Assembly: GCA_965248635.1 (NCBI GenBank)
Contig: OZ252114.1
Location: 3,103,309-3,167,308, forward strand
DNA from: Acidobacteriota bacterium
GTDB taxonomy: Bacteria > Acidobacteriota > UBA6911 > RPQK01 > CBDAPI01
Direction of reading: 5' to 3'
DNA: 64,000 nt
Within the stretch, counting starts at the first letter, position 1. Each line of letters begins with the position of its first letter. Of the stretch, positions 1 to 64,000 are shown one piece after another. The notes beneath the pieces are model-generated. The model was not told the origin of the DNA. It saw only the letters and a list, made by a program, of their open reading frames with translations, and made no database searches. The translations under genes were made by a program, and so were the position numbers.

Positions 1-677
1 AGGGCCGGTTCGATGTCTCGTCCGGCCGAGTTCATCTTTGCATTCGCGACAACGTCGCCTTCCCCCAGTCTGTACAAATAGATGTTCGGTGGACCTGGGG
101 TACCCGTGGAATTCGAGGAATATGCGATCAATCGCCCGTCACCGCTGACGTCCGGCATTCGCTCGTCAAACACTTGCGTGTTCAGTCCGGGCAGCGGCAG
201 CAATCTCCCGCCCGCTTTGTCATAGAGTTGAACGTCCCAACGTCCCCCTGAACTGGGCCGATTCCACGAGGCGAAAGTGAGAAACTTGCCATCGCCTGAC
301 AACGAAGTGTGCACCTGAGCATTAGGCGAATCATTGATGGCCGGCAGCTCAACTACTACATCGCCTAGACGCTCGTGCCAGGGCTCGAGCAGTGAATGGA
401 CAGACCTTGCTGTCTTGTTAGCGTCGTCTGTGTCGCCGCCGCTTATTGCGAGGTAGCACATCCACACCACGCTCTCCAGACCGGTGTGTTGTGCTTTCTA
501 TACAGGAAAGATAGCCCGGCGCCCATGTCAGGAGCCGATACGGTAGCGCCGCTGGTGACCGGCCAGGTTGCGATAAACGAACGTCCACACCTTCTCTTTT
601 CGATTATTGGTCAGACATTTGCGGGGCCTCTGGGGAGCGACCGAATTGCGGTCAGAAGCGTGCAAGTCACGAACATT
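1..677 (-). CDS. PD40/TolB-like beta-propeller repeat protein, partial (3' end runs off the window; 5' end probably truncated by IS91 insertion)
   Basis: Manual minus-strand translation of 1-460 gives PD40-type repeats (…LSGDGKFLTFAS…, …PDVSGDGRLIAYSSNSTGTPGPPNIYLY…). Reading frame stays open to a stop at 687-689. The N-terminal 60 aa lack a signal peptide and are not PD40-like. This gene is absent from the ORF track because it has no stop within the window. Confidence 0.55.
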
Positions 678-2455
678 GACGCCGTTCAGGACTCGTGTGA
701 AGTCGGACTGCTCTTCAATCGGGGAGCCTTCATTCCCTCGGATTTCCCGGTTCTCTTCAACGGCGTGCGCGGGAACCTCATATCGGCGAATATTCCACGA
801 GGCGGGGTGGAACTAATCTCGCACTTTTTGAGACTTGAACGTTGTAGCAGGCGATGGGAGCATCGCCTCAAGTCTACCGCCCGCGCCGGCCCCAAAACAC
901 CCCTTTCTACCAGTGCCTGGACGGCTATTGGGAGGAGTTTAAGGAGGCCTACCCCTACTTCTATGAAGCCAACTACGGTCAGCTGCGCCCGGTCGTGGGA
1001 AAAACCGTCGATCGTTTTCTCGAGTGTGGCATCTATTGCCACGGCTTTGCCCGCATCCTCTGTCCGGACTGCTCCCAGGAGTATCTGCTGGCTTTCAGCT
1101 GCAAGACCCGCTACTTCTGTCCATCGTGTCAGGCCAAGCGGGTAGCCGCTTTTGTGGAGTGGGTCACCGGCGAGGTGCTGGAACCGGTTCCTCACTGCCA
1201 GCTGGTGTGGACCATTCCTAAGGTGCTGCGACCTGCCTTGGGACGCGATCGAAAGCTGTTGGGGGAGCTCAGCCGCTGTGCCTGGCGAAGCCTCCGCCTG
1301 TACCTGCAGCACGCCCTGGGGTCGGACACGGTGCCGGCAGCCGTTTTGGCGATTCAGACCTACGGAGACCAGCTCAACTTTCACCCCCACCTGCACAGCC
1401 TGGTGGCGGAGGGAGGTTGGGGCCGAGACGACGGCACATTTCAGTCCGTCAGCTGGCTGGACTCGGACATCCTCAGCGCTATTTTCCGCCAACAGGTGCT
1501 GGAAATGATGGTGCAAAAGCGCCGCCTCAGCACCGCCTTCGCTCACAAGATCTCCCACTGGCGGCACGGCGGCGGCTTTCAAGTCTACTGCTCCCAGACG
1601 GTACAAGCCGACGACCGACAGGCCCTCGAGCGGCTGGCTGCCTACATCCTGCGCCCCAGCTTTGCCGCCACCCGCTTGCGTTTTCAACCCAACACGGGAC
1701 AGGTTCACTACCGCACAGCCAAAGGCGTGGCCCGATCCATGGACGCCCTGGACTGGATCGCTCAGGTCATCTCTCACATTCCTGACCCCGGCGCGCAGAT
1801 GGTGCGCTATTACGGCTGGTATTCGAATGCCTCTCGCGGGAAGCGACCACTGGGGGGACAAGCTGCAGCGGCCAAGGCACCTTCAGATGGACCAGAGACC
1901 GAAGCCGATTGCTTTTCCCGAGCCCCACGTCAGAACTGGGCCAGGCTGCTGCGCAAGATCTACGAAGTCGACCCCTTCACTTGTCCTCGTTGCTCGGGGC
2001 CGATGAAAATTGTGGCGGTCATCGAGCAACCGGAAACCATCCGCCAGATCCTCCACCATCTGAAGCTTTGGGAGGTCTCCCAGCGCGCCCCACCGCCCCG
2101 ACTCTTGGCTCACAAGCTAGACCAGCTGCTGGCCTCGCTCTCTCCTGAGCAGGCCCGCCAGATCCAGCTCTCCACCGATTCCATCTTCTGGGACGACGTG
2201 CCCACCTGGCCGGATTCCTGAGATCTACGGCTTTCAGGAAGCGATGCCCTGCTTGAAGTGCGTCTTGGTTTGCCCTCATTCCGTTGCCTTGTTGCTGCCC
2301 TCGTCTCCCCCTCCACGCTTCCCTTCTTACATCCCCAAAACACCTGGAAACCCGGCGGAAACCCGGCCCTCATGGCCCCCTGTTGGCCCATCTTGACGCT
2401 CATTTCAGTACTTGCTAACCTCAGCTCGAAAAGCAAATTCCTATCTTCTCTTCCA
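500..2455 (+). mobile_element. IS91-family (HUH/Y2 rolling-circle) insertion sequence, boundaries approximate
   Basis: Carries an IS91-type transposase and is flanked on both sides by truncated host genes (PD40 fragment left, NodB fragment right). Expected size is about 1.8 kb. Ends were not resolved (IS91 elements lack terminal inverted repeats). Confidence 0.5.
854..2221 (+). CDS. IS91 family transposase (N-terminal zinc-binding domain plus HUH Y2 catalytic domain)
   Basis: Two CxxC pairs (CPDC, CPSC); HUH motif in NFHPHLHSLV; C-terminal YYGWYSNASRGKR tyrosine motif; second CxxC pair CPRC near the C-terminus. All typical of IS91/IS801 transposases. Confidence 0.8.
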   Translation: MGASPQVYRPRRPQNTPFYQCLDGYWEEFKEAYPYFYEANYGQLRPVVGKTVDRFLECGIYCHGFARILCPDCSQEYLLAFSCKTRYFCPSCQAKRVAAFVEWVTGEVLEPVPHCQLVWTIPKVLRPALGRDRKLLGELSRCAWRSLRLYLQHALGSDTVPAAVLAIQTYGDQLNFHPHLHSLVAEGGWGRDDGTFQSVSWLDSDILSAIFRQQVLEMMVQKRRLSTAFAHKISHWRHGGGFQVYCSQTVQADDRQALERLAAYILRPSFAATRLRFQPNTGQVHYRTAKGVARSMDALDWIAQVISHIPDPGAQMVRYYGWYSNASRGKRPLGGQAAAAKAPSDGPETEADCFSRAPRQNWARLLRKIYEVDPFTCPRCSGPMKIVAVIEQPETIRQILHHLKLWEVSQRAPPPRLLAHKLDQLLASLSPEQARQIQLSTDSIFWDDVPTWPDS

Positions 2456-2859
2456 TTTTCCTGGCAGTGCCGTGTAAAGTCGGCGATCTGGCGACGGACT
2501 TCCTGTGGCGGAATCTTCACCAGGTTGGGGTGACTAATCGTGTGATTGGCGACTTCGAAACCAAGTTTGTCCAGTTCGCGCACGTCTTCCCATGTCAGGC
2601 GCCCCTCGCCTCCAAACCCTAACGCTTCGGTCACAAAGAACGTTGCTCCGAATCCCAGCCGCGTGAGCGCGTGAGCGACATACGTAAGGTCCGATTTGTT
2701 GCCATCGTCAAACGTCAGGACTATAAGTTTGTCCGGAATCGCTTCCCGTCCTCTCTCCTCCCCGCGCAGCGCCGAGGCACCGAGTAGGAAGAGCAGCATG
2801 GACAGAAAGACGATCCCGGCAAGCGGACTGGAAAGCGAATCATCGAAGCGGTTATTCAT
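2456..2859 (-). pseudogene. polysaccharide deacetylase (NodB domain) gene fragment, 3'-truncated
   Basis: Signal peptide followed by NodB motif 1 (TFDDG) and motif 2 (HTISHP). Motifs 3-5 are missing. The ORF continues as non-homologous read-through into the IS91 3' end (track ORF 2110..2859). Confidence 0.6.
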
Positions 2860-2940
2860 GGGGATGAGACGGTTTTTGAGGCGAAGCCTAATTGGACAGC
2901 GCCACTAAGGGTCGGCGCGGAATTAACTTTACATTTTGGA

Positions 2941-3915
2941 CTAAGCAGCTTGCTGGGTTTCAGGGGTCGGCGGGTCGGCTTGAACGGTGGTTAGAATCGC
3001 CTCCGAGTGCGGTTGTGCACGGCTTTGGGGTCTGGGTGAGAAAGTGTAGTTCCATTTTCCGAGGAAGTTGCTTCTAGCGAAGGAAAGCTGCTCCAGTTGC
3101 TGGTCTGAAACCTTGATTCCTTTCTGGTAAACTCGCCGGTCGCGGTAGGCCTCCACGCGTAGCCCGGTCAGGGTGCGTGTTTTGCGGGCGAAGTCGACGA
3201 GGGTCTGAAAACTTTTGAGCGGCTCTCCGGCCCAGTTCTTGGTGATTTCGCTGAAGAGTCGGTGTTCGATGGGGTTCCACTTGCTGGCGCCCGGGGGATA
3301 GTGGGCCACGGTAATGGTGAGTCCATAGGGGTCGGCGAGCCTCTCCTGGAGAAGCTTCTTCCAGGCGCGAGGGGCGGCTCCGTTGCTTCCGCCACAGTCG
3401 GCGAGAACCAGCAGGCGTTGGGACCGGCGGTAGTGGTCTTGACCGTGCTGACGCCACCAGGTGAGGATGCTGTTGACGGCAAAGGCTGGCGTATCGGCGG
3501 ACTGCCCCACCACCAGCACGCCAAAGTTGCGGCCCACATCGTAGATCCCATAGGGGCAGGCCAAGCCCACAGCCTGGGAACGAAAGTCATGGTCTTGGAC
3601 CTGCGGGGCGTCGCGACACCAGATCTTACCGGGGTTCTTGAACAGACCGATGAGCTCTTTTTTCTTACTATCGACGCAGATGACCGGGTCGCCGCTCTGG
3701 GCGAACTGCTGGCGCAATCGTTTGATGATCGCGAACTGGGCGTCCCGATAAGGGGAGTTTCCCGCCGACAGGCATTTTCGGTTACTCTTTAACGAATAGC
3801 CCAGCTTTTTGAGCAAGCGACGCACAGCCGTGGCCGAGATCTTCAGCTGCAGACTTTCGGCCAGGCAGCGGGCGATCTTTTCGGCCGTTTGATGAGTCCA
3901 TCTCCTGGCCGACAT
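2941..3915 (-). CDS. ISAzo13-family transposase, C-terminal DDE part (Rhodopirellula-type DDE transposase domain)
   Basis: …HYPPGASKWNPIEHRLFS… and DDE-type core. It is in the -1 frame relative to the upstream ORF. Confidence 0.75.
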   Translation of the reverse strand: MSARRWTHQTAEKIARCLAESLQLKISATAVRRLLKKLGYSLKSNRKCLSAGNSPYRDAQFAIIKRLRQQFAQSGDPVICVDSKKKELIGLFKNPGKIWCRDAPQVQDHDFRSQAVGLACPYGIYDVGRNFGVLVVGQSADTPAFAVNSILTWWRQHGQDHYRRSQRLLVLADCGGSNGAAPRAWKKLLQERLADPYGLTITVAHYPPGASKWNPIEHRLFSEITKNWAGEPLKSFQTLVDFARKTRTLTGLRVEAYRDRRVYQKGIKVSDQQLEQLSFARSNFLGKWNYTFSPRPQSRAQPHSEAILTTVQADPPTPETQQAA

Positions 3916-3962
3916 CGGGTCACCAGCGGTATCCGGCTCCAGCAGGCAACGGATCTGCTCGA

Positions 3963-4724
3963 TTACCTGCGGCGTTTTTTTTCGATGCGTTTTCGACCCC
4001 CGCCCGCCTTGCGCACCCGGCCCCGCCTCACCGAACCGGTCAACAGTTGCCGACGCCCCTTGGCCACGGTCTGGGGGACCAGATCCAGAAGCTCGGCCAT
4101 CTTCCGGTCACCTCCGTGGCCCAGTTTGGCCGCCTCCAGGCCGGCGTAGAGCCGTCTTTGCTTCTCATCCAGCAGACTGAAAAACAGGATGATGGCCGCC
4201 CTGAGTTCGTCCGGCAGAAACTCGCTCTCCAGGGTGGCACCCACCTGCCGGCGATCCTCGCCCTCTTGGCGCATCAACTCCTGACGCCTCCGCTCACCAG
4301 CCTCCTCGCTGAGGTAGACGAAGTTTCCCCCCAAGCGAGTGCGCCCAATCCTGCCTCGGCGCACCTGTCGCAGCAAGGCATGCTTGACCTCCACCTGCAG
4401 CACCGACTCCAACTCCGAGGCGGTGTAGCCCGCTTCGGATCGCTGCACCAACACGGCTGCCGTCTCCTGCAGATTCCCGAATCGGCTGAAGCGGGCCGAG
4501 CGCCAGCTCCACAAACCCCGACCATCGAAGTCAGCAATCTCCGCCAAGGTGTAGAACCGGCCCCGGTGTGAATAGCTGCTCAGATAGCCCAGTCGTGACA
4601 GACCACGGAACACCGTCATGGTGGCTGTGGTCTCAAGAGCTGCCTTGAGCTCCTCAATCGTGGCTATCCTATTGTCAGTTAACAGGTTGTGCAGTTTCGT
4701 ATCGCGTTCTCGTGACCTTTTCAT
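3963..4724 (-). CDS. ISAzo13-family transposase, N-terminal (HTH) part; ends at a stop immediately after an A8 tract
   Basis: Basic/HTH-like N-terminal region ending …GGGRKRIEKKRRR*. The downstream frame continues the same protein. Confidence 0.7.
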   Translation of the reverse strand: MKRSRERDTKLHNLLTDNRIATIEELKAALETTATMTVFRGLSRLGYLSSYSHRGRFYTLAEIADFDGRGLWSWRSARFSRFGNLQETAAVLVQRSEAGYTASELESVLQVEVKHALLRQVRRGRIGRTRLGGNFVYLSEEAGERRRQELMRQEGEDRRQVGATLESEFLPDELRAAIILFFSLLDEKQRRLYAGLEAAKLGHGGDRKMAELLDLVPQTVAKGRRQLLTGSVRRGRVRKAGGGRKRIEKKRRR

Positions 4725-4961
4725 TTGGTATAGTTTCCCCTCTACGTATCACACAAGGGGTAATTATACCAACTATTCCCACTCCTTACAACCGTCGTAA
4801 CTGCTTAACTTAACGAAGTTTAATGAGAAATGAGCGGAAACATCGGGAAGCTACGGGTGGTATTGATGCCCTGAGTACTGTGATTTTGTTTTTGCGCCAG
4901 CCCTAAGGTCGCGATCTACATCAGCCGCAGGGCGGCTGATACATATTACGAAAATCGCAGG

Positions 4962-6140
4962 TTACTCCATAATGCGCCGTCCAACTACTGCGCTGCGTCC
5001 AAAATTAACCTGATAGGAATCAAGGTCGCGCGACACTGCGCTTTCGAACTCTCGTAAATAACTGTGCGGCGATCCTGCCCAGTAATGAACGATGAGCAGG
5101 TCTTCACCCATCACCACAGCGCTGGGATAACCGAAATCGCCACTGACAGGAGTCGTCAATCGAAGCTGGTTCGAAGTGTCCCAGGTCTTGCCGCTATCCC
5201 GTGAAAGGATTCCTTGGATGTCTCTCTCCTTATCTCTTCGATTGCCGAAAATCAGGAGGATCGTGTCATGACCCAGATCGATAAGGTCAGCAGGATGCTG
5301 CCTTTTATCAGTCGCTTTCGCCACATGCCGCCAACTGCGGCCCTGATCGACGCTGCTGTAAATATCCAAGTGCGCACCATGGTGGGCATCGCGCGCGGCG
5401 GCAAGCAGCGTGCCACTGTCGAGTGCGAGCAAGCTCGTTTCGTTGTGGCCCGCGGCGATCAACGAAACGTCTCCCCAGCTGACCCCTTCATTCGTGGATC
5501 GGGCCAGGTAAGCATAATCCTCAACGTCATCCGTAGGGTTCGTGATCCCTGGGACGTCGGGGGCATGTGCGCCGTAGACGTTTTGGATATAGCTACCGTC
5601 GGACAGACGAATGATGCGACCGTAGGGTGAAGTCGTTTCCACGGTACCCAACTTCAGGTTCTGGAATTCAGACCAAGTCCGACCCTCATCATCGGAATAG
5701 ACCTGTATGTCTCTCGCCAAATCGAAGGAGGGTTCGTAAATTCCGTCCCCGGTGTAGCTGGACTGATGGTGAAACCCAAGCAGAAATCTCCCCTCAGGCG
5801 TGATGCCAAACGCCGGGTTGCGGTCATCGGCTGATGTATCAACTGCCGTCCGCTTCCCATACCACAAAAGCCCATCATTGGAGAAGAACAGGTCCAGTCG
5901 CCCTCCGATTCCCAGATGTCCGCCTCCTCCCCGCAGGACCACAACGGCTCGACCATCGGGAGCGAGATCGATCACTGGGAAATGCCCCTGCCCCTCAGCC
6001 ACCATCGAGGATCGAACCTCAGGGTGCGCGCCCAAATCGATTGGTGCGGCGACCTGAGATATCAGAGAAAGCAGGACGGATTGCAACAACATTGCGCGGT
6101 TCCTCAAACGGGGTTTCATGAATGGAATTGTGGAATTCAA
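4962..6140 (-). CDS. BNR/Asp-box repeat glycosyl hydrolase (sialidase-like), secreted
   Basis: Signal peptide (MKPRLRNRAMLLQSVLLSLISQVAAP). Four SxDxGxTW Asp-box motifs (SDDEGRTW, STNEGVSW, SVDQGRSW, SRDSGKTW). Confidence 0.7.
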   Translation of the reverse strand: MNSTIPFMKPRLRNRAMLLQSVLLSLISQVAAPIDLGAHPEVRSSMVAEGQGHFPVIDLAPDGRAVVVLRGGGGHLGIGGRLDLFFSNDGLLWYGKRTAVDTSADDRNPAFGITPEGRFLLGFHHQSSYTGDGIYEPSFDLARDIQVYSDDEGRTWSEFQNLKLGTVETTSPYGRIIRLSDGSYIQNVYGAHAPDVPGITNPTDDVEDYAYLARSTNEGVSWGDVSLIAAGHNETSLLALDSGTLLAAARDAHHGAHLDIYSSVDQGRSWRHVAKATDKRQHPADLIDLGHDTILLIFGNRRDKERDIQGILSRDSGKTWDTSNQLRLTTPVSGDFGYPSAVVMGEDLLIVHYWAGSPHSYLREFESAVSRDLDSYQVNFGRSAVVGRRIME

Positions 6141-6197
6141 CCTTAAGGGTAATGGGTCGGCAGGTCAAACCAGTCGAGTGAATCTCAGTTGGACGGT

Positions 6198-6840
6198 CTA
6201 CTCACCCCGGCCGTCGCTGGACGCCACGTTCGACCACACGAAAGTTCGCCCTTCCGCGAACCGTTTCAAGTCGAAGCGTTCGATATGTTGAGGGACTTCA
6301 TTTTCGACAATGAATTCTGCCATGGATCGACCAACCCAGGGTGATAGCGAAAAACCCCCTCCACTGAACCCGAGCGCGTAGAAAAGGCCGTCGAGCGTAG
6401 CCGCTCGATCCAGAATCGGAACTCCGTCGGGGGTATAGTCGTAGACGCAGGCGTAGGTCCGGTGAACAAAACCACTGGCCATCGGTGGCAGCGTGATCGC
6501 CAAACGGCGATGCATGTCCGCGAGGGACTCGTAATGGGCGGTCTGCTTGTAATGATCGGGGTCCTCCGCGACAAAGTCCTTCACGCCGTGCAGACGATCA
6601 CCTTCCCGCCAACCGACGAACATCTGTGCATCCCCTTCCGGTCGAAGGTAAAGCAACGACCGCGCGTCGGTCACGATTCGCGACAGGTGAAATTCGGCTA
6701 CAGATGGGGTCTGAAAAAATGCCATTTCTGCCCGATGGGGATGGACCGGCACGTCGACGCCAAGCTGTGCGAGTTGCGTTGTGCCCCACACCGAAGTTGC
6801 TACCAGAACCTGCGGCGCGTCGAATCGCCTGTCCTTTGCG
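6198..6840 (-). pseudogene. FAD-dependent oxidoreductase (DAO/glycine-oxidase-like), C-terminal fragment only
   Basis: Homology covers only the C-terminal substrate-binding/FAD-closing half (…VLVATSVWGTTQLAQLG…GFSGGGFSLSPWVG…). The N-terminal GxGxxG FAD-binding region is absent. Upstream is low-complexity DNA with a near-direct repeat ccccggaaaaaaatcag / cccccggaaaaaatcaa. Confidence 0.55.
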
Positions 6841-7058
6841 AAAAAATCCTCCCCGGAAAAAAATCAGCCCCCGGAAAAAATCAAAACAGGGGATTGCTTT
6901 TCATATATACGGCGCCGGCCGGTTTCTTTTTTTCTTTTTGGGTGCGTATAGGGTGTGGAAAGTGCGCTTAAACGACCTTCCTGACCGCACCTGACACCCC
7001 TGCAAACCCGCAAAGTACCGTCAATAATGGGTTCTGTGTCTAACAAACGAAGAACCAG

Positions 7059-7364
7059 TCACCCTTGCCAGCCATAGCGCCTCAGGTCCACCCGCCCCTT
7101 TTCATTGAACTCGACACCCTCGTTCTCGAGCAGGACCTGCTGAAGCTCGGCGGATGGCGAAGGAAGGCTGATGCGACCCTGAGCATTGAGAACTCGGTGC
7201 CATGGAACCTCAGTTCCCCGCTGCAGCGCGCGCATGGCCCAGCCCACCGCTCTGGCGCCACCCGGCCGGCCGGCCCGAGCGGCCACGGTTCCGTAGGTGG
7301 TCACCTTCCCCGGTGGGACCGCCCGCACAATGCGGTACACCTGTTGAAAATATCCCGCCTTCAT
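7059..7364 (-). CDS. alkyltransferase-like protein (ATL): MGMT DNA-binding domain with Trp replacing the acceptor Cys
   Basis: About 100 aa. Contains VPWHRVLNAQG, where canonical O6-methylguanine-DNA methyltransferase has PCHRV. This matches the YbaZ/Atl1 class. Confidence 0.75.
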   Translation of the reverse strand: MKAGYFQQVYRIVRAVPPGKVTTYGTVAARAGRPGGARAVGWAMRALQRGTEVPWHRVLNAQGRISLPSPSAELQQVLLENEGVEFNEKGRVDLRRYGWQG

Positions 7365-7498
7365 AATCTGTCACAGTAACAGACGGTCCCTTTCGTCGGC
7401 CCCCTCTTGGAAATCTCCTGTCATCTCGCACCGCTCGGCGGATCAGATTGGCGTGCCCTACAGCGAACGAGAAACGCGGGAGGGAGGAGGCACGGTAT

Positions 7499-8641
7499 TT
7501 ATTTCAACGACTCATAGATGGATGTCACCGCTCTGGCATTCTCTTCCCAGCTGAACTGAGCCGCTCTCTCCGGCCCGGCGGCCCGCATTTGCCCGAGGCG
7601 TTCCGGATTCTCGAGCAGTTCCAGGACCCGCGCGACCAGATCTTCCAATCTTTCCGGATCAAAGTATTCGACCACTGACCCTCCCACTTCGGGGATGGAA
7701 GAACGGTCAGAGGCCAGGACGGGGGCCCCACAGGCCAGGGCTTCGAGTACAGGTAAACCGAATCCTTCGTAGAGCGAAGGAAAGACAAACAAATCACTGG
7801 CGCTGTAGAAGGCGGGCAAGTCGTTATCCTCGACATAGCCCGGACACAGGACCCAATTCTCGAGATCCAACTCCTGAATTTTGCGCGTGAGTTCCTGAAC
7901 TTCAGGAATCTCTGTCCGGAAAGTCTCCCCGGCCAGAACCAGTGAGCCGGCATACCCCTGCTCTCGAACCTGAGCGAATCCCGTGATCAGAAAATCGAGG
8001 TTCTTCCGAAAGTCGCTCCCGCCCACGTAGAAGAGAAAGGAACCCTCGATCTCATGCTTGCTCTTCAGTCTCTCCCGGGCCGTGTCGGGCTCCACAGGTC
8101 GAAACAACGCGTTGCAGCCCGGGTACACGACCTCGACCTTTTCCTCTCCTATCCCCAGGTGAGAACAGATATCCTGTCGGGCCGATTCCGAAATAGTGAT
8201 GATCCGGTCGGCAATTCCGGTCCGGTTATAGGCGTGTTTCAGGCCGATCCGATAGTCGACCGGTATGCGGGTCTTCATCTGGGCCCAGTAAACCAAAGGG
8301 ATCACGTCATGCACAGTGACAACCAGGGGGCACGAGCAACGTTTCGGAAGCGCTGTTACTTCGGTCGCATGATAGAGGTCGAGACCATCCGAATGGATCC
8401 AGTTGTGTAAGCGAAAACGGTCCAGCAGCCAGTTCAGACGGCTGGGTCTCCGGACCTGCGGCAACTCTCTCCAGGTCACCTTTCTGGCTAGAGTTGGGCG
8501 CTCACTGCCGATCGTATAGAGCACGAAATCATGGTCGCTCGTCTGCAGGACATGCTCAATCTGACGGGCCGTGAATTTGCCTATGCCGCGGCGCCTCGAG
8601 TTAGGGCGCAGGACCGGGCGGTAGTCAATTCCGATACGCAT
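7499..8641 (-). CDS. glycosyltransferase family 4 (GT-B, RfaG-like)
   Basis: EGFGLPVLEALACGAPVLASD motif. Start refined to MRIGIDYR. Confidence 0.8.
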   Translation of the reverse strand: MRIGIDYRPVLRPNSRRRGIGKFTARQIEHVLQTSDHDFVLYTIGSERPTLARKVTWRELPQVRRPSRLNWLLDRFRLHNWIHSDGLDLYHATEVTALPKRCSCPLVVTVHDVIPLVYWAQMKTRIPVDYRIGLKHAYNRTGIADRIITISESARQDICSHLGIGEEKVEVVYPGCNALFRPVEPDTARERLKSKHEIEGSFLFYVGGSDFRKNLDFLITGFAQVREQGYAGSLVLAGETFRTEIPEVQELTRKIQELDLENWVLCPGYVEDNDLPAFYSASDLFVFPSLYEGFGLPVLEALACGAPVLASDRSSIPEVGGSVVEYFDPERLEDLVARVLELLENPERLGQMRAAGPERAAQFSWEENARAVTSIYESLK

Positions 8642-8926
8642 GATTTCTTTCGCTCTGACTCTACCCCGAGGAACGGCCCACATTCCAGGGGCAGTGTACT
8701 AGCAGTCCGTGGTGAAAATCCCACGCCAACCCACGTCCACGGCCGCGCGCGACTTTCACCGCCGGCTGCTGGGGTTCAAGTGGGATGAACCCTGGACAAA
8801 GTCACCCCGTCAATGTCAAAGAAGTACAGGTGCGTGTAGGAGGGAGCTGGGAAGGGATGCGGCAAGCAATCCACCCTGCTCTGTTACTCTGGAACAAATT
8901 TTCGACCCAACACGGAAAGGTTTGAC

Positions 8927-10300
8927 ATGATGAAGCTGCGACACATTCTTGGACTTCTGGCTGCATCGCTTTTGCCCTTGACCGCGCTCCTGATGGCTTA
9001 CTCCGGTGGGCCCTTGCCCCGGCTAACCGGCGGATTCGAAGAGGAGACCTGCCTGCAGTGTCACAAGGACTTCTTATTGAACGAAGGCCGGACCCTGGGC
9101 GGCGTTTTCTATTTGCGTGGAGTCCCCGGCCGATACCAGCCGGGTGAAACCTACTTGATTACTGTTGTCATCGGTCAGCCGGGACAGCAGCGCTGGGGGT
9201 TTGAACTCTCCGCCCGCTTTACAGGCAGCAGGCAACAGGCCGGGCAACTGGTCCCCGCCGACGACCATTCCCAGGTTCAGACTGCGGCTCGGGTTCAGTA
9301 TGCCTCCCACACTGAGGCGGGGTCCAGAAAGGGTCTGCAGCATGGCCCGGTCGAGTTCACCGTGAACTGGATCGCACCCGATCAGGCCCTGGGCGATGTC
9401 CTCTTCAACGCCGCGGGGAATGCAGCCAATGGAGACGACAATACAACCGATGACTATGTCTACACGGCCAGTGGTTATTCGATACCTGCTGACCAGGTGG
9501 AGATCCTCCCGGTCGTCCAGCGACAGGAGCCCTCATCCGAGCCTCGCCAGACCCGAAGGCTCAATGAGGACCCGCGCCTCGTCCACGTGGGCGCTCCCCT
9601 TAACCTGAACCGGGGAAACGTCGAAATTCTGATTCAGCACCGCTTCCTGGGGACGATCCTCGATGATGGGTCTGTGGACGCCGGAAACGCTTTCGGACTT
9701 GATTTTGGAGCCAATATCAAGCTGGGGATGACCTACGCGTTGACCGACCGGGTCAGCGTCGGAGTCTCGCGTGAACGTTTCGACCAGCGGGTCGGATTCA
9801 GCAGCACTGTGGAGCTCCTGACCGAGAAGGAATCTCCCTTCAAGATCGCCGTTCGCGGCGGAATGGAGGGCGAAGGCAATTTCGGGAGACATTACACCGG
9901 ATTTATCGAAGTTCCGGCGCAATGGGATTACAAGGCTTTCCGTCTCCATGCAACCCCGATCGCTGTCTTCAATTCACGCTCCGATCTGGAGGCTGAGTTT
10001 CGTCCCGGGGCCATCAACGGAGACAAAAACCACACCTTCTCACTGGGTGTGGGGACGGACATCGCCTTCAATCGACGTCTTTCCCTGGTCGGGGAGTACA
10101 TTCCACGCCTGGCCGGGTTCGGCGGCTTTGGCAACGATCGGGCCTCCCTGGCCGGCGGCGTAAAGATCAGAACGAGGCGACACGTCTTTCAGATAATGAT
10201 CACCAACAATCGCTTCATGAGCCCAAGCCGTTACGCGGTCAACGCCACTACCACCGACTACGCCTTCGGTTTCAACATCTACCGGAGGTTTGGGAGGTAG
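8927..10300 (+). CDS. secreted monoheme c-type cytochrome (single CxxCH) fused to a predicted C-terminal beta-barrel; Cyc2-like outer-membrane cytochrome-porin candidate
   Basis: Signal peptide, then CLQCH heme-binding motif at residues about 42-46. The C-terminal ~260 aa show alternating hydrophobic beta-strand patterns and end in an aromatic residue (…NIYRRFGR), consistent with an outer-membrane barrel. Size is 457 aa. Confidence 0.5.
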   Translation: MMKLRHILGLLAASLLPLTALLMAYSGGPLPRLTGGFEEETCLQCHKDFLLNEGRTLGGVFYLRGVPGRYQPGETYLITVVIGQPGQQRWGFELSARFTGSRQQAGQLVPADDHSQVQTAARVQYASHTEAGSRKGLQHGPVEFTVNWIAPDQALGDVLFNAAGNAANGDDNTTDDYVYTASGYSIPADQVEILPVVQRQEPSSEPRQTRRLNEDPRLVHVGAPLNLNRGNVEILIQHRFLGTILDDGSVDAGNAFGLDFGANIKLGMTYALTDRVSVGVSRERFDQRVGFSSTVELLTEKESPFKIAVRGGMEGEGNFGRHYTGFIEVPAQWDYKAFRLHATPIAVFNSRSDLEAEFRPGAINGDKNHTFSLGVGTDIAFNRRLSLVGEYIPRLAGFGGFGNDRASLAGGVKIRTRRHVFQIMITNNRFMSPSRYAVNATTTDYAFGFNIYRRFGR

Positions 10301-10302
10301 GT

Positions 10303-10550
10303 TCCAATGTTTCAAGGTTCCAACGTTCCAAGGTTCCAACGTTCCAAGGTTCCAACGTGCACCTCTTTTCCGCGTTACCGGCAAGGATGGAACCCCTCTG
10401 GGGTGCAGGAACGGTCAGGGGATGACCCTCCGTAGTTCGAACCGTGGGTCGGCGGACTGTCTTCCATTTGCGGTACAGATGCAAGTGTTGCTCTTGGCCT
10501 TCCGGCCTTGGAACTTTGGAACTCTGGAACGTTGGAACCTTGTTGCTAGT
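10303..10550. repeat. tandem GGTTCCAA octamer array (about 7 copies) and an inverted TTGGAAC array (about 4 copies) forming a long imperfect palindrome around a ~130-nt spacer
   Basis: Directly visible: ggttccaatgtttcaaggttccaacgttccaaggttccaacgttccaaggttccaacg … ccttggaactttggaactctggaacgttggaacctt. Confidence 0.85.
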
Positions 10551-10714
10551 GCAGCCCGCCATAAGTTCTGACCCAGCTTCAGGCGCCCCTCCCCGCCACT
10601 GGCGTTGTTGCGCTCGCTCGCCATATAGCTGGATATGACTCGCTCCCGACGCCTAGCCAGCGACGACGATTGACGCGCTGACCCTGGATCAGAACTTATG
10701 GCGAGATGCACTAG
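10545..10714. repeat. MITE-like element with 26-bp imperfect terminal inverted repeats
   Basis: ctagtgcagcccgccataagttctga (about 10545-10570) and tcagaacttatggcgagatgcactag (about 10689-10714) are reverse complements with 2 mismatches. The ~118-bp core is non-coding. Confidence 0.4.
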
Positions 10715-10718
10715 TGCA

Positions 10719-11426
10719 CTAGATCCCGTGGACCGGCTCCGCCCGCTGCTGGGTTTGAAGCACACCCTTTTCGAGATCATGCCTGGTCCCGGCAAAGGCG
10801 GCCGCCTTCGGGTCGTGGGTCACCATGACGATGGTCTTCCCAAACTCCTGGTTCAGGGCAGCCAGAATATCCAGCACGGCCCTGGCAGAGTCGGCATCCA
10901 GATCTCCGGTGGGCTCATCTGCGAGAATCAGCCGGGGATCGGTCACAATCGCTCGTGCGATGGCCACGCGCTGCTCCTCCCCTCCCGAGAGTTGCCGGGG
11001 ATAGTGGCTGGCGCGCTCGGTGAGGTCCACCAACCGCAAGGCCGTCTCCACGTGCAGCCGCCGTTCCGACTTGGAAAGCGAGGTCAGCAACAGGGGCAAC
11101 TCCACGTTCTCAAGGGCAGTGAGCACCGGAATCAGATTGAAGTGCTGAAAGACGAAGCCGATGTTCCGGTTCCTCCAGGTGGCCAGCTGATCTTCGGTCA
11201 GGCCCACCAGTTCGGTCCCCAGCACCTGAAGGCTGCCCGAGGTGGGGCGATCGATGCCGGCCATCAGGTTGAGAAGCGTCGTTTTTCCAGAACCCGATGG
11301 ACCCATCAGGCTCACGAACTCGCCTTCTCGGATCTCCAGGTTGATGTTCTCCAGGGCGACGATGTGCTGAGCTCCCTTGGTGAAGACTTTCCCCAGCTCT
11401 CTGACTTGGACCAGCGCACTGCTCAT
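10719..11426 (-). CDS. ABC transporter ATP-binding protein (MacB/LolD-type)
   Basis: Walker [10 protein letters not shown], signature [14 protein letters not shown], Walker [12 protein letters not shown]. Confidence 0.85.
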
Positions 11427-11459
11427 TTTGACAATCCTCCGCTTGCCTGACGGCAAGAG

Positions 11460-12584
11460 TCACTGCTCATTTTCCTGGGGTTTGAAAAACTTGACCTCGG
11501 CATCCATCTCCGGGCGCAGATAGGAGTCCGGTTCCAGTATCTGAACCTTTACCTGGATGGTGGCTCTCTGCCGGTTGGCTTCTGGAGCGATCTCGGAAAC
11601 CCCGCAGGCGTATTCTCTTTCGGGATAGGCCATCGGCGACATCTCGCAGCCGTTGCGTTCATCGATGTGGTGGAAATCCGACTGGCTGATTTCCAGTTCC
11701 ACCTCGAGGTCGGCCAGGTCGGCGAGTGCTACGACCACCGCACCCCCGGCAAAAGACGTAGATACCATCTCGCCCTCTTCGGCCACTCTCTCGAGTACCG
11801 TTCCTGACACCGGCGCCCTTATTTCCGTGAGGGCAAGTTGGGTTTCCCAGTAGCGCACCGTCGCACGCGCTCTTGCCAGCTCTCCCCTGGCGGAAGCAAT
11901 CTCTTCCTGGCGGGGCCCCAGTACTGACAGCCGGTGGATTTTGTCGGCCACTCCTACAGTCGCCCGCGCCATGTCCTCCCGGGAAGCCGCGTCATCCAGC
12001 ATCTGGTCCGAAATGACTCCGCTATCCTGCAGTGCCCGGAGGCGACGATGCTCCAGCGAAGCGTTGCGGAGATCGGCCCTGGCCCGCTCCAGCTCCGCTG
12101 CGGCCCGCTCGATCTCCTCGGGGCGGGTGCCGGCTTCCAGCTCCTGAAGTTGGGCGGCTGCTGTAGCCTGGGACGCAACAGCCTGGTCGTGCTGGGCTTG
12201 GAACTCCCTGTCATCCAGCTTCACGAGGAGTTGACCCTTCTCGACCAGATCTGCCTTTTCCACGCCGACCCACAAAATCTTGCCGACAATTCTGGACCCC
12301 ACTTCGATTCGATGGTGGGGCACGATATAGCCCGAAGCAATCAGGACGGGCTCTCCGGCCCCAAGGGGCAACGGCTCGGGCCGCGAAGCCACATCCATCT
12401 CGGCTGCCGCCACCAACTGGGCGGGCGCCTCCCGGTCGGAAAAGTATATTTGGAAAGCGGAAAAAGTGAGGACAGCTCCCATAAAGAGACCCATCAGAAG
12501 AAGCAGCCACGAGGCCGGGCCGCGAGAGCCGGACCTCTTTTGATCTCGATCGATGCGCAGGGCTTTCAGGTCCTCTCTCATCAT
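11460..12584 (-). CDS. HlyD/MacA-family periplasmic adaptor (membrane fusion protein)
   Basis: N-terminal transmembrane helix, coiled-coil, beta-barrel and lipoyl-like segments. Its ATG overlaps the stop of the upstream permease (ATGA). Confidence 0.8.
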   Translation of the reverse strand: MMREDLKALRIDRDQKRSGSRGPASWLLLLMGLFMGAVLTFSAFQIYFSDREAPAQLVAAAEMDVASRPEPLPLGAGEPVLIASGYIVPHHRIEVGSRIVGKILWVGVEKADLVEKGQLLVKLDDREFQAQHDQAVASQATAAAQLQELEAGTRPEEIERAAAELERARADLRNASLEHRRLRALQDSGVISDQMLDDAASREDMARATVGVADKIHRLSVLGPRQEEIASARGELARARATVRYWETQLALTEIRAPVSGTVLERVAEEGEMVSTSFAGGAVVVALADLADLEVELEISQSDFHHIDERNGCEMSPMAYPEREYACGVSEIAPEANRQRATIQVKVQILEPDSYLRPEMDAEVKFFKPQENEQ

Positions 12585-13741
12585 CAGTCTCTCAGTACCT
12601 CAACCAGCTTCAGCCGGGCGGCACGCAAAGCGGGGAAGAAGCCTCCCAGCACACCCACCACAGCCGAGTAGAGAACGGCTTTCAAGAGGATGTCTGGAGT
12701 GATACGAAAGTTGAACAGGACTTCGGTAAACAAAGTGAAATTGGTCGTCCCCGTCGATATCCCGTGCACGGGGAGCGCCAGTACACAACCGATCACACCA
12801 CCCAGAACCGCCAGTAGAATCGCTTCCATGAGAAAGGATGCAAGAATGCTGCTGCGCCTGAAGCCAATCGATCTCAGGGTGCCGACCTCCTTGAAGCGGG
12901 TCATGATCGTTCCGTACATCATGTTCATGGCGGCGAAGCAAGACCCGATTCCCATCACCACCGCCAGGAACCAGCCCAGCGCCTTGATTCCCATCGAACT
13001 CGTGGCCTGCTGCGCATAGTAGTCTCTTTGAGGCATCGCCATGAGCTGAATCCGTCGATCCTCGCCAACCCTGTTCTGAAACTCCCTGGCGGTCTCGGTT
13101 CCGGTGGTTCGAACCAGAATGGAGGTGTAGATCGGCCGGGTCCAAGCCTGAGCGATTTCGTCATAATCGCCCCAGATCTCGGAGTTGTAAGCGGACCCTC
13201 CCGCCTTGAAAACACCCACAACCTTCCATTCTCGTCCTGCCGTTGCCAACTGGTCGCCGAGCTCCATGTCTTGAAAGCGGTTGGCCAGAGAACGGCTTAC
13301 GATGATCTCGCGCAGCCCTTTTCGAAAGAACCTGCCCTCTACCATCTCGATTTCAGGGCGCATGGCCAGGCCCAGGGGCGTGGTGCCCCGGACCATCACG
13401 TTTGAATCTTCACCGCTGTGCCGGGGATAGTTAATGACGACAACGATTTCACCCACTGCCAGGGGCTCTCCATCCTCTCCTTTCGCCACCCCTGGAAGAC
13501 GCCGAATGGTGGGAAAATAATCACGGTTGAAGTAGCTGTTGGTTTCGACTTCAGAACCCTTGCGGAGGACAATCACGTCGTGTTCCTGTCCCGTTTCCAG
13601 GAACGTACCTTCCAACCCCCGGACCAAGGCCATCATGGTCACGAGAACCGCCACCGTAAGACCGATGCCGAAGGCTGTCATCAGGGTGCCGACCTTCCGG
13701 ACCCAGAGGCTTCGAAGATTGTATTTAAGGGGTATCTTCAT
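12584..13741 (-). CDS. ABC transporter permease, FtsX/MacB-like
   Basis: MacB-type N-terminal TM helix plus large periplasmic domain and a C-terminal FtsX four-TM domain. Start refined to MKIPLKYNL. Confidence 0.8.
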   Translation of the reverse strand: MKIPLKYNLRSLWVRKVGTLMTAFGIGLTVAVLVTMMALVRGLEGTFLETGQEHDVIVLRKGSEVETNSYFNRDYFPTIRRLPGVAKGEDGEPLAVGEIVVVINYPRHSGEDSNVMVRGTTPLGLAMRPEIEMVEGRFFRKGLREIIVSRSLANRFQDMELGDQLATAGREWKVVGVFKAGGSAYNSEIWGDYDEIAQAWTRPIYTSILVRTTGTETAREFQNRVGEDRRIQLMAMPQRDYYAQQATSSMGIKALGWFLAVVMGIGSCFAAMNMMYGTIMTRFKEVGTLRSIGFRRSSILASFLMEAILLAVLGGVIGCVLALPVHGISTGTTNFTLFTEVLFNFRITPDILLKAVLYSAVVGVLGGFFPALRAARLKLVEVLRD

Positions 13742-13760
13742 GACTGCCACCCTTCTGTCG

Positions 13761-14927
13761 TCAAGCCACGTTGCGAATGGCTTGCACCACCGGCCGGTTG
13801 GCCGCTCGATAAGCGGGGATCCCTGCGGCCAGAAAACCAACCAGCGCGCCGATGCCTGTGCAAGCGAGAAGAATCCCCAATCCGATGGTCAGGTTCGGCA
13901 CCATCCCGCCACTTTGCATAGCCAGATTTGTGTTGCCAAGAAGCAGTCGAGCCAGGCCGGCCCCCAGGGCAGATCCGATGAAAGCCAGGAGGACGGATTC
14001 GAACAGCAACAGCCGCAACACTTGAATGCGGCGAAAACCCAGGGCCTTCATGATCCCGATTTCCCGGGTTCTCTCCCGGATGGACATGGCCATCGTGTTG
14101 GCGGCCACCAGGATGACGGCAAAAAGAATGGCCGTGCAAATTCCACTGATCAGGAGCTGGACATTACCCAGCATGTTGAGGAACCCGAGGATGAATGCCT
14201 TCTCGGTTTCCGTCTTGGTGGGCCCTCTGGAGTTCTGGAACAGCGCATCCACTTTCTCGGCAATGCGGGGTACGTCCTCGGCCGAGCGAGCTCGAATGGT
14301 GAAGGTACCCGTAAACGAATCGCCGATGCCGGCCGCCTTGATCACCTCGTCAAAGTAGTCCCAGTGATAAAAGATGCTGCCTCCCTGGTCTCCTCCTCCC
14401 TCGTAGATGCCGCGGACATTCAGCTCCAGGGGTTCGATGGGCCACAGATTCGACCGGGTGTGAATCCGATCTCCGATCTTCCACCCAAAGGTGTCGGCCA
14501 CCACATTTCCTACGATCGCCCCGGCACGATCCTCCAGGAAGGCCTCTTTCTGGTCATCGGGCAGCGAGATGTCCGGATTAACTTCGAAGAACTGATCCGT
14601 GTCGACGGCGAACTGGGCCAGCATCTGATCCACGCCCTTGTTGTCGTACATCCCACCAAACCACATGGAGCCGATCACGGTCTCGACTCCCTCTACCGCG
14701 GCAATTTTCTCCCGGTGGCCAACCGGCAGAGTGTTGAACAGTGAGATCTTGTGACGGGTGATCAGGCGCAGAGCCGAATCAGGGGTCTCCACGGGATTGG
14801 TGAGTCCGTCCAGGAGAGAAATGAGGACTGCCACCAGGAAAATCGAAGCGGCAATACTGCTGACGGTGAGCGCGGTTCTCAACTTGTTCCGGAACAGGTT
14901 CTTGAGCAAGAGCCGGAAAAATTTCAT
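13761..14927 (-). CDS. ABC transporter permease, FtsX/MacB-like (second copy)
   Basis: Same architecture as the first permease. Start refined to MKFFRLLLKNLF. Confidence 0.8.
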   Translation of the reverse strand: MKFFRLLLKNLFRNKLRTALTVSSIAASIFLVAVLISLLDGLTNPVETPDSALRLITRHKISLFNTLPVGHREKIAAVEGVETVIGSMWFGGMYDNKGVDQMLAQFAVDTDQFFEVNPDISLPDDQKEAFLEDRAGAIVGNVVADTFGWKIGDRIHTRSNLWPIEPLELNVRGIYEGGGDQGGSIFYHWDYFDEVIKAAGIGDSFTGTFTIRARSAEDVPRIAEKVDALFQNSRGPTKTETEKAFILGFLNMLGNVQLLISGICTAILFAVILVAANTMAMSIRERTREIGIMKALGFRRIQVLRLLLFESVLLAFIGSALGAGLARLLLGNTNLAMQSGGMVPNLTIGLGILLACTGIGALVGFLAAGIPAYRAANRPVVQAIRNVA

Positions 14928-15118
14928 ACAGGATCCTCTTACACTGCCAGTATACGATTGGGCAGGGGCATCTTGTTCAATGGCTCCATAAATGGTCGGC
15001 TGGTCTGCTCGACAGGACAAGGGAGCGGATCTGCCGCGTTCTCATCCTGCCATTCTAAGTGCTCCCTGGATAGAACACACGAGGCGCTCTCGCTATAATC
15101 TCTCTTTTTGGTCGAACC

Positions 15119-16396
15119 ATGGCGATCCGGTCAATACAGGGAACACATGACATTCTCCCCGGCACAGTAGAGGTCTGGCAGCGCATCGAAGACACGATCC
15201 GCAGCGTCTTTGGCAGGTACGGCTTTGCGGAAATACGGACTCCCGTTCTGGAGTGGACAGAGCTGTTTGCCCGTGGGATCGGCAGCGCAACGGAGCTGGT
15301 TCAGAAGGAGATGTACTCGCTGACGGACAGCAAAGGAAGGAGCATCACGCTTCGTCCTGAAGGAACGGCTCCGGTGATTCGCTCTTACATTGAGCATCGT
15401 CTGGATCGGGCGGCTTCTGTGAATCGGCTCTACTACATCGGTCCGATGTTTCGCCACGAGCGTCCCCAGAAGGGCCGCTACCGCCAGTTTCACCAGCTGG
15501 GGATTGAGGTGATCGGCTCCCAGAGCCCAGTCGTGGAGGCCGAGGTGATCGAAGCTGTTGTCCGCTTTCTCAACGAACTCGGACTTCAGCGCTTCGATCT
15601 TGTGGTCAACTCGGTGGGAGATGCGAACTGCCGGCCGGCCTACGTCAAAACGCTGGCCGCGGCCATGGAGCCCCTGCTGGAGGAGTTTTGCGGGCAGTGT
15701 CAGACCAGGCACAAGACGAATCCGCTCAGGATCTTTGACTGTAAGGTCCCTTCCTGCCGCAAGCTGCTGCCCAGGCTGCCCCGGCTCATTGACCATCTTT
15801 GCGAAGACTGCCGCCGGCACCACCAGGAATTCTTGAAGTGGCTGGAGACTCTTGAAATCAATTTCATTGAGGATCCGACGCTGGTTAGAGGCCTTGACTA
15901 TTACGTGAGAACGACTTTCGAACTGATCAGTGAGGAGCTGGGTCCGACCCAGAACGCCATCCTGGGAGGAGGCCGCTACGATGGCCTCTCTGAACTGCTG
16001 GGAGGACCTCGGGCCCCGGCTTACGGTTTTGCGCTGGGACTAGAACGGCTGGTTCTGCTGCTCAGCGAGCAGGGAGAAGAAAACCTCGATTTTTCAATGC
16101 CGGCTCCCGATCTTTTCCTGGCCTACCTGGACGACAACTCGCTGAAAGAGTGTGTTCTCATGGCGACTCGGCTGCGGGGCCTAGGGTTCTACGTCTACGT
16201 GGACTATGAGGGCCGTTCTCTTCGTGCCCAGCTGCGTCTGGCCAACCGATTGAAGTGCAGGTTCAGTTGTGTCATTGGCGAAGAGGAGATGGCAACTGGC
16301 AGGGTTAAGCTCAAGCGGATGTCGGATGGCGAGCAGACTGAGACTGAGACCACAGAAATAGACACGATTCTGAGCCAACAGAAAGCAAACCGATGA
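15119..16396 (+). CDS. hisS: histidine--tRNA ligase
   Basis: Class II aaRS motifs and HisRS N-terminus (…[10 protein letters not shown]…, [13 protein letters not shown]). Confidence 0.9.
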
Positions 16397-18177
16397 GCAG
16401 CGGCCACACCGACCCTCTGGGGGACCTACAGCGCACTGAGTACTGCGGTCACCTGCGCCTGCAACATGTTGGTCAGGAAATGACTGTCATGGGATGGGTT
16501 GACAGGCGCCGCGATCTGGGAGGACTGATCTTCATCGATTTGCGGGACAGAGAAGGCGTCGTCCAGGTCGTCGTCCATCCAGATCGGACCGACATCCTTG
16601 AGAAGTCAAAGCTTCTCCGATCCGAGTACGTACTGGCGGTAACGGGAAAAGTGGTGGAACGATCCAAGGACACCGTGAACCCCGAGATAGCCACCGGAAA
16701 AGTTGAAATACAGGCCGAATTCATTCACTTGCTGGCCACCTCCAAAACTCCGCCTTTTCCGATCAACAAAGAAGCCACCACGGCTGAAGAGAATCGGCTG
16801 CGCCATCGCTATCTCGACCTGAGGCGCCCGCGGCTGCAGCGCAATCTTCGGCTCCGGCATCAGGTCTGCATGGTCGTTCGGAATCATCTCGACGCCCGCG
16901 GGTTTCTCGAGATCGAGACTCCCTTTCTTACCAAATCGACTCCCGAAGGTGCCCGCGACTATCTTGTTCCCAGCCGCGTCTATCCCGGCGAGTTCTATGC
17001 CCTTCCCCAGTCACCCCAGATCTTCAAGCAGTTGTTGATGGTCTCCGGCCTCGACAAATACTTTCAGATCGTTCGTTGTTTCCGGGACGAGGATCTGAGA
17101 GCCGATCGTCAACCTGAATTCACACAGGTGGACATCGAAATGTCCTTTCCACAGGAGGAGACGGTGTTCTCGGTGGTGGAGAGCCTGCTCAGGAAAATAT
17201 TCGCCGTGAATAGGATATCGGTACCCGATCAGGTGCCCAGGATGAGCTATCAGGAAGCGATCCGCCGCTACGGCACGGATCGCCCGGATACCCGTTTTTC
17301 CCTGGAACTCGTCGACCTCAGCGAGGCCTTCCTGGAGACCCCTTTCCAGGTCTTCAGAACGATTCTCGAAACCGGGGGTTCACTCAAGGGGATCTGCATT
17401 CCCGGCGCGGGTTCATTTTCGCGACGAGAAGTGGACGAACTCACCGAGTTTGTTCGAAACTTCGGCGCCCCGGCGTTGAGCTGGATCCGGCGCTCAGAGA
17501 AGGGATTGGGATCTTCTTTTCCCAAAGTAGTACCGGCGGAGGAAGTGGAAAGAGCTGCTCAGCTTGCCGGCCTCGAGGAAGGCGACATCCTGCTCATCCT
17601 GGCCGGAGAACACCAGGTCGTACATGATGGCCTGGCGGCGTTGCGCTTACATTTGGCCGAGCGACTCGACTTGATTCCCGAGAACGAGCACAGCTTTGTT
17701 TGGATTTCCGAGTTTCCTCTCATGGAATGGGACGAGAAGGAAGGCCGCTTCTTCTCCTTGCACCATCCATTCACTTCTCCGACGGACGAAACTCTGGGCC
17801 TGCTCGAATCCGACCCGGCGCAGGTTGTTGCACGAGCCTATGACATCGTCCTGAATGGGCTGGAAATCGGTGGCGGCTCGATCCGGATCCACAACCCTGC
17901 GGTGCAGCGTCAGGTTTTTGAGGCCCTTGGCATATCGAGTGAAAAGGCTAAGCAGCGCTTCGGCTTTTTGCTAGAGGCGCTCCAATATGGGGCTCCTCCG
18001 CATGGAGGAATTGCCCTGGGACTGGACCGGATCATCATGTTGCTGACGGGTGAACCGTCCATTCGCGAGGTGATTGCTTTTCCCAAGACGGCCCGGGCTC
18101 AGGATCTGATGTGCGGCGCTCCCTCAGCTGTGGACCAAAGGCAGCTCAAGGAGCTCTTTCTCAAGATTTCAGGGTGA
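16393..18177 (+). CDS. aspS: aspartate--tRNA ligase
   Basis: OB-fold N-terminal domain plus class II core ([25 protein letters not shown]). Its ATG overlaps the hisS TGA. Confidence 0.9.
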
Positions 18178-19317
18178 ATTCGACGTCTCAGCAGCCTTGG
18201 TCGGCTCCTCGTAGGTAATCCGATAGATCACGTTCGCTTTGTCATCCGAGAGCAGCAGCGAGCCGTCGGGCAGTTCCAGAAGAGCAACCGGCCGACCCCA
18301 CGCTTCCTTTCCTTGCAGCCACCCCTCGGCAAAGACCCGGTAGTCCAGAGGTCGCCCGTCTGCAGAAAGCTCGATCAACATCACTCGGTATCCCAGGGGA
18401 ATCTCACGATTCCAGGACCCGTGCTCGACCACAAACAGCTGGTGCAAATACTGAGTGGGAAAGAGGTTCCCCCGATAGAAGTGGACAGCCAGTGCGGCCA
18501 CGTGAGCAGCCAGGTTCAGCGCCGGAGGTTCAAACTCGGAGCAGAGACGCTTTGCGCCAAACTCGGAGTCCGGTATGTAGCCGCCGTGGCAGTACGGAAA
18601 ACCAAAGTGGATTCCCTTGCGAGGGGCTCGGTTGAGTTCGTCAGGAGGAATATTTTCCCCCAGCCAGTCACGCCCGTTGTCGGTGAACCAGAGCTCACCG
18701 GTGGTCGGATGCCAGTCAAAGCCCACCGTGTTGCGCACACCCGAGGAGAAGATCTCCAGGTCGCTTCCATCGGCATTCATACGCATGATCGTGGCGTAGC
18801 GTGAATCCGCTTTCTCGCAGATATTGCAGGGCGCTCCTACCGGTACGTAGAGCATTCCATCCGGCCCGAAGGCGATGAATTTCCAGCCGTGCCACCGGTC
18901 GGCAGGAAAGCCGTCCTTCACCACCTGTGGCTCCGGTGGGTCATCCAATCGAGAGTCGATATCATCGTAGCGCAGAATGCGATCCACCTCGGCCACGTAG
19001 AGTGAGTTGCCACGGTAAGCGACTCCGTTGGGCAGGGTCATCCCGTTCGCAAGGGTAAGGACTTTTTCTGCGCGGTCGTCGCCATCCTGGTCGACCAGCG
19101 CATAGAGGTTGCCCTCCCGGCGGGTGCCCACGAAAATCGTGCCTGAGGGAGATCGGGCCATCGAGCGGGCCTCCTTGACTCCTTCAGCGTAAATCGAGAT
19201 CTGAAAGCCGGGGTCGAGAGTCACCCGGTCCACCGCGATTCGGCCCTGACCCAGCCCGACTCCCACCACGTAGAAAGCCACCAGAAGACAAACGTTTCGT
19301 CTCAGCATGAAGCGCAT
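18169..19317 (-). CDS. PQQ-dependent sugar dehydrogenase (soluble glucose/sorbosone dehydrogenase family), secreted
   Basis: Beta-propeller GSDH-family motifs. Start refined to MRFMLRRN, followed by a signal peptide. Confidence 0.75.
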
Positions 19318-19488
19318 GAGGGAGACTCCTTCTTGCCCAATTTTATAATAATTTCTGCAATTCTCCAGTTCCCGAAAAGTGCCCCGCAAGAGTCCGGGTT
19401 CTCGCATGTTTGACAAGCCTATTCAAAGTTCCTATGATCCAGGTCTTCACTCAAGCCGGGTTGCCAAGAGATCGCTTTGTAGCTTCAG

Positions 19489-20364
19489 ATGGACCGAACC
19501 TACTCTACTCGTGAAGTCGCTCAGATGTGGAATGTCAGCGAATCCACCGTGAAGCGCTGGGCTGATACCGCCGGCCTGGGGTGCCAGCGAACTCCGGGAG
19601 GCCATCGTCGATTCTCTCTGGAAGACATCCGGGGTTTCCAGCAGGATCGTGGCTTCGAGGCCACCGGGCTTCTGACCACCGAACGGTGGGAGGATCCCAG
19701 TGTCGAAGATCTTCTAAACCGCAAGGACTTTGCTCGTGTCCGAGAGCAGGTGAGCTTTCTGGCCGCCCACAATCAGAGGTCCCAGATCGAAGAGCTCCTG
19801 AAGAGACTCTACCTGCGCGGGATGTCGCTCGAGCACCTCTACGACTACGTCGTCATGCCGGTCGCTCGTTCGACTCAAGCAGCCCTTTCCGATCAGGTTC
19901 TCTCCAGGGGGCAGGCCAAACTGATTCAGGTGAACCTGGAAGAGGCCATGTCGTACCTGTTCCCTCATATCATCCGAAGACGACGCAATGGACGCATTAG
20001 TCTTTGCTCCAGTCCGGATCGGGCCCAGTATCTCCCCGTGAATGCTGCCGCCCGAATCCTGGAGGTCGAGGGCTGGGAAGTCCTCAACCTGGGCTGGTCG
20101 GTGCCTTTCCCCGCCATGGCCGCCATGGTCGAGGAAGAACCCATTAACATGGTTTGCATCGTTTCGAACGGCTCCGCCCCGGTGGCGTCCACTCCCGAGC
20201 TGGAGATGCTGCTCGAAGCCGTTCACGAGTACCGCCTGCCGCTGGTTTGCCTGGGCGGGGCTCTCCCCATGGATGGAGGCTTTGAAAGCTCGATCGACTT
20301 GTTCTATTTTTCCGATTTCTCTTCTTTTCGGGACTTCATCGCGTCCACCGGTCGCAGTGCCTGA
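19489..20364 (+). CDS. MerR-family transcriptional regulator with C-terminal B12-binding-like domains (CarH/LitR-like architecture)
   Basis: N-terminal MerR HTH (YSTREVAQMWNVSESTVKRWAD). The middle helical and C-terminal Rossmann-like segments resemble B12-binding_2 and B12-binding domains, but the DxHxxG His ligand is not evident. Confidence 0.55.
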   Translation: MDRTYSTREVAQMWNVSESTVKRWADTAGLGCQRTPGGHRRFSLEDIRGFQQDRGFEATGLLTTERWEDPSVEDLLNRKDFARVREQVSFLAAHNQRSQIEELLKRLYLRGMSLEHLYDYVVMPVARSTQAALSDQVLSRGQAKLIQVNLEEAMSYLFPHIIRRRRNGRISLCSSPDRAQYLPVNAAARILEVEGWEVLNLGWSVPFPAMAAMVEEEPINMVCIVSNGSAPVASTPELEMLLEAVHEYRLPLVCLGGALPMDGGFESSIDLFYFSDFSSFRDFIASTGRSA

Positions 20365-20371
20365 CCTCCGG

Positions 20372-20456
20372 CGTTCCACGTTCCACGAGGGTCCTGCCCA
20401 TTCTCGGGATCCGACCCCTAATCCACAATCCTCCAAACGTGGGTGGAACGTGAAAC
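20372..20456. repeat. inverted GTTCCACG-type repeat pair (hairpin) between convergent genes
   Basis: gcgttccacgttccacg … cgtgggtggaacgtgaaacc around a ~48-nt loop. Confidence 0.8.
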
Positions 20457-20461
20457 CGAAT

Positions 20462-20812
20462 TCAAGGGCGCTCGTACTCAGCGCGTACCGTCGTCTTGAT
20501 GCCACCCCTGAAATTGAAATCCCCTTCTACACTGCAGCGAATCGGTTGGCTGGCGGCTACAAAGTCATCCAGGATCCGGTTCGTCACGTGCTCGTGAAAA
20601 ATGCCATGATCGCGAAAAGAGAAAAGATACAGTTTCAAGGACTTCAGTTCAACGATAGCGGTATCTGGGACGTAGCGAATTCGAATCGTGCCGAAGTCCG
20701 GCTGTCCGGTTCGCGGACAGACACAGGTAAACTCAGGGCAGACGATGTCCACCTCGTATTCGCGCCCCTGGTACTCATTCTTTACAGTCTCGAAGCTGGG
20801 AAATGTGCTCAT
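20462..20812 (-). CDS. queF: NADPH-dependent 7-cyano-7-deazaguanine reductase (preQ1 synthase), unimodular type
   Basis: QueF signature CPEFTCVCPRTGQPDF. Size 116 aa. Confidence 0.85.
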   Translation of the reverse strand: MSTFPSFETVKNEYQGREYEVDIVCPEFTCVCPRTGQPDFGTIRIRYVPDTAIVELKSLKLYLFSFRDHGIFHEHVTNRILDDFVAASQPIRCSVEGDFNFRGGIKTTVRAEYERP

Positions 20813-20828
20813 ATTCGTTTCATGTTCC

Positions 20829-22526
20829 TTACAGAGGCTCGGCGATCCCGGTGTACAGGTACCGTTTGATTTTGCGAGTCGTGGTCTTCTCGAACTCTTG
20901 GTGGCGGAGACTGAACTGGCGAATCCTCTTGTAGTTGGCCAGGACTCGGTTGACCTGCTTCACCTCTTCGGCAATGGCCTTCTCAATTCTGTCTTCATCG
21001 TACTCACTGGCTCCGAACTGCTCGTCAAGTGCCTCCACATCCGGCACGATGATCGCCTGAACCTCAGTCAAGGCTGGATCGGCGGAAGGGCCTCCCCAGA
21101 CCAGGGATTCGGCGATGAACCGGCTGTCGTTCAGGTGTGCCTCCAGTTCTTCAGGGTAGACATTCTTTCCGTTCGGCGTGACAACGACCGATTTCTTACG
21201 TCCACTCACATAAAGAAAACCGTCCTTGTCGATGTGGCCCAGGTCACCCGTGTGCAACCACCCATTTTCAACGGTTTCCTCGGTCGCCTGCCGGTTCTTG
21301 TAGTAGCCCAGCATCACGTTCGGACCCCGGACTGCTATCTCACCCTCAATGATGCGGGCTTCCACCCCGGGCAGGGGCATTCCCACCGAGCGGTCTTTCG
21401 GATTGGCCTCCCGGTTGACAGCGATCAGAGGCGAAGCCTCCGTCATCCCGTAACCCTGAATGCACTGGATACCCAGGTCTCGAAAGCCGCGTGAGACCTC
21501 CGGATTCATGGCAGCTCCCCCGGTAATCAGGAGGCGCAGGTTGCCACCGAGACGGTCATGGACAAGTTTGAAAAGCCGGCGTCTGATGCTCAGGCCGAAC
21601 CGCTCGGTGAAGGAAGCCACTCCCTTGGCAATGCGAAACTTCCGCTCGCCGGTTTCCTGAATGCCTTTCTCAATCCGCCGATACATCGTTTCAAACAGTA
21701 ACGGCACTCCCAGCACCACCGTGACCCGGGTCTCAGCCAGGTTCTCGGGGATCCGGCGGAGATTTTCAGCGTGATAAATGGAGGCTCCCTGGTAGAGAGC
21801 CGTCAGAAACCCGCAGGTGCATTCATAGGTGTGGTGAAGAGGCAGGACGGAAAGACAGCGATCATCGTTTTGAATGGAAACGACTTTTGAGGTCGCAATG
21901 ATGTTGGAGGAGAGATTCCCGTGAGTCAACATCACGGCCTTGGAACTCCCCATAGTCCCCGACGTGAAAATGATAGCTGCCAGCGTTTCAGGTCCAACCT
22001 CGGGGAGGCGGTAGCCGGACGCTCTCTCCAGTCCCTGGTAGCCGCGCTGCAACAACTCGGGGAAGGAGTGGTCCCCCTTTCCTGCTTCCTCCTCCAGAGA
22101 GACAACTCGGCTGGGTCGTCCTGTCTCGGCACGCAGGGCTACCATGTCATCCACGAAACGACCGCTGCACAGAACCGTGTCTACCTCGGAGAACTCAAGG
22201 ATGTGTCGAATTTCCCCCGGTCTCAAATCCCGGTCTACAGGTATCACGACCCTCCCGGATGACACAATCGCCAGGTAGCCAAGGGCCCACGCGGTCGTGT
22301 TCTCGCCAATCAGCGCGACCGGGTCGCCCTCTCTCGTTCCGAGCGCCGCCAAGCCGGCACTCAACTCTAGAACACGAGCCTTCAACTGCAGAAAGGACGT
22401 CGTTTGGTAGGCACCTTTCTTCTTGGTGGCCAGCGCCACCTTCTCGCGGTGCCGGGCGCCGACTTCTTCAACCAGATCCTGAAGCGTGGCGATGGGGTAG
22501 GTTGGAAACAGCGGTGGATGTTTCAC
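20829..22526 (-). CDS. long-chain fatty-acid--CoA ligase (AMP-dependent synthetase)
   Basis: AMP-binding motif TSGTMGSSKAVMLTHGN; adenylate-forming core. The start is uncertain: the track ORF extends to 22646, while a GTG near 22526 is plausible. Confidence 0.75.
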   Translation of the reverse strand: MKHPPLFPTYPIATLQDLVEEVGARHREKVALATKKKGAYQTTSFLQLKARVLELSAGLAALGTREGDPVALIGENTTAWALGYLAIVSSGRVVIPVDRDLRPGEIRHILEFSEVDTVLCSGRFVDDMVALRAETGRPSRVVSLEEEAGKGDHSFPELLQRGYQGLERASGYRLPEVGPETLAAIIFTSGTMGSSKAVMLTHGNLSSNIIATSKVVSIQNDDRCLSVLPLHHTYECTCGFLTALYQGASIYHAENLRRIPENLAETRVTVVLGVPLLFETMYRRIEKGIQETGERKFRIAKGVASFTERFGLSIRRRLFKLVHDRLGGNLRLLITGGAAMNPEVSRGFRDLGIQCIQGYGMTEASPLIAVNREANPKDRSVGMPLPGVEARIIEGEIAVRGPNVMLGYYKNRQATEETVENGWLHTGDLGHIDKDGFLYVSGRKKSVVVTPNGKNVYPEELEAHLNDSRFIAESLVWGGPSADPALTEVQAIIVPDVEALDEQFGASEYDEDRIEKAIAEEVKQVNRVLANYKRIRQFSLRHQEFEKTTTRKIKRYLYTGIAEPL

Positions 22527-22768
22527 AGCAGTGAATTGTAGCCTCGTGACGACTGCAGATTCCAGAGAGAGACGGACTCGGGGAGGAGACAAGGGGCCTC
22601 GCTGGCGCTCGGGGGGGTTCTCAGGGTGTGACCTGTACAGGTTCAACAGAACCGAGGGCGCAGGCCGCGGCTACTACTCAGCCCTCGCCGGCGATCGGTT
22701 CTGATTTGGATGGTAAGTGACCAAGGGAGGTGATTGAGACCATCGCGCGCGACTTTCACCACAGACTG

Positions 22769-23719
22769 CTAAGAGACCCTCTGCTTTTCCAACCTGTCTT
22801 CCAGTTCCTCTGGCAGCGCGAACTGCACGTTCTCTGTACGGGTGACCAGCTCTTCCACCTCGGCCCCATCACGACAGAGCCAGTTCACGACTTCCGAGAC
22901 CAGCCTTTCGGGAGCCGAGGCGCCTGAAGTCACGCCCACAATTTTCGCATCCCGGAGCCACTCCGAACGGATTCCCTCGTGATCGTCGATCAGGTAGGCC
23001 GGAGTCCCTTCCTTGATCGCCTCTTCCACGAGACGGTTGGAATTACTGCTGTTCCTGGAACCGACCACCAGGATCAGATCCGATTTGCGGGCCAGCTCGC
23101 CCACTGCCAGTTGTCGATTCTGGGTTGCATAGCAGATGTCCTCGGAGGGTGGCCCCTGGACCTGCGGAAAGCGTTGCCGAAGTGCCTCTACAATTTCCCG
23201 TGTGTCCTCCAGACTCAGCGTGGTTTGTGTCAGATAGGCAAGCGGGGTACCCTCTTCGATCTGGAGCCGGGCGACATCTTCCACACTCGTAACCAGCCTG
23301 ATGCGCTCCGGAGCCACTCCCATGGTCCCGATCACTTCATCGTGCCCCTCGTGTCCGATGAGCAGAATCGTGCGGTCCCGGTCAGCGTAGCGTGCAGCCT
23401 CAAGATGCACCTTCGTGACCAGCGGACAAGTTGCATCGATCACTCGAAGCTCCCGACTGCGAGCCTCTTCCCACACCTGGGGGGAGACACCATGCGCACT
23501 GAAGATGACTGTTTTTCCCCTGGGAACCTCCTCCAGGGACTCCACAAAGATAGCCCCCTGATCTTGCAGTCTGGCAACTACATGCCGGTTGTGTACGATT
23601 TCTTTGCGGACATAGACGGGTTTTGGGAAGACGTCCAGGGCAATGTTCACAATATCAATGGCCCGGACAACTCCGGCGCAGAAACCCCTGGGGGCGGCCA
23701 GGAAGACCTTTTCCGTCAT
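22769..23719 (-). CDS. ispH: 4-hydroxy-3-methylbut-2-enyl diphosphate reductase
   Basis: Full-length LytB/IspH with conserved Cys ligands (CAGV…, ATCPLV…). Confidence 0.9.
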   Translation of the reverse strand: MTEKVFLAAPRGFCAGVVRAIDIVNIALDVFPKPVYVRKEIVHNRHVVARLQDQGAIFVESLEEVPRGKTVIFSAHGVSPQVWEEARSRELRVIDATCPLVTKVHLEAARYADRDRTILLIGHEGHDEVIGTMGVAPERIRLVTSVEDVARLQIEEGTPLAYLTQTTLSLEDTREIVEALRQRFPQVQGPPSEDICYATQNRQLAVGELARKSDLILVVGSRNSSNSNRLVEEAIKEGTPAYLIDDHEGIRSEWLRDAKIVGVTSGASAPERLVSEVVNWLCRDGAEVEELVTRTENVQFALPEELEDRLEKQRVS

Positions 23720-23746
23720 GGCGAGGAAAATTTTAGCATAACCGCC

Positions 23747-25723
23747 TCACTCCCGGGCGTCGTGGCGGATCCAGACGGGCGATGACCAAGCCATGGCAAC
23801 CCGCCCTCGTACCGGCACACTCTGCTCGAGACGAACGTAATAGACGGCCCCGGACTGCACTTCCGCGTCGGCGTGCTCTCCCAGGAAATCCAGGCAACCA
23901 GGAGTCCACTGATGAACGACTTCAAAGTCTTTCTGGCCGGGCTGGTAGCGCAACACATCGATTCTCCGAATGCGATTGGTGCCGTATGCTTCAACCGTCA
24001 CGACGGTAGGACGGAGCAGCGCTGCCGTCTGCCCCATGGATGCACCGTTTACAGTCACTTTGAGGATGATCCTTGCCCCTGTGGTTCCATAGGTCCTCCG
24101 ATCGTAGAGGGCCTGGAAAATCGCATCCCTGGTCAACTGGGAGGCACGAACAGCGGTCAGCCCGTAGTGGGGTAAGCCCGGATGCGCCCGGTGATCATCG
24201 GATGCGGCGATGGTCGAGAGCTGAAGGCCTTGCTTCCATGCATCCTGGGCGTTGGCGGGGGTCTGCAGGCTGACAGAAGGAGCTGTGAAATCACTGTGTT
24301 CAAATGAGAGCGGGTGGTCAGGGTTGTAGGTTTCGCTGAGCCCGTGGGCCGAATAGAGCTCGAAATTGCGGCGAAATCCCGGGTCATGAATGGAAAAGTT
24401 GACGCCTCCGGGGAACTTGCCCGTGTGGTGCGGAACCGTAATCGCCTGCGCGTCGCCTAGCGCTGCCCAGATCTCCGGAAGAGTCGATGTGGACGGGAAG
24501 AAGAGCGCTCCGGGTCGGGCGCGGAAGTAAATATTGTGATGCCCGTAGGGGGCCGGGAGGGAACACTCATAGGCATGTAAAGTGACGAAGGAGCCGGGAT
24601 CGTGATGTCGTTCAGTCAGCGCCGTATATTCATCCCAGTAGGCCTGGCTGAGTCCCCGAGTCTTCCCTTCTCTCGAAACCAGGAGGTGGTCGGTCATGGC
24701 ATAGAAATCGAGGGCCGATATGTGACGGGCGTAATCAAAGTTGCCTTTGCCGACTCCATCCCAGCTGAAACGAGTGTGCGAATGAAGATCTCCCCAAAAC
24801 ACAGATTCCACGCTTTCGGTTTCCCTGACAAGCATCGGGTTGGAGACGCTTTCGAGTCGATAGCCGGCGACTCGGGAGAGCAGCCGCAGCACTCCTTCTT
24901 CTTTCGGAGTCACGTAGAAGGCAACGTGACCCTGGTCTTCGGACATCCGAAGCATCCGGGATATCTCGGCTCTCCCCGTCACCGCCTCGAGTTCGATCTC
25001 CAAAGGCACCCAGACTGCGTTGTCTTCTTTGTCGACAGCCGAAACAACGAACCTCGAGCGCCTGCCGACCTCTCCCTGAGAAGGCGCGTGTAGTTGCAGA
25101 GCTGTGGGAGCACCGGGGCGCGCCGTCAGCAAGGGTCCATCCAGGTGCAGCTGGAATCGATTGCTACCTTTGGGGTCAAGTGCCAGGAGAATGGGGCTTG
25201 GTCCGGAGGAAACAGCGGCAGCTCGGTAACCTGGACTTCCTCCTCCCACATCACCGTAGACCACCTCGATTCGATCACCCTCCACCAGCCGTCCAGCTCT
25301 GACAACGACCCGAACTACAAAGACGTAGCGCTCGCTGCGACCATCCAGTGACTCTTTCTCGTGCTTGACGAGCCTGATGGCCGTTTCAGATTCAACGATG
25401 GTCGACAGCTCCACATCAGCGCGGCCGATGTAGGCGCTGACATAGTGTTCCTCGGCAGGAAAAGAAGCCTGAAGCCGATTTGCCGAGTTGCGAGGCCCGG
25501 AATGCCATGCGTCGGGCAATTGCACCCGAATCCCACCGCCCCTATCGATCCCATCGGGACCCACCACATAGCTGACTGTCCAGGTCCCGAACTCTCCGGA
25601 AATTCCCCACTCTGGAGAAACCGAGACGGTCCCGGCATCGGTCCGCCCCTGTATCATGATCGGGATCGGGGCAGGAATCTCCTGGAGAACCAGGGAGGCG
25701 AGGAGAAGGGTTTCAATGAGCAT
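23747..25723 (-). CDS. DUF3604-family secreted protein with a PHP-like metal-binding motif
   Basis: Signal peptide. WGDLHSHTRFSWDG matches the PHP/DUF3604 histidine cluster. Size about 650 aa. Confidence 0.65.
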   Translation of the reverse strand: MLIETLLLASLVLQEIPAPIPIMIQGRTDAGTVSVSPEWGISGEFGTWTVSYVVGPDGIDRGGGIRVQLPDAWHSGPRNSANRLQASFPAEEHYVSAYIGRADVELSTIVESETAIRLVKHEKESLDGRSERYVFVVRVVVRAGRLVEGDRIEVVYGDVGGGSPGYRAAAVSSGPSPILLALDPKGSNRFQLHLDGPLLTARPGAPTALQLHAPSQGEVGRRSRFVVSAVDKEDNAVWVPLEIELEAVTGRAEISRMLRMSEDQGHVAFYVTPKEEGVLRLLSRVAGYRLESVSNPMLVRETESVESVFWGDLHSHTRFSWDGVGKGNFDYARHISALDFYAMTDHLLVSREGKTRGLSQAYWDEYTALTERHHDPGSFVTLHAYECSLPAPYGHHNIYFRARPGALFFPSTSTLPEIWAALGDAQAITVPHHTGKFPGGVNFSIHDPGFRRNFELYSAHGLSETYNPDHPLSFEHSDFTAPSVSLQTPANAQDAWKQGLQLSTIAASDDHRAHPGLPHYGLTAVRASQLTRDAIFQALYDRRTYGTTGARIILKVTVNGASMGQTAALLRPTVVTVEAYGTNRIRRIDVLRYQPGQKDFEVVHQWTPGCLDFLGEHADAEVQSGAVYYVRLEQSVPVRGRVAMAWSSPVWIRHDARE

Positions 25724-25736
25724 GAGTCCGTCCAGC

Positions 25737-26024
25737 TCAGGATTGATTCGCCCTGCTCAAAACCACGACGAACCGTTCCCTCAGGGACCCTACTTCCTGC
25801 CTGCCAAGCCGAACCTTGATGAGCACCTGGTAGTCGCCGGGTTCGAGTTGGTCCAGGCTGAACCGCGCGTTCACTGCGAAGGCTCCACTCGAGTCGCTCC
25901 CAAGTGGCTTCCAGGCACCCCCGTAGACCTCATCGGCGGCGGCGTCTAAGAGAACGATCTGGTATTCGCCAGGACTGGACAGGTTGGAGATTTTTCCGTG
26001 CCAGTAACAAAGTCGGCCATGCAA
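25737..26024 (-). CDS. hypothetical small protein (possible beta-sandwich domain)
   Basis: ORF only. No recognisable motif, and it is in a different frame from the downstream gene. Confidence 0.3.
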   Translation of the reverse strand: MHGRLCYWHGKISNLSSPGEYQIVLLDAAADEVYGGAWKPLGSDSSGAFAVNARFSLDQLEPGDYQVLIKVRLGRQEVGSLRERFVVVLSRANQS

Positions 26025-26265
26025 TCATCAGACTCACCCCATTCTGAACGAACTCCCCGATTCGCCGGTTACACAAACCGGCTCAACGGTTTCTACGCAG
26101 GACAGCAGGTCCTGTTTCTCGTTCAAAGGTGACTGGTGGATCCTATCTGGAACGGGCGCTGCCAAAAAACCGATAACGAAACGGTGGGCGTTAGGCTGCG
26201 GCTACCACTCAGCCCTCGCTGACGCGGGTTCTGAAAGACTTCTCTGTGAACTGTGGAGCCGGGAA

Positions 26266-26874
26266 TCATTCCGGATCCAGCCGCCGCATGGCACCAACCA
26301 TCAGCGCTCCCAGCAGATAGCCACCGATACAATCCAACGGCCAGTGCACGCCCAGCCAGACACGGGAGATCCCGACGGCCAGGATCAAGAAACCCAGTCC
26401 TCCCGTCACAACTGTACGGAGGGAACCAGACAGGTGCCTCCAGGCCAGCAGCAGGAGGTAACCAAAGCATGCTACAAACAGGACCACGTGGCCCGATGGA
26501 AAGCCGGGGCCACCCGGATCGTTGTAGGCTGGAAACAACCTCCCTCCGGGCCGCGGTCGATCGATCAGGTGCTTCAGAACCAGATTGGTCAGGGAAGCTC
26601 CCCCGGCACCTGCCAGAAGGACCCAGCACCGCAAGACCAGGCCTGCCTTCCACAGGAAGAGCGCCAGGATCGGGACCATCAGAAACGGCAAATAACCACT
26701 GCCGATCCAGGATACGGCTCTCAATATCCACCCAACAACCGGTTCCTGCAGCCGGTAAATCCAGCCGGCCAACTGAATCTCCCAGCGGAAAGGAGATCCC
26801 CGCCAGGCCAGCAGGCAGGTGAACAGAAAGAGGATGCCTGCCCCCGCCAGAAGCAGTCGTCCTGATCTTGACAA
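26266..26874 (-). CDS. PAP2-family phosphatase (phosphatidic-acid-phosphatase type 2)
   Basis: KHLIDRPRP…PSGH…SRVWLGVHWPLD tripartite PAP2 signature. Start refined to TTG preceded by AGGAGG. Confidence 0.75.
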   Translation of the reverse strand: MSRSGRLLLAGAGILFLFTCLLAWRGSPFRWEIQLAGWIYRLQEPVVGWILRAVSWIGSGYLPFLMVPILALFLWKAGLVLRCWVLLAGAGGASLTNLVLKHLIDRPRPGGRLFPAYNDPGGPGFPSGHVVLFVACFGYLLLLAWRHLSGSLRTVVTGGLGFLILAVGISRVWLGVHWPLDCIGGYLLGALMVGAMRRLDPE

Positions 26875-27036
26875 ATGTCCTCCTCTTTGGATCTGCACTG
26901 CTTGCGATTGTCTGGAAGGCTGTTGACAGCCTGGCAAGCACTCCAGAGAATAGCACGTCTATCATGCTTTCCCTCCAGGCCACTCCCTTCTCTCTAATTC
27001 CCTTACTATTCGCGCTCCAGCAGGGGCCTGCACCAT

Positions 27037-28767
27037 GTGGCCGACGCGTTGAGTCTTCCGACTCTCATGGAGCACTATGAAGAATTCAATGTGGAGGCTC
27101 ACGCTCAGGCGCTTCTCACGGATCTGATGCGAACCCACCCCGAGGTGCAGGCCATCCTTCCAACCCTCCTGGCCAAGATGACCTCCGGCTCCTTGGAACT
27201 TTCGGCCGACATTTCTACCCTACTTTCTGAGCTCCCCCGGCAAGACTGGGAACAGGAGATTCTGGAACAGCTGATTCACCGCTCGCGGGTTCTGGAAATG
27301 ATCACGCCGGAGCTCGTCAAGTGGCGACCCTTTGTCCACGACTCGCTCATTTACTTTCTTCATGAACTTGGGCCCGAAGAGGTGCTCAAGAGATTCCTCA
27401 GCCAGCTGCAAATCTCAGGCGATGTCGACCGGGGTGGCCGCGTTCTCGAGTTTGCCGCAGGAACACCTATTCTTCAGAAAATAGGTCAGATACTGGCACG
27501 TAACCAGGCAATCCCACAAGATTTTCGGGTCTCCTTACAAAAGCTGGAAAACGCCATTCTGACCACAGATGCGGAAACCCTGCGCGCCATGATTCGGGCC
27601 GATCTGGGTGAGGAGATAATCGCTGCCTACCGGCTCGAGTTGGCGTCAGAGATCCTGGCTGAGGCCAGTGTCGGGAGCGTGATTGCCGGTTCCCTGACCT
27701 TGCCCGGCGAACCAGGTCCCCGTCGGATTGTATGTAAGGTGATCAAGCCGGAAGCGGAGAAGGGCTTACGCCACCAACTGCAGGCCTTCGACTCTCTCGG
27801 TTCGTACCTGCAGGAAAACAGTGCATTTTATGAGCTCGGGGATTTTCCGCTCGCTGATCTCTTCAATGAGATTCGGGACGCGCTCGCCAAAGAGATCCTG
27901 GTTGTCGAAGAACAGCGCAACCTGTCGAGAGCGGCAGATTACTATGCAAACAACCCGCGGATTCTCGTGCCCGAGATATACGAGATCTCGACCCCGAACG
28001 TGACCGTCATGGACTTCGTTGACGGAGTCAAGGTGAGCGAGGCCTTTCCAGGAGATCAAGAAGCCCGCGCCAAGGTGGCACGAAGGTTGAGCAACGCCCT
28101 GACCTACGACGTCATTTTTAATCGTCGGGATCTCGCCATCTTCCATGGGGACCCCCATGCGGGCAACGTCTATCATGTCACGGCAGGGACCGGGGATCGC
28201 TACCGGCTGGCCCTCCTGGACTGGGGCCTTCTGGGGGAATTCACCCTCCAGGAACGGAAACAGCTGGTCCAGCTCCTGTTCGGCATTCAACTAGGCCACA
28301 GGAAGAAGCTGCAAGGAAACATCGGAGTTCTCATCGAAGGAGGTCTGCCCGACTCTGAACCAGAACGGGAAAAAATCGATCAAATCATTCAAGATGCTCA
28401 GAACTCATTCTCGGGGCAGGGCTCGTTTGTTCTGCTGGAGGCGATCTCGGCCGAGCTGGCGAAACAGGGCTATGAAGTACCCTTTAATCTGGCTCTGTTC
28501 GTCAAGTCGCAGCTTACCATCAGCGGCATCCTTTACGAACTGGATCCGGAGCTCAAACAGGATCAGCTGGTCATGCAGCAACTCAGCGGCCAGGTCATGA
28601 AAGAGTTCCCCAGGCGTTTTCTCTACACTCTTTCTGTCGTCAAATGGAATTCTCGTGATTTTGACAGCCTTCTTTCCAACGGAGATGTGATGGGATATCA
28701 AGCCAGGAAAGTCGGACACACTTTCGGTAAGATATTCAAGTTTCCGCTGAGAGCCTTTAACCCATGA
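27037..28767 (+). CDS. ABC1/UbiB-family atypical protein kinase
   Basis: ABC1 kinase core including HGDPHAGN. Confidence 0.8.
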   Translation: MADALSLPTLMEHYEEFNVEAHAQALLTDLMRTHPEVQAILPTLLAKMTSGSLELSADISTLLSELPRQDWEQEILEQLIHRSRVLEMITPELVKWRPFVHDSLIYFLHELGPEEVLKRFLSQLQISGDVDRGGRVLEFAAGTPILQKIGQILARNQAIPQDFRVSLQKLENAILTTDAETLRAMIRADLGEEIIAAYRLELASEILAEASVGSVIAGSLTLPGEPGPRRIVCKVIKPEAEKGLRHQLQAFDSLGSYLQENSAFYELGDFPLADLFNEIRDALAKEILVVEEQRNLSRAADYYANNPRILVPEIYEISTPNVTVMDFVDGVKVSEAFPGDQEARAKVARRLSNALTYDVIFNRRDLAIFHGDPHAGNVYHVTAGTGDRYRLALLDWGLLGEFTLQERKQLVQLLFGIQLGHRKKLQGNIGVLIEGGLPDSEPEREKIDQIIQDAQNSFSGQGSFVLLEAISAELAKQGYEVPFNLALFVKSQLTISGILYELDPELKQDQLVMQQLSGQVMKEFPRRFLYTLSVVKWNSRDFDSLLSNGDVMGYQARKVGHTFGKIFKFPLRAFNP

Positions 28768-28811
28768 TCCGCCCACTGCCTCTGGAACTCCTGGCCAGCG
28801 AACGAAGCGAG

Positions 28812-29300
28812 CTACTCACTCCCGGCTATCTCCCGATCGACCATTAGCAGCGCGACCGAATTGTCTCCCACCATTTTGAGCTGGGCCACAATATCACCGG
28901 CTGTCTTTTCCTCTTCCACCTGCTCTGTGATGAACCACTGCAGTTCCACTGCAGTCGCATTGTCACGCTCCTCCAGGGCTGCTCGATAGGCCTCGTCGAT
29001 CCTCTTCGTGACCTTTTTTTCGTGCTCCAGAACTGCCTCGAACATCTCCTGGGCCGACCCGAAGCCTGAGGGTGGCCGGTCGATCTCACGCAGTTCGACA
29101 TGTCCTTCCCGGCTGAGCAGAAAGTCAAAAAGGCGCAGCGCGTGGACTCTTTCTTCCTCACTCTGAGTCCGCAACCAACCCCCAAAGCCCGGCAAATTCA
29201 GTTCTTCACAGTAGGACGACATGGCCAGGTAGAGATAAGAAGCCTGGAATTCCGCCTGGATCTGCTCGTTCAGGACTTCATTCATATTCTCAGAAAGCAT
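28812..29300 (-). CDS. ftn: non-heme ferritin
   Basis: Ferritin-like di-iron four-helix bundle (EFQASYLYLAMS…EEERVHALRLFDF…). Confidence 0.85.
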   Translation of the reverse strand: MLSENMNEVLNEQIQAEFQASYLYLAMSSYCEELNLPGFGGWLRTQSEEERVHALRLFDFLLSREGHVELREIDRPPSGFGSAQEMFEAVLEHEKKVTKRIDEAYRAALEERDNATAVELQWFITEQVEEEKTAGDIVAQLKMVGDNSVALLMVDREIAGSE

Positions 29301-29522
29301 TCAGTTCTCCTTCGATGTTTCTTTCTTGTCTGCCTGCGCAGCAGGCACAATAAATCGTTTTACAACAGCTCCAGGATACCGTTTTCAGCTTCTGACATCA
29401 ACCCATAAGATATTGAAAACAAGAGACTTAAATGAATATGAATTTCAATTTCAATCTCCCTGGATCCTGGGCAGTCTCCTGACATATGCTATCGTTTGTC
29501 GTTCCGGTGTAGGAGAACGATT

Positions 29523-31925
29523 ATGGGAAAGGAAAAGAAGGCCGAAAACCCGGTCCCGAAGGGAGCTCCATCCGGCGACCAGCAGGCCCAACCGGGCCTG
29601 GTTCTGATATCCGAGGTTCTCCCAGACATGCTGCCCATCCTGAGCGTCCGTCTGCGCCCGTATTTCCCCGGCTTTACGGCTCCCCTGGCGGTCACCGGAG
29701 AACATCTCGAGCGCATTCAAAAGGTGATGGAAGGCCCTGATCAGGCCATCGGCCTGGTGCTGGTTCAGGATGCGGATGCCGATGAGTCGCCCGAGAATCT
29801 TTATCCCGTGGGCGTGGCTGCCAAGATTGTGAAAGCGGTTCAGGCGGATTCCGAAACGGCCCATGTTCTCTTGAATTGCCTGGTGCGCTTCACCATTCAG
29901 GAGCTGAAAGAGTCCAACCAGAGTTGGACCGCCCTGGTCAAGTACCACCACGAGCCGGAGTTGACGGTCAACGAGGAACTGAAGGCTTATTCCATGGCCA
30001 TTGTCGCGACACTCAAAGAGCTTGTCCAACTGGACCCTCTGCAGTCGGAAGCCATTAAACTCTTCCTCAACCGCTCAGCAATGGAAGATCCGGGAAAGCT
30101 GGCCGACTTTTCCGCCGCTCTCACGACCGCGAGTCCGGAGGAGCTCCAGCAAGTCCTCGAGACCTTCGATGTGCGTAGCCGCATCGACAGGGTCTTGCTT
30201 CTGCTCCGCAAAGAACTCGAGATGTCCAGACTCCAGCAGAAAATCACGGATCAGATTGAAGACCAGATGAGCGAACGCCAGAGGGAGTTCTTCCTGCGGG
30301 AGCAGCTGAAGGCAATCAAGCAGGAGCTGGGGATCGAAAAGGAAGGAAAGACCTCTGAGATTGAACGCTTTCAGGAGCGACTGCGGGTGCTCTCACCCGG
30401 CCCGGAAGCCGTCAAGGTGATCTCCGAAGAAATGGAGAAGTTAGCCTTACTGGAGCCGGCGTCTCCAGAATATACGGTCACGCGAAACTACCTGGACTGG
30501 CTGACCGCACTGCCCTGGGGCAAACTGAGCAAAGATTCCTATCGGCTCGTGCGGTCCCGTCAAATCCTGGATCGTGATCACTACGGACTGGACGACGTGA
30601 AAGATCGCATTATTGAGTTCATCGCCGTAGGCAAGATGAAGGGAGATATCTCAGGGTCAATCCTCTGCCTGGTCGGTCCACCGGGAGTTGGCAAGACCTC
30701 GATTGGAAGGAGTATTGCCGAGGCACTGGGCCGCAGATTCTACCGTTTTTCTCTGGGGGGAATGCGTGACGAGGCTGAAATCAAAGGGCACCGCAGAACC
30801 TACATCGGTTCCATGCCGGGCAAGTTTCTTTCTGCACTGAAAACCGCCAGCACGGCGAATCCCGTCATCATGCTCGATGAGATTGACAAAGTCGGCGCTT
30901 CCTTTCAGGGTGACCCTGCCTCCGCTCTTCTCGAAGTTCTCGATCCCGAACAGAACTCGTCCTTTCGAGACCACTATCTGGATGTTCCCTTCGATTTGTC
31001 CAACGTGCTCTTCATCTCGACGGCCAACCAGATGGATACGATCCCTTTACCCCTTCTTGACCGCATGGAAATCATCCGGCTCCCCGGCTACATTCTGGAA
31101 GAGAAGTTGGAGATTGCCCGCAGGCATCTGATTCCACGCGCCCTCGAGAGCCATGGTCTCACCAGAAAACAGGTCCGAATCACAAAGGCCGCCCTGCGAG
31201 GGATCATCGACGGCTATGCACGGGAGGCGGGAGTCCGGGGCCTCGAGAAACAGATCAAGAAAATCCTGCGCAGATCGGCCATCAGTCTTGCCAGGGACCC
31301 GACTGAGACGGTGAGCGTGCGTAAGGACAACGTCCGCGAGTTTTTAGGAGAACCTGACTTCAAACGAGAAGCAGTTGCTGCCGGGACACCCGGTGTCGTG
31401 ACCGGGCTGGCCTGGACCCGTCTGGGAGGGGCCACGCTTCAGATTGAGGCGACGGCAGCTCCCAGCAAGAGCAGCGGTTTCAAGCAAACCGGGCAACTCG
31501 GGAGTGTCATGGTCGAAAGCTCCGAGATTGCTTACTCGTACGTGATGTCACACCTCCCCGAATACGGAGTCCGGGAAGACTTCTTCGACGAGCATTTTGT
31601 CCACCTCCATGTCCCGGCCGGAGCAACACCCAAGGACGGGCCTTCCGCTGGAATCACGATGGCCGCAGCTTTGGTTTCCATGGTGAAGGAGGAAGCCGTT
31701 CTTTCCGGACTAGCCATGACCGGGGAACTGACTCTGACGGGACGTGTTCTTGCCATCGGAGGTCTCAAGGAAAAAGTGATCTCTGCTCGCCGCACCGGGT
31801 GCGACAAACTGATTTTCCCGAAAGAGAATCAAGGTGATTTTGGGCGCCTGCCCGACTACCTCAAGAACGGGCTTGAGGTACATTTCGCAGGTCATTTCTC
31901 CGATGTCTACCGAATTGCCTTCTAG
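29523..31925 (+). CDS. lon: ATP-dependent Lon protease
   Basis: LON N-domain, AAA+ Walker A GPPGVGKTS, and protease domain with PKDGPSAG and a catalytic Ser-Lys dyad. An AGGAGA Shine-Dalgarno sequence precedes the ATG. Confidence 0.9.
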   Translation: MGKEKKAENPVPKGAPSGDQQAQPGLVLISEVLPDMLPILSVRLRPYFPGFTAPLAVTGEHLERIQKVMEGPDQAIGLVLVQDADADESPENLYPVGVAAKIVKAVQADSETAHVLLNCLVRFTIQELKESNQSWTALVKYHHEPELTVNEELKAYSMAIVATLKELVQLDPLQSEAIKLFLNRSAMEDPGKLADFSAALTTASPEELQQVLETFDVRSRIDRVLLLLRKELEMSRLQQKITDQIEDQMSERQREFFLREQLKAIKQELGIEKEGKTSEIERFQERLRVLSPGPEAVKVISEEMEKLALLEPASPEYTVTRNYLDWLTALPWGKLSKDSYRLVRSRQILDRDHYGLDDVKDRIIEFIAVGKMKGDISGSILCLVGPPGVGKTSIGRSIAEALGRRFYRFSLGGMRDEAEIKGHRRTYIGSMPGKFLSALKTASTANPVIMLDEIDKVGASFQGDPASALLEVLDPEQNSSFRDHYLDVPFDLSNVLFISTANQMDTIPLPLLDRMEIIRLPGYILEEKLEIARRHLIPRALESHGLTRKQVRITKAALRGIIDGYAREAGVRGLEKQIKKILRRSAISLARDPTETVSVRKDNVREFLGEPDFKREAVAAGTPGVVTGLAWTRLGGATLQIEATAAPSKSSGFKQTGQLGSVMVESSEIAYSYVMSHLPEYGVREDFFDEHFVHLHVPAGATPKDGPSAGITMAAALVSMVKEEAVLSGLAMTGELTLTGRVLAIGGLKEKVISARRTGCDKLIFPKENQGDFGRLPDYLKNGLEVHFAGHFSDVYRIAF

Positions 31926-31927
31926 GG

Positions 31928-33544
31928 ATGCGAGTACTTCGACACCTTCTGCGAGCGCCGCCCCCGGGCAAGCCTGCAATGGTGGGCTGGTACAACCCGT
32001 TCCAATTGCTGCGCACGGGAGCTCAGGTTTTGCTGTCGGCCAGGTGGGTCCATCGGAAAAGCAGACCGGGAGAGCCCTCTGATCCAATAAGACGAGATCC
32101 GCCTTTCATTGACTACAGCTCCCATTCCCACAGCTCCTTTCATATCGACTATCTTGCGGACTGCGGGGACGGGTGGAGATCGACTTATTCAGTTGCCTAC
32201 TCCCTGGTTCTGGAGCAGAAGCTCCACAGAAGTCGCCAGGCTGCCACGCTCCCCAGGGCAGAGATCCTGGTCCTCGGGGGCGACCTGGTCTACCCCTATC
32301 CCGGAGACGGAGCCTACCAGCAGAGATTGGTCAAACCTTATTCTGAGGCACTCCCCCAGGTTCCGGAGCCCCAACCCGAAGTCCTGGCCATTCCCGGCAA
32401 CCATGACTGGTATGACGGGCTCGTCTGGTTCCGCCGGCTGTTCTGCTCGGGAGGCGACTTTGCAGCCTGGAAGACGCGCCAATCCTGCAGTTATTTTGCG
32501 GCGCGCTTGCCTTACAGCTGGTGGATTCTGGGCCTTGACACCGGGCTACGGTAAGACATTGATGCCCGTCAGGCTCGCTATTTCCACTCGATCCTTGACC
32601 AGATGACCCCCGCGGATCGAGTGATCATTTGTTACCCTGAGCCTCCATGGCTGCGCCCCTCATCCGCTTCCTCTCCTCACATCGAGGGACGCGTGAAGAA
32701 GCTGGAAGCCAGGCTGAGAGATTCCCACCAGCTTCTCGAGTTGTCGGGAGACAGCCATAATTATCAGCGGTCCTCGCGAGGGCAGTGTCACCGCGTGGTG
32801 TGTGGAACAGGTGGTGCCTTTCTCCATCCAACACACGTTGTCCCGTGCGAGGCGCGGGCCGACGGGTATCGGCAGGAGAAATTCTACCCTGATCGGCGCG
32901 TGTCCTCGGCCCTGAGCTTGGCCAACCTCTGGTTCGCGCTCAGAAACCCTAGATTCGGAATGCTCGCTGTCACCGTCTATGTGCTCCTAACCTCGGTGAG
33001 AGCTGCCAGCCCGACCGGTCTCTCTCTCTACCTTCTACTGGTTGCCGGGTGTGTTTTCTTTGCCGACAGCTCAACGCGCTGGTTCCGCTGGGTTGCCGGC
33101 ACCTCTCACGCACTGCTTCATGTCGGGGCAGGCTGGATTCTCCTCTGGAGCAGTTCGCGCGTTGCTTTGTCCTGGCTGAACCTCGAGCCGGAGTCCATCG
33201 CCCATTACCTGACTGTCGGGGCTCTCTTCGCTGGTGGTGCGTGGGCCGTGGGCTCCACCATTGTGGGGCTCTACCTGTTCTTTTCACTCAACCTCTTCGG
33301 AAGACATTTGAACGAGTCTTTCAGCGCCCTTCGCATCGAGGACTGGAAGGGCTTTCTGCGGATTCGGGTCAGTCCAGATGGCCTCCTGGAGGGTTTCTTC
33401 TTTGGAATTGACAGGGTTCCTCGGCGGTGGAGGCGAAACCCTGCAGCACAAGGTCCAGCCTGGCTGCCACGGCGACCCGGCCCGCTGGCCCGCCTGGTGG
33501 ATCATTTCCAGGTAGGCGCAAAGAAGGAAGCCGCGCCCCGCTAG
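31928..33544 (+). pseudogene. calcineurin-like metallophosphoesterase with C-terminal membrane domain, interrupted by an in-frame TAA at 32552-32554
   Basis: Track ORFs 31928..32554 and 32603..33544 are in the same frame. The sequence reads …LDTGLR-TAA-DIDARQARYFHSILDQMTPADRVIICY…, and metallophosphatase motifs (GDLVYP, GNHD, GDSHNY, GTGGAFLHPTH) lie on both sides of the stop. Confidence 0.6.
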
Positions 33545-33562
33545 CAGCCCGTGCCGGCGCGA

Positions 33563-34525
33563 TCAGGTCTTGGGTACGCTCAGGTAACCAACCACGAACT
33601 TCTTGTCCACTCGGTTGACCAGAATCTCATAGGGTTTCTTCTGGCCTTCGACGTAAAAGAAGATCGGCTCGTTGACATTGACTCGCTTCTTGTTGATGCG
33701 ACGCCCATCCGCAACGATCTCCACGTGGTAGCGCTGGTTCTTGAAGTCGGTATTCTTTAGCAGCATGGCGACGTTGAAGACTTTCATAACGCCCCCGCTT
33801 CGCTGCAGCTCGAAATTGTAGTAGTCCCGATCCAGAGACCGTTTGACTCCGCCGATCTCCTCGGCGTTCGCATCGACCTTGGTAACCAGCGAACCCAGCG
33901 AATCCCGATTACTGGCAATTTCAGCCCGGTCGGCCTCGGCCGCTGCCTCGAGACCGGACATATTCGTGTTGGTTTCGTTCAGCCGCGTGCTGACCGCACC
34001 TACCTGCTGTTCTAATCCGTCGGTTTTCTGCTGCAACTCATCCTTCAGCGCGCCGACTTCCTCCTGATCAGCCTTGCCAATCGCCATCGCCTCGAGCTCT
34101 TTTTCCTGCTGGGACTGGCTGTACTGGAGATTAGAGTAGAGCTTCTGGTAGCGATCGATCTCAAGGCCCTGAGCGCCAAGTTGGGACTCGCTCTTATTCA
34201 GGCCCGTCTGGAGTTTCCCGATCTTTTCGTCGGAAGTCTCCAGTTGCTCGCTTACCGCGACAAGTTGCTCCTGGCTGGATTCCAGCCGGGTGTTCATAGC
34301 AACGAGCTGCTGCTGCGACTGGTAAAGGAAATAAGCCAGTGCGAGCAGTCCAACTGCAAAGAGGGCACCCACAATGTATCGCCAGTAGTTCTTGGGCTCA
34401 TCCCCCGACCCGGAGCGGCTCTCGCGGGCCGGCCGGCCCTTGCCGAGCATTCGATCAATCAGGGGATCTTCGTACTGCTTCCTGTCATCGGATCCGTCCA
34501 TTTTCTCCTCCATTGAGAAGTCCAA
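33563..34525 (-). CDS. membrane-anchored coiled-coil protein (hypothetical)
   Basis: One transmembrane helix, a long Q/E-rich coiled-coil region and a C-terminal globular domain of unknown family. Confidence 0.4.
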   Translation of the reverse strand: MDFSMEEKMDGSDDRKQYEDPLIDRMLGKGRPARESRSGSGDEPKNYWRYIVGALFAVGLLALAYFLYQSQQQLVAMNTRLESSQEQLVAVSEQLETSDEKIGKLQTGLNKSESQLGAQGLEIDRYQKLYSNLQYSQSQQEKELEAMAIGKADQEEVGALKDELQQKTDGLEQQVGAVSTRLNETNTNMSGLEAAAEADRAEIASNRDSLGSLVTKVDANAEEIGGVKRSLDRDYYNFELQRSGGVMKVFNVAMLLKNTDFKNQRYHVEIVADGRRINKKRVNVNEPIFFYVEGQKKPYEILVNRVDKKFVVGYLSVPKT

Positions 34526-34650
34526 AGACTCCGTTCTTATTCCCGTTTTTGCTATCCATTATAGAGTCCCCACCCACCAAAAAGTTTCATGGGGAGATCG
34601 GCCGAGGCCCCCACTTGAGCAAGATATCCTTATGATAATATCACCCTCCG

Positions 34651-35073
34651 ATGTCTGCCAGAGCAATTCTCCCGATTCTTGTGATCGCGGTCGGTCTGCC
34701 GGCCCTCATTTTCTATAGCATTTTCTTTGGTGGCCCCCGCCCCGAAATGAGGCCGATCAGCAATTTTAAAAACTACCAGATGGAGATCAATCGTTTGTCC
34801 AATGATCGCTACCAGGTACTGGGAGTCAGTGACGAAGGAGGCTCGCTACGGGTGAATGTCTGGTTCCGGAATCCTCCATCGGGGCGGTCGGAGGTTCGCA
34901 TCCAGACGTTCAATACTCTCTACGATGTTCAGTCCATTGTAGGCCAGGAGCTCTCGGCCAGTGTCTGGATCTATCGGGCTCCGGCAGCTGAGCGGACTGC
35001 TCTCCAGGGACTGGCCTTTTTCCGCGCTCTTACCGGGCAGACCGTGTTCAAGCACGCCGATGAGCTGCCCTGA
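34651..35073 (+). CDS. hypothetical membrane-anchored protein
   Basis: N-terminal transmembrane helix. No motif recognised. Confidence 0.35.
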   Translation: MSARAILPILVIAVGLPALIFYSIFFGGPRPEMRPISNFKNYQMEINRLSNDRYQVLGVSDEGGSLRVNVWFRNPPSGRSEVRIQTFNTLYDVQSIVGQELSASVWIYRAPAAERTALQGLAFFRALTGQTVFKHADELP

Positions 35074-35117
35074 ATCCTGGTAAGGTGAGCACCAAGTCCC
35101 GAAAGGACGGTTGATCA

Positions 35118-35510
35118 ATGGAGTATCCTGAGGCTCTTCTGTACACAAGAGATCACGAGTGGATCCGTCAAAAGGCAGAGATCGCCACGGTTGGAATCAG
35201 TGACCATGCACAACAGGAACTGGGAGATGTGGTCTACGTCGAAATCCCCAGGAAGAATGAAGCGATCGAGATGGGAGCATCGATGGCGTCTGTCGAATCC
35301 GTGAAGGCGGTCTCAGATGTGTATTCGCCGGTCACCGGTAGAATCGAAGACGCCAACGAGGATCTGGTCGATCACCCCGAAAAGATCAATGAAGATCCCT
35401 ACGGCGCAGGGTGGATCGCAAAGATACGGCTCACCGACAGCGGACAACTGACCGGGCTGATGACAGCCCGAGAATACCGGGCCTACGTCGAGGAAGAATC
35501 GTCCAATTGA
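35118..35510 (+). CDS. gcvH: glycine cleavage system H protein
   Basis: Lipoyl-lysine motif ESVKAVSD and canonical GcvH length. Confidence 0.9.
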
Positions 35511-38362
35511 GCGCGGGCAGTTTCGTTCACCGACACATCGGGCCGGGGCCGGACGACGTCCAGGGCATGCTGCGCCGCCTGGGCCTCGCTTCGCTCGACG
35601 ATCTCATAGAAAAAACGATCCCCGAAACGATCCGTGACCTGAGGCCGCTGGCCTTGCCCCCGGCCCGAACCGAAACCGAGGTGATCTCTACTCTCACTCA
35701 TCTTGCCTCGCAGAATCAGCTGAAGAAATCTTTTCTAGGGCTTGGGTACTCAGCCACGATCACACCCCCTGTCATTCTCCGAAATATTCTGGAGAATCCG
35801 GGCTGGTACACGGCCTACACTCCCTATCAGGCGGAAATCTCTCAGGGCCGGATGGAGGCCTTGCTCAATTTTCAGACCATGGCCATCGATCTCACCGGGA
35901 TGGAGATCGCCAACGCATCACTGCTGGATGAGGCGACGGCTGCCGCAGAGGCGGTGAGCTTCTGCCGGTCCGTCGCCGGAAGGCAAGCGGAAGGAAGGGG
36001 CGTATGGGTCTCGACCGGCTGTCATCCTCAGACGATCGACGTCGTCCAGACTCGCTCCCGACCACTGGGCGTCAGCGTGGTCACCGGTCACTCCGGCCAG
36101 CTGGACACAACTGAGGATTACTTTGCAATTCTGCTTCAGTACCCGGCCACCGACGGCTCCCTGAACAACCTGGAGGCACTGGTCAAGCGGGCTCACCGAG
36201 ACCAGACCCTGGTGATTTGCGCCACGGACCTTTTGAGTCTCTGTCTTCTCAAGCCTCCGGGTGAGTTTGGCGCTGATGTGGTGATCGGAAACTCGCAGCG
36301 TTTCGGCGTCCCGCTCGGTTTCGGCGGACCGCATGCTGCTTTTTTTGCAACCAGGGAAAGATTTCAGAGAAGGGTCCCCGGACGAATCGTGGGAGTTACA
36401 CGGGACCGCCACGATCGCTTCGCGCTCCGTCTGGCTCTGCAAACGCGAGAGCAACACATTCGACGCGAGAAGGCCACCAGCAACATCTGCACGGCCCAGG
36501 TTCTGCTGGCCGTGATGGCCAGCATGTATGCCGTCTACCACGGCCCTCAAGGTCTCCAGGCCATTGCCTCTCGGGTCCACGATCTGGCCTGCGACCTGGC
36601 GGTCGGCTTCCTGCAGCGTGGCCACGATTTGATCTCTCTGCGCTTCTTCGATACCGTTGCCGTACGGGTCGACGCGGCTAGACGGGCAGCCCTGCTGCAG
36701 GATGCTGCTGCTGCCGGGTATAACCTGAGAGCGATCGATGAGCTGACGGTCGCCATCTCCCTGGACGAGACCGCCTCTCTGGAAGATGTGGAAGCTCTTC
36801 TGGAGCTTTTCTCTCAGGGCAATTCTCGGGAAGCTGAAAATGAGTCTGTGCGAGTTGGAATTCCTGCGAGTCTAAGACGCAGCTCTCCATACTTAAGTCA
36901 CCCGGTCTTCAACCGCTACCGATCGGAGACGGAGATGCTCCGGTATCTGCACCGCTTACAGGCTCGAGATCTTTCCCTGACTCACTCCATGATCCCCCTC
37001 GGTTCCTGCACAATGAAGCTGAACGCTACTGCGGAGATGCTCCCCATCAGCGAGCCGGGATTTGCTCAGGTGCACCCTTTCGTTCCGCTCGAACAGGTTC
37101 CCGGCTATCTCCAGCTCATCCACGAACTGGAGGAGATGCTCGGGGTCGTGACCGGGTTTTCGGCTGTTTCCCTGCAGCCCAATGCCGGGTCGCAGGGCGA
37201 GTACGCCGGTCTGCTCGTGATCCGGCGCTACTACCAGGAACGGGGTGAAGGGCAGCGAGATGTCTGCCTGATCCCGAGTTCCGCCCACGGCACCAACCCG
37301 GCCAGTGCCGCCATGGCGGGTCTCAGGGTTGTCGTGGTGGCCTGTGACCGGGAAGGCAACATCGATCTCGCTGACCTGGAGGGAAAGGCCCGGGAAAACT
37401 CCGAGCGGTTGGCTGCCCTCATGGTGACCTACCCTTCCACTCACGGTGTCTTTGAAGAAGGGATCCGTGAAGTCTGTGCGATCGTACACAGACACCGTGG
37501 ACAGGTCTATCTGGACGGGGCCAACCTGAATGCGCTGCTCGGGGTCTGTCGGCCGGCGGACTTCGGTCCCGACGTGGCTCATCTGAACCTGCACAAGACC
37601 TTCTGTATTCCCCACGGCGGAGGCGGCCCCGGCGTGGGGCCAATCGGCGTCCGGGAACACCTGGCTCCTTATCTCCCGGGACACATCCTGCGGCCGGAAG
37701 CCGGATCCGCAAGCGGCATTTCCGCCGTTTCGGCTGCCCCCTGGGGAAGCCCCGGCATCCTTCCCATTTCCTGGGCCTACATCGCACTGATGGGGGCAGC
37801 GGGACTCAAACGCGCAACCCAGGTGGCCATTTTGAACGCGAACTACATTGCTTCGCGCCTGCAGGACCACTATCCGGTTCTTTTCGTCGGAAAGAACGGC
37901 CTGGTGGCCCATGAATGCATCATCGATCTCAGACCCTTCAAGAAGAGCACCGGAATTGATGTGGACGATGTGGCCAAGCGCCTGATGGATTACGGCTTTC
38001 ATGCACCCACCATGTCGTTTCCGGTCCCGGGCACCCTCATGATCGAGCCCACGGAGAGCGAATCGAAGGAAGAACTGGATCGCTTCTGCGAGGCGATGAT
38101 GCAGATCAGAGAGGAGATACGGGACATTGAAGAAGGACGTTCCGATCGCGAACGGAATCCGCTGAAGAATGCTCCACACACAGCCGAGACCCTGATCTCC
38201 GATGACTGGGATGAACCTTACGCCCGGGAAACTGCAGCCTACCCTCTACCCTGGGTCCGGGCACGAAAATTCTGGCCGGCAGTGGGACGCGTGGACAATG
38301 TTTACGGAGATCGCAACCTGATGTGTGCCTGCCCTCCCCTGGAGAGTTACCTCGACGACTGA
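35507..38362 (+). CDS. gcvP: glycine dehydrogenase (decarboxylating), single-chain P protein
   Basis: Full-length GcvP (about 950 aa, PLP-dependent). The likely start is a TTG at 35507 that overlaps the gcvH TGA (TTGA). The track ORF begins earlier at an internal GTG. Confidence 0.9.
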
Positions 38363-38526
38363 AACATCTGCTTCTGGTACTGGACATCTCCGAGGGTGGG
38401 AGGGGCCCCGAGGCCGCGACCTCCGGGCGTGATGTTCACCAACGCCGGTCGCCGCCGAAGACGCCTCCCACTTTGAAATTTCCGACCCGATGAACCGGGC
38501 CACTGTCCATCCGCTAAAATACCCGG

Positions 38527-39279
38527 GTGGAAGGCGAGGCCATCACCAGTTCTCAGAATCCCCGGTTTAAACTCTGGAAATCGTACATTCAGTCGCCCCA
38601 AGACGGGAACTGCCCCTGGATTGCTGTGGAGGGCCCAAAGCAGGCTCTTGATCTGAGTTCGAAACATAGGATCGAACTCCTTCTCTACTCTGCTGACGAC
38701 TCCCTCGCTCCGATTCTGAGCAGGCAAGCTCCCCCCTGTGTCCGCCTCCCCTCGGATCTCTTGTCCCGGCTCTCCAGAGTCCGCAGTCATCAAGGTGTCA
38801 TTGCTTTTTTTGAGAAGCCGGTCTGGAGCTGGGATGACGCTTCGGAATGGATCCTCTATCTGGAAGGGATACAGGATCCAGGCAATCTCGGGACCCTTCT
38901 CCGTACGGCCCGGGCCACCGGCCGCTTTTCACTTGTCTCAGACCCTGGCGCAGTTTCCTTCTTCAATTCAAAGGTCGTGCGAGCCTCCAGTGGAGCTTTG
39001 TTCCAGGTTCCCTTTCTGGAGGGTGTTGCTGTGGCAGAATTGAAACGGCGAAACTACCGAGTCATTGCTGCCTCTGCTTCCGGCCGGGAAAGTCTTTTGG
39101 ACCAGCAATTCGCTCCCAGGACCGCTTTTATCCTGGGAAACGAAGGCCAGGGCGTGACCGGAAAAGCCCTGGAAATGTCTGACCAGGTTTTTCGGATTCC
39201 CATGGAGACGGGATGCGATAGCCTGAACGCGTCGGTTGCGGGATCGCTTATCATGTACCAGGTATACCTTAGCAGTTAG
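38527..39279 (+). CDS. TrmH/SpoU-family RNA 2'-O-methyltransferase
   Basis: SpoU methylase C-terminal motifs (ILGNEGQGV, IPMETGCDSLNASVAGSLIMY). Confidence 0.8.
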   Translation: MEGEAITSSQNPRFKLWKSYIQSPQDGNCPWIAVEGPKQALDLSSKHRIELLLYSADDSLAPILSRQAPPCVRLPSDLLSRLSRVRSHQGVIAFFEKPVWSWDDASEWILYLEGIQDPGNLGTLLRTARATGRFSLVSDPGAVSFFNSKVVRASSGALFQVPFLEGVAVAELKRRNYRVIAASASGRESLLDQQFAPRTAFILGNEGQGVTGKALEMSDQVFRIPMETGCDSLNASVAGSLIMYQVYLSS

Positions 39280-39290
39280 AGACCCCGAAA

Positions 39291-40640
39291 ATGAGCCAGG
39301 ACCTGTTTTCCAGTGATGAGTCGCCTTCATCTCCGGAGGAAGCCGGACCACTGGCCGAACGGATGCGTCCCCGGTCGCTGTCGGAAGTGGTCGGTCAGGA
39401 AGCCCTCTTGTCGGAAGGCCGGTTTCTGCGCCGGGTGATCGATCAGGATCAGGTTCCTTCCTTGATCTTGTGGGGCCCTCCGGGTGTCGGAAAAACAACC
39501 GTTGCAAGAGTGATCGCCGGAGCGACGGGGGCGCATTTCGTTGCCCTGAGTGCTGTTTTTTCCGGGGTGAAAGAGGTGAAGCAGGTGCTCAAGGAGGCTG
39601 AATACCAGCAGCGGGCTTTCTCCCGGCGGACGATCCTCTTCGTAGACGAGATTCACCGCTTTAACAAGGCTCAGCAGGACGCTTTTCTGCCTCACGTCGA
39701 AAGAGGCTCCATCACGCTGATCGGGGCGACGACCGAGAACCCTTCTTTTGAAGTGATCTCGCCTCTGCTCTCGAGATCCAGGGTGGTCGTTCTCGAATCC
39801 CTGTCGGAGCCAGATCTGATGCAACTGCTCAAGCGGGCCCTGCAGGAAGAAGAGCGAGGCCTCGGATCCCTTCATTTATCCTGCACTGAGGAGACCCTTA
39901 GTCTGATCGCTACCCATGCCAACGGCGATGCACGCGTTGCTCTCAACGCTCTGGAAGTCGCCGCCAGCCTGATCGACTCTGCAAGTGATCGCACCCTTAC
40001 GCCGAAACTCGTGAGGGAAGCCCTTCAGAAAAAGACGCTTCTCTATGACAAATCCGGTGAAGAACACTTCAATCTGATTTCGGCCCTGCACAAGTCGCTT
40101 CGCAACAGTGACCCGGACGCTGCCCTCTACTGGTTGGCCCGCATGTTGGAGGCGGGAGAGGACCCCCTCTTTATAGCCCGGCGGATGATCCGCTTCGCCT
40201 CCGAGGATGTCGGTCTGGCTGACCCAGGGGCGGTTGGAAGGGCCATCGACGGCCTTCGCGCGTTTCAGTTCATCGGGCTTCCGGAAGGCAAGCTGGCGCT
40301 CGCCCAGGTAGCCATCGACCTGGCTCTGGCTCCGAAGTCCAATTCCGTTTACCGAGCTTACGCCGGGGCAGCCGGTGATGTGGAGTCAACTCGAAACGAT
40401 CCCGTGCCGCTGCACCTCAGGAATGCTCCCACCGGCTTGATGAAAGAAATTGGTTACGGAGCCGGCTATGAATACGCGCATGATGATCCCGACGCCATAA
40501 CCGCCATGTCCTGTTTGCCTGAAAACCTCAGTGGCAGAAGCTACTATAGGGCGACCGATCATGGTCATGAAGCTCGACTCAAACAAAGACTCGAGCAGGT
40601 CAGGAAAATGGCAGGGGCCCGGAAAACCCGGACCACCTGA
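39291..40640 (+). CDS. rarA: replication-associated recombination protein A (AAA+ ATPase)
   Basis: WGPPGVGKTT Walker A plus the MgsA C-terminal domain. Confidence 0.85.
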   Translation: MSQDLFSSDESPSSPEEAGPLAERMRPRSLSEVVGQEALLSEGRFLRRVIDQDQVPSLILWGPPGVGKTTVARVIAGATGAHFVALSAVFSGVKEVKQVLKEAEYQQRAFSRRTILFVDEIHRFNKAQQDAFLPHVERGSITLIGATTENPSFEVISPLLSRSRVVVLESLSEPDLMQLLKRALQEEERGLGSLHLSCTEETLSLIATHANGDARVALNALEVAASLIDSASDRTLTPKLVREALQKKTLLYDKSGEEHFNLISALHKSLRNSDPDAALYWLARMLEAGEDPLFIARRMIRFASEDVGLADPGAVGRAIDGLRAFQFIGLPEGKLALAQVAIDLALAPKSNSVYRAYAGAAGDVESTRNDPVPLHLRNAPTGLMKEIGYGAGYEYAHDDPDAITAMSCLPENLSGRSYYRATDHGHEARLKQRLEQVRKMAGARKTRTT

Positions 40641-40698
40641 AGCTGCAGCCACTGTTTAGATCCAGATCGGGAAGGTTGCTGCTCCCTCTACTGCTGCT

Positions 40699-41721
40699 AT
40701 GGAAAAAGCCGTTCACGAATTCATTTCCCCGCTGTCCTGGCCCTTCCTGGTTCTGACCATCGCGGCTACCCTTGGCCTGCTGGCAAAGGGAGCCGACTGG
40801 CTCGTCGACCAGGCTGTCTTGCTCTCGGCCCGGTCAGGCATTCCCAAAGTGGTGGTCGGGGCGACCATCGTGAGTCTGGGGACCACGACCCCTGAGGCGG
40901 CGGTTTCCGTCCTGGCAGCGGTGCAGGGAAAGCCCGGCCTGGCACTCGGCAACGCCGTCGGTTCCATCATTTGCGACACAGGACTCATCCTCGGCCTGGC
41001 CTGTCTGATTGCTCCCCTGCCACTCGATCGGAAAATCGTGAATCGGCAGGGCTGGATCCAGATTCTTTCCGGGCTGGGGCTGGTTCTGGCCTGCCTACCC
41101 TGGAGCAGCCTGGACTCAGTATTCACCAGGGGCGGGAATCTAGCCCAGAGCAGCGGCCTGTTCCTTCTTATGCTGCTGGCCGTCTACCTCTGGATCTCGG
41201 TGGTCTGGGCCAGGAGAGAGGCTCCTGCAACTCCATCAAAGCCCCGCTTGGAGAACCGGGGGAGTAACCTGGCGATTCTCGTACGCCTGATTCTTGCCAC
41301 TGCTCTCGTAGTCGCCGCATCCTGGATCCTCATTCCAGCCGTCAGTGAGGCCGCCGGCCGCATACGCGTGCCGGAAAGTATCATCGCTGCCACCCTGGTC
41401 GCTTTTGGCACGTCCCTTCCGGAACTGGTTACGGCTATCACGGCCGCACGCCAGGGCCACGGCGAGCTGGCCGTCGGCAACGTCATCGGAGCGGACATCC
41501 TCAACGTCCTTTTTGTAGCGGGAGCGGCGGCGGCGGTTACTCCTGCAGGCCTGCCGGCCCCGGCTCATTTTTTCTCTCTCTACTTTCCATCCATGTTGTT
41601 TCTCCTGCTGGTTCTACGGATTGGAATTTTTGTCTGTAAGGATCACCTCACCCGGCCCTTCGGCACGATTCTGCTGGTCTCCTACGTAGCCGTCACGATC
41701 CTGAGCTACGTGGGGCGGTGA
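40699..41721 (+). CDS. CaCA-family cation/calcium antiporter (YrbG-like)
   Basis: Two alpha-repeat GNAVGS-type motifs. About 10 TM helices. Confidence 0.8.
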   Translation: MEKAVHEFISPLSWPFLVLTIAATLGLLAKGADWLVDQAVLLSARSGIPKVVVGATIVSLGTTTPEAAVSVLAAVQGKPGLALGNAVGSIICDTGLILGLACLIAPLPLDRKIVNRQGWIQILSGLGLVLACLPWSSLDSVFTRGGNLAQSSGLFLLMLLAVYLWISVVWARREAPATPSKPRLENRGSNLAILVRLILATALVVAASWILIPAVSEAAGRIRVPESIIAATLVAFGTSLPELVTAITAARQGHGELAVGNVIGADILNVLFVAGAAAAVTPAGLPAPAHFFSLYFPSMLFLLLVLRIGIFVCKDHLTRPFGTILLVSYVAVTILSYVGR

Positions 41722-41739
41722 CAACTTGAGGAGACGGCT

Positions 41740-43506
41740 TTGCCCACCTTCATCCCCGCCCTGATCGGTCTGCTTGCCTTCAGCCTCTTGCCGGGCGTGG
41801 CCCTGCTGGACCGAAGGCGCCCTTTCATCGAGCAACTGGGTACGTCCGTCGCCATTAGCGTGGCCTTGAACTCCTTTCTGGTCATGCTGCTGGTTCTTTT
41901 CAAGACCTACACCCTGGTGATCGGCTGGATCTGGTTAACGATTCTCCTGGGAGTGACGCTGTTCATCCGTCAAGAGCGGGACTGGATCCGGTCGAGGTTC
42001 CAGGTTCCAGCACTGGCCACGGCCCCACAGGCCTCCACCAGGCTGCTCGTCCCCGTCCTTGCCATCGTGGCATACAAGTCCTTCGCCCTGCCCTTCTTTG
42101 CCTGGGACAGCATCGCCTCCTGGAACCGGTGGGCCCTATGTCCTCTCTGGGGATGCCTCTCAGGAGCCGTCCGCTCACGGCTTTGCGTTCTTCTGCTTTC
42201 TGATCCTTTGGCCCGGCGTCTGGAGGCTCTCCACCTGCTTCTCGGTTCCGGGAGCCCTTGCCTGCGCTGCAGTCATGGTTCCTCTGGGCGTGTCCAGCTA
42301 CGCGGGTACCGGTTATTCCGATATCGCAGCCAGCGGTTTCTCTTGTCTGGCTCTGGCCCTGACCCTGGAAGCCTTTTCCGCTTCCCGAGTCCGGGGGGAC
42401 CCGGTTCTGTGGCGTTCCACCCGGAACCGGGCTCTTCTGGCCGGCCTGGCGGCAGGAACTGCTTTCCACTACAAGCTGCTGGCTCCCCTGGGCTTCGGCG
42501 CGCTCCTGCTCGGCCTGGTCGTCCTGGCGGGCCGGTCTGGCCTGGGTCGGCGCCTGCGACTCTCGGTACTGAGTGGATTGGCGGGCCTGGTCGTGATTGC
42601 TCCCTGGGTTCTGTCCAGCAGCGCGGCCCTGACGGATCCGCTGCTCCACTATGTCACGACAGGAATCCATGGAGACGCTTCCAGGATCGAAATTCTCGTC
42701 GACGGGGCCCGGGTGCTTGTGGCGGGTACAACGGCCTTCAATTCATCATTCATAGATGTCTCTGTGTTCCTGGCAGGATTCGCCCTTTTCTTTATTGGAT
42801 CCCGGAGAAGCGCAGAGGCGTTCGCCCTGGGGGGTGCTGCCCTGGTCGGGGCTCTTGTCTGGATGGCAACCGCGAACTACGATACGAGAGCTCTCATGCC
42901 CTTTCAGATTGCGGCTGTGGTTCTTTCGCTGGCCGGCCTAGACGTGATTCTCGACCGTGTCCGCAACGCGAGTCTGCGTTACTCGATCGTGCTCTCTCTG
43001 CAGGTCACCTGCCTTCTTGCCTATCTGATTCCACAGTTTGCTCCGGACTTTCGAGTCGGCGCGGCCAGAGCCATGGACTGGCAACCCGGAAGGCACTGGA
43101 TCAAAGCCCCCCCCTGACGGCCCGCCACAACAAGCTCAGATTCCTTCAACCCGCACTCGCCGACCTGACCGCCTGGCAGGCCGAGCACGCGAACCTAACG
43201 GGATCTATCTGGACGAATCCTCTGCTCCTGGCCGAACTCGACCGGGCGGAGGTCGACAGCCGCAGCAACTGGATGGGGAAGCTGGAGTGGGAAGGAGAGG
43301 TTCTGTGGCAGCGGGGAGACGTTCTGCTGGTCTGCGACTTTGACCGTGACACTCCCAAACTTTCCTATCCGGTGATTGATGGACTCGTTGGCAGCTCTCC
43401 ATCCACGTGGGGTCCGTGGGTTTTGGCAGCAGAAGAGAAGGGAGTCATCCAGCTGCAGGCCAAATATGAGAGCATGAAGGTTTATCGAATCGTGGCAGAC
43501 CCTTGA
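41740..43506 (+). pseudogene. polytopic membrane protein (ArnT/PMT-like glycosyltransferase fold suspected) with two compensating frameshifts
   Basis: Frame 1 codes plausible TM protein for 41740 to about 42135. Frame 2 (track ORF 42059..43117) then codes plausible TM protein until a C7 run at about 43108-43114. Frame 1 again codes a plausible soluble C-terminal domain to 43506. The intervening frame-1 stretch is R/P/G-rich nonsense. Confidence 0.5.
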
Positions 43507-43589
43507 GACGGCAGGGATTTCTACGGTCCCGCCGGCAGACGAACTTCGCTCAGGCTTCTGAATAAACCCGAGGCTCAGACGTAATACCC

Positions 43590-44141
43590 GTGTCAAAGAA
43601 CGATCTTGGTACGACAGAGGAGAAGCTGTTGCAGCAGGCTGCAGCCGGAACCAGAGAAGCTTACGGTCGGATCTTTAAGCTTCATCGAGGCAGAGCCTAC
43701 GGATTGGCCTTTCACTACACGAAGAACAAAGAAGACGCCATGGATGTCGTCCAGGACGCTTTCATGCGGGCTTATCTGAACCTGAACAAGTTCGACTTCC
43801 GACGCGAGTTTCGTCCCTGGCTCCTATCGATCGTGCGCAATCTGGCCATCGACCTGCTGCGCAAGCGAAAACGCACCCGCACAGATGAATTACCTGCTGT
43901 TCTGCCTGAGCGCAGCAACCGGACTCATGCCGATCAGAAGCTGCTCAAGAGGGAGATCTGGGATCTGATAAATGAGCTCTCAAAAGACCAGAGAGAGATT
44001 ATTTTCTTAAAAGACTATCAGGGCCACAGCTACGCCGAAATCGCCGAAATTGTGGACATTCCACTGGGTACCGTGATGTCCCGACTTCACCATGCACGCA
44101 AGAAACTGGCGGCGCTGCTCAAGGAGAGCAGGAATGTCTGA
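43590..44141 (+). CDS. RNA polymerase sigma-70 factor, ECF subfamily
   Basis: Sigma-70 regions 2 and 4. GTG start. Confidence 0.85.
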   Translation: MSKNDLGTTEEKLLQQAAAGTREAYGRIFKLHRGRAYGLAFHYTKNKEDAMDVVQDAFMRAYLNLNKFDFRREFRPWLLSIVRNLAIDLLRKRKRTRTDELPAVLPERSNRTHADQKLLKREIWDLINELSKDQREIIFLKDYQGHSYAEIAEIVDIPLGTVMSRLHHARKKLAALLKESRNV

Positions 44142-44568
44142 GAAAGAGATCGAGGTACTTCTCTCCGGCTATCTTGACGGTGAACTCACACAACAGGAGA
44201 GACAGAAAGTAGGTGTGTATCTGGAGCGCGATGAGCGTTACCGTGAGATCCTGGCGGAACTCGAACGGGTGAAAACTGAAACCGAGAGCCTCAACTATGA
44301 GGAGCCCAGTTCCGGAGACTGGAAGATCATGGAGAAGAGCCTTGTGGAGGACGTCAGTCGAGGTCTGGGATGGGTCATCCTGTCGGTCTGGGCAGTCGTT
44401 CTGACGTCTTACGGACTGTGGGAGCTGGCCACGGCCCCTGATGAGCCGTTGCTAGGGAAACTCCTGGTTTTCGGGGTCTTTCTGGGAGTTGCGCTTCTCT
44501 TTTTCTCGGTTCTCGCTCAGCGAGTGCGCGAGAGTCGCACGGACAAATACAAGGGAGTCTACAAATGA
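44134..44568 (+). CDS. anti-sigma factor (membrane-anchored)
   Basis: N-terminal …LSGYLDGELTQQERQKV… anti-sigma helix plus a C-terminal TM segment. The ATG lies 8 nt inside the sigma gene. Confidence 0.6.
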   Translation: MSEKEIEVLLSGYLDGELTQQERQKVGVYLERDERYREILAELERVKTETESLNYEEPSSGDWKIMEKSLVEDVSRGLGWVILSVWAVVLTSYGLWELATAPDEPLLGKLLVFGVFLGVALLFFSVLAQRVRESRTDKYKGVYK

Positions 44569-44880
44569 TCGTTAGCACTACGGACGATATTGCCGGTCGG
44601 CGAATCGTCAAGACAATCGGCGTCGTTCGCGGCAATGCAGTGCGATCGAGACACCTGGGTCAAGACATCCTGGCGGTTCTGCGCAACGTCGTCGGGGGTG
44701 AGATCCATGAGTATGTGAAGCTGGCGGCGGAAGCTCGCGAGCAGGCCATGGACCGAATGGTGGATGAGGCTGAAGAACTAGGAGCCAACGGCATCGTCGG
44801 CATTCGCTTTGGAACCGCCATGATCATGTCCGGCGCGGCCGAACTTCCTCGTCTATGGAACCGCCGTGATCGTCGAGTAG
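44565..44880 (+). CDS. ybjQ: YbjQ/UPF0145 family protein; annotated frame carries a 1-nt insertion near its 3' end
   Basis: MIVSTTDDIAGRRIVKTIGVVRGNAV… matches YbjQ. After …SGAAE the +1 frame gives LVYGTAVIVE*, the conserved YbjQ C-terminus (compare E. coli …SGTAVK). The in-frame reading instead extends to 44969 through a repeat element. Confidence 0.7.
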
Positions 44881-44953
44881 ACCGAGGGCCAATTCCAGAT
44901 TCCACTACAATTCTCCATTACGTCCAGCGTGAAACGTGGAACGTGGAACCCAT

Positions 44954-45487
44954 TCAGTCCAGAAACTGAAAGCGTGCCACGGGCGATCGAGAGACCACTT
45001 TTTCCCCTGTTTCGATTCCATTCATGCTTCCGCCCACATGGCATTTGTGGAATTCGATGAGCGACCCCTCAGCAATTCTGTCCGGAGTGACTCGACCTGC
45101 GATCAGACCATGCAAGGTGGCGTAGAACTTCGCCTCCTGGACGACCTCTGCCTGGTCGCCGTCACTTGACTTGAACTCGATCACGGGAGTGATGTGGTAA
45201 ATCCGCTGGCTCGCAGCCTCCCCATCATCCTCTCCGGAAGGGTGCAAGAATCGCCAGACCTTGAAGCGACTGGGCTCGCAGGTGTAGATCACCTTGGAAA
45301 GGTATTCTCGTCCCCGATAGGGCCGAGACTGTTCTGCGGCAACGATGAGAATTCTCTTCTCACTACCCCGCACATCCCGGGACACGGAGGCTCTGCGAAC
45401 TCTCCGGCGCCTGGCCAACACGGCGGCGAATCCAACCACGGCTCCGCTGATACCGGGAAAAAGAAACTTCTTCCACTTCAGTCCCAT
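44954..45487 (-). CDS. hypothetical protein with N-terminal transmembrane helix
   Basis: ORF only. Confidence 0.35.
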   Translation of the reverse strand: MGLKWKKFLFPGISGAVVGFAAVLARRRRVRRASVSRDVRGSEKRILIVAAEQSRPYRGREYLSKVIYTCEPSRFKVWRFLHPSGEDDGEAASQRIYHITPVIEFKSSDGDQAEVVQEAKFYATLHGLIAGRVTPDRIAEGSLIEFHKCHVGGSMNGIETGEKVVSRSPVARFQFLD

Positions 45488-46011
45488 AGCTCCATGACTC
45501 GAATGTCGTCGGCGATGTGCAGGCTGGTACCCGTGCGAATCTTCACCTCGTCCGTGGCCACCTGGGGGGCTACTTCGGTCAGGACCAACCCCAGCTCGGA
45601 GATCTCAATCACTCCCAACTCCGTGATGACTTTCTCGACGCAGCCCCTGCAGCTGACGGGGGACCGACACTCTTTGAGCAGCTTTGGTTCTCCATCCGCG
45701 CAATTGTGGGACGTGGCGACGATCACCCGACTCCCATTGTGCAACTGGAGCGAGTCGTGGCCGGTGGCGACGACGTCACCGCTCGCCGACACTTCATCCG
45801 CTTCGATTACGATGACGTTGACGGAGGGGCCTACGAGTCCGCCCTCACCCAGGCTTCGGATCACCTTGTCCGTGGGAAGGAGTCCCCGGAGACGCTGTGG
45901 CAGACCCTCGCCCAGCGCGATTGCGTCTTCGTGGAGCAGCTCCTTGCGCAACCGTTCGATGATGATTTTGTGATCGTCAGAGATCTTTCCGGTTTCCGCC
46001 ATGCTCTCCAT
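45478..46011 (-). CDS. MOSC-domain protein (YiiM-like)
   Basis: MESMAETGK… start; conserved Cys region …ECRSPVSCRGC…. The longer track ORF (to 46338) would run antisense through the 5S rRNA gene and is rejected. Confidence 0.55.
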   Translation of the reverse strand: MESMAETGKISDDHKIIIERLRKELLHEDAIALGEGLPQRLRGLLPTDKVIRSLGEGGLVGPSVNVIVIEADEVSASGDVVATGHDSLQLHNGSRVIVATSHNCADGEPKLLKECRSPVSCRGCVEKVITELGVIEISELGLVLTEVAPQVATDEVKIRTGTSLHIADDIRVMELWD

Positions 46012-46096
46012 CCTATTCGATTGAGTTTGCTGGCAATTGTCTCGTTCCTCACACTTGATTCGTGCTTCTGAGAAGAAGTGTCGAGAGGGCGACGCC

Positions 46097-46140
46097 GTGC
46101 AAAGCAAAAAGCCCCTGCAACCCAGGCGGGCTCCAGGGGC
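46097..46140 (-). terminator. rho-independent terminator of the 23S-5S operon
   Basis: On the minus strand the transcript reads GCCCCUG…CAGGGGC (30-nt hairpin) followed by UUUUUGCUUUG, directly after the 5S 3' end. Confidence 0.55.
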
Positions 46141-46148
46141 ATAAAGAT

Positions 46149-46262
46149 CCGGCAACGACCTACGTTCCCACATAGTCTCCCATGCAGTATCATCGGCGCT
46201 GGAGGACTTAACTTCTGTGTTCGGGATGGGAACAGGTGTGGCTCCTCCGCTAAAGTCACCGG
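46149..46262 (-). rRNA. rrf: 5S ribosomal RNA
   Basis: The reverse complement reads CCGGTGACTTTAGCGGAGGAGCCACACCTGTTCCCATCCCGAACACAGAAGTTAAG…GGGAACGTAGGTCGTTGCCGG, a canonical 5S. Confidence 0.85.
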
Positions 46263-46326
46263 AAACTGTTAAAGATCGATGTCGTCGGGCAAACACACCA
46301 GTGTTTTGTGCGACAAAATATTCTAG

Positions 46327-49289
<2,963 letters not shown>

Positions 49290-49426
49290 TAGAATATTTT
49301 GGCGCACAGTCGCACCAAAATATTCTTGTTGCCATGTTACTTGTGGTTTGCCCTTCTAAATTACAATCAAATTGTCAAAGATCTGCGTGCCCTAGAAGCA
49401 CAACTTGTCCAAAAGGACAAACTACA

Positions 49427-49455
49427 ATCTTAAGTAAGTTCTGTGCCCCTGTCAA
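49427..49455 (-). promoter_or_regulatory. rrn P2 promoter candidate (TTGACA - 17 bp - TAAGAT)
   Basis: Minus-strand reading: TTGACAGGGGCACAGAACTTACTTAAGAT, about 135 nt upstream of the mature 23S 5' end. Confidence 0.45.
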
Positions 49456-49650
49456 CTCCAAACAAACAACTTCGCCGGGGGCCCAGCCTGGCTCCGCAGG
49501 CCCTCGAAAACACCGGCTGCACCACACCTCTCAGCATGACTGGGAGTGCGGGGTACTGGGAGTGCGGGGTCGGCCAGGAGAAGGGGTGGTGGACGCGACA
49601 AGTCAGGGGTTGGGGGAGGGCGCGCCCACCGTTCTTGAACAAACAAAGAA

Positions 49651-49680
49651 ATTATAGCGAAAAGCAACAAATAAAGGCAA
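49651..49680 (-). promoter_or_regulatory. rrn P1 promoter candidate (TTGCCT - 18 bp - TATAAT) in an AT-rich UP-like context
   Basis: Minus-strand reading: TTGCCTTTATTTGTTGCTTTTCGCTATAAT, preceded by an A/T-rich stretch. Confidence 0.4.
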
Positions 49681-49924
49681 ATAAAACGGGATATTTTTGG
49701 GCAAAGCCCCCTAGAACACCTGGCGGCCTGCTCCGGCCATACTCTCATTCTCCCAATTCGGAGAAAAGTCACTTTGGGCGACTTCAAGAAACGTTCCAGA
49801 GTTCCAAGGGCCCAGGTTGACGGCCTTCACCAGGGCGGCAACGAGCAAGGAGCCCGGCATCAGGAAACTCTGCACGGAATTCGACGTGGAACGCGAACCT
49901 CGGAGGACGGAACTCCTTGAAAGG

Positions 49925-50824
49925 TCATCGCCTCACCGGCCGGCTGCGGGGCTGGCAGGCAGGACAGAAATGGGTGCCCCGCTGGGAAACCACAATCTTC
50001 TCAATTTCGGTTCCGCACAGAAAACACTCCTCGCCCCGCCGACCGTATACTAGCAACTCTTCCTGAAAGCTCCCGATTTCCCCATCGCTGTTGATGTAGT
50101 CGCGCATCGAAGTTCCGCCAAAGTGAATTCCCTTCTCCAGAACGACCTTGATCGTCCGAAAAAGCCGTTTCTTCTCATAGCGGCGAAGCGCCGTCACTCG
50201 TCTCAAGGGGTGGATGCTGGCTTCAAAGAGAGCTTCATCTGCATAGATGTTCCCGACACCGGCTACAAAACGCTGATCCAGAAGGAGCGACTTCACGGCC
50301 AGGGTTCTCCCGCGAAAGCGAGCCAGAAATGCATCCAGCTGGTATTCCTCGGAAAAGGGCTCCAGGCCGAGTCGAGCAAAAAAGCGATCCCGGGCCGCCT
50401 CGGCTGGAGAAAGCAAATAGACCCTTCCGAACATTCGAATGTCCCGATACAAGAGAGAGGAGCCGTTTTCAAAATGAATCTGAAAGTGTGTGTGCCGGTC
50501 CGGTGAATGCTGACGAACACGCTGCAAACCCGTCAGGGGATGGCGAACAAAACCCGGCGCGTCGGCAACCTCCGGCTGGCGGAGGGTGAGCTGACCAGTC
50601 ATCCCCAGATGAACCACCAGCGTTCTTTCCTTCAACCGAAAGATGAGGAACTTCCCCAGTCGCTCCAGTGCCGTAATGCACTCCCCTTCCAGCGCGCCCG
50701 CTAACTGGGCAGGATCGACCTGAAAGATTCTGCAGCCACTAGCCTCGATGCCGAGGATCTCCAGTTTCTCGACCCGGCTCTCGAGGCCGCGACGAATCGT
50801 CTCCACTTCCGGAAGTTCGGGCAT
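49925..50824 (-). CDS. mutM: formamidopyrimidine-DNA glycosylase
   Basis: MPELPEVE N-terminus with catalytic Pro2/Glu3. H2TH domain and C-terminal CxxC…CxxC zinc finger. Confidence 0.9.
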   Translation of the reverse strand: MPELPEVETIRRGLESRVEKLEILGIEASGCRIFQVDPAQLAGALEGECITALERLGKFLIFRLKERTLVVHLGMTGQLTLRQPEVADAPGFVRHPLTGLQRVRQHSPDRHTHFQIHFENGSSLLYRDIRMFGRVYLLSPAEAARDRFFARLGLEPFSEEYQLDAFLARFRGRTLAVKSLLLDQRFVAGVGNIYADEALFEASIHPLRRVTALRRYEKKRLFRTIKVVLEKGIHFGGTSMRDYINSDGEIGSFQEELLVYGRRGEECFLCGTEIEKIVVSQRGTHFCPACQPRSRPVRR

Positions 50825-50839
50825 TCGTTGATTCCTGGT

Positions 50840-50990
50840 TGCTGGTTACTAGTTACAGGTTGAAGGTTACAGGTTGAAGGTTACAGGTTGAAGGTTACAG
50901 GTTGAAGGTTACAGGTTGAAGGTTACAGGTTAAAGGTAGAAGATTTTCGCTAACCGGTAACCAGTAACCCGGAACCAGTAACGGCACGAG
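50840..50990. repeat. tandem array of about 6.5 copies of a 14-bp unit (AGGTTACAGGTTGA), followed by a short inverted degenerate array (CCGGTAACCAGTAAC x2)
   Basis: Directly visible. It begins about 15 nt upstream of the mutM ATG, so it occupies the mutM leader/promoter region. Confidence 0.85.
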
Positions 50991-51052
50991 CGACAGCGAG
51001 TGCCATACCTGGAACCGAGAACCTCTTCTAGGATAAGATTCCCCAGTTCTGC

Positions 51053-51127
51053 TCGGGGGTCGTCCAATTGGTAGGACAGCGGCCTTTGGAGCCGCCGATC
51101 CAGGTTCGAGCCCTGGCCCCCGAGCCA
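51053..51127 (+). tRNA. tRNA-Gln (anticodon UUG)
   Basis: Manual fold: acceptor TCGGGGG/CCCCCGA with a U1-A72 pair; D-stem GTCC/GGAC; anticodon stem GCGGC/GCCGC; loop CTTTGGA (anticodon TTG); T-arm CCAGG-TTCGAGC-CCTGG; discriminator G; encoded CCA. Confidence 0.85.
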
Positions 51128-51628
51128 GCTCCATCCTCCCGCCAAGTCGCTTTTTCTCAGGTACTTAGAACCAATGCACTCACCAGGAGAGCCACTGGTA
51201 CATGTATTGGTCAAGACTCCATTATGGCCTCACCAGTTTTCGGGGCTGCAGCTCAGAGGACCTCTCCGGGGCACCAGGGCAGAAGCAAGATCTACCAATC
51301 TGATTCAATCAACATCAAACGACATAAGAGACGTCCACCTAGCCATATTTTGACCCGAATTCAACTCTCTGTAATCAAATAGTACTTACTCTGTAAGTAT
51401 CTGATTAAAAGGCACTTATGGTGTGACTGGAATCACATTTTTTGCTTGACTTATAGTTGGAACAAGCGTAGTGTCACACCTCGTGTCAGGGGTTTTTAAG
51501 AAGTCGATTTCCGGGCTGAGTTTGTGCGCTCTGAAGAGGCTCAGTTCTTGGGTGAGCCAGGAAAGCACTGACTGCAAGTTCGAGCCGGAGCTACCTATGA
51601 GGAATGGCCGTTTATAGGAGATTCCTAA

Positions 51629-51925
51629 ATGATTCTGACAGAGATTTGCAATCGCCAGACGGTTGTTCGTTTTCTCTGCAATGAACTCGCTTTGGACGAG
51701 CAGCTCGATTTCCTGGACCACATCCGGGAGTGCAAGCTGTGCTGGACTGAAGTGTACGATGCACGTAAGAACGAGCATCCGCATTACTACAAGAAGACAA
51801 CCCGCCGCTTGAAGGTAACCGAGAAAGAGCTGGCCCGGTTCAACGGGGCTGCTTTCTCAGAGGAGAACGAGAACGAGGAAGTCTACCAGCTGGGCTCTGC
51901 CAAGTTGAGTGGCCGTCAGGGATAA
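51629..51925 (+). CDS. small Cys/His protein with a zf-HC2 (ZAS-type anti-sigma) like motif; orphan
   Basis: …FLCNELALDEQLDFLDHIRECKLCWTE… gives H-x3-C-x2-C plus upstream Cys residues. It sits in a low-GC stretch after tRNA-Gln with no sigma-factor partner nearby. Confidence 0.4.
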   Translation: MILTEICNRQTVVRFLCNELALDEQLDFLDHIRECKLCWTEVYDARKNEHPHYYKKTTRRLKVTEKELARFNGAAFSEENENEEVYQLGSAKLSGRQG

Positions 51926-52067
51926 TCACTCGATGAACCTGTATTGAGGACATCGTTTTCCAGCAGGCAATGGGCGACGCTAGAAATCAGTGCGCTGATG
52001 GCGCCTGCCGGTATCGCCGGCTCTTGTCGCTGCGCTCGAAAAAGGGGACAGAGTAGACTGTCCCTTC

Positions 52068-53459
52068 TTAACGTTGTGGAGTGCCAGGTTTGAGGGTTTC
52101 CCGGTGACTCTGGGCCAGAGCTGTCAGCTCTGCAGCGACCTCCGGGTTCGACGCAGCCGTGTTGTATTTCTCGCCCGGATCGTGCTCGACGTTGAACAGA
52201 ATGGGCGGGTTGTGTTCTTCTATCACCCAGGCTCCCCAGGTCGTGACCGAAGAGGGATCTGTGGTTTTGAAATGGAGTTTCCAGGGTCCCCTCCTCACAC
52301 CCCACAGCTCATCCCCGAAGTAGTAATACAGGAGCGGCTCTCGTCCCGGCTGGTTGTGCAACAGAACGGGTGTGAGATCCTGCCCGTCGATCTCGCGGTC
52401 TGAGGGGACCTTTCCTCCCCCCAGGAGAATGAAGGTCGTGAACAGGTCCATGGTCGTGCCGAAGGCAGTGGTGGTCACACCCGACCTGATCTTACCGGGC
52501 CAGCGAAAAATCGCAGGCACACGAAAGCCGCCTTCCCAGGTGCTGACTTTGCCCTCAAAGAAGGGACCAGCCGAGCCTCCGTTCAGCTTCTGGCTCAACC
52601 ACGGTCCGTTGTCCGAGGTGAAGACCACCAGCGTGTTTTCATCGATCCCCAGTTGGCCGAGAGTTTGCAGGATCTGGCCTGCAGACCAGTCAATCTCCTC
52701 GATCGTATCCCCATAAATCCCCCTGTGGCTGCGCCCTTCGAAATCCCTGCCGGCGTTCAATGGGACGTGGGGCATGGTGTGAGCCAGGTACAGGAAAAAA
52801 GGACGTTTTCCAGCATGCCGCCTTATGAAGGCCAGGGACTCCTCTGTGTACCGGCGGGTCAACAGACTCTGGTCAGGCTCGCTGTCCGGATTCGTGACCG
52901 TGAAGTTGCGGATGACCGGTGTCGGCGGCGCATCCTTGAACACCGGATTGCCCGGTTGCGTGCCGGGGCTCATGTCATTGGAATATGGGACTCCGTAGTA
53001 TTGATCGAAACCGTGGCTACCCGGGAGGTACTTCCCCTGCCATCCGAGATGCCATTTGCCAACGCAAGCCGTGGCATATCCCTCTTCTCCGAGAGCCTCG
53101 GCCAGGGTGATCTCGCCTGCTGGCAGGCCACCGCTCGAGCTGGGAATGAGCACCTTGGAAAGACCGCTGCGGATCGGATAGCGACCCGTCAGGAGAGCTG
53201 CGCGGCTGGGGGTGCAAACCGAAGATGCCACGTAGAACTGTGTAAACTTCATACCCTGCCGGGCCATGCGGTCAAGCTGAGGGGTCCGGATGGTGGGATG
53301 GCCGTAGCTACCCAGGTCGCCATATCCCATGTCATCGGCAAACATAATGATGAGGTTGGGCCCAACCTCACGTTGAACCTCAGCCGCCGCCCTGGTCTCA
53401 CCCGGGAAGGAAAAGAGCGTTCCAAGGGCCACCGATAAGCAACAGAGTGAACTAGCCAT
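52068..53459 (-). CDS. Cys-type sulfatase (arylsulfatase family), secreted
   Basis: CTPSR formylglycine motif (SSVCTPSRAALLTGRY) and a metal-binding DD…GHP region. Start refined to the signal peptide MASSLCCLSVALG. Confidence 0.85.
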   Translation of the reverse strand: MASSLCCLSVALGTLFSFPGETRAAAEVQREVGPNLIIMFADDMGYGDLGSYGHPTIRTPQLDRMARQGMKFTQFYVASSVCTPSRAALLTGRYPIRSGLSKVLIPSSSGGLPAGEITLAEALGEEGYATACVGKWHLGWQGKYLPGSHGFDQYYGVPYSNDMSPGTQPGNPVFKDAPPTPVIRNFTVTNPDSEPDQSLLTRRYTEESLAFIRRHAGKRPFFLYLAHTMPHVPLNAGRDFEGRSHRGIYGDTIEEIDWSAGQILQTLGQLGIDENTLVVFTSDNGPWLSQKLNGGSAGPFFEGKVSTWEGGFRVPAIFRWPGKIRSGVTTTAFGTTMDLFTTFILLGGGKVPSDREIDGQDLTPVLLHNQPGREPLLYYYFGDELWGVRRGPWKLHFKTTDPSSVTTWGAWVIEEHNPPILFNVEHDPGEKYNTAASNPEVAAELTALAQSHRETLKPGTPQR

Positions 53460-53470
53460 GAGGTGTTGGA

Positions 53471-54427
53471 TCACATGATGGAAGGCTGGTGAATTGGAAG
53501 GTCGACGCCACCCAGTAAATCCCGGCATTTCAGAACCTCCTGGCGTGCGCTGCTGAAAAACATCTCTGACCCAAGCATGTGATTGTCAAAGACGCGCAGC
53601 AGCAAAGCCGAGTCGATCTTGTAGAGGTCTTTCAGAAACACCAGGAGCTTGCCGTAGGAGGTAGCAAAGTCGATGTCCTTGAAGCTGGAAACCGGCTGCT
53701 CGACGCAGGTCATACGCTGAACCTGTCCGACGAATCCACTTTCCAGTGAAATCTCTAGAAAAGGAACTATCTCACAGGCCATGAGATAGGTTGCCCGTTC
53801 GTCGGGCACCCGCTCCATCGAGCGCACCGCAAGCTCGGCCCCGCTCCGATCGTAGAGCCGATAGCCGCTCTGTAAATCCAGCGGGTACCCGTTCCAATAG
53901 CGACGGTCCAGAACTCTGCCCTCGCCCGCCAGCAGGAATTCCGCGAGACTCTCGAATATGCCGTTTGTCAGGATCTCCCATTCCTTGCGAACCCATTCCA
54001 TCGGTCGCTCGAGGGAAGGACGGCGCCCGAAAACGGAGATCGGCCGGCCCGGAGCTGCCTTGCGCATTTCCTGGGCCAGGCGCACTATTCTGCCCAGGTC
54101 CTCGAGTACATGATCTCCATCGCAATCCCGTGTCACCAGGTAACGGACGGGTTCCTGGAGCAACCTTCGCAATCCCTCCCGGACGGCTCCCATCTTGCCC
54201 TGATTCCGCTCCAGACGAACCGTCCTAGAACCAGGCTGAAGGTCTCGGTTGAGTTCTTCGAGGATGCGCTCAGCCGTCGTGTCCCGGTCGACAACGAACA
54301 CAACCCGACGGGGCTCCAGAAAGAGATTCTGGTCGCTGAGAGTGGCCCGAAGGATCTGCCGGACCATCTCCTCCTCCACGGATGGATCAAAGTAGACGGG
54401 TACGACCATCCCGGTCAGATCGCGCAC
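53471..54427 (-). CDS. GT-A fold glycosyltransferase (family 2-like)
   Basis: VVPVYFD N-terminus, NQGKMGA and DCDGDH (DxD) motifs. Confidence 0.55.
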   Translation of the reverse strand: MRDLTGMVVPVYFDPSVEEEMVRQILRATLSDQNLFLEPRRVVFVVDRDTTAERILEELNRDLQPGSRTVRLERNQGKMGAVREGLRRLLQEPVRYLVTRDCDGDHVLEDLGRIVRLAQEMRKAAPGRPISVFGRRPSLERPMEWVRKEWEILTNGIFESLAEFLLAGEGRVLDRRYWNGYPLDLQSGYRLYDRSGAELAVRSMERVPDERATYLMACEIVPFLEISLESGFVGQVQRMTCVEQPVSSFKDIDFATSYGKLLVFLKDLYKIDSALLLRVFDNHMLGSEMFFSSARQEVLKCRDLLGGVDLPIHQPSIM

Positions 54428-54438
54428 CTGGGCAACGG

Positions 54439-55476
54439 TCAGGAGGACTTGCCCCCCTCCACTTTCTTCAATTGCGGGTGAATCAATCCCAGGGCAATCC
54501 TTATCTTTTCCTCAATCTCGGCGGCAATGTCAGGATTCTCGAGGAGAAACTGCTTGCAGTTCTCCCGTCCCTGACCCAGCCGCTCCCCACCGTAGGAAAA
54601 CCAGGAACCGCTCTTTTCGACTACCCGGTTGTTGACACCGAGGTCCAGGATTTCTCCGTTTTTCGAGATGCCCAGGCCGAACATGATGTCGAACTCCGCC
54701 TGGCGAAAGGGAGGCGCCATCTTGTTCTTGACGATTTTCGCCCTGGTCCGATTTCCAATCGTCCGTTCCCCCTCTTTGATGGCTCCGATCCGCCGAATGT
54801 CGACCCGCACCGAGGAATAAAACTTGAGCGCACGGCCACCTGTGGTCGTCTCCGGGCTTCCAAACATGACGCCGATCTTTTCCCGAATCTGGTTAATGAA
54901 GATCAGGCAGGTGTTCGACTTGGAAACAATCGCCGTCAGCTTACGCATTGCTTTGGACATCAGCCGCGCATGAAGCCCAACGAAGGAGTCTCCCATTTCG
55001 CCTTCCAACTCGGCGCTGGGAACCAGGGCTGCCACGGAATCGACCACCAGGATGTCAATGGCGCCACTTCGTACCAGCATTTCGCCGATCTCGAGTGCCT
55101 GTTCACCGGAATCGGGCTGGGAAACCAGGAGGGCGTCAATATCCACTCCCAGGTTACGGGAGTACTCCGCGTCCATTGCATGTTCGGCATCAATGAAGGC
55201 GGCCGTACCCCCTGTTTTTTGAGCCTCTGCAATGGCATGCAGAGCCAGCGTCGTCTTCCCGCTCGACTCGGGACCATAAATCTCAACCACTCGGCCTCGC
55301 GGATACCCCCCGATTCCCATGGCCGCATCCGTGCCAATCGAACCGGAAGAGATCACGGGCACTCTGAGAGTGGTTCGGTCACCCAGTTTCATGATCGAAC
55401 CCTTTCCGAACCGGCGCTCGATCTGACCCAGCGCCATGTCAATGGCCCGTCGCTTATCTTTATTCTCATCAGCCAT
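54439..55476 (-). CDS. recA: recombinase A
   Basis: Full-length RecA (GPESSGKTT Walker A). Start refined to [11 protein letters not shown]. Confidence 0.95.
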
Positions 55477-55802
55477 ACGTTTTGTTCCTTTCCGACTTCC
55501 AGATCCGCTGATTGCTGCCAGGGACAGGGTGAATTCAGGGATGAAGTCTAGCACAAAATGCCGACAGTATTCACCTTTTATTCACTCTCCCTGTTCAGCT
55601 TGAATTTACGTCTCTACTTTCTATAAACGCCGCTACCCCTTGAAAGTGCGAATATAGGGCACGGTGTTAATTTGGGATGGATTCATTGGCGTCGCCAGTG
55701 AGGCGCGCGACGCAGGAATGCCGGGAGCCTTTCGAGGTAGCGCAACAAAGCTGTCGGCGAAAAGACGCCCGAAGTAGCGGCGTGAACTTTCCGGACAGTG
55801 CA

Positions 55803-56984
55803 CTAGACCATCTCGACAGCCATGGCCACACCGTTACCCCCTCCCAGACAGAGAGCGGCAACTCCGCGTGTAGCCTTTCGGTTCTTCAGGGCATGCAGAA
55901 GGGTGACTAGAATTCTGGCACCACTCGCTCCGATGGGATGGCCCAGAGCTACAGCACCTCCGTGTACATTGAGTCTCCGGTGATCGAGTGGGATCTCTTT
56001 GCACAGAGCCACCGCCTGAACGGAGAACGCTTCGTTCACCTCGTAGAGATCCACCTGATCGTCGCTCCAACCGGCCCGCCGTAGAACCTTTTCGATGGCT
56101 CTCTGAGGTGCCATCATGACCATTTCCGGATCGACTCCCGAGGTGGCAGTCGCCACCACTCGGGCCAGTGGAATGGCGCCGGCCTTCTGCATCGCCTCCT
56201 CGGACATCACAACCAGCGCCGCCGCGCCATCGCTGATCTGCGAGGAATTCCCGGCGGTGACCGTTCCCTCCTTCTGGAACACCGGCCTGAGCCGGGCCAG
56301 TGACTCCAGGCAGGTGTCGGTCCGTGGTCCTTCATCCTGGTCGAAATGAATCGGATCTCCCTTCTTTCGCGGGATTTTGAGAAGAAGGATCTCTTCCTGG
56401 AACAGTCCCCGGCTGGCGGCGGCAGCAGCTCGCCTGTGAGATTCAGCGGCGTAGGCGTCCTGCTCGGCCCGCCCAACCGAGTAACGGTCAGCGACCACCT
56501 CACCTGTGTTCCCCATGTGGTAGTCGTGATAGGCCTCCCACAGACCGTCATGGATCATCGAGTCGACAGCTCTGGCAGTGCCCATTCGATATCCCTCTCG
56601 AGAACCCAGGAGAAGGTGAGGGGCATTCGTCATACTCTCCATGCCGCCCGCAACAGCCACCTCGATGTCACTGACCTGGATACCCTGGGCGGCCAGAGTA
56701 ACGGACTTCAGGCCCGAGCCGCACACTTTGTTGATGGTCAGCGCCGCCACCGAGGTCGGAAGCCCGGCTCCCAGAGCCGCCTGTCGAGCCGGGTTCTGCC
56801 CCAGTCCGGCGGACAGAACATTTCCCAGGATAACCTCATCCACCTGTTCGCCGGAAAGACCGGCGCGACTCACCGCCTCGGCCACAATTCTCTGCCCCAG
56901 ATCAACCGCAGAAAAGCCTTTCAGGCTACCCAGAAAGCGTCCGATCGCGGTTCGACATGCGGAAACAATAAATGCCTGTTTCAT
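55803..56984 (-). CDS. acetyl-CoA C-acetyltransferase (thiolase II)
   Basis: Thiolase signatures (…VCGSGLKSV…, C-terminal …[11 protein letters not shown]). Confidence 0.9.
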
Positions 56985-56992
56985 GACCTCAT

Positions 56993-57150
56993 CATTTCAC
57001 GTTCCAAGTTCCATGTTCCACGTTTCACCTTGGAAGTACCGGTTGCTGGGAAGAAAGAACCTGGTTGATCAGCTTCCGGATTCGTCTGCATGGGAAGTGG
57101 AGTTGACAAGACGTGGAACTTGGAACGCGTAGCCGCCGCAGGGCGGCTAC
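56993..57150. repeat. inverted GTTCCA-type repeat pair plus a perfect 9-bp-stem hairpin (gtagccgcc-gcag-ggcggctac) at the rel 3' end
   Basis: cacgttccaagttccatgttccacgtttcac … gacgtggaacttggaacgcgta form the repeat pair. The GC hairpin overlaps the rel stop codon. Confidence 0.75.
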
Positions 57151-59315
57151 GCCCCCACTTCCCTGGCCCGGTTGCCCGATCGATCCACATCGCGTACACC
57201 CTCTATGCCCTTGATCACATTGACGACCCGGTCCAGGTGCGCGGTGTCGGTGACCTCAACCGTCAAATCAAAGAGCCCGAATCGCCCCTCCACGGTATCG
57301 GCTGTTGCGTTGACGATGTTGGTTTTGATGTTGGAGATGGCGTTCGAGATATCGGCCAGCATCCCTCTCCGGTCTTCCGTGTAGATTCTCAGGGGAACGG
57401 CGTAGCGGTCTTCTTCGGTATCGGAAGCCCACTCCAGCTCGATCGTTCTTTCCGGATTCAGGAGAAGGTTTTCCACGTTGCGGCAGGTTGGGGAGTGAAC
57501 CGAGATTCCCCGCCCCACGGTAATGTAGCCAATAATCTCTTCACCCCGGATCGGGTTGCAGCACTTGGCTCGCGACACCATCAGATCTGACTCCCCCTGC
57601 ACCAGGATTCCGTCATCCTGGCGGCCCAGCACTCTTCGAACCACCTTCCCCAGTCTCGATTCTTCGCTTTCCGGTCCCCTGGTCGTTCGCTCCGGGGCCA
57701 GCTTCTTGATGACCACGCCTGCAGGCAGCTTCCCGAACCCGAGGGCGGCATACAGGTCCTCCGTCTCTTTAAAGTTCCAGGTTGGAAGCAACTCCTTCAG
57801 TTTCTTGCGATATCGCTTGGGACTGATCTCATACTTCCGGGCTTCTTTCTCATAGAGTTTTCTCCCCAGAACTTCCGCGTGCTCCCTCTGCCTCTGGGTG
57901 AGCCAGCGCCGAATCGCGTTACGGGCCTTCGAGGTCTTGACAAACTCCAGCCAACCCCTTCTGGGGCGGCTCTGATTCGAGGTCAGGATCTCGACCCGGT
58001 CGCCGCTCTTCAGACGTGACTTGAGGGGCAGGAGTCTACCGTTGATCTTGGCACCCAGGCAGCGGTGACCGATCTCCGTGTGAATCGAGTAGGCAAAATC
58101 CACCGGCGTTGAACCCTTTGACAGGGTGATCACTTCTCCCTTGGGAGTGAAGATGTACACCTCTTTTGGGTACAGATCGATTTTGAGGTTGCTCAGAAAC
58201 TGATGGGGATCTTTGACTTCCTTCTGCCACTCGAGCACCCGCCTCAACCAGCCGAACTGTGTCTCGTCCGCCTGAACCTGGAGCCCTTCTTTGTACTTCC
58301 AGTGAGAGGCGATCCCCTCCTCTGCGACCCGGTGCATCTGGCGCGTACGGATCTGGACTTCGAAAGGCTGGCCACTCTGGCTCAACACGGTCGTATGCAG
58401 GGACTGGTACATATTGGGACGGGGAATGGCAATGTAATCCTTGATCCTGTCCGGAACCGGATTCCACATGTTATTGATGACCCCGAGTGCGGTGTAGCAG
58501 TCCTTGATCGACGGCAGAATCAATCGGAAGGCGTAGAAGTCGTACACCTGATCCAGTTCGATTCGCTGTCGCTTCATCTTTGCAGAGATGCTGTAGGGAC
58601 GCTTGATCCGGCTCTGGACCATCGCTTCCATTTCCTGACCCTGGAAGGTCGATTCAATGCGCTTGATCACTCCGCGGATGAAGCCGTCGCTGTGGGCCAG
58701 CTTCTTGCTCACCTGATCCTCGAGCCGCTTGAAGGATGCCGGATCCAGGTAGCTAAAGGCGAGATCCTCCAGCTCACCGCGAATCCTGGCGATTCCCAAC
58801 CGATGAGCGATGGGCGCGTAAATCTCGATGGTCTCGCGGGCAATCGATTTCTGCTTTTCCCCGGACATGGGACGCAGAGTCCGCATATTGTGCAGTCGGT
58901 CCGCGAGCTTCACGAGGATGACGCGGATGTCGTCCACCATCGCCAGGAGAAGCTTGCGAAAGTTCTCCACCTGCTTCTCCTTCTTCGAGGAGAACTGGAT
59001 CTGACTCAGCTTGGTCACGCCATCGACCAGGCTGGCGATGTCCTCTCCAAAGAGTTCCCGAATCCGCTCCACAGTGGTCAGGGTGTCTTCGACTACATCG
59101 TGAAGCAGGCCCACGGAGACGCACACAACATCCAGTTGCATATCGGCCAGGATGGCGGCAACCTCAACTGGATGAGAGAAATAGGGCTCCCCGGATTTCC
59201 GAACCTGGTCCTGGTGGGCTTTTTCTGAAAAGCGGTACGCGTCCCGCAGGGGATCCAGGTCGGCCCTCGGCGCGTAGGCTCCCACTTTAGCGCAAAGTTC
59301 TTCAAGACTCAGCAT
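57147..59315 (-). CDS. rel: bifunctional (p)ppGpp synthetase/hydrolase
   Basis: HD hydrolase domain, RelA/SpoT synthetase domain, and TGS and ACT domains. Size 722 aa. Confidence 0.9.
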   Translation of the reverse strand: MLSLEELCAKVGAYAPRADLDPLRDAYRFSEKAHQDQVRKSGEPYFSHPVEVAAILADMQLDVVCVSVGLLHDVVEDTLTTVERIRELFGEDIASLVDGVTKLSQIQFSSKKEKQVENFRKLLLAMVDDIRVILVKLADRLHNMRTLRPMSGEKQKSIARETIEIYAPIAHRLGIARIRGELEDLAFSYLDPASFKRLEDQVSKKLAHSDGFIRGVIKRIESTFQGQEMEAMVQSRIKRPYSISAKMKRQRIELDQVYDFYAFRLILPSIKDCYTALGVINNMWNPVPDRIKDYIAIPRPNMYQSLHTTVLSQSGQPFEVQIRTRQMHRVAEEGIASHWKYKEGLQVQADETQFGWLRRVLEWQKEVKDPHQFLSNLKIDLYPKEVYIFTPKGEVITLSKGSTPVDFAYSIHTEIGHRCLGAKINGRLLPLKSRLKSGDRVEILTSNQSRPRRGWLEFVKTSKARNAIRRWLTQRQREHAEVLGRKLYEKEARKYEISPKRYRKKLKELLPTWNFKETEDLYAALGFGKLPAGVVIKKLAPERTTRGPESEESRLGKVVRRVLGRQDDGILVQGESDLMVSRAKCCNPIRGEEIIGYITVGRGISVHSPTCRNVENLLLNPERTIELEWASDTEEDRYAVPLRIYTEDRRGMLADISNAISNIKTNIVNATADTVEGRFGLFDLTVEVTDTAHLDRVVNVIKGIEGVRDVDRSGNRAREVGA

Positions 59316-59541
59316 TCAAGGACCCGTGTCAAGTGTAGCATCTCGGTGCCGCTTGCCAGCAGTTTCTTCAGTGCTGGGGCTCGCCGAAAGGCTGGATTTC
59401 TGAGATCCTGTCAGGCACAAAAAAAGGCGGCCCGGAAGGCCGCCCCAAAATCACACTCTGCTGGCAGTCCGTGGGTGAAAGCCGCGCGCGGTCGCGCGCC
59501 AGGGATCTGTGTTCGCTGGCAAGCCACGGGCTGCTAGGCTG

Positions 59542-60342
59542 CTACTGTCCCTGAGTACCCCCGAAGCTGTGACGAGCACGCTCCGCTTCTTCTTCCTGGC
59601 GCTTTCGCAACTCGAGAGCCTGCAGAGCGAGTTTGTCGGCTTCGATTTGCCACTTGCGCTTCTCTTCCTCATCCGCGGCGAGATAAGCCCGCTCCCGGTA
59701 CATCAAGTTCAGATACTGGAGGGCATCGGTGTACTCATCATCGACCTCCAGGGCTTGCTTCAGAGCCTCGACTCCTTCATCTACGAGCTGGGCGACTCGG
59801 ATCTTGTCTTCTTCCTCGAGAAAGCTGACTGCGTCTCCGTTGATGCCCGTCTCGTCATGAGCAAGCTTCCAATTGATGGTTCCGATTCCGTAAAAGGGCT
59901 CGGGGTTGTCGGGATCGACTTCCACTCGCTTTCGGTACCAGTCCTTGGCTTGCTCAGGTTCGTCGTTACCACCGTAGATACCGGCGATGTTGGCCATGGC
60001 GTTGATGTTGACCGGATCCTTCTGAAGGACCTCTTTGAACGTTTCGATGGCCCTTTCAGCGAAAGCGGCGTTCGCTTCGGTATAGACACCGGGTAACCAC
60101 TGGGAACGGTACGTGGTGGCCAGGTAGAGCTGCGCGTTCAGTAGCTCAGGATCGTACTCGATCGCCAGCCTGAAGTGCTCGATCGCCACCTCATAGTGCT
60201 CACTCCGGTAGGCCTTAACACCTTTGTTCAACTGATCCCTGGCTCTCAGCTGATTGAACATTCCACAGCCAGTCATCGACAGCGCCAGGCTGATCAGTAA
60301 AGCGGGCAAAAACCGGGACAATGGGCTCTTCTTCATCTTCAC
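59542..60342 (-). CDS. tetratricopeptide-repeat lipoprotein
   Basis: Lipobox LSMTGC. Several TPR-like helices. It is the last gene of the tonB-exbBD cluster. Confidence 0.65.
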   Translation of the reverse strand: MKMKKSPLSRFLPALLISLALSMTGCGMFNQLRARDQLNKGVKAYRSEHYEVAIEHFRLAIEYDPELLNAQLYLATTYRSQWLPGVYTEANAAFAERAIETFKEVLQKDPVNINAMANIAGIYGGNDEPEQAKDWYRKRVEVDPDNPEPFYGIGTINWKLAHDETGINGDAVSFLEEEDKIRVAQLVDEGVEALKQALEVDDEYTDALQYLNLMYRERAYLAADEEEKRKWQIEADKLALQALELRKRQEEEAERARHSFGGTQGQ

Positions 60343-60352
60343 AATCTCTGGG

Positions 60353-60769
60353 TCAGGGTCTTGCTGTCATGAGTCCAATGTCGCCGACGCCCGCTCCTTT
60401 GGCTAAATCGATCACCCGGATCACGTCTCCAAACGGGAGCTCATCATCAGCTTGCACGAACAGGTTCTTATTGGCGCGGGCGCTGTAGATATCGAAGAGG
60501 CGTGTCCCCAGCTGGCTCAATGGGACCGGGTCCTGGTTGATGGATATCTCACCCTCAAGAGTGACTGCCACCACGATGGCGTCCGACTTGATCACCACGT
60601 TCTCAGGGAGATCCTCGGGGGGCTTGTCGGGAACTCGGGCTCTCAAGTCGTACTGAGTCGTCGGCTGAATCACCATAAAGATGATGAGAAGCACCAGAAG
60701 GATGTCAATGTACGGAGTGATATTGATGTCCGATTTGGGGCCACTAATGTTGCCCGATGACATGGCCAT
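60353..60769 (-). CDS. exbD: ExbD/TolR-family biopolymer transport protein
   Basis: Single N-terminal TM helix plus the ExbD periplasmic domain. Confidence 0.8.
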   Translation of the reverse strand: MAMSSGNISGPKSDINITPYIDILLVLLIIFMVIQPTTQYDLRARVPDKPPEDLPENVVIKSDAIVVAVTLEGEISINQDPVPLSQLGTRLFDIYSARANKNLFVQADDELPFGDVIRVIDLAKGAGVGDIGLMTARP

Positions 60770-60775
60770 GTCTAG

Positions 60776-61196
<421 letters not shown>

Positions 61197-61210
<14 letters not shown>

Positions 61211-61874
61211 CTTTGACAGCCCTCCTCTTCAGGAAATAGTCGATCAACTCGGAGGATGAGTTGTCCATCTCCACGACGAAAGATTCGATCTTGGAGGTGA
61301 AATAGTTGTACATCCATACGGCCGGAACCGCCACGAAAAGACCAAACGCGGTGGCCACAAGGGCCTCCGAGATCCCGCCAGCGACCGCTGCCAGGCCCAT
61401 GCCTTCCGCCTTACTCATTCCCGTAAACGCGTTGATGATCCCTACGGTAGTGCCGAACAAGCCTACGAAGGGAGCCGTTGAACCAACCGTTGCCAGCCCC
61501 CCCAGTCCCCGTTTGAATTCTTCAACACCGAGCGCGGTGGCTCGCTGCAAAGCCCGCTTGGAGGCGTCGATCGTCTGGCCGGAGATCGAGGTGCCACCCT
61601 CGTGGGCCTGGAATTCTTGTAATCCGGCATGCACCACCTTGGCCAGATGGCTCTTGTTGTACTGCTCAGCAATCTCCAGAGCTTCCCGCAAGTTCCCTCT
61701 CCCGAGCGCCTCGGCTACTGCGGGAGCGAACTCTCGCGACTGATTCCGAGCTGCCCGGTAGGTGAAGAATCGCTCGACCATCACTCCGATGGACCAGACG
61801 GACATGACGCCCAGTAAGACCACAACGGACTGGGCAAGGTAGCCCATTTGACCCCACATCTCCACTAAATCCAT
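61197..61874 (-). CDS. exbB: MotA/TolQ/ExbB proton-channel protein
   Basis: Three TM helices and a conserved C-terminal channel region. Confidence 0.85.
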
Positions 61875-61958
61875 GTCTTAAACCTCCGTTACAGCCTCAT
61901 GAAGTTTTGATCAGTTGTTATCGTGGTTTGTAAAAAGCGAGTACTGAATTCGAATACT

Positions 61959-62714
61959 TTACCTGAGGACGAAATTCACAGTCACCGTAGCGATAACCGG
62001 CACTGGTTCACCGTTTAGCAGTGTCGGTGAGTACCTCCACTGGCTCACTGCGTCAATTGCAGACTGATTCAAGAGCGGGTGTCCACGGATGAGCTTGACC
62101 TCTTCCACCATCCCCTGCTCATTCACGGTCACCTGAAGCAGGACGATACCTGCCACACGGGCCCTCTTGGCCAGCTCTGGGTAGGTCGGGTCGATCTTCT
62201 GAATCAGCTTGGAGTTCTGCACGTTCCCACCCACTCGGATGGCCACCTTGGGCTTAGGTGGCGGCGGCGGCGGCGGAGCACCCGTAACTCCCCCGAGTAC
62301 ACCCCCGGCTACCCCTCCAGGAACACCTCCCACAACTCCACCAGGAATTCCTCCGGGCACTCCTTGCCCGGAAATGTTCACACTGGACATGACCGGTATA
62401 TCGTCTACGGGCGGTGGAATTTCCTTGGGGATCTCGGTCGGAGCCGTGAACTGGTTTGGATCCAACCTGACCACCTGGACCTTCTGCACGGGACGCGGCG
62501 CGGCAGGTGGTGGTGGGGGCGGGGGCGGCGGGGGAGGTGGCGGCGGTGCCGCCAGGAAAGTCAGCAGCTCATTTTCGGGAAGAGCGTCATAGTAAATCAG
62601 CGGGATGAGAACAATGACCGCCAGTACTATGGAATGTACCACCAGCGAGACGAAGAAAGTCCCCGACTTTCTTCTTTCGCTGCCATAAGAAGATTCGATC
62701 AGTTCCTCAAACAT
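61959..62714 (-). CDS. tonB: TonB-family energy transducer
   Basis: N-terminal TM anchor, long poly-Pro linker, and C-terminal TonB_C domain (…VTVNEQGMVEEVKLIRGHPLLNQSAIDAVSQWRYSP…). Confidence 0.85.
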   Translation of the reverse strand: MFEELIESSYGSERRKSGTFFVSLVVHSIVLAVIVLIPLIYYDALPENELLTFLAAPPPPPPPPPPPPPPAAPRPVQKVQVVRLDPNQFTAPTEIPKEIPPPVDDIPVMSSVNISGQGVPGGIPGGVVGGVPGGVAGGVLGGVTGAPPPPPPPKPKVAIRVGGNVQNSKLIQKIDPTYPELAKRARVAGIVLLQVTVNEQGMVEEVKLIRGHPLLNQSAIDAVSQWRYSPTLLNGEPVPVIATVTVNFVLR

Positions 62715-62891
62715 CCGGCTGCCTTTCCTTCTTGATCGACCCCTCGCGGACGTGAAGTTCCCGTGAAGTGAACTTCTCTCCGCACAGGGCGGTGATGTTA
62801 CTACCCGTCTCCTGGCGAGTCAAGCTTCCATTTGGGACACACCTCACTGCTCAAAACTGCATCAAAAAATGATTTTCACATCCCTTAGTAC

Positions 62892-64000
62892 TCATGTGGC
62901 CCGAGCCTGCCTTCTCTCCCGCAGGGCCTGCCACGCGTGAACAATAGGACTGGCAATCGCCACGGACGAATAGGTCCCGACGAGAACCCCGACGGCCAGG
63001 GCGAACGAAAAGCCGTTCAGTACCTCCCCACCCTTCAGATACAGGGCCATGACCGCCAGAAACGTCATACCCGAAGTGAGAATCGTGCGGTTCAGAGTCT
63101 GATTGATGCTGGTATTGATCACGGAAGCGAAATCAGTGCGCCGCATCAGCCTCAGGTTCTCGCGCACACGGTCGAACACGACAATCGTGTCGTTAATGGA
63201 ATATCCCATCAGAGTGAGCAGGGCAGCGACTACGGTCAGAGAAATCTCCTTGCTGAAAAGCGAGAAAAACCCCAGGGTGATCAAAACGTCGTGGAACAGG
63301 GCCACGATCGCCGCCAGACCGTAGGCGATCCCCTTGAAGCGAAACCAGATGTACAGCACGATCCCGATCAGCGAGAAAATGATCGCGTTTTGGGCCTTCT
63401 TCTGCAACTCTCGACCCACCTTTGGACCTACGCTCTCGACACTCAGAACATTGAAACTGCCCAGATAAAAATGGTCTTTCAGTATGCGCGCGATATTCTC
63501 CGGAAGCCCCATCTCGTCAAACTGAGCCTCGCTCTGGACGATGCCGCCATTGGCCGTGCGGTAGTCGATCACCTGCCGGGCCAGCTGCACCGGGCTCGGA
63601 TCCTCACCCTCCGTCAGCTCAGCCATCAGGTTCCCCGACACATCTTCCTGACAGTCCCGACCGTCAAGAACATTTCGAAAGCAACGCGTCAACGCGAAGG
63701 CGCTGGTATTGTTCAGATCGAGCCGATTTGCCGGCATATCGCCGTCAAACTCCTCTTTGAGAGTCACAGACACCTGTCGACTGTCCTCGTTCAGATCTCT
63801 TTCGGCTTCGTCGGCGACTCGGGAGAGTCGGATCTGCAGCTGATTCTTGGAAGGATCGTCGAAGCGCGTGACCCCCTCGGCGTTCAAGTCTGCAGCCGAC
63901 AGGACTCTTCGAACTCTTTCGATATCGGGCGCTTCCTTGAATTTCACGTAGACCAGCGTTCCTCCGGTGAAATCAATGCCCAGGTTCAGACCGCGCCCCA
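62892..64000 (-). CDS. secF: protein translocase subunit SecF, 5'-partial (N-terminus beyond window end)
   Basis: SecF periplasmic and TM regions. The reading frame stays open past 63947 to the window edge (…GLNLGIDFTGGTLVYVKFKEA…). Confidence 0.85.
   Translation of the reverse strand, partial: GRGLNLGIDFTGGTLVYVKFKEAPDIERVRRVLSAADLNAEGVTRFDDPSKNQLQIRLSRVADEAERDLNEDSRQVSVTLKEEFDGDMPANRLDLNNTSAFALTRCFRNVLDGRDCQEDVSGNLMAELTEGEDPSPVQLARQVIDYRTANGGIVQSEAQFDEMGLPENIARILKDHFYLGSFNVLSVESVGPKVGRELQKKAQNAIIFSLIGIVLYIWFRFKGIAYGLAAIVALFHDVLITLGFFSLFSKEISLTVVAALLTLMGYSINDTIVVFDRVRENLRLMRRTDFASVINTSINQTLNRTILTSGMTFLAVMALYLKGGEVLNGFSFALAVGVLVGTYSSVAIASPIVHAWQALRERRQARAT

Follow-up and report, generated by a model that had tools for sequence, protein, structure and literature searches.

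Insertion sequences (IS) of the ISAzo13 family are described in ISfinder as ~1.25-2.2 kb long, with terminal inverted repeats starting with G and a target duplication of 0-4 bp, and the ISfinder family table gives them a single transposase open reading frame (ORF) with no frameshift. We found no paper linking ISAzo13 with frameshifting in the accessible literature. There, the only IS families listed as using programmed recoding are IS1, IS3, IS5 and IS630 (Atkins and colleagues, 2016 review, PMC5009743). The motifs A_AAA_AAA and A_AAA_AAG are established sites of -1 frameshifting (PMC3711429; PMC4066793); for E. coli RNA polymerase nine is the usual threshold for efficient slippage, with A8 at the low end, and productive slippage on A8 in IS elements was inferred by Baranov and colleagues (2005, PMC1088944). 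According to the same 2016 review, +1 ribosomal frameshifting has yet to be identified in an IS element, and a number of those studied of late that rely on transcriptional realignment make a +1 shift (PMC5009743); +1/-1 cluster pairs inside one transposase family have been put forward as an argument for transcriptional realignment (Antonov and colleagues, PMC3711429). The element analysed here is best read as an intact, recently transposed ISAzo13-family insertion sequence with a programmed recoding site conserved in evolution, and ISAzo13 is a new family for this known mechanism.

The window (i.e., the whole 64-kb stretch of DNA that was analysed, G+C 57.5%) holds one copy of this IS, a complete element of the long-N-terminus clade of ISAzo13 located at 2909..4903 (1,995 bp, minus strand). 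Its limits were set by similarity to two independent copies, L178 and L179, which are 98.4-98.7% identical in nucleotides, share the similarity bounds 2909/4903 and lie in different flanking DNA; the 2916-4830 given in a preliminary description of the locus proved too narrow. A 3-bp target-site duplication, TAA, is present at both ends within the target C-TAA-G (2906..2908 at the orfB end and 4904..4906 at the orfA end, unstranded), and a Thermoanaerobaculia relative with ~20 copies also has TNA duplications within CTNAG. The element ends (GGGTCGGCGCGG...) match those of this multicopy relative. Whereas the terminal inverted repeat of the orfB end (GGGTCGGCGCGGAATTAACTTTACATT read inward, 2909..2935, plus strand) is near-identical to its Thermoanaerobaculia counterpart, that of the orfA end (GGGCTGGCGCAAAAACAAAATCACAG read inward, 4878..4903, minus strand) is imperfect and matches its counterpart at ~16/26 positions in a hand alignment; it does not differ among three independent copies of the window's IS. 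Size, ends (GGGTCGGCGC... and GGGCTGGCGC...) and duplication are all those of an ISAzo13 element.

The transposase gene lies on the minus strand in two pieces. The upstream one, orfA (3963..4724, 253 aa, ending ...RKRIEKKRRR*), encodes a pair of winged-helix-like modules and, after them, the helix-turn-helix region of ISAzo13, and would be the product of unshifted expression. An AlphaFold model of OrfA, based on an alignment built from the proteins of the homologue search, reached a pLDDT of 85.9, with tandem winged-helix proteins as best fold matches (at weak E-values), and residues 183-251 correspond to positions 3-74 of the NCBIfam profile NF033519. The downstream piece, orfB as called from its ATG (2941..3915, 324 aa, MSARRWTHQ...), is in the -1 frame relative to orfA and encodes the DDE catalytic domain (PF07592, E = 2e-103), with the motifs VDSKKKE, LADCGGSNG and KWNPIEHR intact and located in invariant columns of the homologue alignment. 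Alone, orfB covers profile positions 95-387, so that positions 75-94 come solely from the -1 frame ahead of the orfB ATG. This linker (TPQVIEQIRCLLEPDTAGDP, 3916..3975, minus strand) is an open frame without start codon, accessible solely by a shift out of orfA: from 4107 on, the -1 frame contains no stop and, until the ATG at 3915, none of the codons ATG, GTG and TTG. Its motif TP..I..LL..DTAGDP is conserved, and none of 58 non-redundant relatives has a stop within it. A -1 slip gives ...IEKK-TPQVIEQIRCLLEPDTAGDP-MSARRW..., a protein of 594 aa (~66 kDa, junction peptide IEKKTPQVIEQIR) which matches NF033519 without break over positions 3-387 of 387 (457.5 bits, cut-off 200) and PF07592 with E = 4e-108. 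The OrfAB fusion protein and slipped transcripts are inferred.

The two frames meet at a run of eight A's (3975..3982, minus strand; T8 on the plus strand), which is the only homopolymer of at least 8 nt in the window. As chance alone would give ~0.5 runs of this kind in 64 kb, the run by itself is unremarkable, and what matters is its exact position at the frame junction and its conservation. In the orfA frame the junction reads ATC GAA AAA AAA CGC CGC AGG TAA, with GAA at 3983-3981, the AAA codons at 3980-3978 and 3977-3975, and the stop TAA (3963..3965, minus strand) three codons past the run; the distance between the GAA codon and this stop is 6 to 14 codons in all 58 non-redundant relatives. 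The locus thus combines the elements of a -1 frameshift site, namely a heptamer of the X_XXY_YYZ type (A_AAA_AAA, 3981-3975) that is in register with the orfA frame, orfB in the -1 frame, and a conserved overlap without a start of its own. The preliminary description had already assigned both ORFs to one ISAzo13-type transposase, with frames 0 and -1 meeting at the A8 in a perfect X_XXY_YYZ, and we recovered both the heptamer in that register and exactly the slip product it had proposed, now with a profile match from end to end.

GAA AAA AAA with orfB in the -1 frame was found in 111 related loci. Of these, 58 are non-redundant (<90% identical over the junction) and represent more than 10 phyla. 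These 58 share 44-69% protein identity with the window element over the DDE region, and the host labels comprise Acidobacteriota, Planctomycetia, Desulfobacterota, Spirochaetota, Fermentibacteria, Bacteroidota, Kiritimatiellae, Gammaproteobacteria, Nitrospirae, Verrucomicrobiae and others. Synonymous sites beside the run vary freely among the relatives. In the rest of the same ORFs, AAA makes up 41% of Lys codons and GAA 47% of Glu codons, and other Lys-Lys pairs are written AAAAAA in 26 of 194 cases. With the codon usage of each element taken into account, 58 of 58 would use GAA AAA AAA with a probability of ~1e-73, a figure that assumes independence, and this independence is overstated because the elements share ancestry. 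Furthermore, the canonical continuous ISAzo13 members, a basal clade, have neither EKK nor an A-run at the junction position, which means that the protein does not need the run and strengthens the case for selection on the nucleotides. Measured against codon usage in this way, selection is shown to act on the nucleotide run itself.

Multicopy genomes give the same picture. All ~20 copies in the complete Thermoanaerobaculia chromosome OY761158.1, and all ~12 in Marinacidobacterales OZ253507.1, have A8 with orfB in the -1 frame; being multicopy, these elements were recently active, and the split was kept. Both L178 (a JGI contig) and L179 (whose k141 name suggests a MEGAHIT short-read assembly) carry A8, and the other orfA copies on the same 5.43-Mb contig as the window (P0131, P0139 and P0136, compared as protein) end in EKKRRR*. 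Around the run the ORFs stay open over a median of 772 nt upstream and 951 nt downstream.

The run is not the same in every lineage, however. About eight lineages of a sister clade have GAA AAA AAG, i.e., A_AAA_AAG in register, with orfB in the -1 frame and seven A's only. Lineages with intact ORFs in a +1 relation are nested in -1 clades (L063, L088, L089, L031, L130, L037 and L085): L063, L088 and L089 have an A8 read as AAA AAA AAC, L031 and L130 have A7 while their sister L147 has A8 and a -1 relation, and L037 has A9G, each of the +1 lineages being known from single metagenome contigs, and some may be defective. Also found were relatives in which the ORF is continuous, with A9 or A10G (L062, L136, L013, and the loci of P0002 and P0034).

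We looked for RNA structures around the run. On its 3' side, RNAalifold predicted no consensus pairs among the 58 relatives, and the 50-nt window after the run showed no extra stability (mean percentile of 0.54 among same-gene control windows). The window copy does have a local 9-bp hairpin that begins 4 nt past the run (3942..3970, minus strand, z = -1.79), which is lineage-specific and unconserved in the clade, and a conserved 3' stimulatory structure was rejected on these grounds. No Rfam match, frameshift elements included, was obtained at E <= 1 within 2800-5000. A hairpin with the A8 in its loop was likewise discarded, as the mean stem was 3.05 bp vs. 3.08 bp when the downstream arm was swapped from another element. 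Several relatives look palindromic at the run (CCGGTG-G-A8-CACCGG), an appearance that stems from Pro, Val and Thr codons, and the GGNGG motifs upstream of the run are Gly codons with variable spacing, where a stimulatory Shine-Dalgarno-like sequence, a common though not indispensable feature of -1 sites, would lie 10-14 nt 5' of the heptamer.

Expression of such an element would proceed as follows. In most events orfA would be read to its TAA, giving the 253-aa protein with DNA-binding modules only, likely a regulator or inhibitor if IS1 InsA and IS3/IS911 OrfA are a guide. In a minority of events the -1 frame would be entered at the run, giving the 594-aa OrfAB in which the DNA-binding modules are joined to the DDE domain, and, as OrfAB would come from these minority events only, the rate of transposition would be tied to the frequency of the shift. 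RNA polymerase could achieve this by adding one A, the resulting A9 mRNA then being translated in the ordinary way; a tandem ribosomal -1 slip on A_AAA_AAA would yield the same protein and may contribute.

We consider it about an even chance that the programmed recoding at A8 works mainly through RNA-polymerase slippage. The run is conserved against codon usage and both -1 and +1 relations occur at the same run among homologues, two features looked for in transcriptional realignment, and it is the nesting of +1 lineages in -1 clades together with the lack of a conserved stimulatory RNA structure that favours slippage by the polymerase. In terms of length, A8 is at the lower bound for slippage, and the sister lineages have only A7. 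The same programmed site and products could also result from a mainly ribosomal shift, in which both Lys-tRNAs would slip by -1 in tandem on A_AAA_AAA with no stimulator involved, as in IS1 on A_AAA_AAC; we regard this as a real possibility while leaning against it. It would fit, at least as well as polymerase slippage does, the exact X_XXY_YYZ register of the heptamer in 111 of 111 loci and the sister-clade lineages with A_AAA_AAG and seven A's; it would also fit the status of both heptamers as known -1 motifs (PMC3711429; PMC4066793), the close orfA-frame stop in 58 of 58 relatives, and the 9-bp hairpin 4 nt past the heptamer in the window copy. However, it is the conserved Glu-Lys-Lys-Thr codons that dictate the register, which hence does not separate the ribosomal from the transcriptional mechanism; the window hairpin is not shared by the clade, which has no conserved 3' structure; and a -1 slip cannot serve the nested +1 lineages, no +1-ribosomal IS element having been identified (PMC5009743). 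Slippage by RNA polymerase can also be put in a more far-reaching form, to which we give a little less than an even chance: the run-bearing elements would form a very large and ancient clade spanning many phyla, making transposase purely by polymerase slippage on A8 without helper structure, with at least four flips between -1 and +1, and with a second A-run recoding site evolved at a D-x-KKK-E-L motif in cyanobacterial and alphaproteobacterial members.

Explanations without programmed recoding fare less well. That OrfA and OrfB are separate proteins, with OrfB made from the ATG at 3915, where ribosomes would initiate independently or re-initiate after terminating at the orfA stop 48 nt before it, seems improbable: the called orfB does open with ATG, and this Met is near-invariant in the closest relatives (alignment column M21), but many split lineages have Ile or Val in its place, the 20 codons ahead of it are conserved as protein in the -1 frame (profile positions 75-94, with no stop in 58 relatives), canonical members have the helix-turn-helix region and the DDE domain on one polypeptide, and selection on the A-run would be left unexplained. 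It is more improbable still that the window copy is a pseudogene that lost one A from an ancestral in-frame A9. Homopolymers are mutation hot spots and continuous A9 or A10G relatives exist, yet these are a handful against 111 loci with A8, apart from the split both ORFs are intact throughout, nearly all copies in the multicopy genomes have A8, and the ends of the window copy are complete, with a target-site duplication. As for an assembly or sequencing error concealing a true A9, homopolymer length errors do happen, especially in long-read assemblies, and we nevertheless judge this the most improbable of all, with A8 in the independent assemblies of the same IS (L178 and L179), in many contigs of relatives that, by their NODE_ or k141_ names, probably come from short-read assemblies, and an orfA C-terminus shared by the other copies of the source genome.

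The preliminary description had proposed a programmed -1 frameshift or transcriptional slippage, for which A8 with a -1 orfB in so many loci provides support, and had named inactivation or a lost A as alternatives, both of which we reject in view of those loci, the two independent assemblies and the multicopy genomes. The comparison with other copies that it called for returned A8 at the same codon position in each of these sets, including every OY761158.1 copy. It had also taken homologues with a continuous ORF and no A-run as evidence against recoding; such homologues do exist, but they form a separate basal clade, so the recoding reading stands. To judge from the compared genomes, the split is neither an error nor the mark of a dead gene; it would be an inherent switch of expression, of a familiar type.

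Upstream of the run, a single sigma-70-like match occurs on the coding strand within 2800-5000 (4763..4791, minus strand; TTGTAA, 17-nt spacer and TG-extended TATAAT, 10/12 positions), and its -10 hexamer lies inside the 5' arm of a hairpin that ends at the orfA start codon. This inverted repeat (4725..4772, minus strand; TTGGTATAATTACCCCT, a 14-nt loop, AGGGGAAACTATACCAA, then ATG) is present in nearly all of them with differing arm sequences, and its mean longest complementary run is 12.6 nt vs. 8.2 +/- 0.26 nt with the partner arm taken from another element. This covarying hairpin would hide the orfA start codon. Elsewhere in the family, the D-x-KKK-E-L motif of cyanobacterial and alphaproteobacterial members was noted as a candidate second A-run recoding site. 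Nostoc IS elements with A8-A10 runs, of unnamed family, were mentioned by Baranov and colleagues (2005, PMC1088944), and these may be ISAzo13-type elements using this second site.

This kind of mechanism is long established, and its presence in ISAzo13 is a useful extension for recoding specialists rather than a surprise. In the annotations examined, these elements are now entered as a pair of small, unrelated genes or under the label "hypothetical protein", and recognizing the A8 site would let a transposase that is very widespread be annotated correctly in genomes derived from metagenomes. The clade also offers dozens of natural variants (A7, A7G, A8, A9, A10G; -1, +1, in-frame) with which to test the effect of run length and of host polymerase or ribosome on transposase level. 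If expression purely by slippage holds true, ISAzo13 would be the fifth major IS family with programmed recoding, and its members a natural series for determining the shortest run on which RNA polymerases of different phyla slip.

Among known systems, canonical ISAzo13 elements (ISAzo13, ISStsp1, ISScl2, ISRop2) share with the window IS the DDE transposase (NF033519, PF07592), the size class and the short duplication, but consist of one continuous ORF of ~400 aa, with no A-run at the position and without the 180-aa N-terminal tandem winged-helix extension of the window clade. The plasmid collection contains mostly such canonical continuous members (in a gene table that omits pseudogenes). In the window IS and its whole clade, two frames joined at A8 take the place of the single ORF, a family feature that is descriptive rather than defining, so that the element is still an ISAzo13 member by its transposase. 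IS630-family elements with realignment on A/T runs or -1 frameshifting (e.g., the Roseiflexus IS630) are split likewise between the helix-turn-helix part and the DDE domain, and IS630-type recoded elements also have a conserved run of 8-9 A among homologues, of variable length between copies. The ISAzo13 transposase is distantly related to that of IS630 (the fused protein matches NF033545 with E = 4e-16), but the family differs (457 bits for NF033519 vs. 59), and while both kinds insert at a site centred on a TA-like sequence, the duplication is TA for IS630 and a 3-bp TNA within CTNAG for the window IS. The Roseiflexus IS630 further requires a nascent-RNA hairpin 5' of its T5C5 motif (PMC5009743), whereas no run-linked hairpin is supported in the window IS. 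The Deinococcus IS elements with A8/A9 runs of Baranov and colleagues (2005), whose family was unnamed, may be of the IS630 run-recoded kind. IS1 (InsA / InsAB'), with its -1 shift on A_AAA_AAC, has in common with the window IS an A-rich heptamer, no known stimulator and an orfA-frame stop close after, but its transposase is of an unrelated family, its slip is shown to be ribosomal where that of the window IS leans to transcription, and its OrfA is far smaller than the 253 aa and three DNA-binding-like modules found here. In the IS3 family (IS911, IS3411), finally, -1 frameshifting on A_AAA_AAG is usually accompanied by a 3' stem-loop or pseudoknot and often by a 5' Shine-Dalgarno-like element (PMC5009743), unlike in the window clade, where no conserved structure was found; the OrfA/OrfB/OrfAB logic is nevertheless shared, and the sister clade carries the identical heptamer in register.

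The two frames of the transposase meet at an A8 run on the minus strand (T8 at 3975–3982 of the plus strand), which is the only homopolymer of at least eight nucleotides in the 64-kb window (G+C 57.5%). The upstream frame, orfA (4724–3963, minus strand, 253 aa), ends ...ATC GAA AAA AAA CGC CGC AGG TAA, and orfB (324 aa; minus strand, ATG at 3915, end at 2941) occupies the −1 frame relative to it. This −1 frame is open from 4107, overlapping orfA by 145 nt, and no ATG, GTG or TTG was found in it between 4107 and 3915. Shifting by −1 at the run yields a fused protein of 594 aa (OrfAB), which matches the NCBIfam profile NF033519 (ISAzo13 family transposase) over positions 3–387 of 387 (457 bits), as well as Pfam PF07592. 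Taken singly, orfA covers positions 3–74 and orfB 95–387; the 20 positions missing from both (TPQVIEQIRCLLEPDTAGDP) lie between the run and the ATG and are read in the −1 frame alone. Because the fusion fills the family profile in this way, the preliminary description, which had placed the split at the run with orfB in −1, was accurate.

The limits proposed there for the element (2916–4830) were too small. Two independent metagenome contigs, L178 (JGI) and L179 (ENA, with a k141 name that suggests a MEGAHIT assembly), carry the same insertion sequence at 98.4–98.7% nucleotide identity within unrelated flanking DNA. Similarity to them begins at GGGCTGGCGCAAAAAC and stops at CCGCGCCGACCC, which bounds a complete IS of 1,995 bp (4903 down to 2909, minus strand), flanked at both ends by a TAA triplet (2906–2908 and 4904–4906; target C-TAA-G). 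Since the ends are shared with independent copies and TAA is present at both of them, the window copy is complete and the product of a real transposition. A relative with the same ends occurs in ~20 identical 2,005-bp copies in the complete Thermoanaerobaculia chromosome OY761158.1 (L098–L112, L124–L126 and L146), each inserted at CTNAG with duplication of TNA. One of these copies (L105, ~3580) is directly adjoined by another IS end, which suggests a tandem or nested insertion.

The window itself holds a single copy, located between two minus-strand ORFs of 392 aa (4962–6140) and 249 aa (2110–2859): the IS starts 59 nt past the stop of the former, its other end lies 50 nt ahead of the latter's start, and its insertion may cut the 249-aa ORF off from its promoter. 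The protein collection includes further orfA variants (P0131 and P0132) from the same 5.43-Mb contig, and these also end ...IEKKRRR*. A further protein encoded on this contig outside the window (P0139, 475 aa) is identical to orfB over ~270 residues, beyond which its sequence is unrelated; this indicates a putative truncated second copy elsewhere in the source genome.

Matches in the protein search were of two types, i.e., continuous proteins of ~565 aa (45–61% identity) and many orfB-only proteins of ~330 aa (62–71% identity). The closest orfB-only cluster comprised 16 contigs, and the eight whose DNA was read were all split in the same way at the run (GTC GAA AAA AAA CAG CGG AGA TAG), with 48 nt between the upstream ORF end and the orfB start. 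The called upstream ORF has the window's length of 253 aa in two of these eight contigs and is shorter, 162–176 aa, in the others. Using an orfB alignment, we fetched 159 loci from metagenome and genome collections, and compared for each the frame of the helix-turn-helix part with that of the DDE part. An exact A8 with its first A at codon position 2 (GAA AAA AAA) and a long downstream ORF in −1 was found at 111 loci, 58 of them non-redundant (<90% identity over 163 nt around the junction). Their labelled hosts include Acidobacteriota, Planctomycetia, Deltaproteobacteria/Desulfobulbaceae/Desulfosarcina, Spirochaetota, Fermentibacteria, Aegiribacteria, Bacteroidota, Kiritimatiellae, Gammaproteobacteria, Nitrospirae and Verrucomicrobiae. 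The split is also kept within multicopy genomes: in the ~20 copies of OY761158.1, in ~12 copies of OZ253507.1 (plus one A9 copy, L136), and in all four Desulfosarcina chromosome copies and five Terriglobia genome copies. A close relative of the IS in the window (encoding P0023; L009–L012, from four assemblies) has decayed: an internal orfA deletion shifts its N-terminal part to the frame of orfB, and its DDE domain is interrupted by another break. It nevertheless retains the A8 run (ATC GAA AAA AAA).

Outside the site, the 58 non-redundant elements use AAA for 41% of their Lys codons and GAA for 47% of their Glu codons, and only 26 of 194 other Lys-Lys pairs are written AAAAAA. With elements taken as independent, GAA AAA AAA in 58/58 has a joint probability of ~1e-73; independence inflates this value without affecting the conclusion. 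Synonymous positions vary freely on either side of the run, and the −1-frame linker is conserved as protein (T 100%, P 90%, AGDP 100%) with a stop codon in 0/58, the orfA-frame stop always falling 6 to 14 codons from the GAA. These comparisons show selection acting on the nucleotides of the run, not on the protein. Canonical continuous ISAzo13 members have VEDADP, TLDKDP, AENREP etc. at this position, without an A-run; they make up the basal clade when 99 non-redundant DDE domains are placed in a neighbour-joining tree, and every other clade has a run. Such continuous homologues had been named beforehand as a test of a programmed shift: they do exist, but are confined to that basal clade. Based on the codon bias at the run, the free synonymous flanks, the canonical members without a run and the conserved linker, a chance run, a pseudogene, an assembly error and two separately initiated proteins are all rejected. 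The inactivated element and the A lost in assembly, both initially offered as alternatives, fall with the same conservation and selection on the run.

A small minority of loci is in frame, through A9 (L062, L136 and four loci encoding P0002) or A10G (L013 and L173), and a continuous relative of 558 aa carries A10G. Fused variants (A9, or A10 then G) of otherwise A8 elements were observed at several distinct genomic loci (L136 and L174–L177 from a Marinacidobacterales-type element, L013 and L173), and in each case the element also has many copies with A8. Replication slippage at a run of this kind should produce in-frame variants, which could be constitutively expressed forms of that origin, and some could be homopolymer errors in low-coverage long-read contigs (name tags such as 4x, 10x).

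RNA-polymerase slippage on A8 and a −1 ribosomal shift on A_AAA_AAA lead to the same protein (...IEKK-TPQ...), and may act together. We consider that polymerase slippage has about an even chance of being the main route, and that a mainly ribosomal shift is somewhat less likely. The heptamer is in register everywhere, as a ribosomal slip needs, but this register is forced by the conserved Glu-Lys-Lys-Thr codons and thus cannot discriminate between the routes. A sister clade with a short N-terminus (~8 loci) has orfB in −1 after GAA AAA AAG, a classical ribosomal motif with only seven A's. No conserved stimulator of the shift was detected: a hairpin enclosing the run was no better than the permuted control, RNAalifold predicted no pairs downstream of the run, the stability of downstream windows was not above that of control windows, and Rfam returned no match. 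The window copy has a 9-bp hairpin 4 nt past the run, which is not conserved.

Several intact-ORF lineages nested in −1 clades have their DDE frame at +1, and these cannot be served by a −1 ribosomal slip. They include L063, L088 and L089 (A8 read AAA AAA AAC), L031 and L130 (A7, their sister L147 having A8 and −1), and, within the A7G clade, L037 (A9G) and L085 (A8GG). According to a 2016 review, no IS element with +1 ribosomal frameshifting had been identified, and several recently studied transcriptional-realignment IS elements shift by +1 (PMC5009743). Antonov and colleagues argued for realignment from +1/−1 pairs that occur within a single transposase family (PMC3711429), and productive slippage on A8 in IS elements was inferred by Baranov and colleagues (PMC1088944).

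The AlphaFold model of the unshifted product, OrfA (pLDDT 85.9), has winged-helix-like modules at residues 20–60 and 85–140, followed by a long helix and the family helix-turn-helix region, and its best fold matches are tandem winged-helix proteins (such as ScpB, SelB and the MarR and ArsR families) with weak E-values. Residues 1–180 (4185–4724, minus strand) form an N-terminal extension absent from the ISAzo13 profile and canonical members. This extension had no significant match by sequence in Pfam or PDB; its prediction as two winged-helix-like modules is of high confidence, and it is kept across the whole A8 clade. As modelled, OrfA consists solely of DNA-binding-like modules. The DDE domain in OrfAB has its VDSKKKE, LADCGGSNG and KWNPIEHR motifs intact. 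By analogy with IS1 InsA and IS911 OrfA (PMC5009743), OrfA would probably compete for the ends or repress the promoter, and the rare fusion OrfAB would be the transposase.

In almost every lineage (most loci of L001–L172; 1790–1850 in L098), a long inverted repeat (arms of 10–24 bp) reaches up to the orfA start codon or includes it. Arm sequences differ between lineages with complementarity kept (mean longest complementary run 12.6 nt vs. 8.2 ± 0.26 with permuted partners). The window arms are at 4772–4756 and 4741–4725 (minus strand), ending at the orfA start, and the 5′ arm contains the −10 box of the sole promoter-like site on the strand between 2800 and 5000 (4791–4763, minus; TTGTAA, 17-nt spacer, TG-TATAAT). 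Across lineages, the 5′ arm carries a −10-like hexamer and the 3′ arm a Shine-Dalgarno-like GGGG or GGAGG. This arrangement suggests that translation of read-through transcripts is inhibited by fold-back, as known from IS10 and IS50: the hairpin would hide the ribosome-binding site of transcripts that come in from outside, but not that of the element's own transcripts, which start within the 5′ arm. Alternatively, the inverted repeat might be a palindromic operator for OrfA.

A-run splits also occur at a second, independent site of the family, inside the conserved D-x-KKK-E-L motif ~100 codons downstream of the A8 site. In Calothrix sp. NIES-4101 (L181, plasmid AP018275.1, 2011–2018), an ISAzo13-type transposase annotated as two 'transposase' genes is split at ACC AAA AAA AAG AAT TAA (A8G, −1), and in Microvirga lotononidis (L180, plasmid NZ_CP141049.1, 1762–1770; 11 matching places in the record) the run reads TCG AAA AAA AAA GGA (A9, +1). 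The ISAzo13 family may have evolved A-run recoding twice, and the Nostoc IS elements with A8–A10 runs mentioned in 2005 by Baranov and colleagues (PMC1088944) may be of this second-site type.

Transposase, size, ends and target duplication all place the element in the ISAzo13 family. It departs from the description of that family in its two frames and its 180-aa N-terminal extension. Among the papers searched, none links ISAzo13 with frameshifting, and the families listed as using it in the 2016 review are only IS1, IS3, IS5 and IS630 (PMC5009743). In mechanism, its closest counterparts are A-run elements of IS630, a family with a distant relationship to the ISAzo13 transposase. Its split transposase with a frame shift follows the same logic as in IS1, IS3, IS5 and IS630, families from which this type of mechanism is already known.

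Follow-up and report, generated by a model that had tools for sequence, protein, structure and literature searches.

The broken reading frames in the 64,000 nt stretch of DNA from an uncultured Acidobacteriota species analysed here (the window) are probably not homopolymer errors of the assembly; taken jointly, the break at the A8 run of an ISAzo13 transposase would be a programmed or slippage site proper to an ISAzo13 sub-clade, and the other lesions would be real inactivating mutations in dispensable genes. A sequence-only reading of the window had placed breaks in the transposase, in a membrane gene and in ybjQ at homopolymers or near-homopolymers, and offered long-read consensus errors or gene decay as causes. 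All the frame breaks and the stop codon that it reported are present, but their contexts were mostly mis-described, and the better fit is gene decay in a genome rich in IS elements, given the lesions found in relatives in a phosphoesterase-like gene, in the membrane gene and in the neighbourhood of ybjQ.

Comparisons with conspecifics used low-coverage long-read contigs (2–11x), which may carry errors of their own, and covered the part of the window between its left 18 kb and its right 10 kb. For the region of the membrane gene and ybjQ these were five contigs with 98.3–99.5% nucleotide identity (L014–L018), and five loci from sister species (L001–L005) were added in the comparison of the membrane gene. 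A search of genome contigs returned relatives from sister species only, at 57–82% amino acid identity. Look-ups of exact products for further carriers of the lesions (the 134-aa ybjQ product, the 588-aa ORF of the membrane gene and ORF1 of the insertion sequence) gave no match, nor did those with the products of the sigma, anti-sigma, MGMT and GT4 genes.

The insertion sequence comprises the following features:

2900..4913, minus strand, ISAzo13-family insertion sequence of about 2.0 kb, apparently full length (profiles, homology to L022, inverted repeats)
3963..4724, minus strand, transposase ORF1 (OrfA, 253 aa), with its TAA end three codons past the slippery run
2941..3981 (also given as 2941..3915), minus strand, transposase ORF2 with the DDE domain, in the -1 frame (PF07592, NF033519)
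3975..3982, minus strand, slippery run A8 (T8 on the plus strand) at the ORF1/ORF2 junction, conserved in relatives

The transposase scores above the curated model cutoffs of the ISAzo13 family: Pfam PF07592 matches ORF2 (E 2e-103, 345.9 bits), and NCBIfam NF033519 matches residues 183–564 of the fused OrfAB product with 457.5 bits (cutoff 200), spanning the ORF1/ORF2 junction. Imperfect terminal inverted repeats of 35 nt, with around 24 matches, lie at approximately 2900–2934 and 4879–4913; one of these ends is backed by the start of L022, a copy with 98.8% DNA identity on an independent contig, whose homology begins at window position 4907.

The transposase break had been correctly assigned to the A8 run, which lies at the junction between ORF1 and ORF2, the latter in the -1 frame relative to the former, and which forms (GAA AAA AAA C) the heptamer A_AAA_AAA in the phase of ORF1. 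This junction and the -1 relation are kept in 20 of the 22 informative related loci, with amino acid identities of 47–98%, and the run in those 20 is A8, except for A9 in two; the other two informative loci are distant fused relatives without the run. Related ISAzo13 elements sit mostly on JGI metagenome contigs, and the A8 is identical in L022. In the split relatives, ORF1 (56–65% amino acid identity) and ORF2 (64–69%) are preserved over their full length without internal stops, a stop in the 0 frame follows 3–4 codons after the run, and the codons flanking the run vary. Likewise, the closest database proteins (60–71% identity; NCBI, JGI, Logan and ENA) are nearly all C-terminal halves of 326–416 aa. 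The site is thus conserved and, judged from sequence comparison, we infer that it would serve for a programmed -1 frameshift or for transcriptional slippage, and is not damage.

Under this model, ORF1, the 253-aa N-terminal part, would terminate right after A_AAA_AAA, and either a -1 ribosomal slip on the run or the addition of one A by the RNA polymerase would produce an OrfAB transposase of approximately 594 aa; such recoding would cap the dosage of transposase, as in IS1 and IS3. As a general rule, A_AAA_AAA leads to ribosomal frameshifting, and runs of more than seven A lead to transcriptional realignment (PMC3711429). RNAalifold predicted no conserved pairs among 11 sequences in the region downstream of the A8, which leans toward transcriptional slippage or frameshifting independent of structure. 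More generally, and tentatively, a widespread ISAzo13 sub-clade with a 170-aa N-terminal extension might be arranged as OrfA/OrfAB and express its transposase only via this conserved programmed -1 frameshift, or slippage of transcription, at A8/A9; papers connecting ISAzo13 with frameshifting were sought in a literature library, and none was found there. ISAzo13 would then join the IS families having a transposase with a conserved slippery run. Homopolymer "frameshift" calls can therefore mislead, and an annotator or polisher "repairing" the A8 would wreck a genuine recoding site. An altered form of the run, intended as a mutant design, is AAGAAGAA.

Outside this element, lesions or truncations were seen in these genes, listed with the transposase gene that adjoins one of them:

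31928..33544, plus strand, metallophosphoesterase-like membrane gene, a pseudogene interrupted in frame by the TAA at 32552..32554
44565..44969, plus strand, ybjQ (PF01906 family) with an additional T at 44845 (conspecific alignment)
6198..6791, minus strand, 5'-truncated remnant of a FAD-dependent oxidoreductase gene (DAO; PF01266 positions 208–352 of 353 only)
2491..2859, minus strand, truncated polysaccharide deacetylase gene (PF01522 positions 5–96 of 124)
854..2221, IS91-family transposase gene (Y2_Tnp and Zn_Tnp_IS91 matches)

The phosphoesterase-like gene, whose Pfam Metallophos match is weak and under the curated cutoff, is interrupted by a TAA that lies in frame between the ORFs 31928..32554 and 32603..33544. 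The earlier view that this stop is a different kind of lesion was right; the codon is CAA in conspecific L007. L007 itself has gained TCTC (4 nt) at 33018, and L008–L011 have an internal deletion of 527 nt; every conspecific that covers the gene has it broken, with three different lesions among conspecifics. The gene is absent from the sister species represented by L001, L002 and L005, and substitutions across strains at codon positions 1, 2 and 3 are 9, 2 and 11, respectively, which are small counts.

The break in ybjQ had also been ascribed to a homopolymer or near-homopolymer, but the additional T at 44845 changes CTCC to CTTCC (GAAC-TCCTC to GAACTTCCTC), that is, T1 to T2, which is not a homopolymer. 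It replaces the last 12 codons of ybjQ and lengthens the ORF to 134 aa, whereas the intact gene would end at 44880. An intact conspecific protein of 104 aa (P0001) is found on 8 contigs, and ybjQ is intact in L014–L018 and in sister species. In one sister locus (L003) ybjQ contains an IS3-like insertion, and the anti-sigma gene is hit by an IS in L018 and by a nonsense change in L017; relatives thus show both IS insertions and nonsense changes in the sigma/anti-sigma/ybjQ neighbourhood.

Two genes toward the left end of the window are truncated. The oxidoreductase remnant has no N-terminal half upstream, and the coding potential of the deacetylase gene, which adjoins the IS91-family transposase gene, stops at around position 2491. 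Two further ORF pairs were considered as nonsense splits and rejected, since the pair 10719/11460 comprises separate genes for an ABC ATPase and HlyD and the pair 60353/60776 two copies of ExbD. We found no further within-gene frame switch elsewhere in the 64-kb window, where the 23S rRNA and all the housekeeping genes are unbroken.

The most extensively altered gene is defined by three features:

41740..43506, plus strand, lineage-specific multi-pass membrane protein gene, inactivated here (intact orthologues in relatives)
42134..42137, plus strand, junction at which 83 nt are deleted, with CCC microhomology (versus five conspecific and five sister loci)
43107..43114, plus strand, C8 run arising from the loss of a T in CCCCTCCCC (alignment to conspecifics)

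An intact ORF of 614–622 aa is present in L014–L018 and in L001–L005, and in all the conspecific and sister loci compared except L044 and L045, which have independent breaks (a GG insertion in L044, and TGG to TAG, W122*, in L045). The protein has only 18 homologous clusters among 5.8 billion proteins and no relative in Pfam, NCBIfam or PDB. The glycosyltransferase-like label that it had received finds an echo only in non-significant GT-C fold matches: the top Foldseek matches to an AlphaFold model of low confidence (pLDDT 54.6) were AftA, STT3 and AglB (E 0.08–0.5, TM 0.2–0.3).

Coding potential across 41740..43506 switches from frame 0 to +1 and back to 0. The first switch had been attributed to a G3C3 run, but it corresponds to the 83-nt deletion, which adjoins GGGCCC (approximately 42131..42136), removes codons 133–160, with invariant residues including R133, F135, P150–S154 and S158–P160, and shifts the frame. 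The second, reported as a C7 run, is a C8 made by the loss of a T at 43110 from the C4TC4 form CCCCTCCCC, which occurs in all conspecifics, sister species showing either CCCCTCCCC or other codons; this 1-nt deletion brings reading back to the original frame (83+1=84). An ORF-based annotator would call this doubly shifted gene an intact protein of 588 aa with around 325 nonsense residues. Private changes in the gene amount to five nonsynonymous and five synonymous, small counts without a clear nonsynonymous excess, from which inactivation would be recent, although an artefact would look alike.

Two functional explanations of these membrane-gene lesions were considered and rejected. A poly-C tract of eight, in a multi-pass membrane protein with GT-C glycosyltransferases as its best, albeit non-significant, fold matches, could recall a contingency switch, by which slipped-strand mispairing at the C8 would drive phase variation of a glycosyltransferase-like surface gene. 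However, the length of the tract is not polymorphic, the structural model behind those matches is of low confidence, and the gene is already destroyed by the deletion upstream; with an interrupted tract in conspecifics, we consider phase variation very improbable. The 83 and 1 nt lesions could otherwise be a selected compensatory pair giving a working protein of 588 aa whose middle part is new, as frame 0 is open over all 588 codons and the C-terminal domain is again read in frame. Nevertheless, in all the intact conspecific genes the alternative frame has no stop between codons 39 and 561, and its openness is therefore a pre-existing chance property; besides, some 325 codons of the conserved transmembrane core are turned into an Arg/Pro/Gly/Ser-rich sequence without coding potential, and restoration of the frame by chance has a probability of 1/3. 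A selected double frameshift thus has a negligible likelihood, and we favour plain inactivation of the gene.

The remaining alternatives invoke the assembly. That all the breaks, including that of the ISAzo13 transposase, are assembly indel errors at homopolymers is highly unlikely, in spite of the coincidence with frame breaks of the only two homopolymers of at least 8 nt in the 64 kb. One of these, the A8, is a conserved putative recoding site, kept in 20 related loci and in the 98.8%-identical independent contig, and the other, the C8, is itself the product of a lesion. The 26 genic homopolymers of 6–7 nt in the 64 kb are all in frame (26/26). Nor do the other changes alter the length of a long homopolymer: 42136 is an 83-nt deletion, 43110 a T lost from C4TC4 and 44845 a change from T1 to T2. 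Additionally, of the 10–11 indels private to the window, 7 fall in the non-functional 10% of the compared sequence (binomial P ~1e-5) and only 3–4 in the functional 90%, a depletion in functional sequence that is not how random consensus errors, which arise regardless of function, would spread. Private substitutions (41 nonsynonymous and 43 synonymous) favour third codon positions, and this pattern of purifying selection indicates that the base calls reflect real evolution. The conserved A8, the 83-nt deletion, the context of the ybjQ change and this depletion of indels together speak against the long-read consensus-error pattern that had been proposed.

A narrower version accepts the 83-nt deletion as real and takes the T lost at 43110, the T gained at 44845 and possibly the TAA as residual long-read consensus errors, leaving ybjQ and perhaps the phosphoesterase-like gene intact in the organism. 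A rate of three coding errors per ~26 kb (around Q40) is plausible, and around one per 10 kb would suffice for both single-base indels; the genomes of sister species are MAGs in the style of long-read assemblies, with contig names of the Flye type, isolated frameshifts or stops occur in low-coverage conspecific contigs (a frameshift in ABC1 of L010; stops in L017 and L018), and one of the two indel sites is a C-rich near-homopolymer. Even so, we regard this version as unlikely. At neither site has a long homopolymer simply changed in length, the genic 6–7-nt homopolymers and all the housekeeping genes are spared, one of the indels lies in a gene that the 83-nt deletion inactivates in any case (random chance ~1.85/33 kb = 6%), and the phosphoesterase-like gene is broken anyway in every conspecific that covers it.

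Real inactivation, the reading that we prefer, also agrees with what is expected of pseudogenes: the lesions stand against intact orthologues of the membrane gene and ybjQ, and against CAA in L007, and independent lesions occur elsewhere in the phosphoesterase-like gene, the membrane gene and ybjQ. Support is good for the 83-nt deletion and for decay of the phosphoesterase-like gene throughout the species, and we infer that the two single-base indels (43110 and 44845) are real as well. The non-IS lesions would be private to the source genome and confined to dispensable genes (the membrane gene, ybjQ and the phosphoesterase-like gene); in a lineage of Acidobacteriota that is rich in IS elements and losing accessory genes, real inactivating mutations would be their most likely origin. 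These results indicate that strain-specific IS insertions and inactivated accessory genes are numerous in the species; the pattern of breaks is ordinary and overturns no current knowledge.

This pattern resembles the formation of pseudogenes and the expansion of IS elements under relaxed selection, with differing lesions in the same dispensable genes across strains, strain-specific IS insertions and truncated gene remnants beside IS elements, but differs from massive reductive decay in that, within the 64 kb seen, the housekeeping genes are unbroken and purifying selection still acts on substitutions. Homopolymer errors of long reads, from nanopore or HiFi, share with it the ORF-splitting single-base indels, one of them in a C-rich tract; in contrast, the lesions described here do not lengthen or shorten long homopolymers that were already there, one of them spans 83 nt, functional sequence is avoided, and genes with 6–7-nt homopolymers are unbroken. 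In turn, the ISAzo13 element parallels the OrfA/OrfAB organization of IS1 and IS3 (surveyed in PMC3711429) in its two ORFs, the second of them in the -1 frame, in the in-phase A_AAA_AAA within an A8, in the close 0-frame stop and in a site that is conserved while its flanks diverge. It departs from them in belonging to the ISAzo13 family and in the lack of a conserved downstream structure among the sequences folded, and from the canonical ISAzo13 members of a plasmid collection, which consist of one ORF (about 400 aa) and lack the N-terminal extension of 170 aa.

The window has a G+C content of 57–60%, and its nearest relatives among genome collections are uncultured Acidobacteriota MAGs (L001–L005) with 79–89% nucleotide identity, which are sister species. 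For this comparative evaluation we used as conspecifics the contigs L007–L018, with 98.3–99.5% nucleotide identity and drawn from several ENA long-read metagenome assemblies. Differences private to the window were polarised against the unanimous state of 2–7 conspecific contigs over 29.4 kb, and included the following indels:

22611, non-functional sequence: G6 run extended to G7, within a 5′ leader
22696, 26151, 51040 and 51247, non-functional sequence
46143, non-functional sequence: 4 nt past the 5S rRNA
49539 (~49539..49570), non-functional sequence: 16-nt tandem duplication upstream of the 23S
42136, 43110 and 44845, functional sequence
27035, ambiguous: in what may be an N-terminal extension encoded by the ABC1 kinase gene

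The sequence-only reading had noted a cluster of genes broken at homopolymers, proposing either consensus errors or gene decay in an IS-rich genome. The breaks exist, but the homopolymer contexts described for the membrane gene and ybjQ were not borne out, and the explanation by homopolymer errors is largely unsupported. Of the compared region, 90% is functional, and random consensus errors would not leave so few indels in functional sequence (binomial P ~1e-5). The genic homopolymers of 6–7 nt are all in frame (26/26). No private indel was found in the 23S rRNA gene (2.97 kb). In intact genes, the substitutions private to the window comprise 41 nonsynonymous and 43 synonymous changes, and their distribution over codon positions 1, 2 and 3 (30/10/44) indicates purifying selection. 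All the recognisable housekeeping genes are intact (HisRS, AspRS, Lon, GcvP, RarA, RecA, RelA/SpoT, LytB, thiolase and Fpg). Errors may persist at ~1 per 10 kb, a rate that could by itself account for both single-base indels; we nevertheless infer for these, with reasonable confidence, an origin in real mutations. Gene decay is the better fit, given the IS-rich left end of the window and the different IS found among conspecifics. Overall, the gene breaks are an ordinary finding.

The coding potential of the membrane gene (41740..43506) passes from frame 0 to +1 and back to 0; sister loci L001–L005 and conspecific contigs L014–L018 encode a single ORF of 616–620 aa. The frame switches had been placed at a G3C3 and a C7 run and are present, but their contexts differ from those proposed: at the first, next to GGGCCC, 83 nt have been deleted, with microhomology of CCC, which eliminates codons 133–160, invariant residues among them; the second is the missing T of CCCCTCCCC, which results in a run of C8, not C7, at 43107..43114. 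Since the deletion and the lost T add up to 84 nt, the C-terminus is in frame again and all 588 codons are open. This openness is a chance property, because in all the intact conspecific genes the alternative frame already lacks stops from codon 39 through 561. Owing to the natural lack of stops in the -1 frame, the doubly shifted gene still gives a single open 588-aa ORF; ~325 of its residues are out of frame, and an ORF-based annotator would score it as intact. The family is very small, comprising 18 clusters among 5.8 billion proteins, with no relatives found in Pfam, NCBIfam or PDB. GT-C transferases were the best fold matches, but they were non-significant and the structure model was poor (pLDDT 54.6), so the earlier label of glycosyltransferase-like is unproven. 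Homologues in two other related genomes were inactivated independently, by a change of the invariant W122 codon from TGG to TAG (L045) and by a GG insertion (L044).

In ybjQ, a single T gained at 44845 (GAAC-TCCTC to GAACTTCCTC) replaces the conserved C-terminal strand of YbjQ and lengthens the ORF to 134 aa; the intact 104-aa protein (P0001) occurs on eight conspecific contigs, some of short-read style. The ybjQ gene of sister locus L003 is interrupted by an IS3-like element (L003:14003-15630), and the anti-sigma gene carries a 1.5-kb IS in L018 (L018:8367-9827) and a GAA to TAA stop in L017 (L017:9699-9701). Relatives L003, L017, L018, L044 and L045 each have their own disabling events within this same ybjQ/anti-sigma/membrane-gene cluster.

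The codon at 32552 is TAA in the window versus CAA in conspecific L007. The surrounding gene, with a weak Metallophos match under the curated cutoff, is absent from sister species L001, L002 and L005, contains a 527-nt internal deletion in L008–L011, and has a 4-nt TCTC insertion in L007. All the observed copies are broken by differing lesions, in what looks like a picture of real decay.

The left end of the window contains, in this order around an ISAzo13 element:

854..2221, IS91-family transposase gene (Y2_Tnp and Zn_Tnp_IS91), adjoining a truncated polysaccharide deacetylase gene (region 854..2859)
6198..6791, minus strand, 5′-truncated FAD-dependent oxidoreductase (DAO) remnant, profile positions 208–352 of 353 only

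The deacetylase gene is cut off at Pfam position 96 of 124. In place of the missing N-terminal half of DAO there is a spacer rich in A/T runs, before an intact MGMT-like gene (7059..7364). IS21, IS110, IS256-like, IS4/5-like and IS3-like insertions occupy differing places among the conspecific contigs, and from this strong variation IS activity looks high in the species. Together with the left-end remnants, it supports an IS-rich genome that is losing accessory genes. In L007, L009 and L012, the ABC1 gene contains IS21-like elements; in L008, an outer-membrane barrel gene is interrupted by an IS256-like element; and IS110 adjoins the tRNA in L014 and L016. In the window, the private extra base at 27035 is directly upstream of the ABC1/UbiB-like kinase ORF and takes away a putative 24-codon N-terminal extension called in conspecifics (600 aa). 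The 877 nt at 25122..25998 are the N-terminal part (~200 aa) of a 658-aa CehA/DUF3604-like gene; L007, L012 and L013 have ~220 nt instead, with genes called at 402–455 aa, and in L008 an IS adjoins the same breakpoint (25999).

Two other loci lie further along:

45478..46002, minus strand, 174-aa ORF matching only the last 74 positions of TIGR02428 (80 bits versus a cutoff of 243)
46147..49289, minus strand, complete 23S and 5S rRNA genes, with fpg as the next gene upstream

The first, equally long in conspecifics, is probably an old remnant of a gene for 3-oxoacid CoA-transferase subunit B (TIGR02428). No 16S gene was found near the 23S and 5S genes, which suggests an unlinked rRNA arrangement.

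The chief by-product of the analysis is a putative slippery-run recoding site, conserved in a sub-clade of ISAzo13. In the window element, the transposase is encoded in two parts:

3963..4724, minus strand, ORF1, ending in a TAA three codons past GAAAAAAAAC
2941..3915, minus strand, ORF2, in the -1 frame, carrying the homology onward from ORF1

NCBIfam NF033519 matched the fused product in a single stretch across the junction (457 bits; cutoff 200), and ORF2 contains a PF07592 match. A metagenome scan for relatives retrieved 23 loci, 22 of them informative. The transposase had been considered broken at an A8 run by error or decay; the same junction, at the identical residue and with ORF2 in the -1 frame, is kept in 20 of the 22. 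All 20 split loci have A8 (A9 in two) at the junction, in A_AAA_AAA phase and with a stop in frame 0 after it, and the codons flanking the run differ among them; the run is absent from two distant fused relatives. A separate JGI contig (L022) contains an element 98.8% identical in DNA, likewise with A8. No conserved RNA structure was predicted 3′ of A8. The site matches published criteria for programmed recoding (PMC3711429), in which A_AAA_AAA is the motif for ribosomal frameshifting and transcriptional realignment takes place on A runs of more than 7. From this agreement and the conservation of the site, the break would be a functional feature, neither error nor decay. Our literature search found no paper connecting ISAzo13 to frameshifting. 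The nearest relatives in protein searches (60–71% identity), from many sources, are nearly all C-terminal halves of 326–416 aa, and fused transposases of ~565 aa are more remote (43–61%). The window element differs from the canonical plasmid ISAzo13 transposases, which are encoded by a single ORF of ~400 aa and lack the 170 N-terminal residues.

Follow-up and report, generated by a model that had tools for sequence, protein, structure and literature searches.

What is the long palindrome that lies between two convergent genes near position 10,300, and does it act on the transcripts of its neighbours? The first-pass annotation had described about seven tandem octamers facing about four inverted copies, and had taken them for a genome-specific, REP/BIME-like family of bidirectional terminators or mRNA stabilisers that always sits at gene 3' ends. 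We analysed this structure, named element A, both within the window (i.e., the whole 64-kb stretch of DNA) and against arrays of the same unit in other genomes. The locus is laid out as follows.

8927-10300, + strand: gene for a DUF5777 haem/beta-barrel protein, whose stop codon borders the gap on the left
10299-10358, + strand: 5' arm of element A, 7.2 tandem octamers in which GGTTCCAA alternates with CGTTCCAA, giving a true period of 16
10359-10507: spacer of element A, 149 nt of unique sequence
10508-10542, + strand: 3' arm of element A, 4.4 inverted octamers (TTGGAACN), whose pairing partner is 10313-10349
10719-11456, - strand: gene for an ABC ATPase, part of a MacB/HlyD-type operon, whose stop codon borders the gap on the right

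As first described, the gap is 418 bp long (10301-10718) and separates the 3' ends of convergent genes. Tandem Repeats Finder resolved 10299-10358 into 3.8 copies of the 16-mer AGGTTCCAACGTTCCA, equivalent to 7.2 copies of an 8-mer, and 10508-10542 into 4.4 copies of TTGGAACT, in agreement with the copy numbers that had been read by eye; the two arrays are 149 nt apart and not about 130 nt. The best pairing of the arms joins 10313-10349 to 10506-10542 (37 nt, 92% complementary, 156 nt between the arms), which fits the imperfect stem of 35-40 bp that had been proposed. The TAG stop of the DUF5777 cytochrome gene shares bases with the first unit of the 5' arm, and a small hairpin, GGCC-ttcc-GGCC (10496-10507), closes the spacer and abuts the 3' arm. 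Folding of the 261-nt region predicted a long outer stem on both strands, with -120.5 kcal/mol for the + strand (z -6.1) and -106.8 kcal/mol for the - strand (z -5.7). A screen of the whole 64-kb window for inverted repeats of at least 22 nt lying within 400 nt of each other returned only the element A pair and one neighbouring pair. Furthermore, the pattern (GTTCCA N1-2)x2 GTTCCA matches six times in the window, while 100 shuffles gave an expectation of 0.00. Element A is real, lies well outside chance, and is one member of a dispersed family. For annotation, the arrays account for spurious read-through ORFs such as 10290-10571 (+) and 10272-10562 (-). A metagenome scan with the DUF5777 cytochrome found no relative above 47% amino-acid identity, and the searches with the element A locus yielded no close relative.

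The remainder of the gap holds an unrelated structure, a 169-nt rod hairpin at 10546-10714 with nearly perfect self-complementarity (-109.3 kcal/mol, z -10.4), which begins 3 nt past the 3' arm of element A and ends 4 nt from the stop codon of the ABC ATPase gene. Its arms read CTAGTGCA...TGCACTAG and are followed by two copies of TGCACTAG (10707-10722). We found no second copy of this hairpin in the window or in any of the 445 fetched loci, and Rfam gave no match to it; a MITE and a structured RNA are both possible identities.

We found five further elements in the window that are built like element A, with arms that abut gene ends in each case. Three of them had been named in the first-pass annotation and are real (elements B, C and D); E and F are additional.

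57001-57126, element B: GTTCCAA GTTCCAT GTTCCAC GTTTCAC, an 86-nt spacer, then GTGGAACTTGGAAC; fold z -4.1; the relA/spoT stop (57147, - strand) lies on one side and the thiolase start (56984, - strand) on the other
20372-20456, element C: (CGTTCCA)x2 followed, after about 50 nt of spacer, by GTGGGTGGAACGTGAAAC; it takes up the 97-nt gap between convergent genes for a MerR-type HTH protein (stop 20364) and queF (stop 20462)
44891-44950, element D: 5' arm ATTCCAGATTCCAC, which is weak, and 3' arm GTGAAACGTGGAACGTGGAAC, between a convergent ybjQ-like gene (true stop 44868) and an ORF at 44954-45487 (- strand)
50835-50982, element E: a different unit, (GGTTACAGGTTGAA)x6 facing (TAACCNG)x4.6 across 13 nt, between the mutM start (50824, - strand) and a tRNA-Gln gene (51053, + strand)
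49792-49918, element F: degenerate, CGTTCCAGAGTTCCAAGG ... CGTGGAACGCGAACCTCGGAGGACGGAAC; 7 nt separate its end from the stop codon of mutM

The GTTCCA arrays of the window hold 2-7 copies of units of 7 or 8 nt, and all pairs have the polarity 5'-GTTCCA...TGGAAC-3'. Element D folds barely better than shuffled sequence. The spacers of these elements have no similarity to each other, to the rest of the window or to the 445 fetched loci, and neither an Rfam match nor a promoter-like site was found in them. These results uphold the idea that intergenic repeats able to form hairpins are dispersed as a family. A bias towards gene 3' ends is present, with convergent genes on either side of three of the four clear GTTCCA-type elements (A-D); the word "always" is too strong because element B lies at the thiolase start and element E in a divergent region, both abutting start codons.

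Several features adjoin these elements. A GC hairpin, GTAGCCGCC-gcag-GGCGGCTAC, at 57130-57151 stands next to element B. Element E lies 10 nt upstream of the mutM start codon at one end and 70 nt upstream of tRNA-Gln at the other, in what is a divergent promoter region. Beside element D, the ybjQ-like gene (44565-44969) carries an apparent frameshift near 44840: a different frame encodes the expected C-terminus, YGTAVIVE (stop 44868), while the called ORF runs through element D to 44969. This frameshift is either a sequencing error or the mark of a pseudogene. Directly upstream of ybjQ and element D is a gene for an ECF sigma factor followed by a probable anti-sigma gene, the two overlapping by about 50 nt (43590-44568).

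To place the family more broadly, we used a survey of one genome per species in which three tandem GTTCCA cores were sought and in which at least 120 loci were found; the motif is thus not confined to the window. By a tally of record titles, the matches listed include about 27 loci from Acidobacteriota, about 34 from Bacteroidota (including 2 from Rhodothermales), 9 from Planctomycetota, 6 from Verrucomicrobiota and roughly a dozen from deltaproteobacterial lineages, with few from Proteobacteria proper or Firmicutes. GTTCCAN arrays and pairs are also present in Desulfobacterota among these matches. Because such arrays and pairs occur in many phyla, the element A family is not genome-specific, contrary to what had been supposed. 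Full-text literature searches for the repeat sequences returned only unrelated matches, apparently the sequences of expression constructs.

The arrays and pairs of the window and of 120 genome loci among the matches listed are regular in composition. Among these loci, tandem repeats are dominated by a period of 7 (179 non-redundant arrays), followed by periods of 8 (67), 10 (16) and 6 (9). About half of the listed period-7 arrays carry units other than GTTCCA, which makes this a general heptamer phenomenon, and the arrays often adjoin arrays of other heptamers and short GC-rich tetraloop hairpins. Copy number among the loci listed runs from 2 up to 18. For arrays of at least three units in this set, an inverted partner was found within 400 nt in 36 of 154 cases and a direct partner in 12. 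Single arrays outnumber pairs by 118 to 23 in the same loci. The pairs that do occur are strongly oriented, with 25 of the listed genome pairs in the polarity 5'-GTTCCA...TGGAAC-3' and 2 reversed. Their arms lie 5-274 nt apart, with some spacers of only 5-20 nt, and the predicted stems are 14-53 bp long, several of them perfect. The linker bases between cores agree across the two arms in 33 of 42 comparisons against a null of 46%, a value that 0 of 2000 permutations reached, in a comparison where some loci were counted more than once.

The position of the arrays relative to genes is similarly biased. Gene calls in the survey came from a crude self-trained ORF caller, in which stops are reliable and starts approximate. 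With these crude calls, the 21 pairs that could be classified among the loci listed comprise 6 between convergent genes, 15 between co-directional genes and none between divergent genes, while intergenic length is 15% convergent, 62% co-directional and 23% divergent. This absence from divergent gaps supports the bias, though not the exclusiveness, of the 3'-end placement first described. Single arrays in the listed loci lie between divergent genes in 10 of 86 cases, again against 23% of intergenic length. The nearer gene is the one on the 5' side of the GTTCCA strand in 63 of these 86 single arrays (p = 2e-5), with a median distance of 25 nt on that side and 100 nt on the opposite one. This closeness holds among the loci listed for gene ends of both kinds, at 35:10 where the array faces a stop and 28:13 where it faces a start.

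To what class do these elements belong? Element A consists of two short tandem arrays in inverted orientation and belongs to the class of intergenic heptameric simple-sequence repeats; we place its family there because the layout fits the published description of repeats in Xanthomonas and Nostoc (PMC4692102). In that work, Rehm et al. (2015) described arrays of GGGAATC in Xanthomonas and of GGGGAYT in Nostoc (PMC4692102). The Xanthomonas arrays number about 185 per genome with 2-26 units each, are 89-93% intergenic, and include 70-75 arrays in inverted pairs of convergent orientation with stem-loop potential; their mean distance is 28 nt to the ORF on the 5' side and 160 nt to the following one, whatever the ORF direction, with 16% between convergent and 7-8% between divergent ORFs (PMC4692102). 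Their lengths differ between two species while their positions are mostly kept, and the authors found no function and no regulatory role for them (PMC4692102). As cited in that paper, heptameric repeats are over-represented among the simple-sequence repeats of many bacterial genomes, and heptamer slippage has been linked to the footprint of DNA polymerase (Mrazek 2007, cited in PMC4692102).

The GTTCCA arrays share this layout. Their units, near 7 nt in length, follow one another head to tail and keep a GTTCCA core, while other positions and the copy number vary; arrays on opposite strands lie near each other in one orientation (25:2 among the loci listed); and, by the crude gene calls for the listed loci, they are intergenic, close to the 5'-side ORF and rare between divergent ORFs. 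They differ from the Xanthomonas and Nostoc repeats in several respects: the GTTCCAN(N) unit is unable to form a G-quadruplex, element A has an 8-nt unit with a 16-nt super-period, the host is probably acidobacterial, and the GTTCCA unit recurs in several phyla. We know of no established function for heptameric repeats. A second group for comparison is formed by the cyanobacterial STRR heptamers and the TAACTGA direct repeats of Beggiatoaceae, Cyanobacteria and Bacteroidetes (MacGregor 2015, PMC4679880). Like the GTTCCA arrays, these are intergenic tandem heptamers with one preferred sequence, a patchy occurrence over distant phyla, and a strand and position preference relative to genes. Unlike the GTTCCA arrays, TAACTGA repeats are nearly all direct, lie just upstream of start codons and are thought to act in translation, with a single inverted set reported in the 'Maribeggiatoa' genome (PMC4679880). 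Heptamers near promoters have also been described in Nostoc (bioRxiv 10.1101/2022.06.06.494920).

The classification as a genome-specific REP/BIME family, by comparison, is wrong. What defines a REP is an imperfect palindrome of fixed form, 20-40 nt long and with a conserved head of the GTAG type, that occurs in near-identical copies and is linked to a RAYT transposase. For the REP/BIME/REPIN repeats of Enterobacteria and Pseudomonas, the proposed roles are 3'-end protection and transcript insulation. The elements described here resemble these repeats in being extragenic, in often standing after stops or between convergent genes, and in forming inverted pairs that could fold in mRNA; they differ in that their arms are tandem arrays of variable length with unrelated loops. 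With units of 7 or 8 nt that vary in copy number, no conserved GTAG head and no fixed palindrome of 20-40 nt, they are not REP/BIME in the strict sense, and no RAYT (Y1 HUH transposase) was found in a Pfam scan of about 50 window genes or as a recurrent gene in the 120 loci listed. The elements are neither RAYT-type REPs nor MITEs, nor are they canonical intrinsic terminators.

The best account of these observations, to which we assign a probability of roughly 45%, is that the elements are heptameric simple-sequence repeat pairs that were born by slippage, persist at gene ends, and act there as transcript stem-loops. Slipped-strand mispairing (replication slippage) would create the arrays and change their length. 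We favour this origin because copy number is variable, periods of 7 and 8 nt are mixed, and an array is present in one genome and absent from another at one orthologous site. At that site, the only one compared, a 1.9-kb stretch of the window with spoU and rarA is 80.8% identical in nucleotide sequence to an Acidobacteriota MAG chromosome (L079), which carries a (GTGGAAC)x3 array just upstream of a conserved gene where the window has no array. This identity also makes an acidobacterial origin of the window probable. Once formed, arrays would survive where they are least harmful, i.e., beside gene ends and away from divergent promoter regions. A transcript leaving either gene that flanks a pair of facing arrays would carry (GUUCCAN)n first and then (NUGGAAC)m, and these could fold into a stem of 14-53 bp starting within 0-7 nt of the stop codon. 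Such a stem may serve as a REP-like structure at the transcript end, be it a block to 3' exonucleases, an RNase III site, or a point of termination or insulation between transcription units. A transcript stem-loop at gene ends is the most likely role that we can propose from the predicted folds and positions. A terminator or mRNA-stabiliser role is a plausible prediction for these elements, and the guess of the first-pass annotation on this point was reasonable.

Several observations count against this role. A U-tract follows neither arm of element A, and T-tracts or A-tracts flanking the arrays were not found among the loci listed in general. With no GC stem and U-tract at either arm, a canonical bidirectional terminator is excluded for element A. 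Stems of 20-50 bp are substrates of RNase III, so that a transcript could be destabilised and not protected. Stem stability cannot explain the polarity of the pairs because the duplex is identical in either order, and since arrays in the loci listed are mostly single (118 compared with 23 pairs), a hairpin cannot be the whole story. The placement of element E in a divergent region, and of B and E at start codons, further counts against a role at gene ends. A test of G-U against A-C asymmetry for selection at the RNA level drew on a small, redundant sample.

The main rival to the stem-loop reading is that the arrays are neutral by-products of slippage that accumulate in non-essential intergenic DNA and have no function, their position bias reflecting purifying selection in promoters and coding sequence. 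We consider this unlikely overall and still the strongest of the alternatives. The presence of the L079 array and its absence from the window are what neutral slippage would produce, as are a copy number that spans 2 to 18 in the loci listed and the many different units within the same genomes. The control unit GTCTCA points the same way, being arrayed in viral contigs at 56 loci, well above a roughly estimated chance level; GTTCCA yielded at least 120 loci there. A census of other units in the loci picked by two control patterns gave GTTCCA no special status there; one control unit, ACCTTG, overlaps the octamer on the other strand. That no regulatory role was found in the Xanthomonas study (PMC4692102) is likewise in line with functionless debris. 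What neutral slippage fails to predict is the 25:2 polarity of the listed pairs, the greater closeness of arrays to the 5'-side gene, and the matching of arms at linker positions.

A second alternative is binding by a sequence-specific protein, to which the arrays would offer sites as double-stranded DNA, with one module bound per 7-8-bp unit and oppositely oriented complexes nucleated by the two arms at gene boundaries. Candidate binders would be ParB, acting on parS half-sites, or a ribbon-helix-helix protein acting on heptad arrays. Heptad-binding repressors with polarity preferences are known (e.g., the omega protein of pSM19035), and iteron-like TGGAACNN boxes occur in intergenic control regions of phage contigs, both of which speak for protein binding. 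For ParB in particular, GTTCCAC, GTTTCAC and GTTCCAT are enriched at ParB ChIP-seq peaks in Pseudomonas aeruginosa and make up one parS arm (Kawalek et al. 2018, bioRxiv 10.1101/280743). These same heptamers recur exactly as units in elements B, C and D, and the polarity 5'-GTTCCAC...GTGGAAC-3' is that of parS. Beyond these likenesses, a parS consists of one 16-bp palindrome, uninterrupted by a spacer and near the origin, and the half-parS sites of Pseudomonas are isolated and mostly inside genes, whereas the window units are tandem with arms far apart. Most units end in A or G and not in C or T, including the GTTCCAA of element A. The window has no full parS: the 16-bp palindrome TGTTNCACGTGNAACA has only two matches there, with 3 mismatches each, which is the level of chance, and a scan of about 50 window genes found no gene for a ParB or RHH protein. 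With arms 5-274 nt apart, a single dimer cannot span a pair; five or six elements per 64 kb would titrate ParB; and unrelated heptamers are arrayed in the same build within the same genomes. We therefore regard protein binding as improbable. Less probable again is its boldest form, in which GTTCCAN arrays are a cross-phylum element read by a conserved protein, for example through loading or retention of ParB or a ParB-like protein on half-parS arrays. If that were true, ParB-type binding would mark gene boundaries, and the heptamer layout common to Xanthomonas, Nostoc and the GTTCCA phyla would reflect shared machinery and not G-quadruplex formation.

A third alternative is that the elements are non-autonomous mobile elements, analogous to MITEs or REPINs, with the arrays as terminal inverted repeats and a transposase encoded elsewhere in the genome. 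Inverted ends of fixed polarity, many copies per genome, arms matched at linkers, the presence of transposase genes in the window and the sharing of about 80 nt of flanking sequence by several copies in one deltaproteobacterial MAG would all suit such an origin. The spacers in the window, by contrast, have nothing in common, arm length and period differ among copies, and reading the flanks of element A and of loci L074, L065 and L009 by eye revealed no apparent target-site duplication. Protein clustering near the arrays of the 120 loci listed returned only generic families and no recurrent transposase or mobility gene. Moreover, the IS91-type and ISAzo13-type elements of the window have no GTTCCA arrays at their ends. 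A mobile origin thus seems a long shot. Weaker still is the idea, raised in the first-pass annotation, that the 149-nt spacer of element A is a small RNA gene; the arrays would then be its processing or insulating stem. In its favour, internal structure is predicted for the spacer, and the stem around it looks like one processed by RNase III, but we found no sigma-70-like promoter in the spacer, no Rfam match to it even at an E-value of 10 and no homologue in the window, in the 445 loci or in the spacers of the other elements, and some family members have spacers as short as 5-20 nt, which together make this reading very improbable.

Further candidates were rejected. The idea that the arrays represent -35 elements (GGAAC) of ECF sigma factors was dropped, as they lie too near start codons, also occur after stops and lack a consistent -10. 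They do not correspond to a known structured RNA, as no Rfam family overlaps any window element at the gathering threshold or at an E-value of 10. Finally, IS91 targets the site GTTC/CTTG, and a coincidence with such targets was set aside because neither end of the IS91-like element at 854-2221 carries an array. The genes concerned lie at the start of the window, where an IS91-family Y2 (HUH) transposase gene (854-2221, + strand) stands beside an ISAzo13-type DDE transposase gene (2941-3915, - strand).

The GTTCCA family bears on a wider question about heptamer layout. For the best-studied pair-forming repeats, those of Xanthomonas, G-quadruplex formation is the sole hypothesis offered (PMC4692102). 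The informative difference is that the GTTCCA unit is unable to form the G-quadruplex invoked there. A Xanthomonas-like layout in several phyla, built from a unit with no such capacity, argues that the layout comes from something more general, for example slippage combined with selection on transcripts, or a binding factor. The GTTCCA family thus provides a second, independent repeat family with which this question can be tested.

Arrays in other genomes also take other forms. In deltaproteobacterial MAGs, a conserved stretch of about 80 nt (…ATGAGCC-loop-GGC…AAATTATGAAAAGTTCC…CTCTTAAC) precedes the TGGAAC arrays (L011 4250-4520, L104 6230-6500, L112 5020-5290 and L042 5700-5980), and some copies have an RBS-like sequence about 20 nt downstream. 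The repeat seems in these genomes to be part of a longer conserved element, unlike the window elements. In a Prevotellaceae MAG, compound arrays flank a radical-SAM gene (L019 3880-4070 and 5180-5320); they are made of three heptamers, TTCTAGN, GTTCCAC and TTAACAC, with their complements, and each has a short GC-rich hairpin beside it. Among viral contigs, a group of loci (L124 7100-7340, L128, L129, L131, L137, L141 and L171) has three TGGAACNG octamers facing three GTTCCACNG in a polarity opposite to that of the bacterial pairs, around a (CG)n palindrome and close to further GGAAC boxes. The octamers of L124, which alone of the group was inspected, lie between two phage genes and have an iteron- or operator-like look.

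Two other parts of the window also carry short repeats. The 23S and 5S rRNA genes lie at 46147-49289 (- strand) and 49539-49570 and appear to be unlinked, as there is no 16S gene in about 15 kb upstream; their upstream leader contains a perfect 16-nt tandem duplication (ACTGGGAGTGCGGGGT x2). At 6840-6883 we found a tandem repeat of 17-18 nt (AAAAAATCACCCCCCGGA, 2.3-2.6 copies), located where a truncated FAD-oxidoreductase-like ORF (6198-6791, - strand) has its start, or slightly past it.
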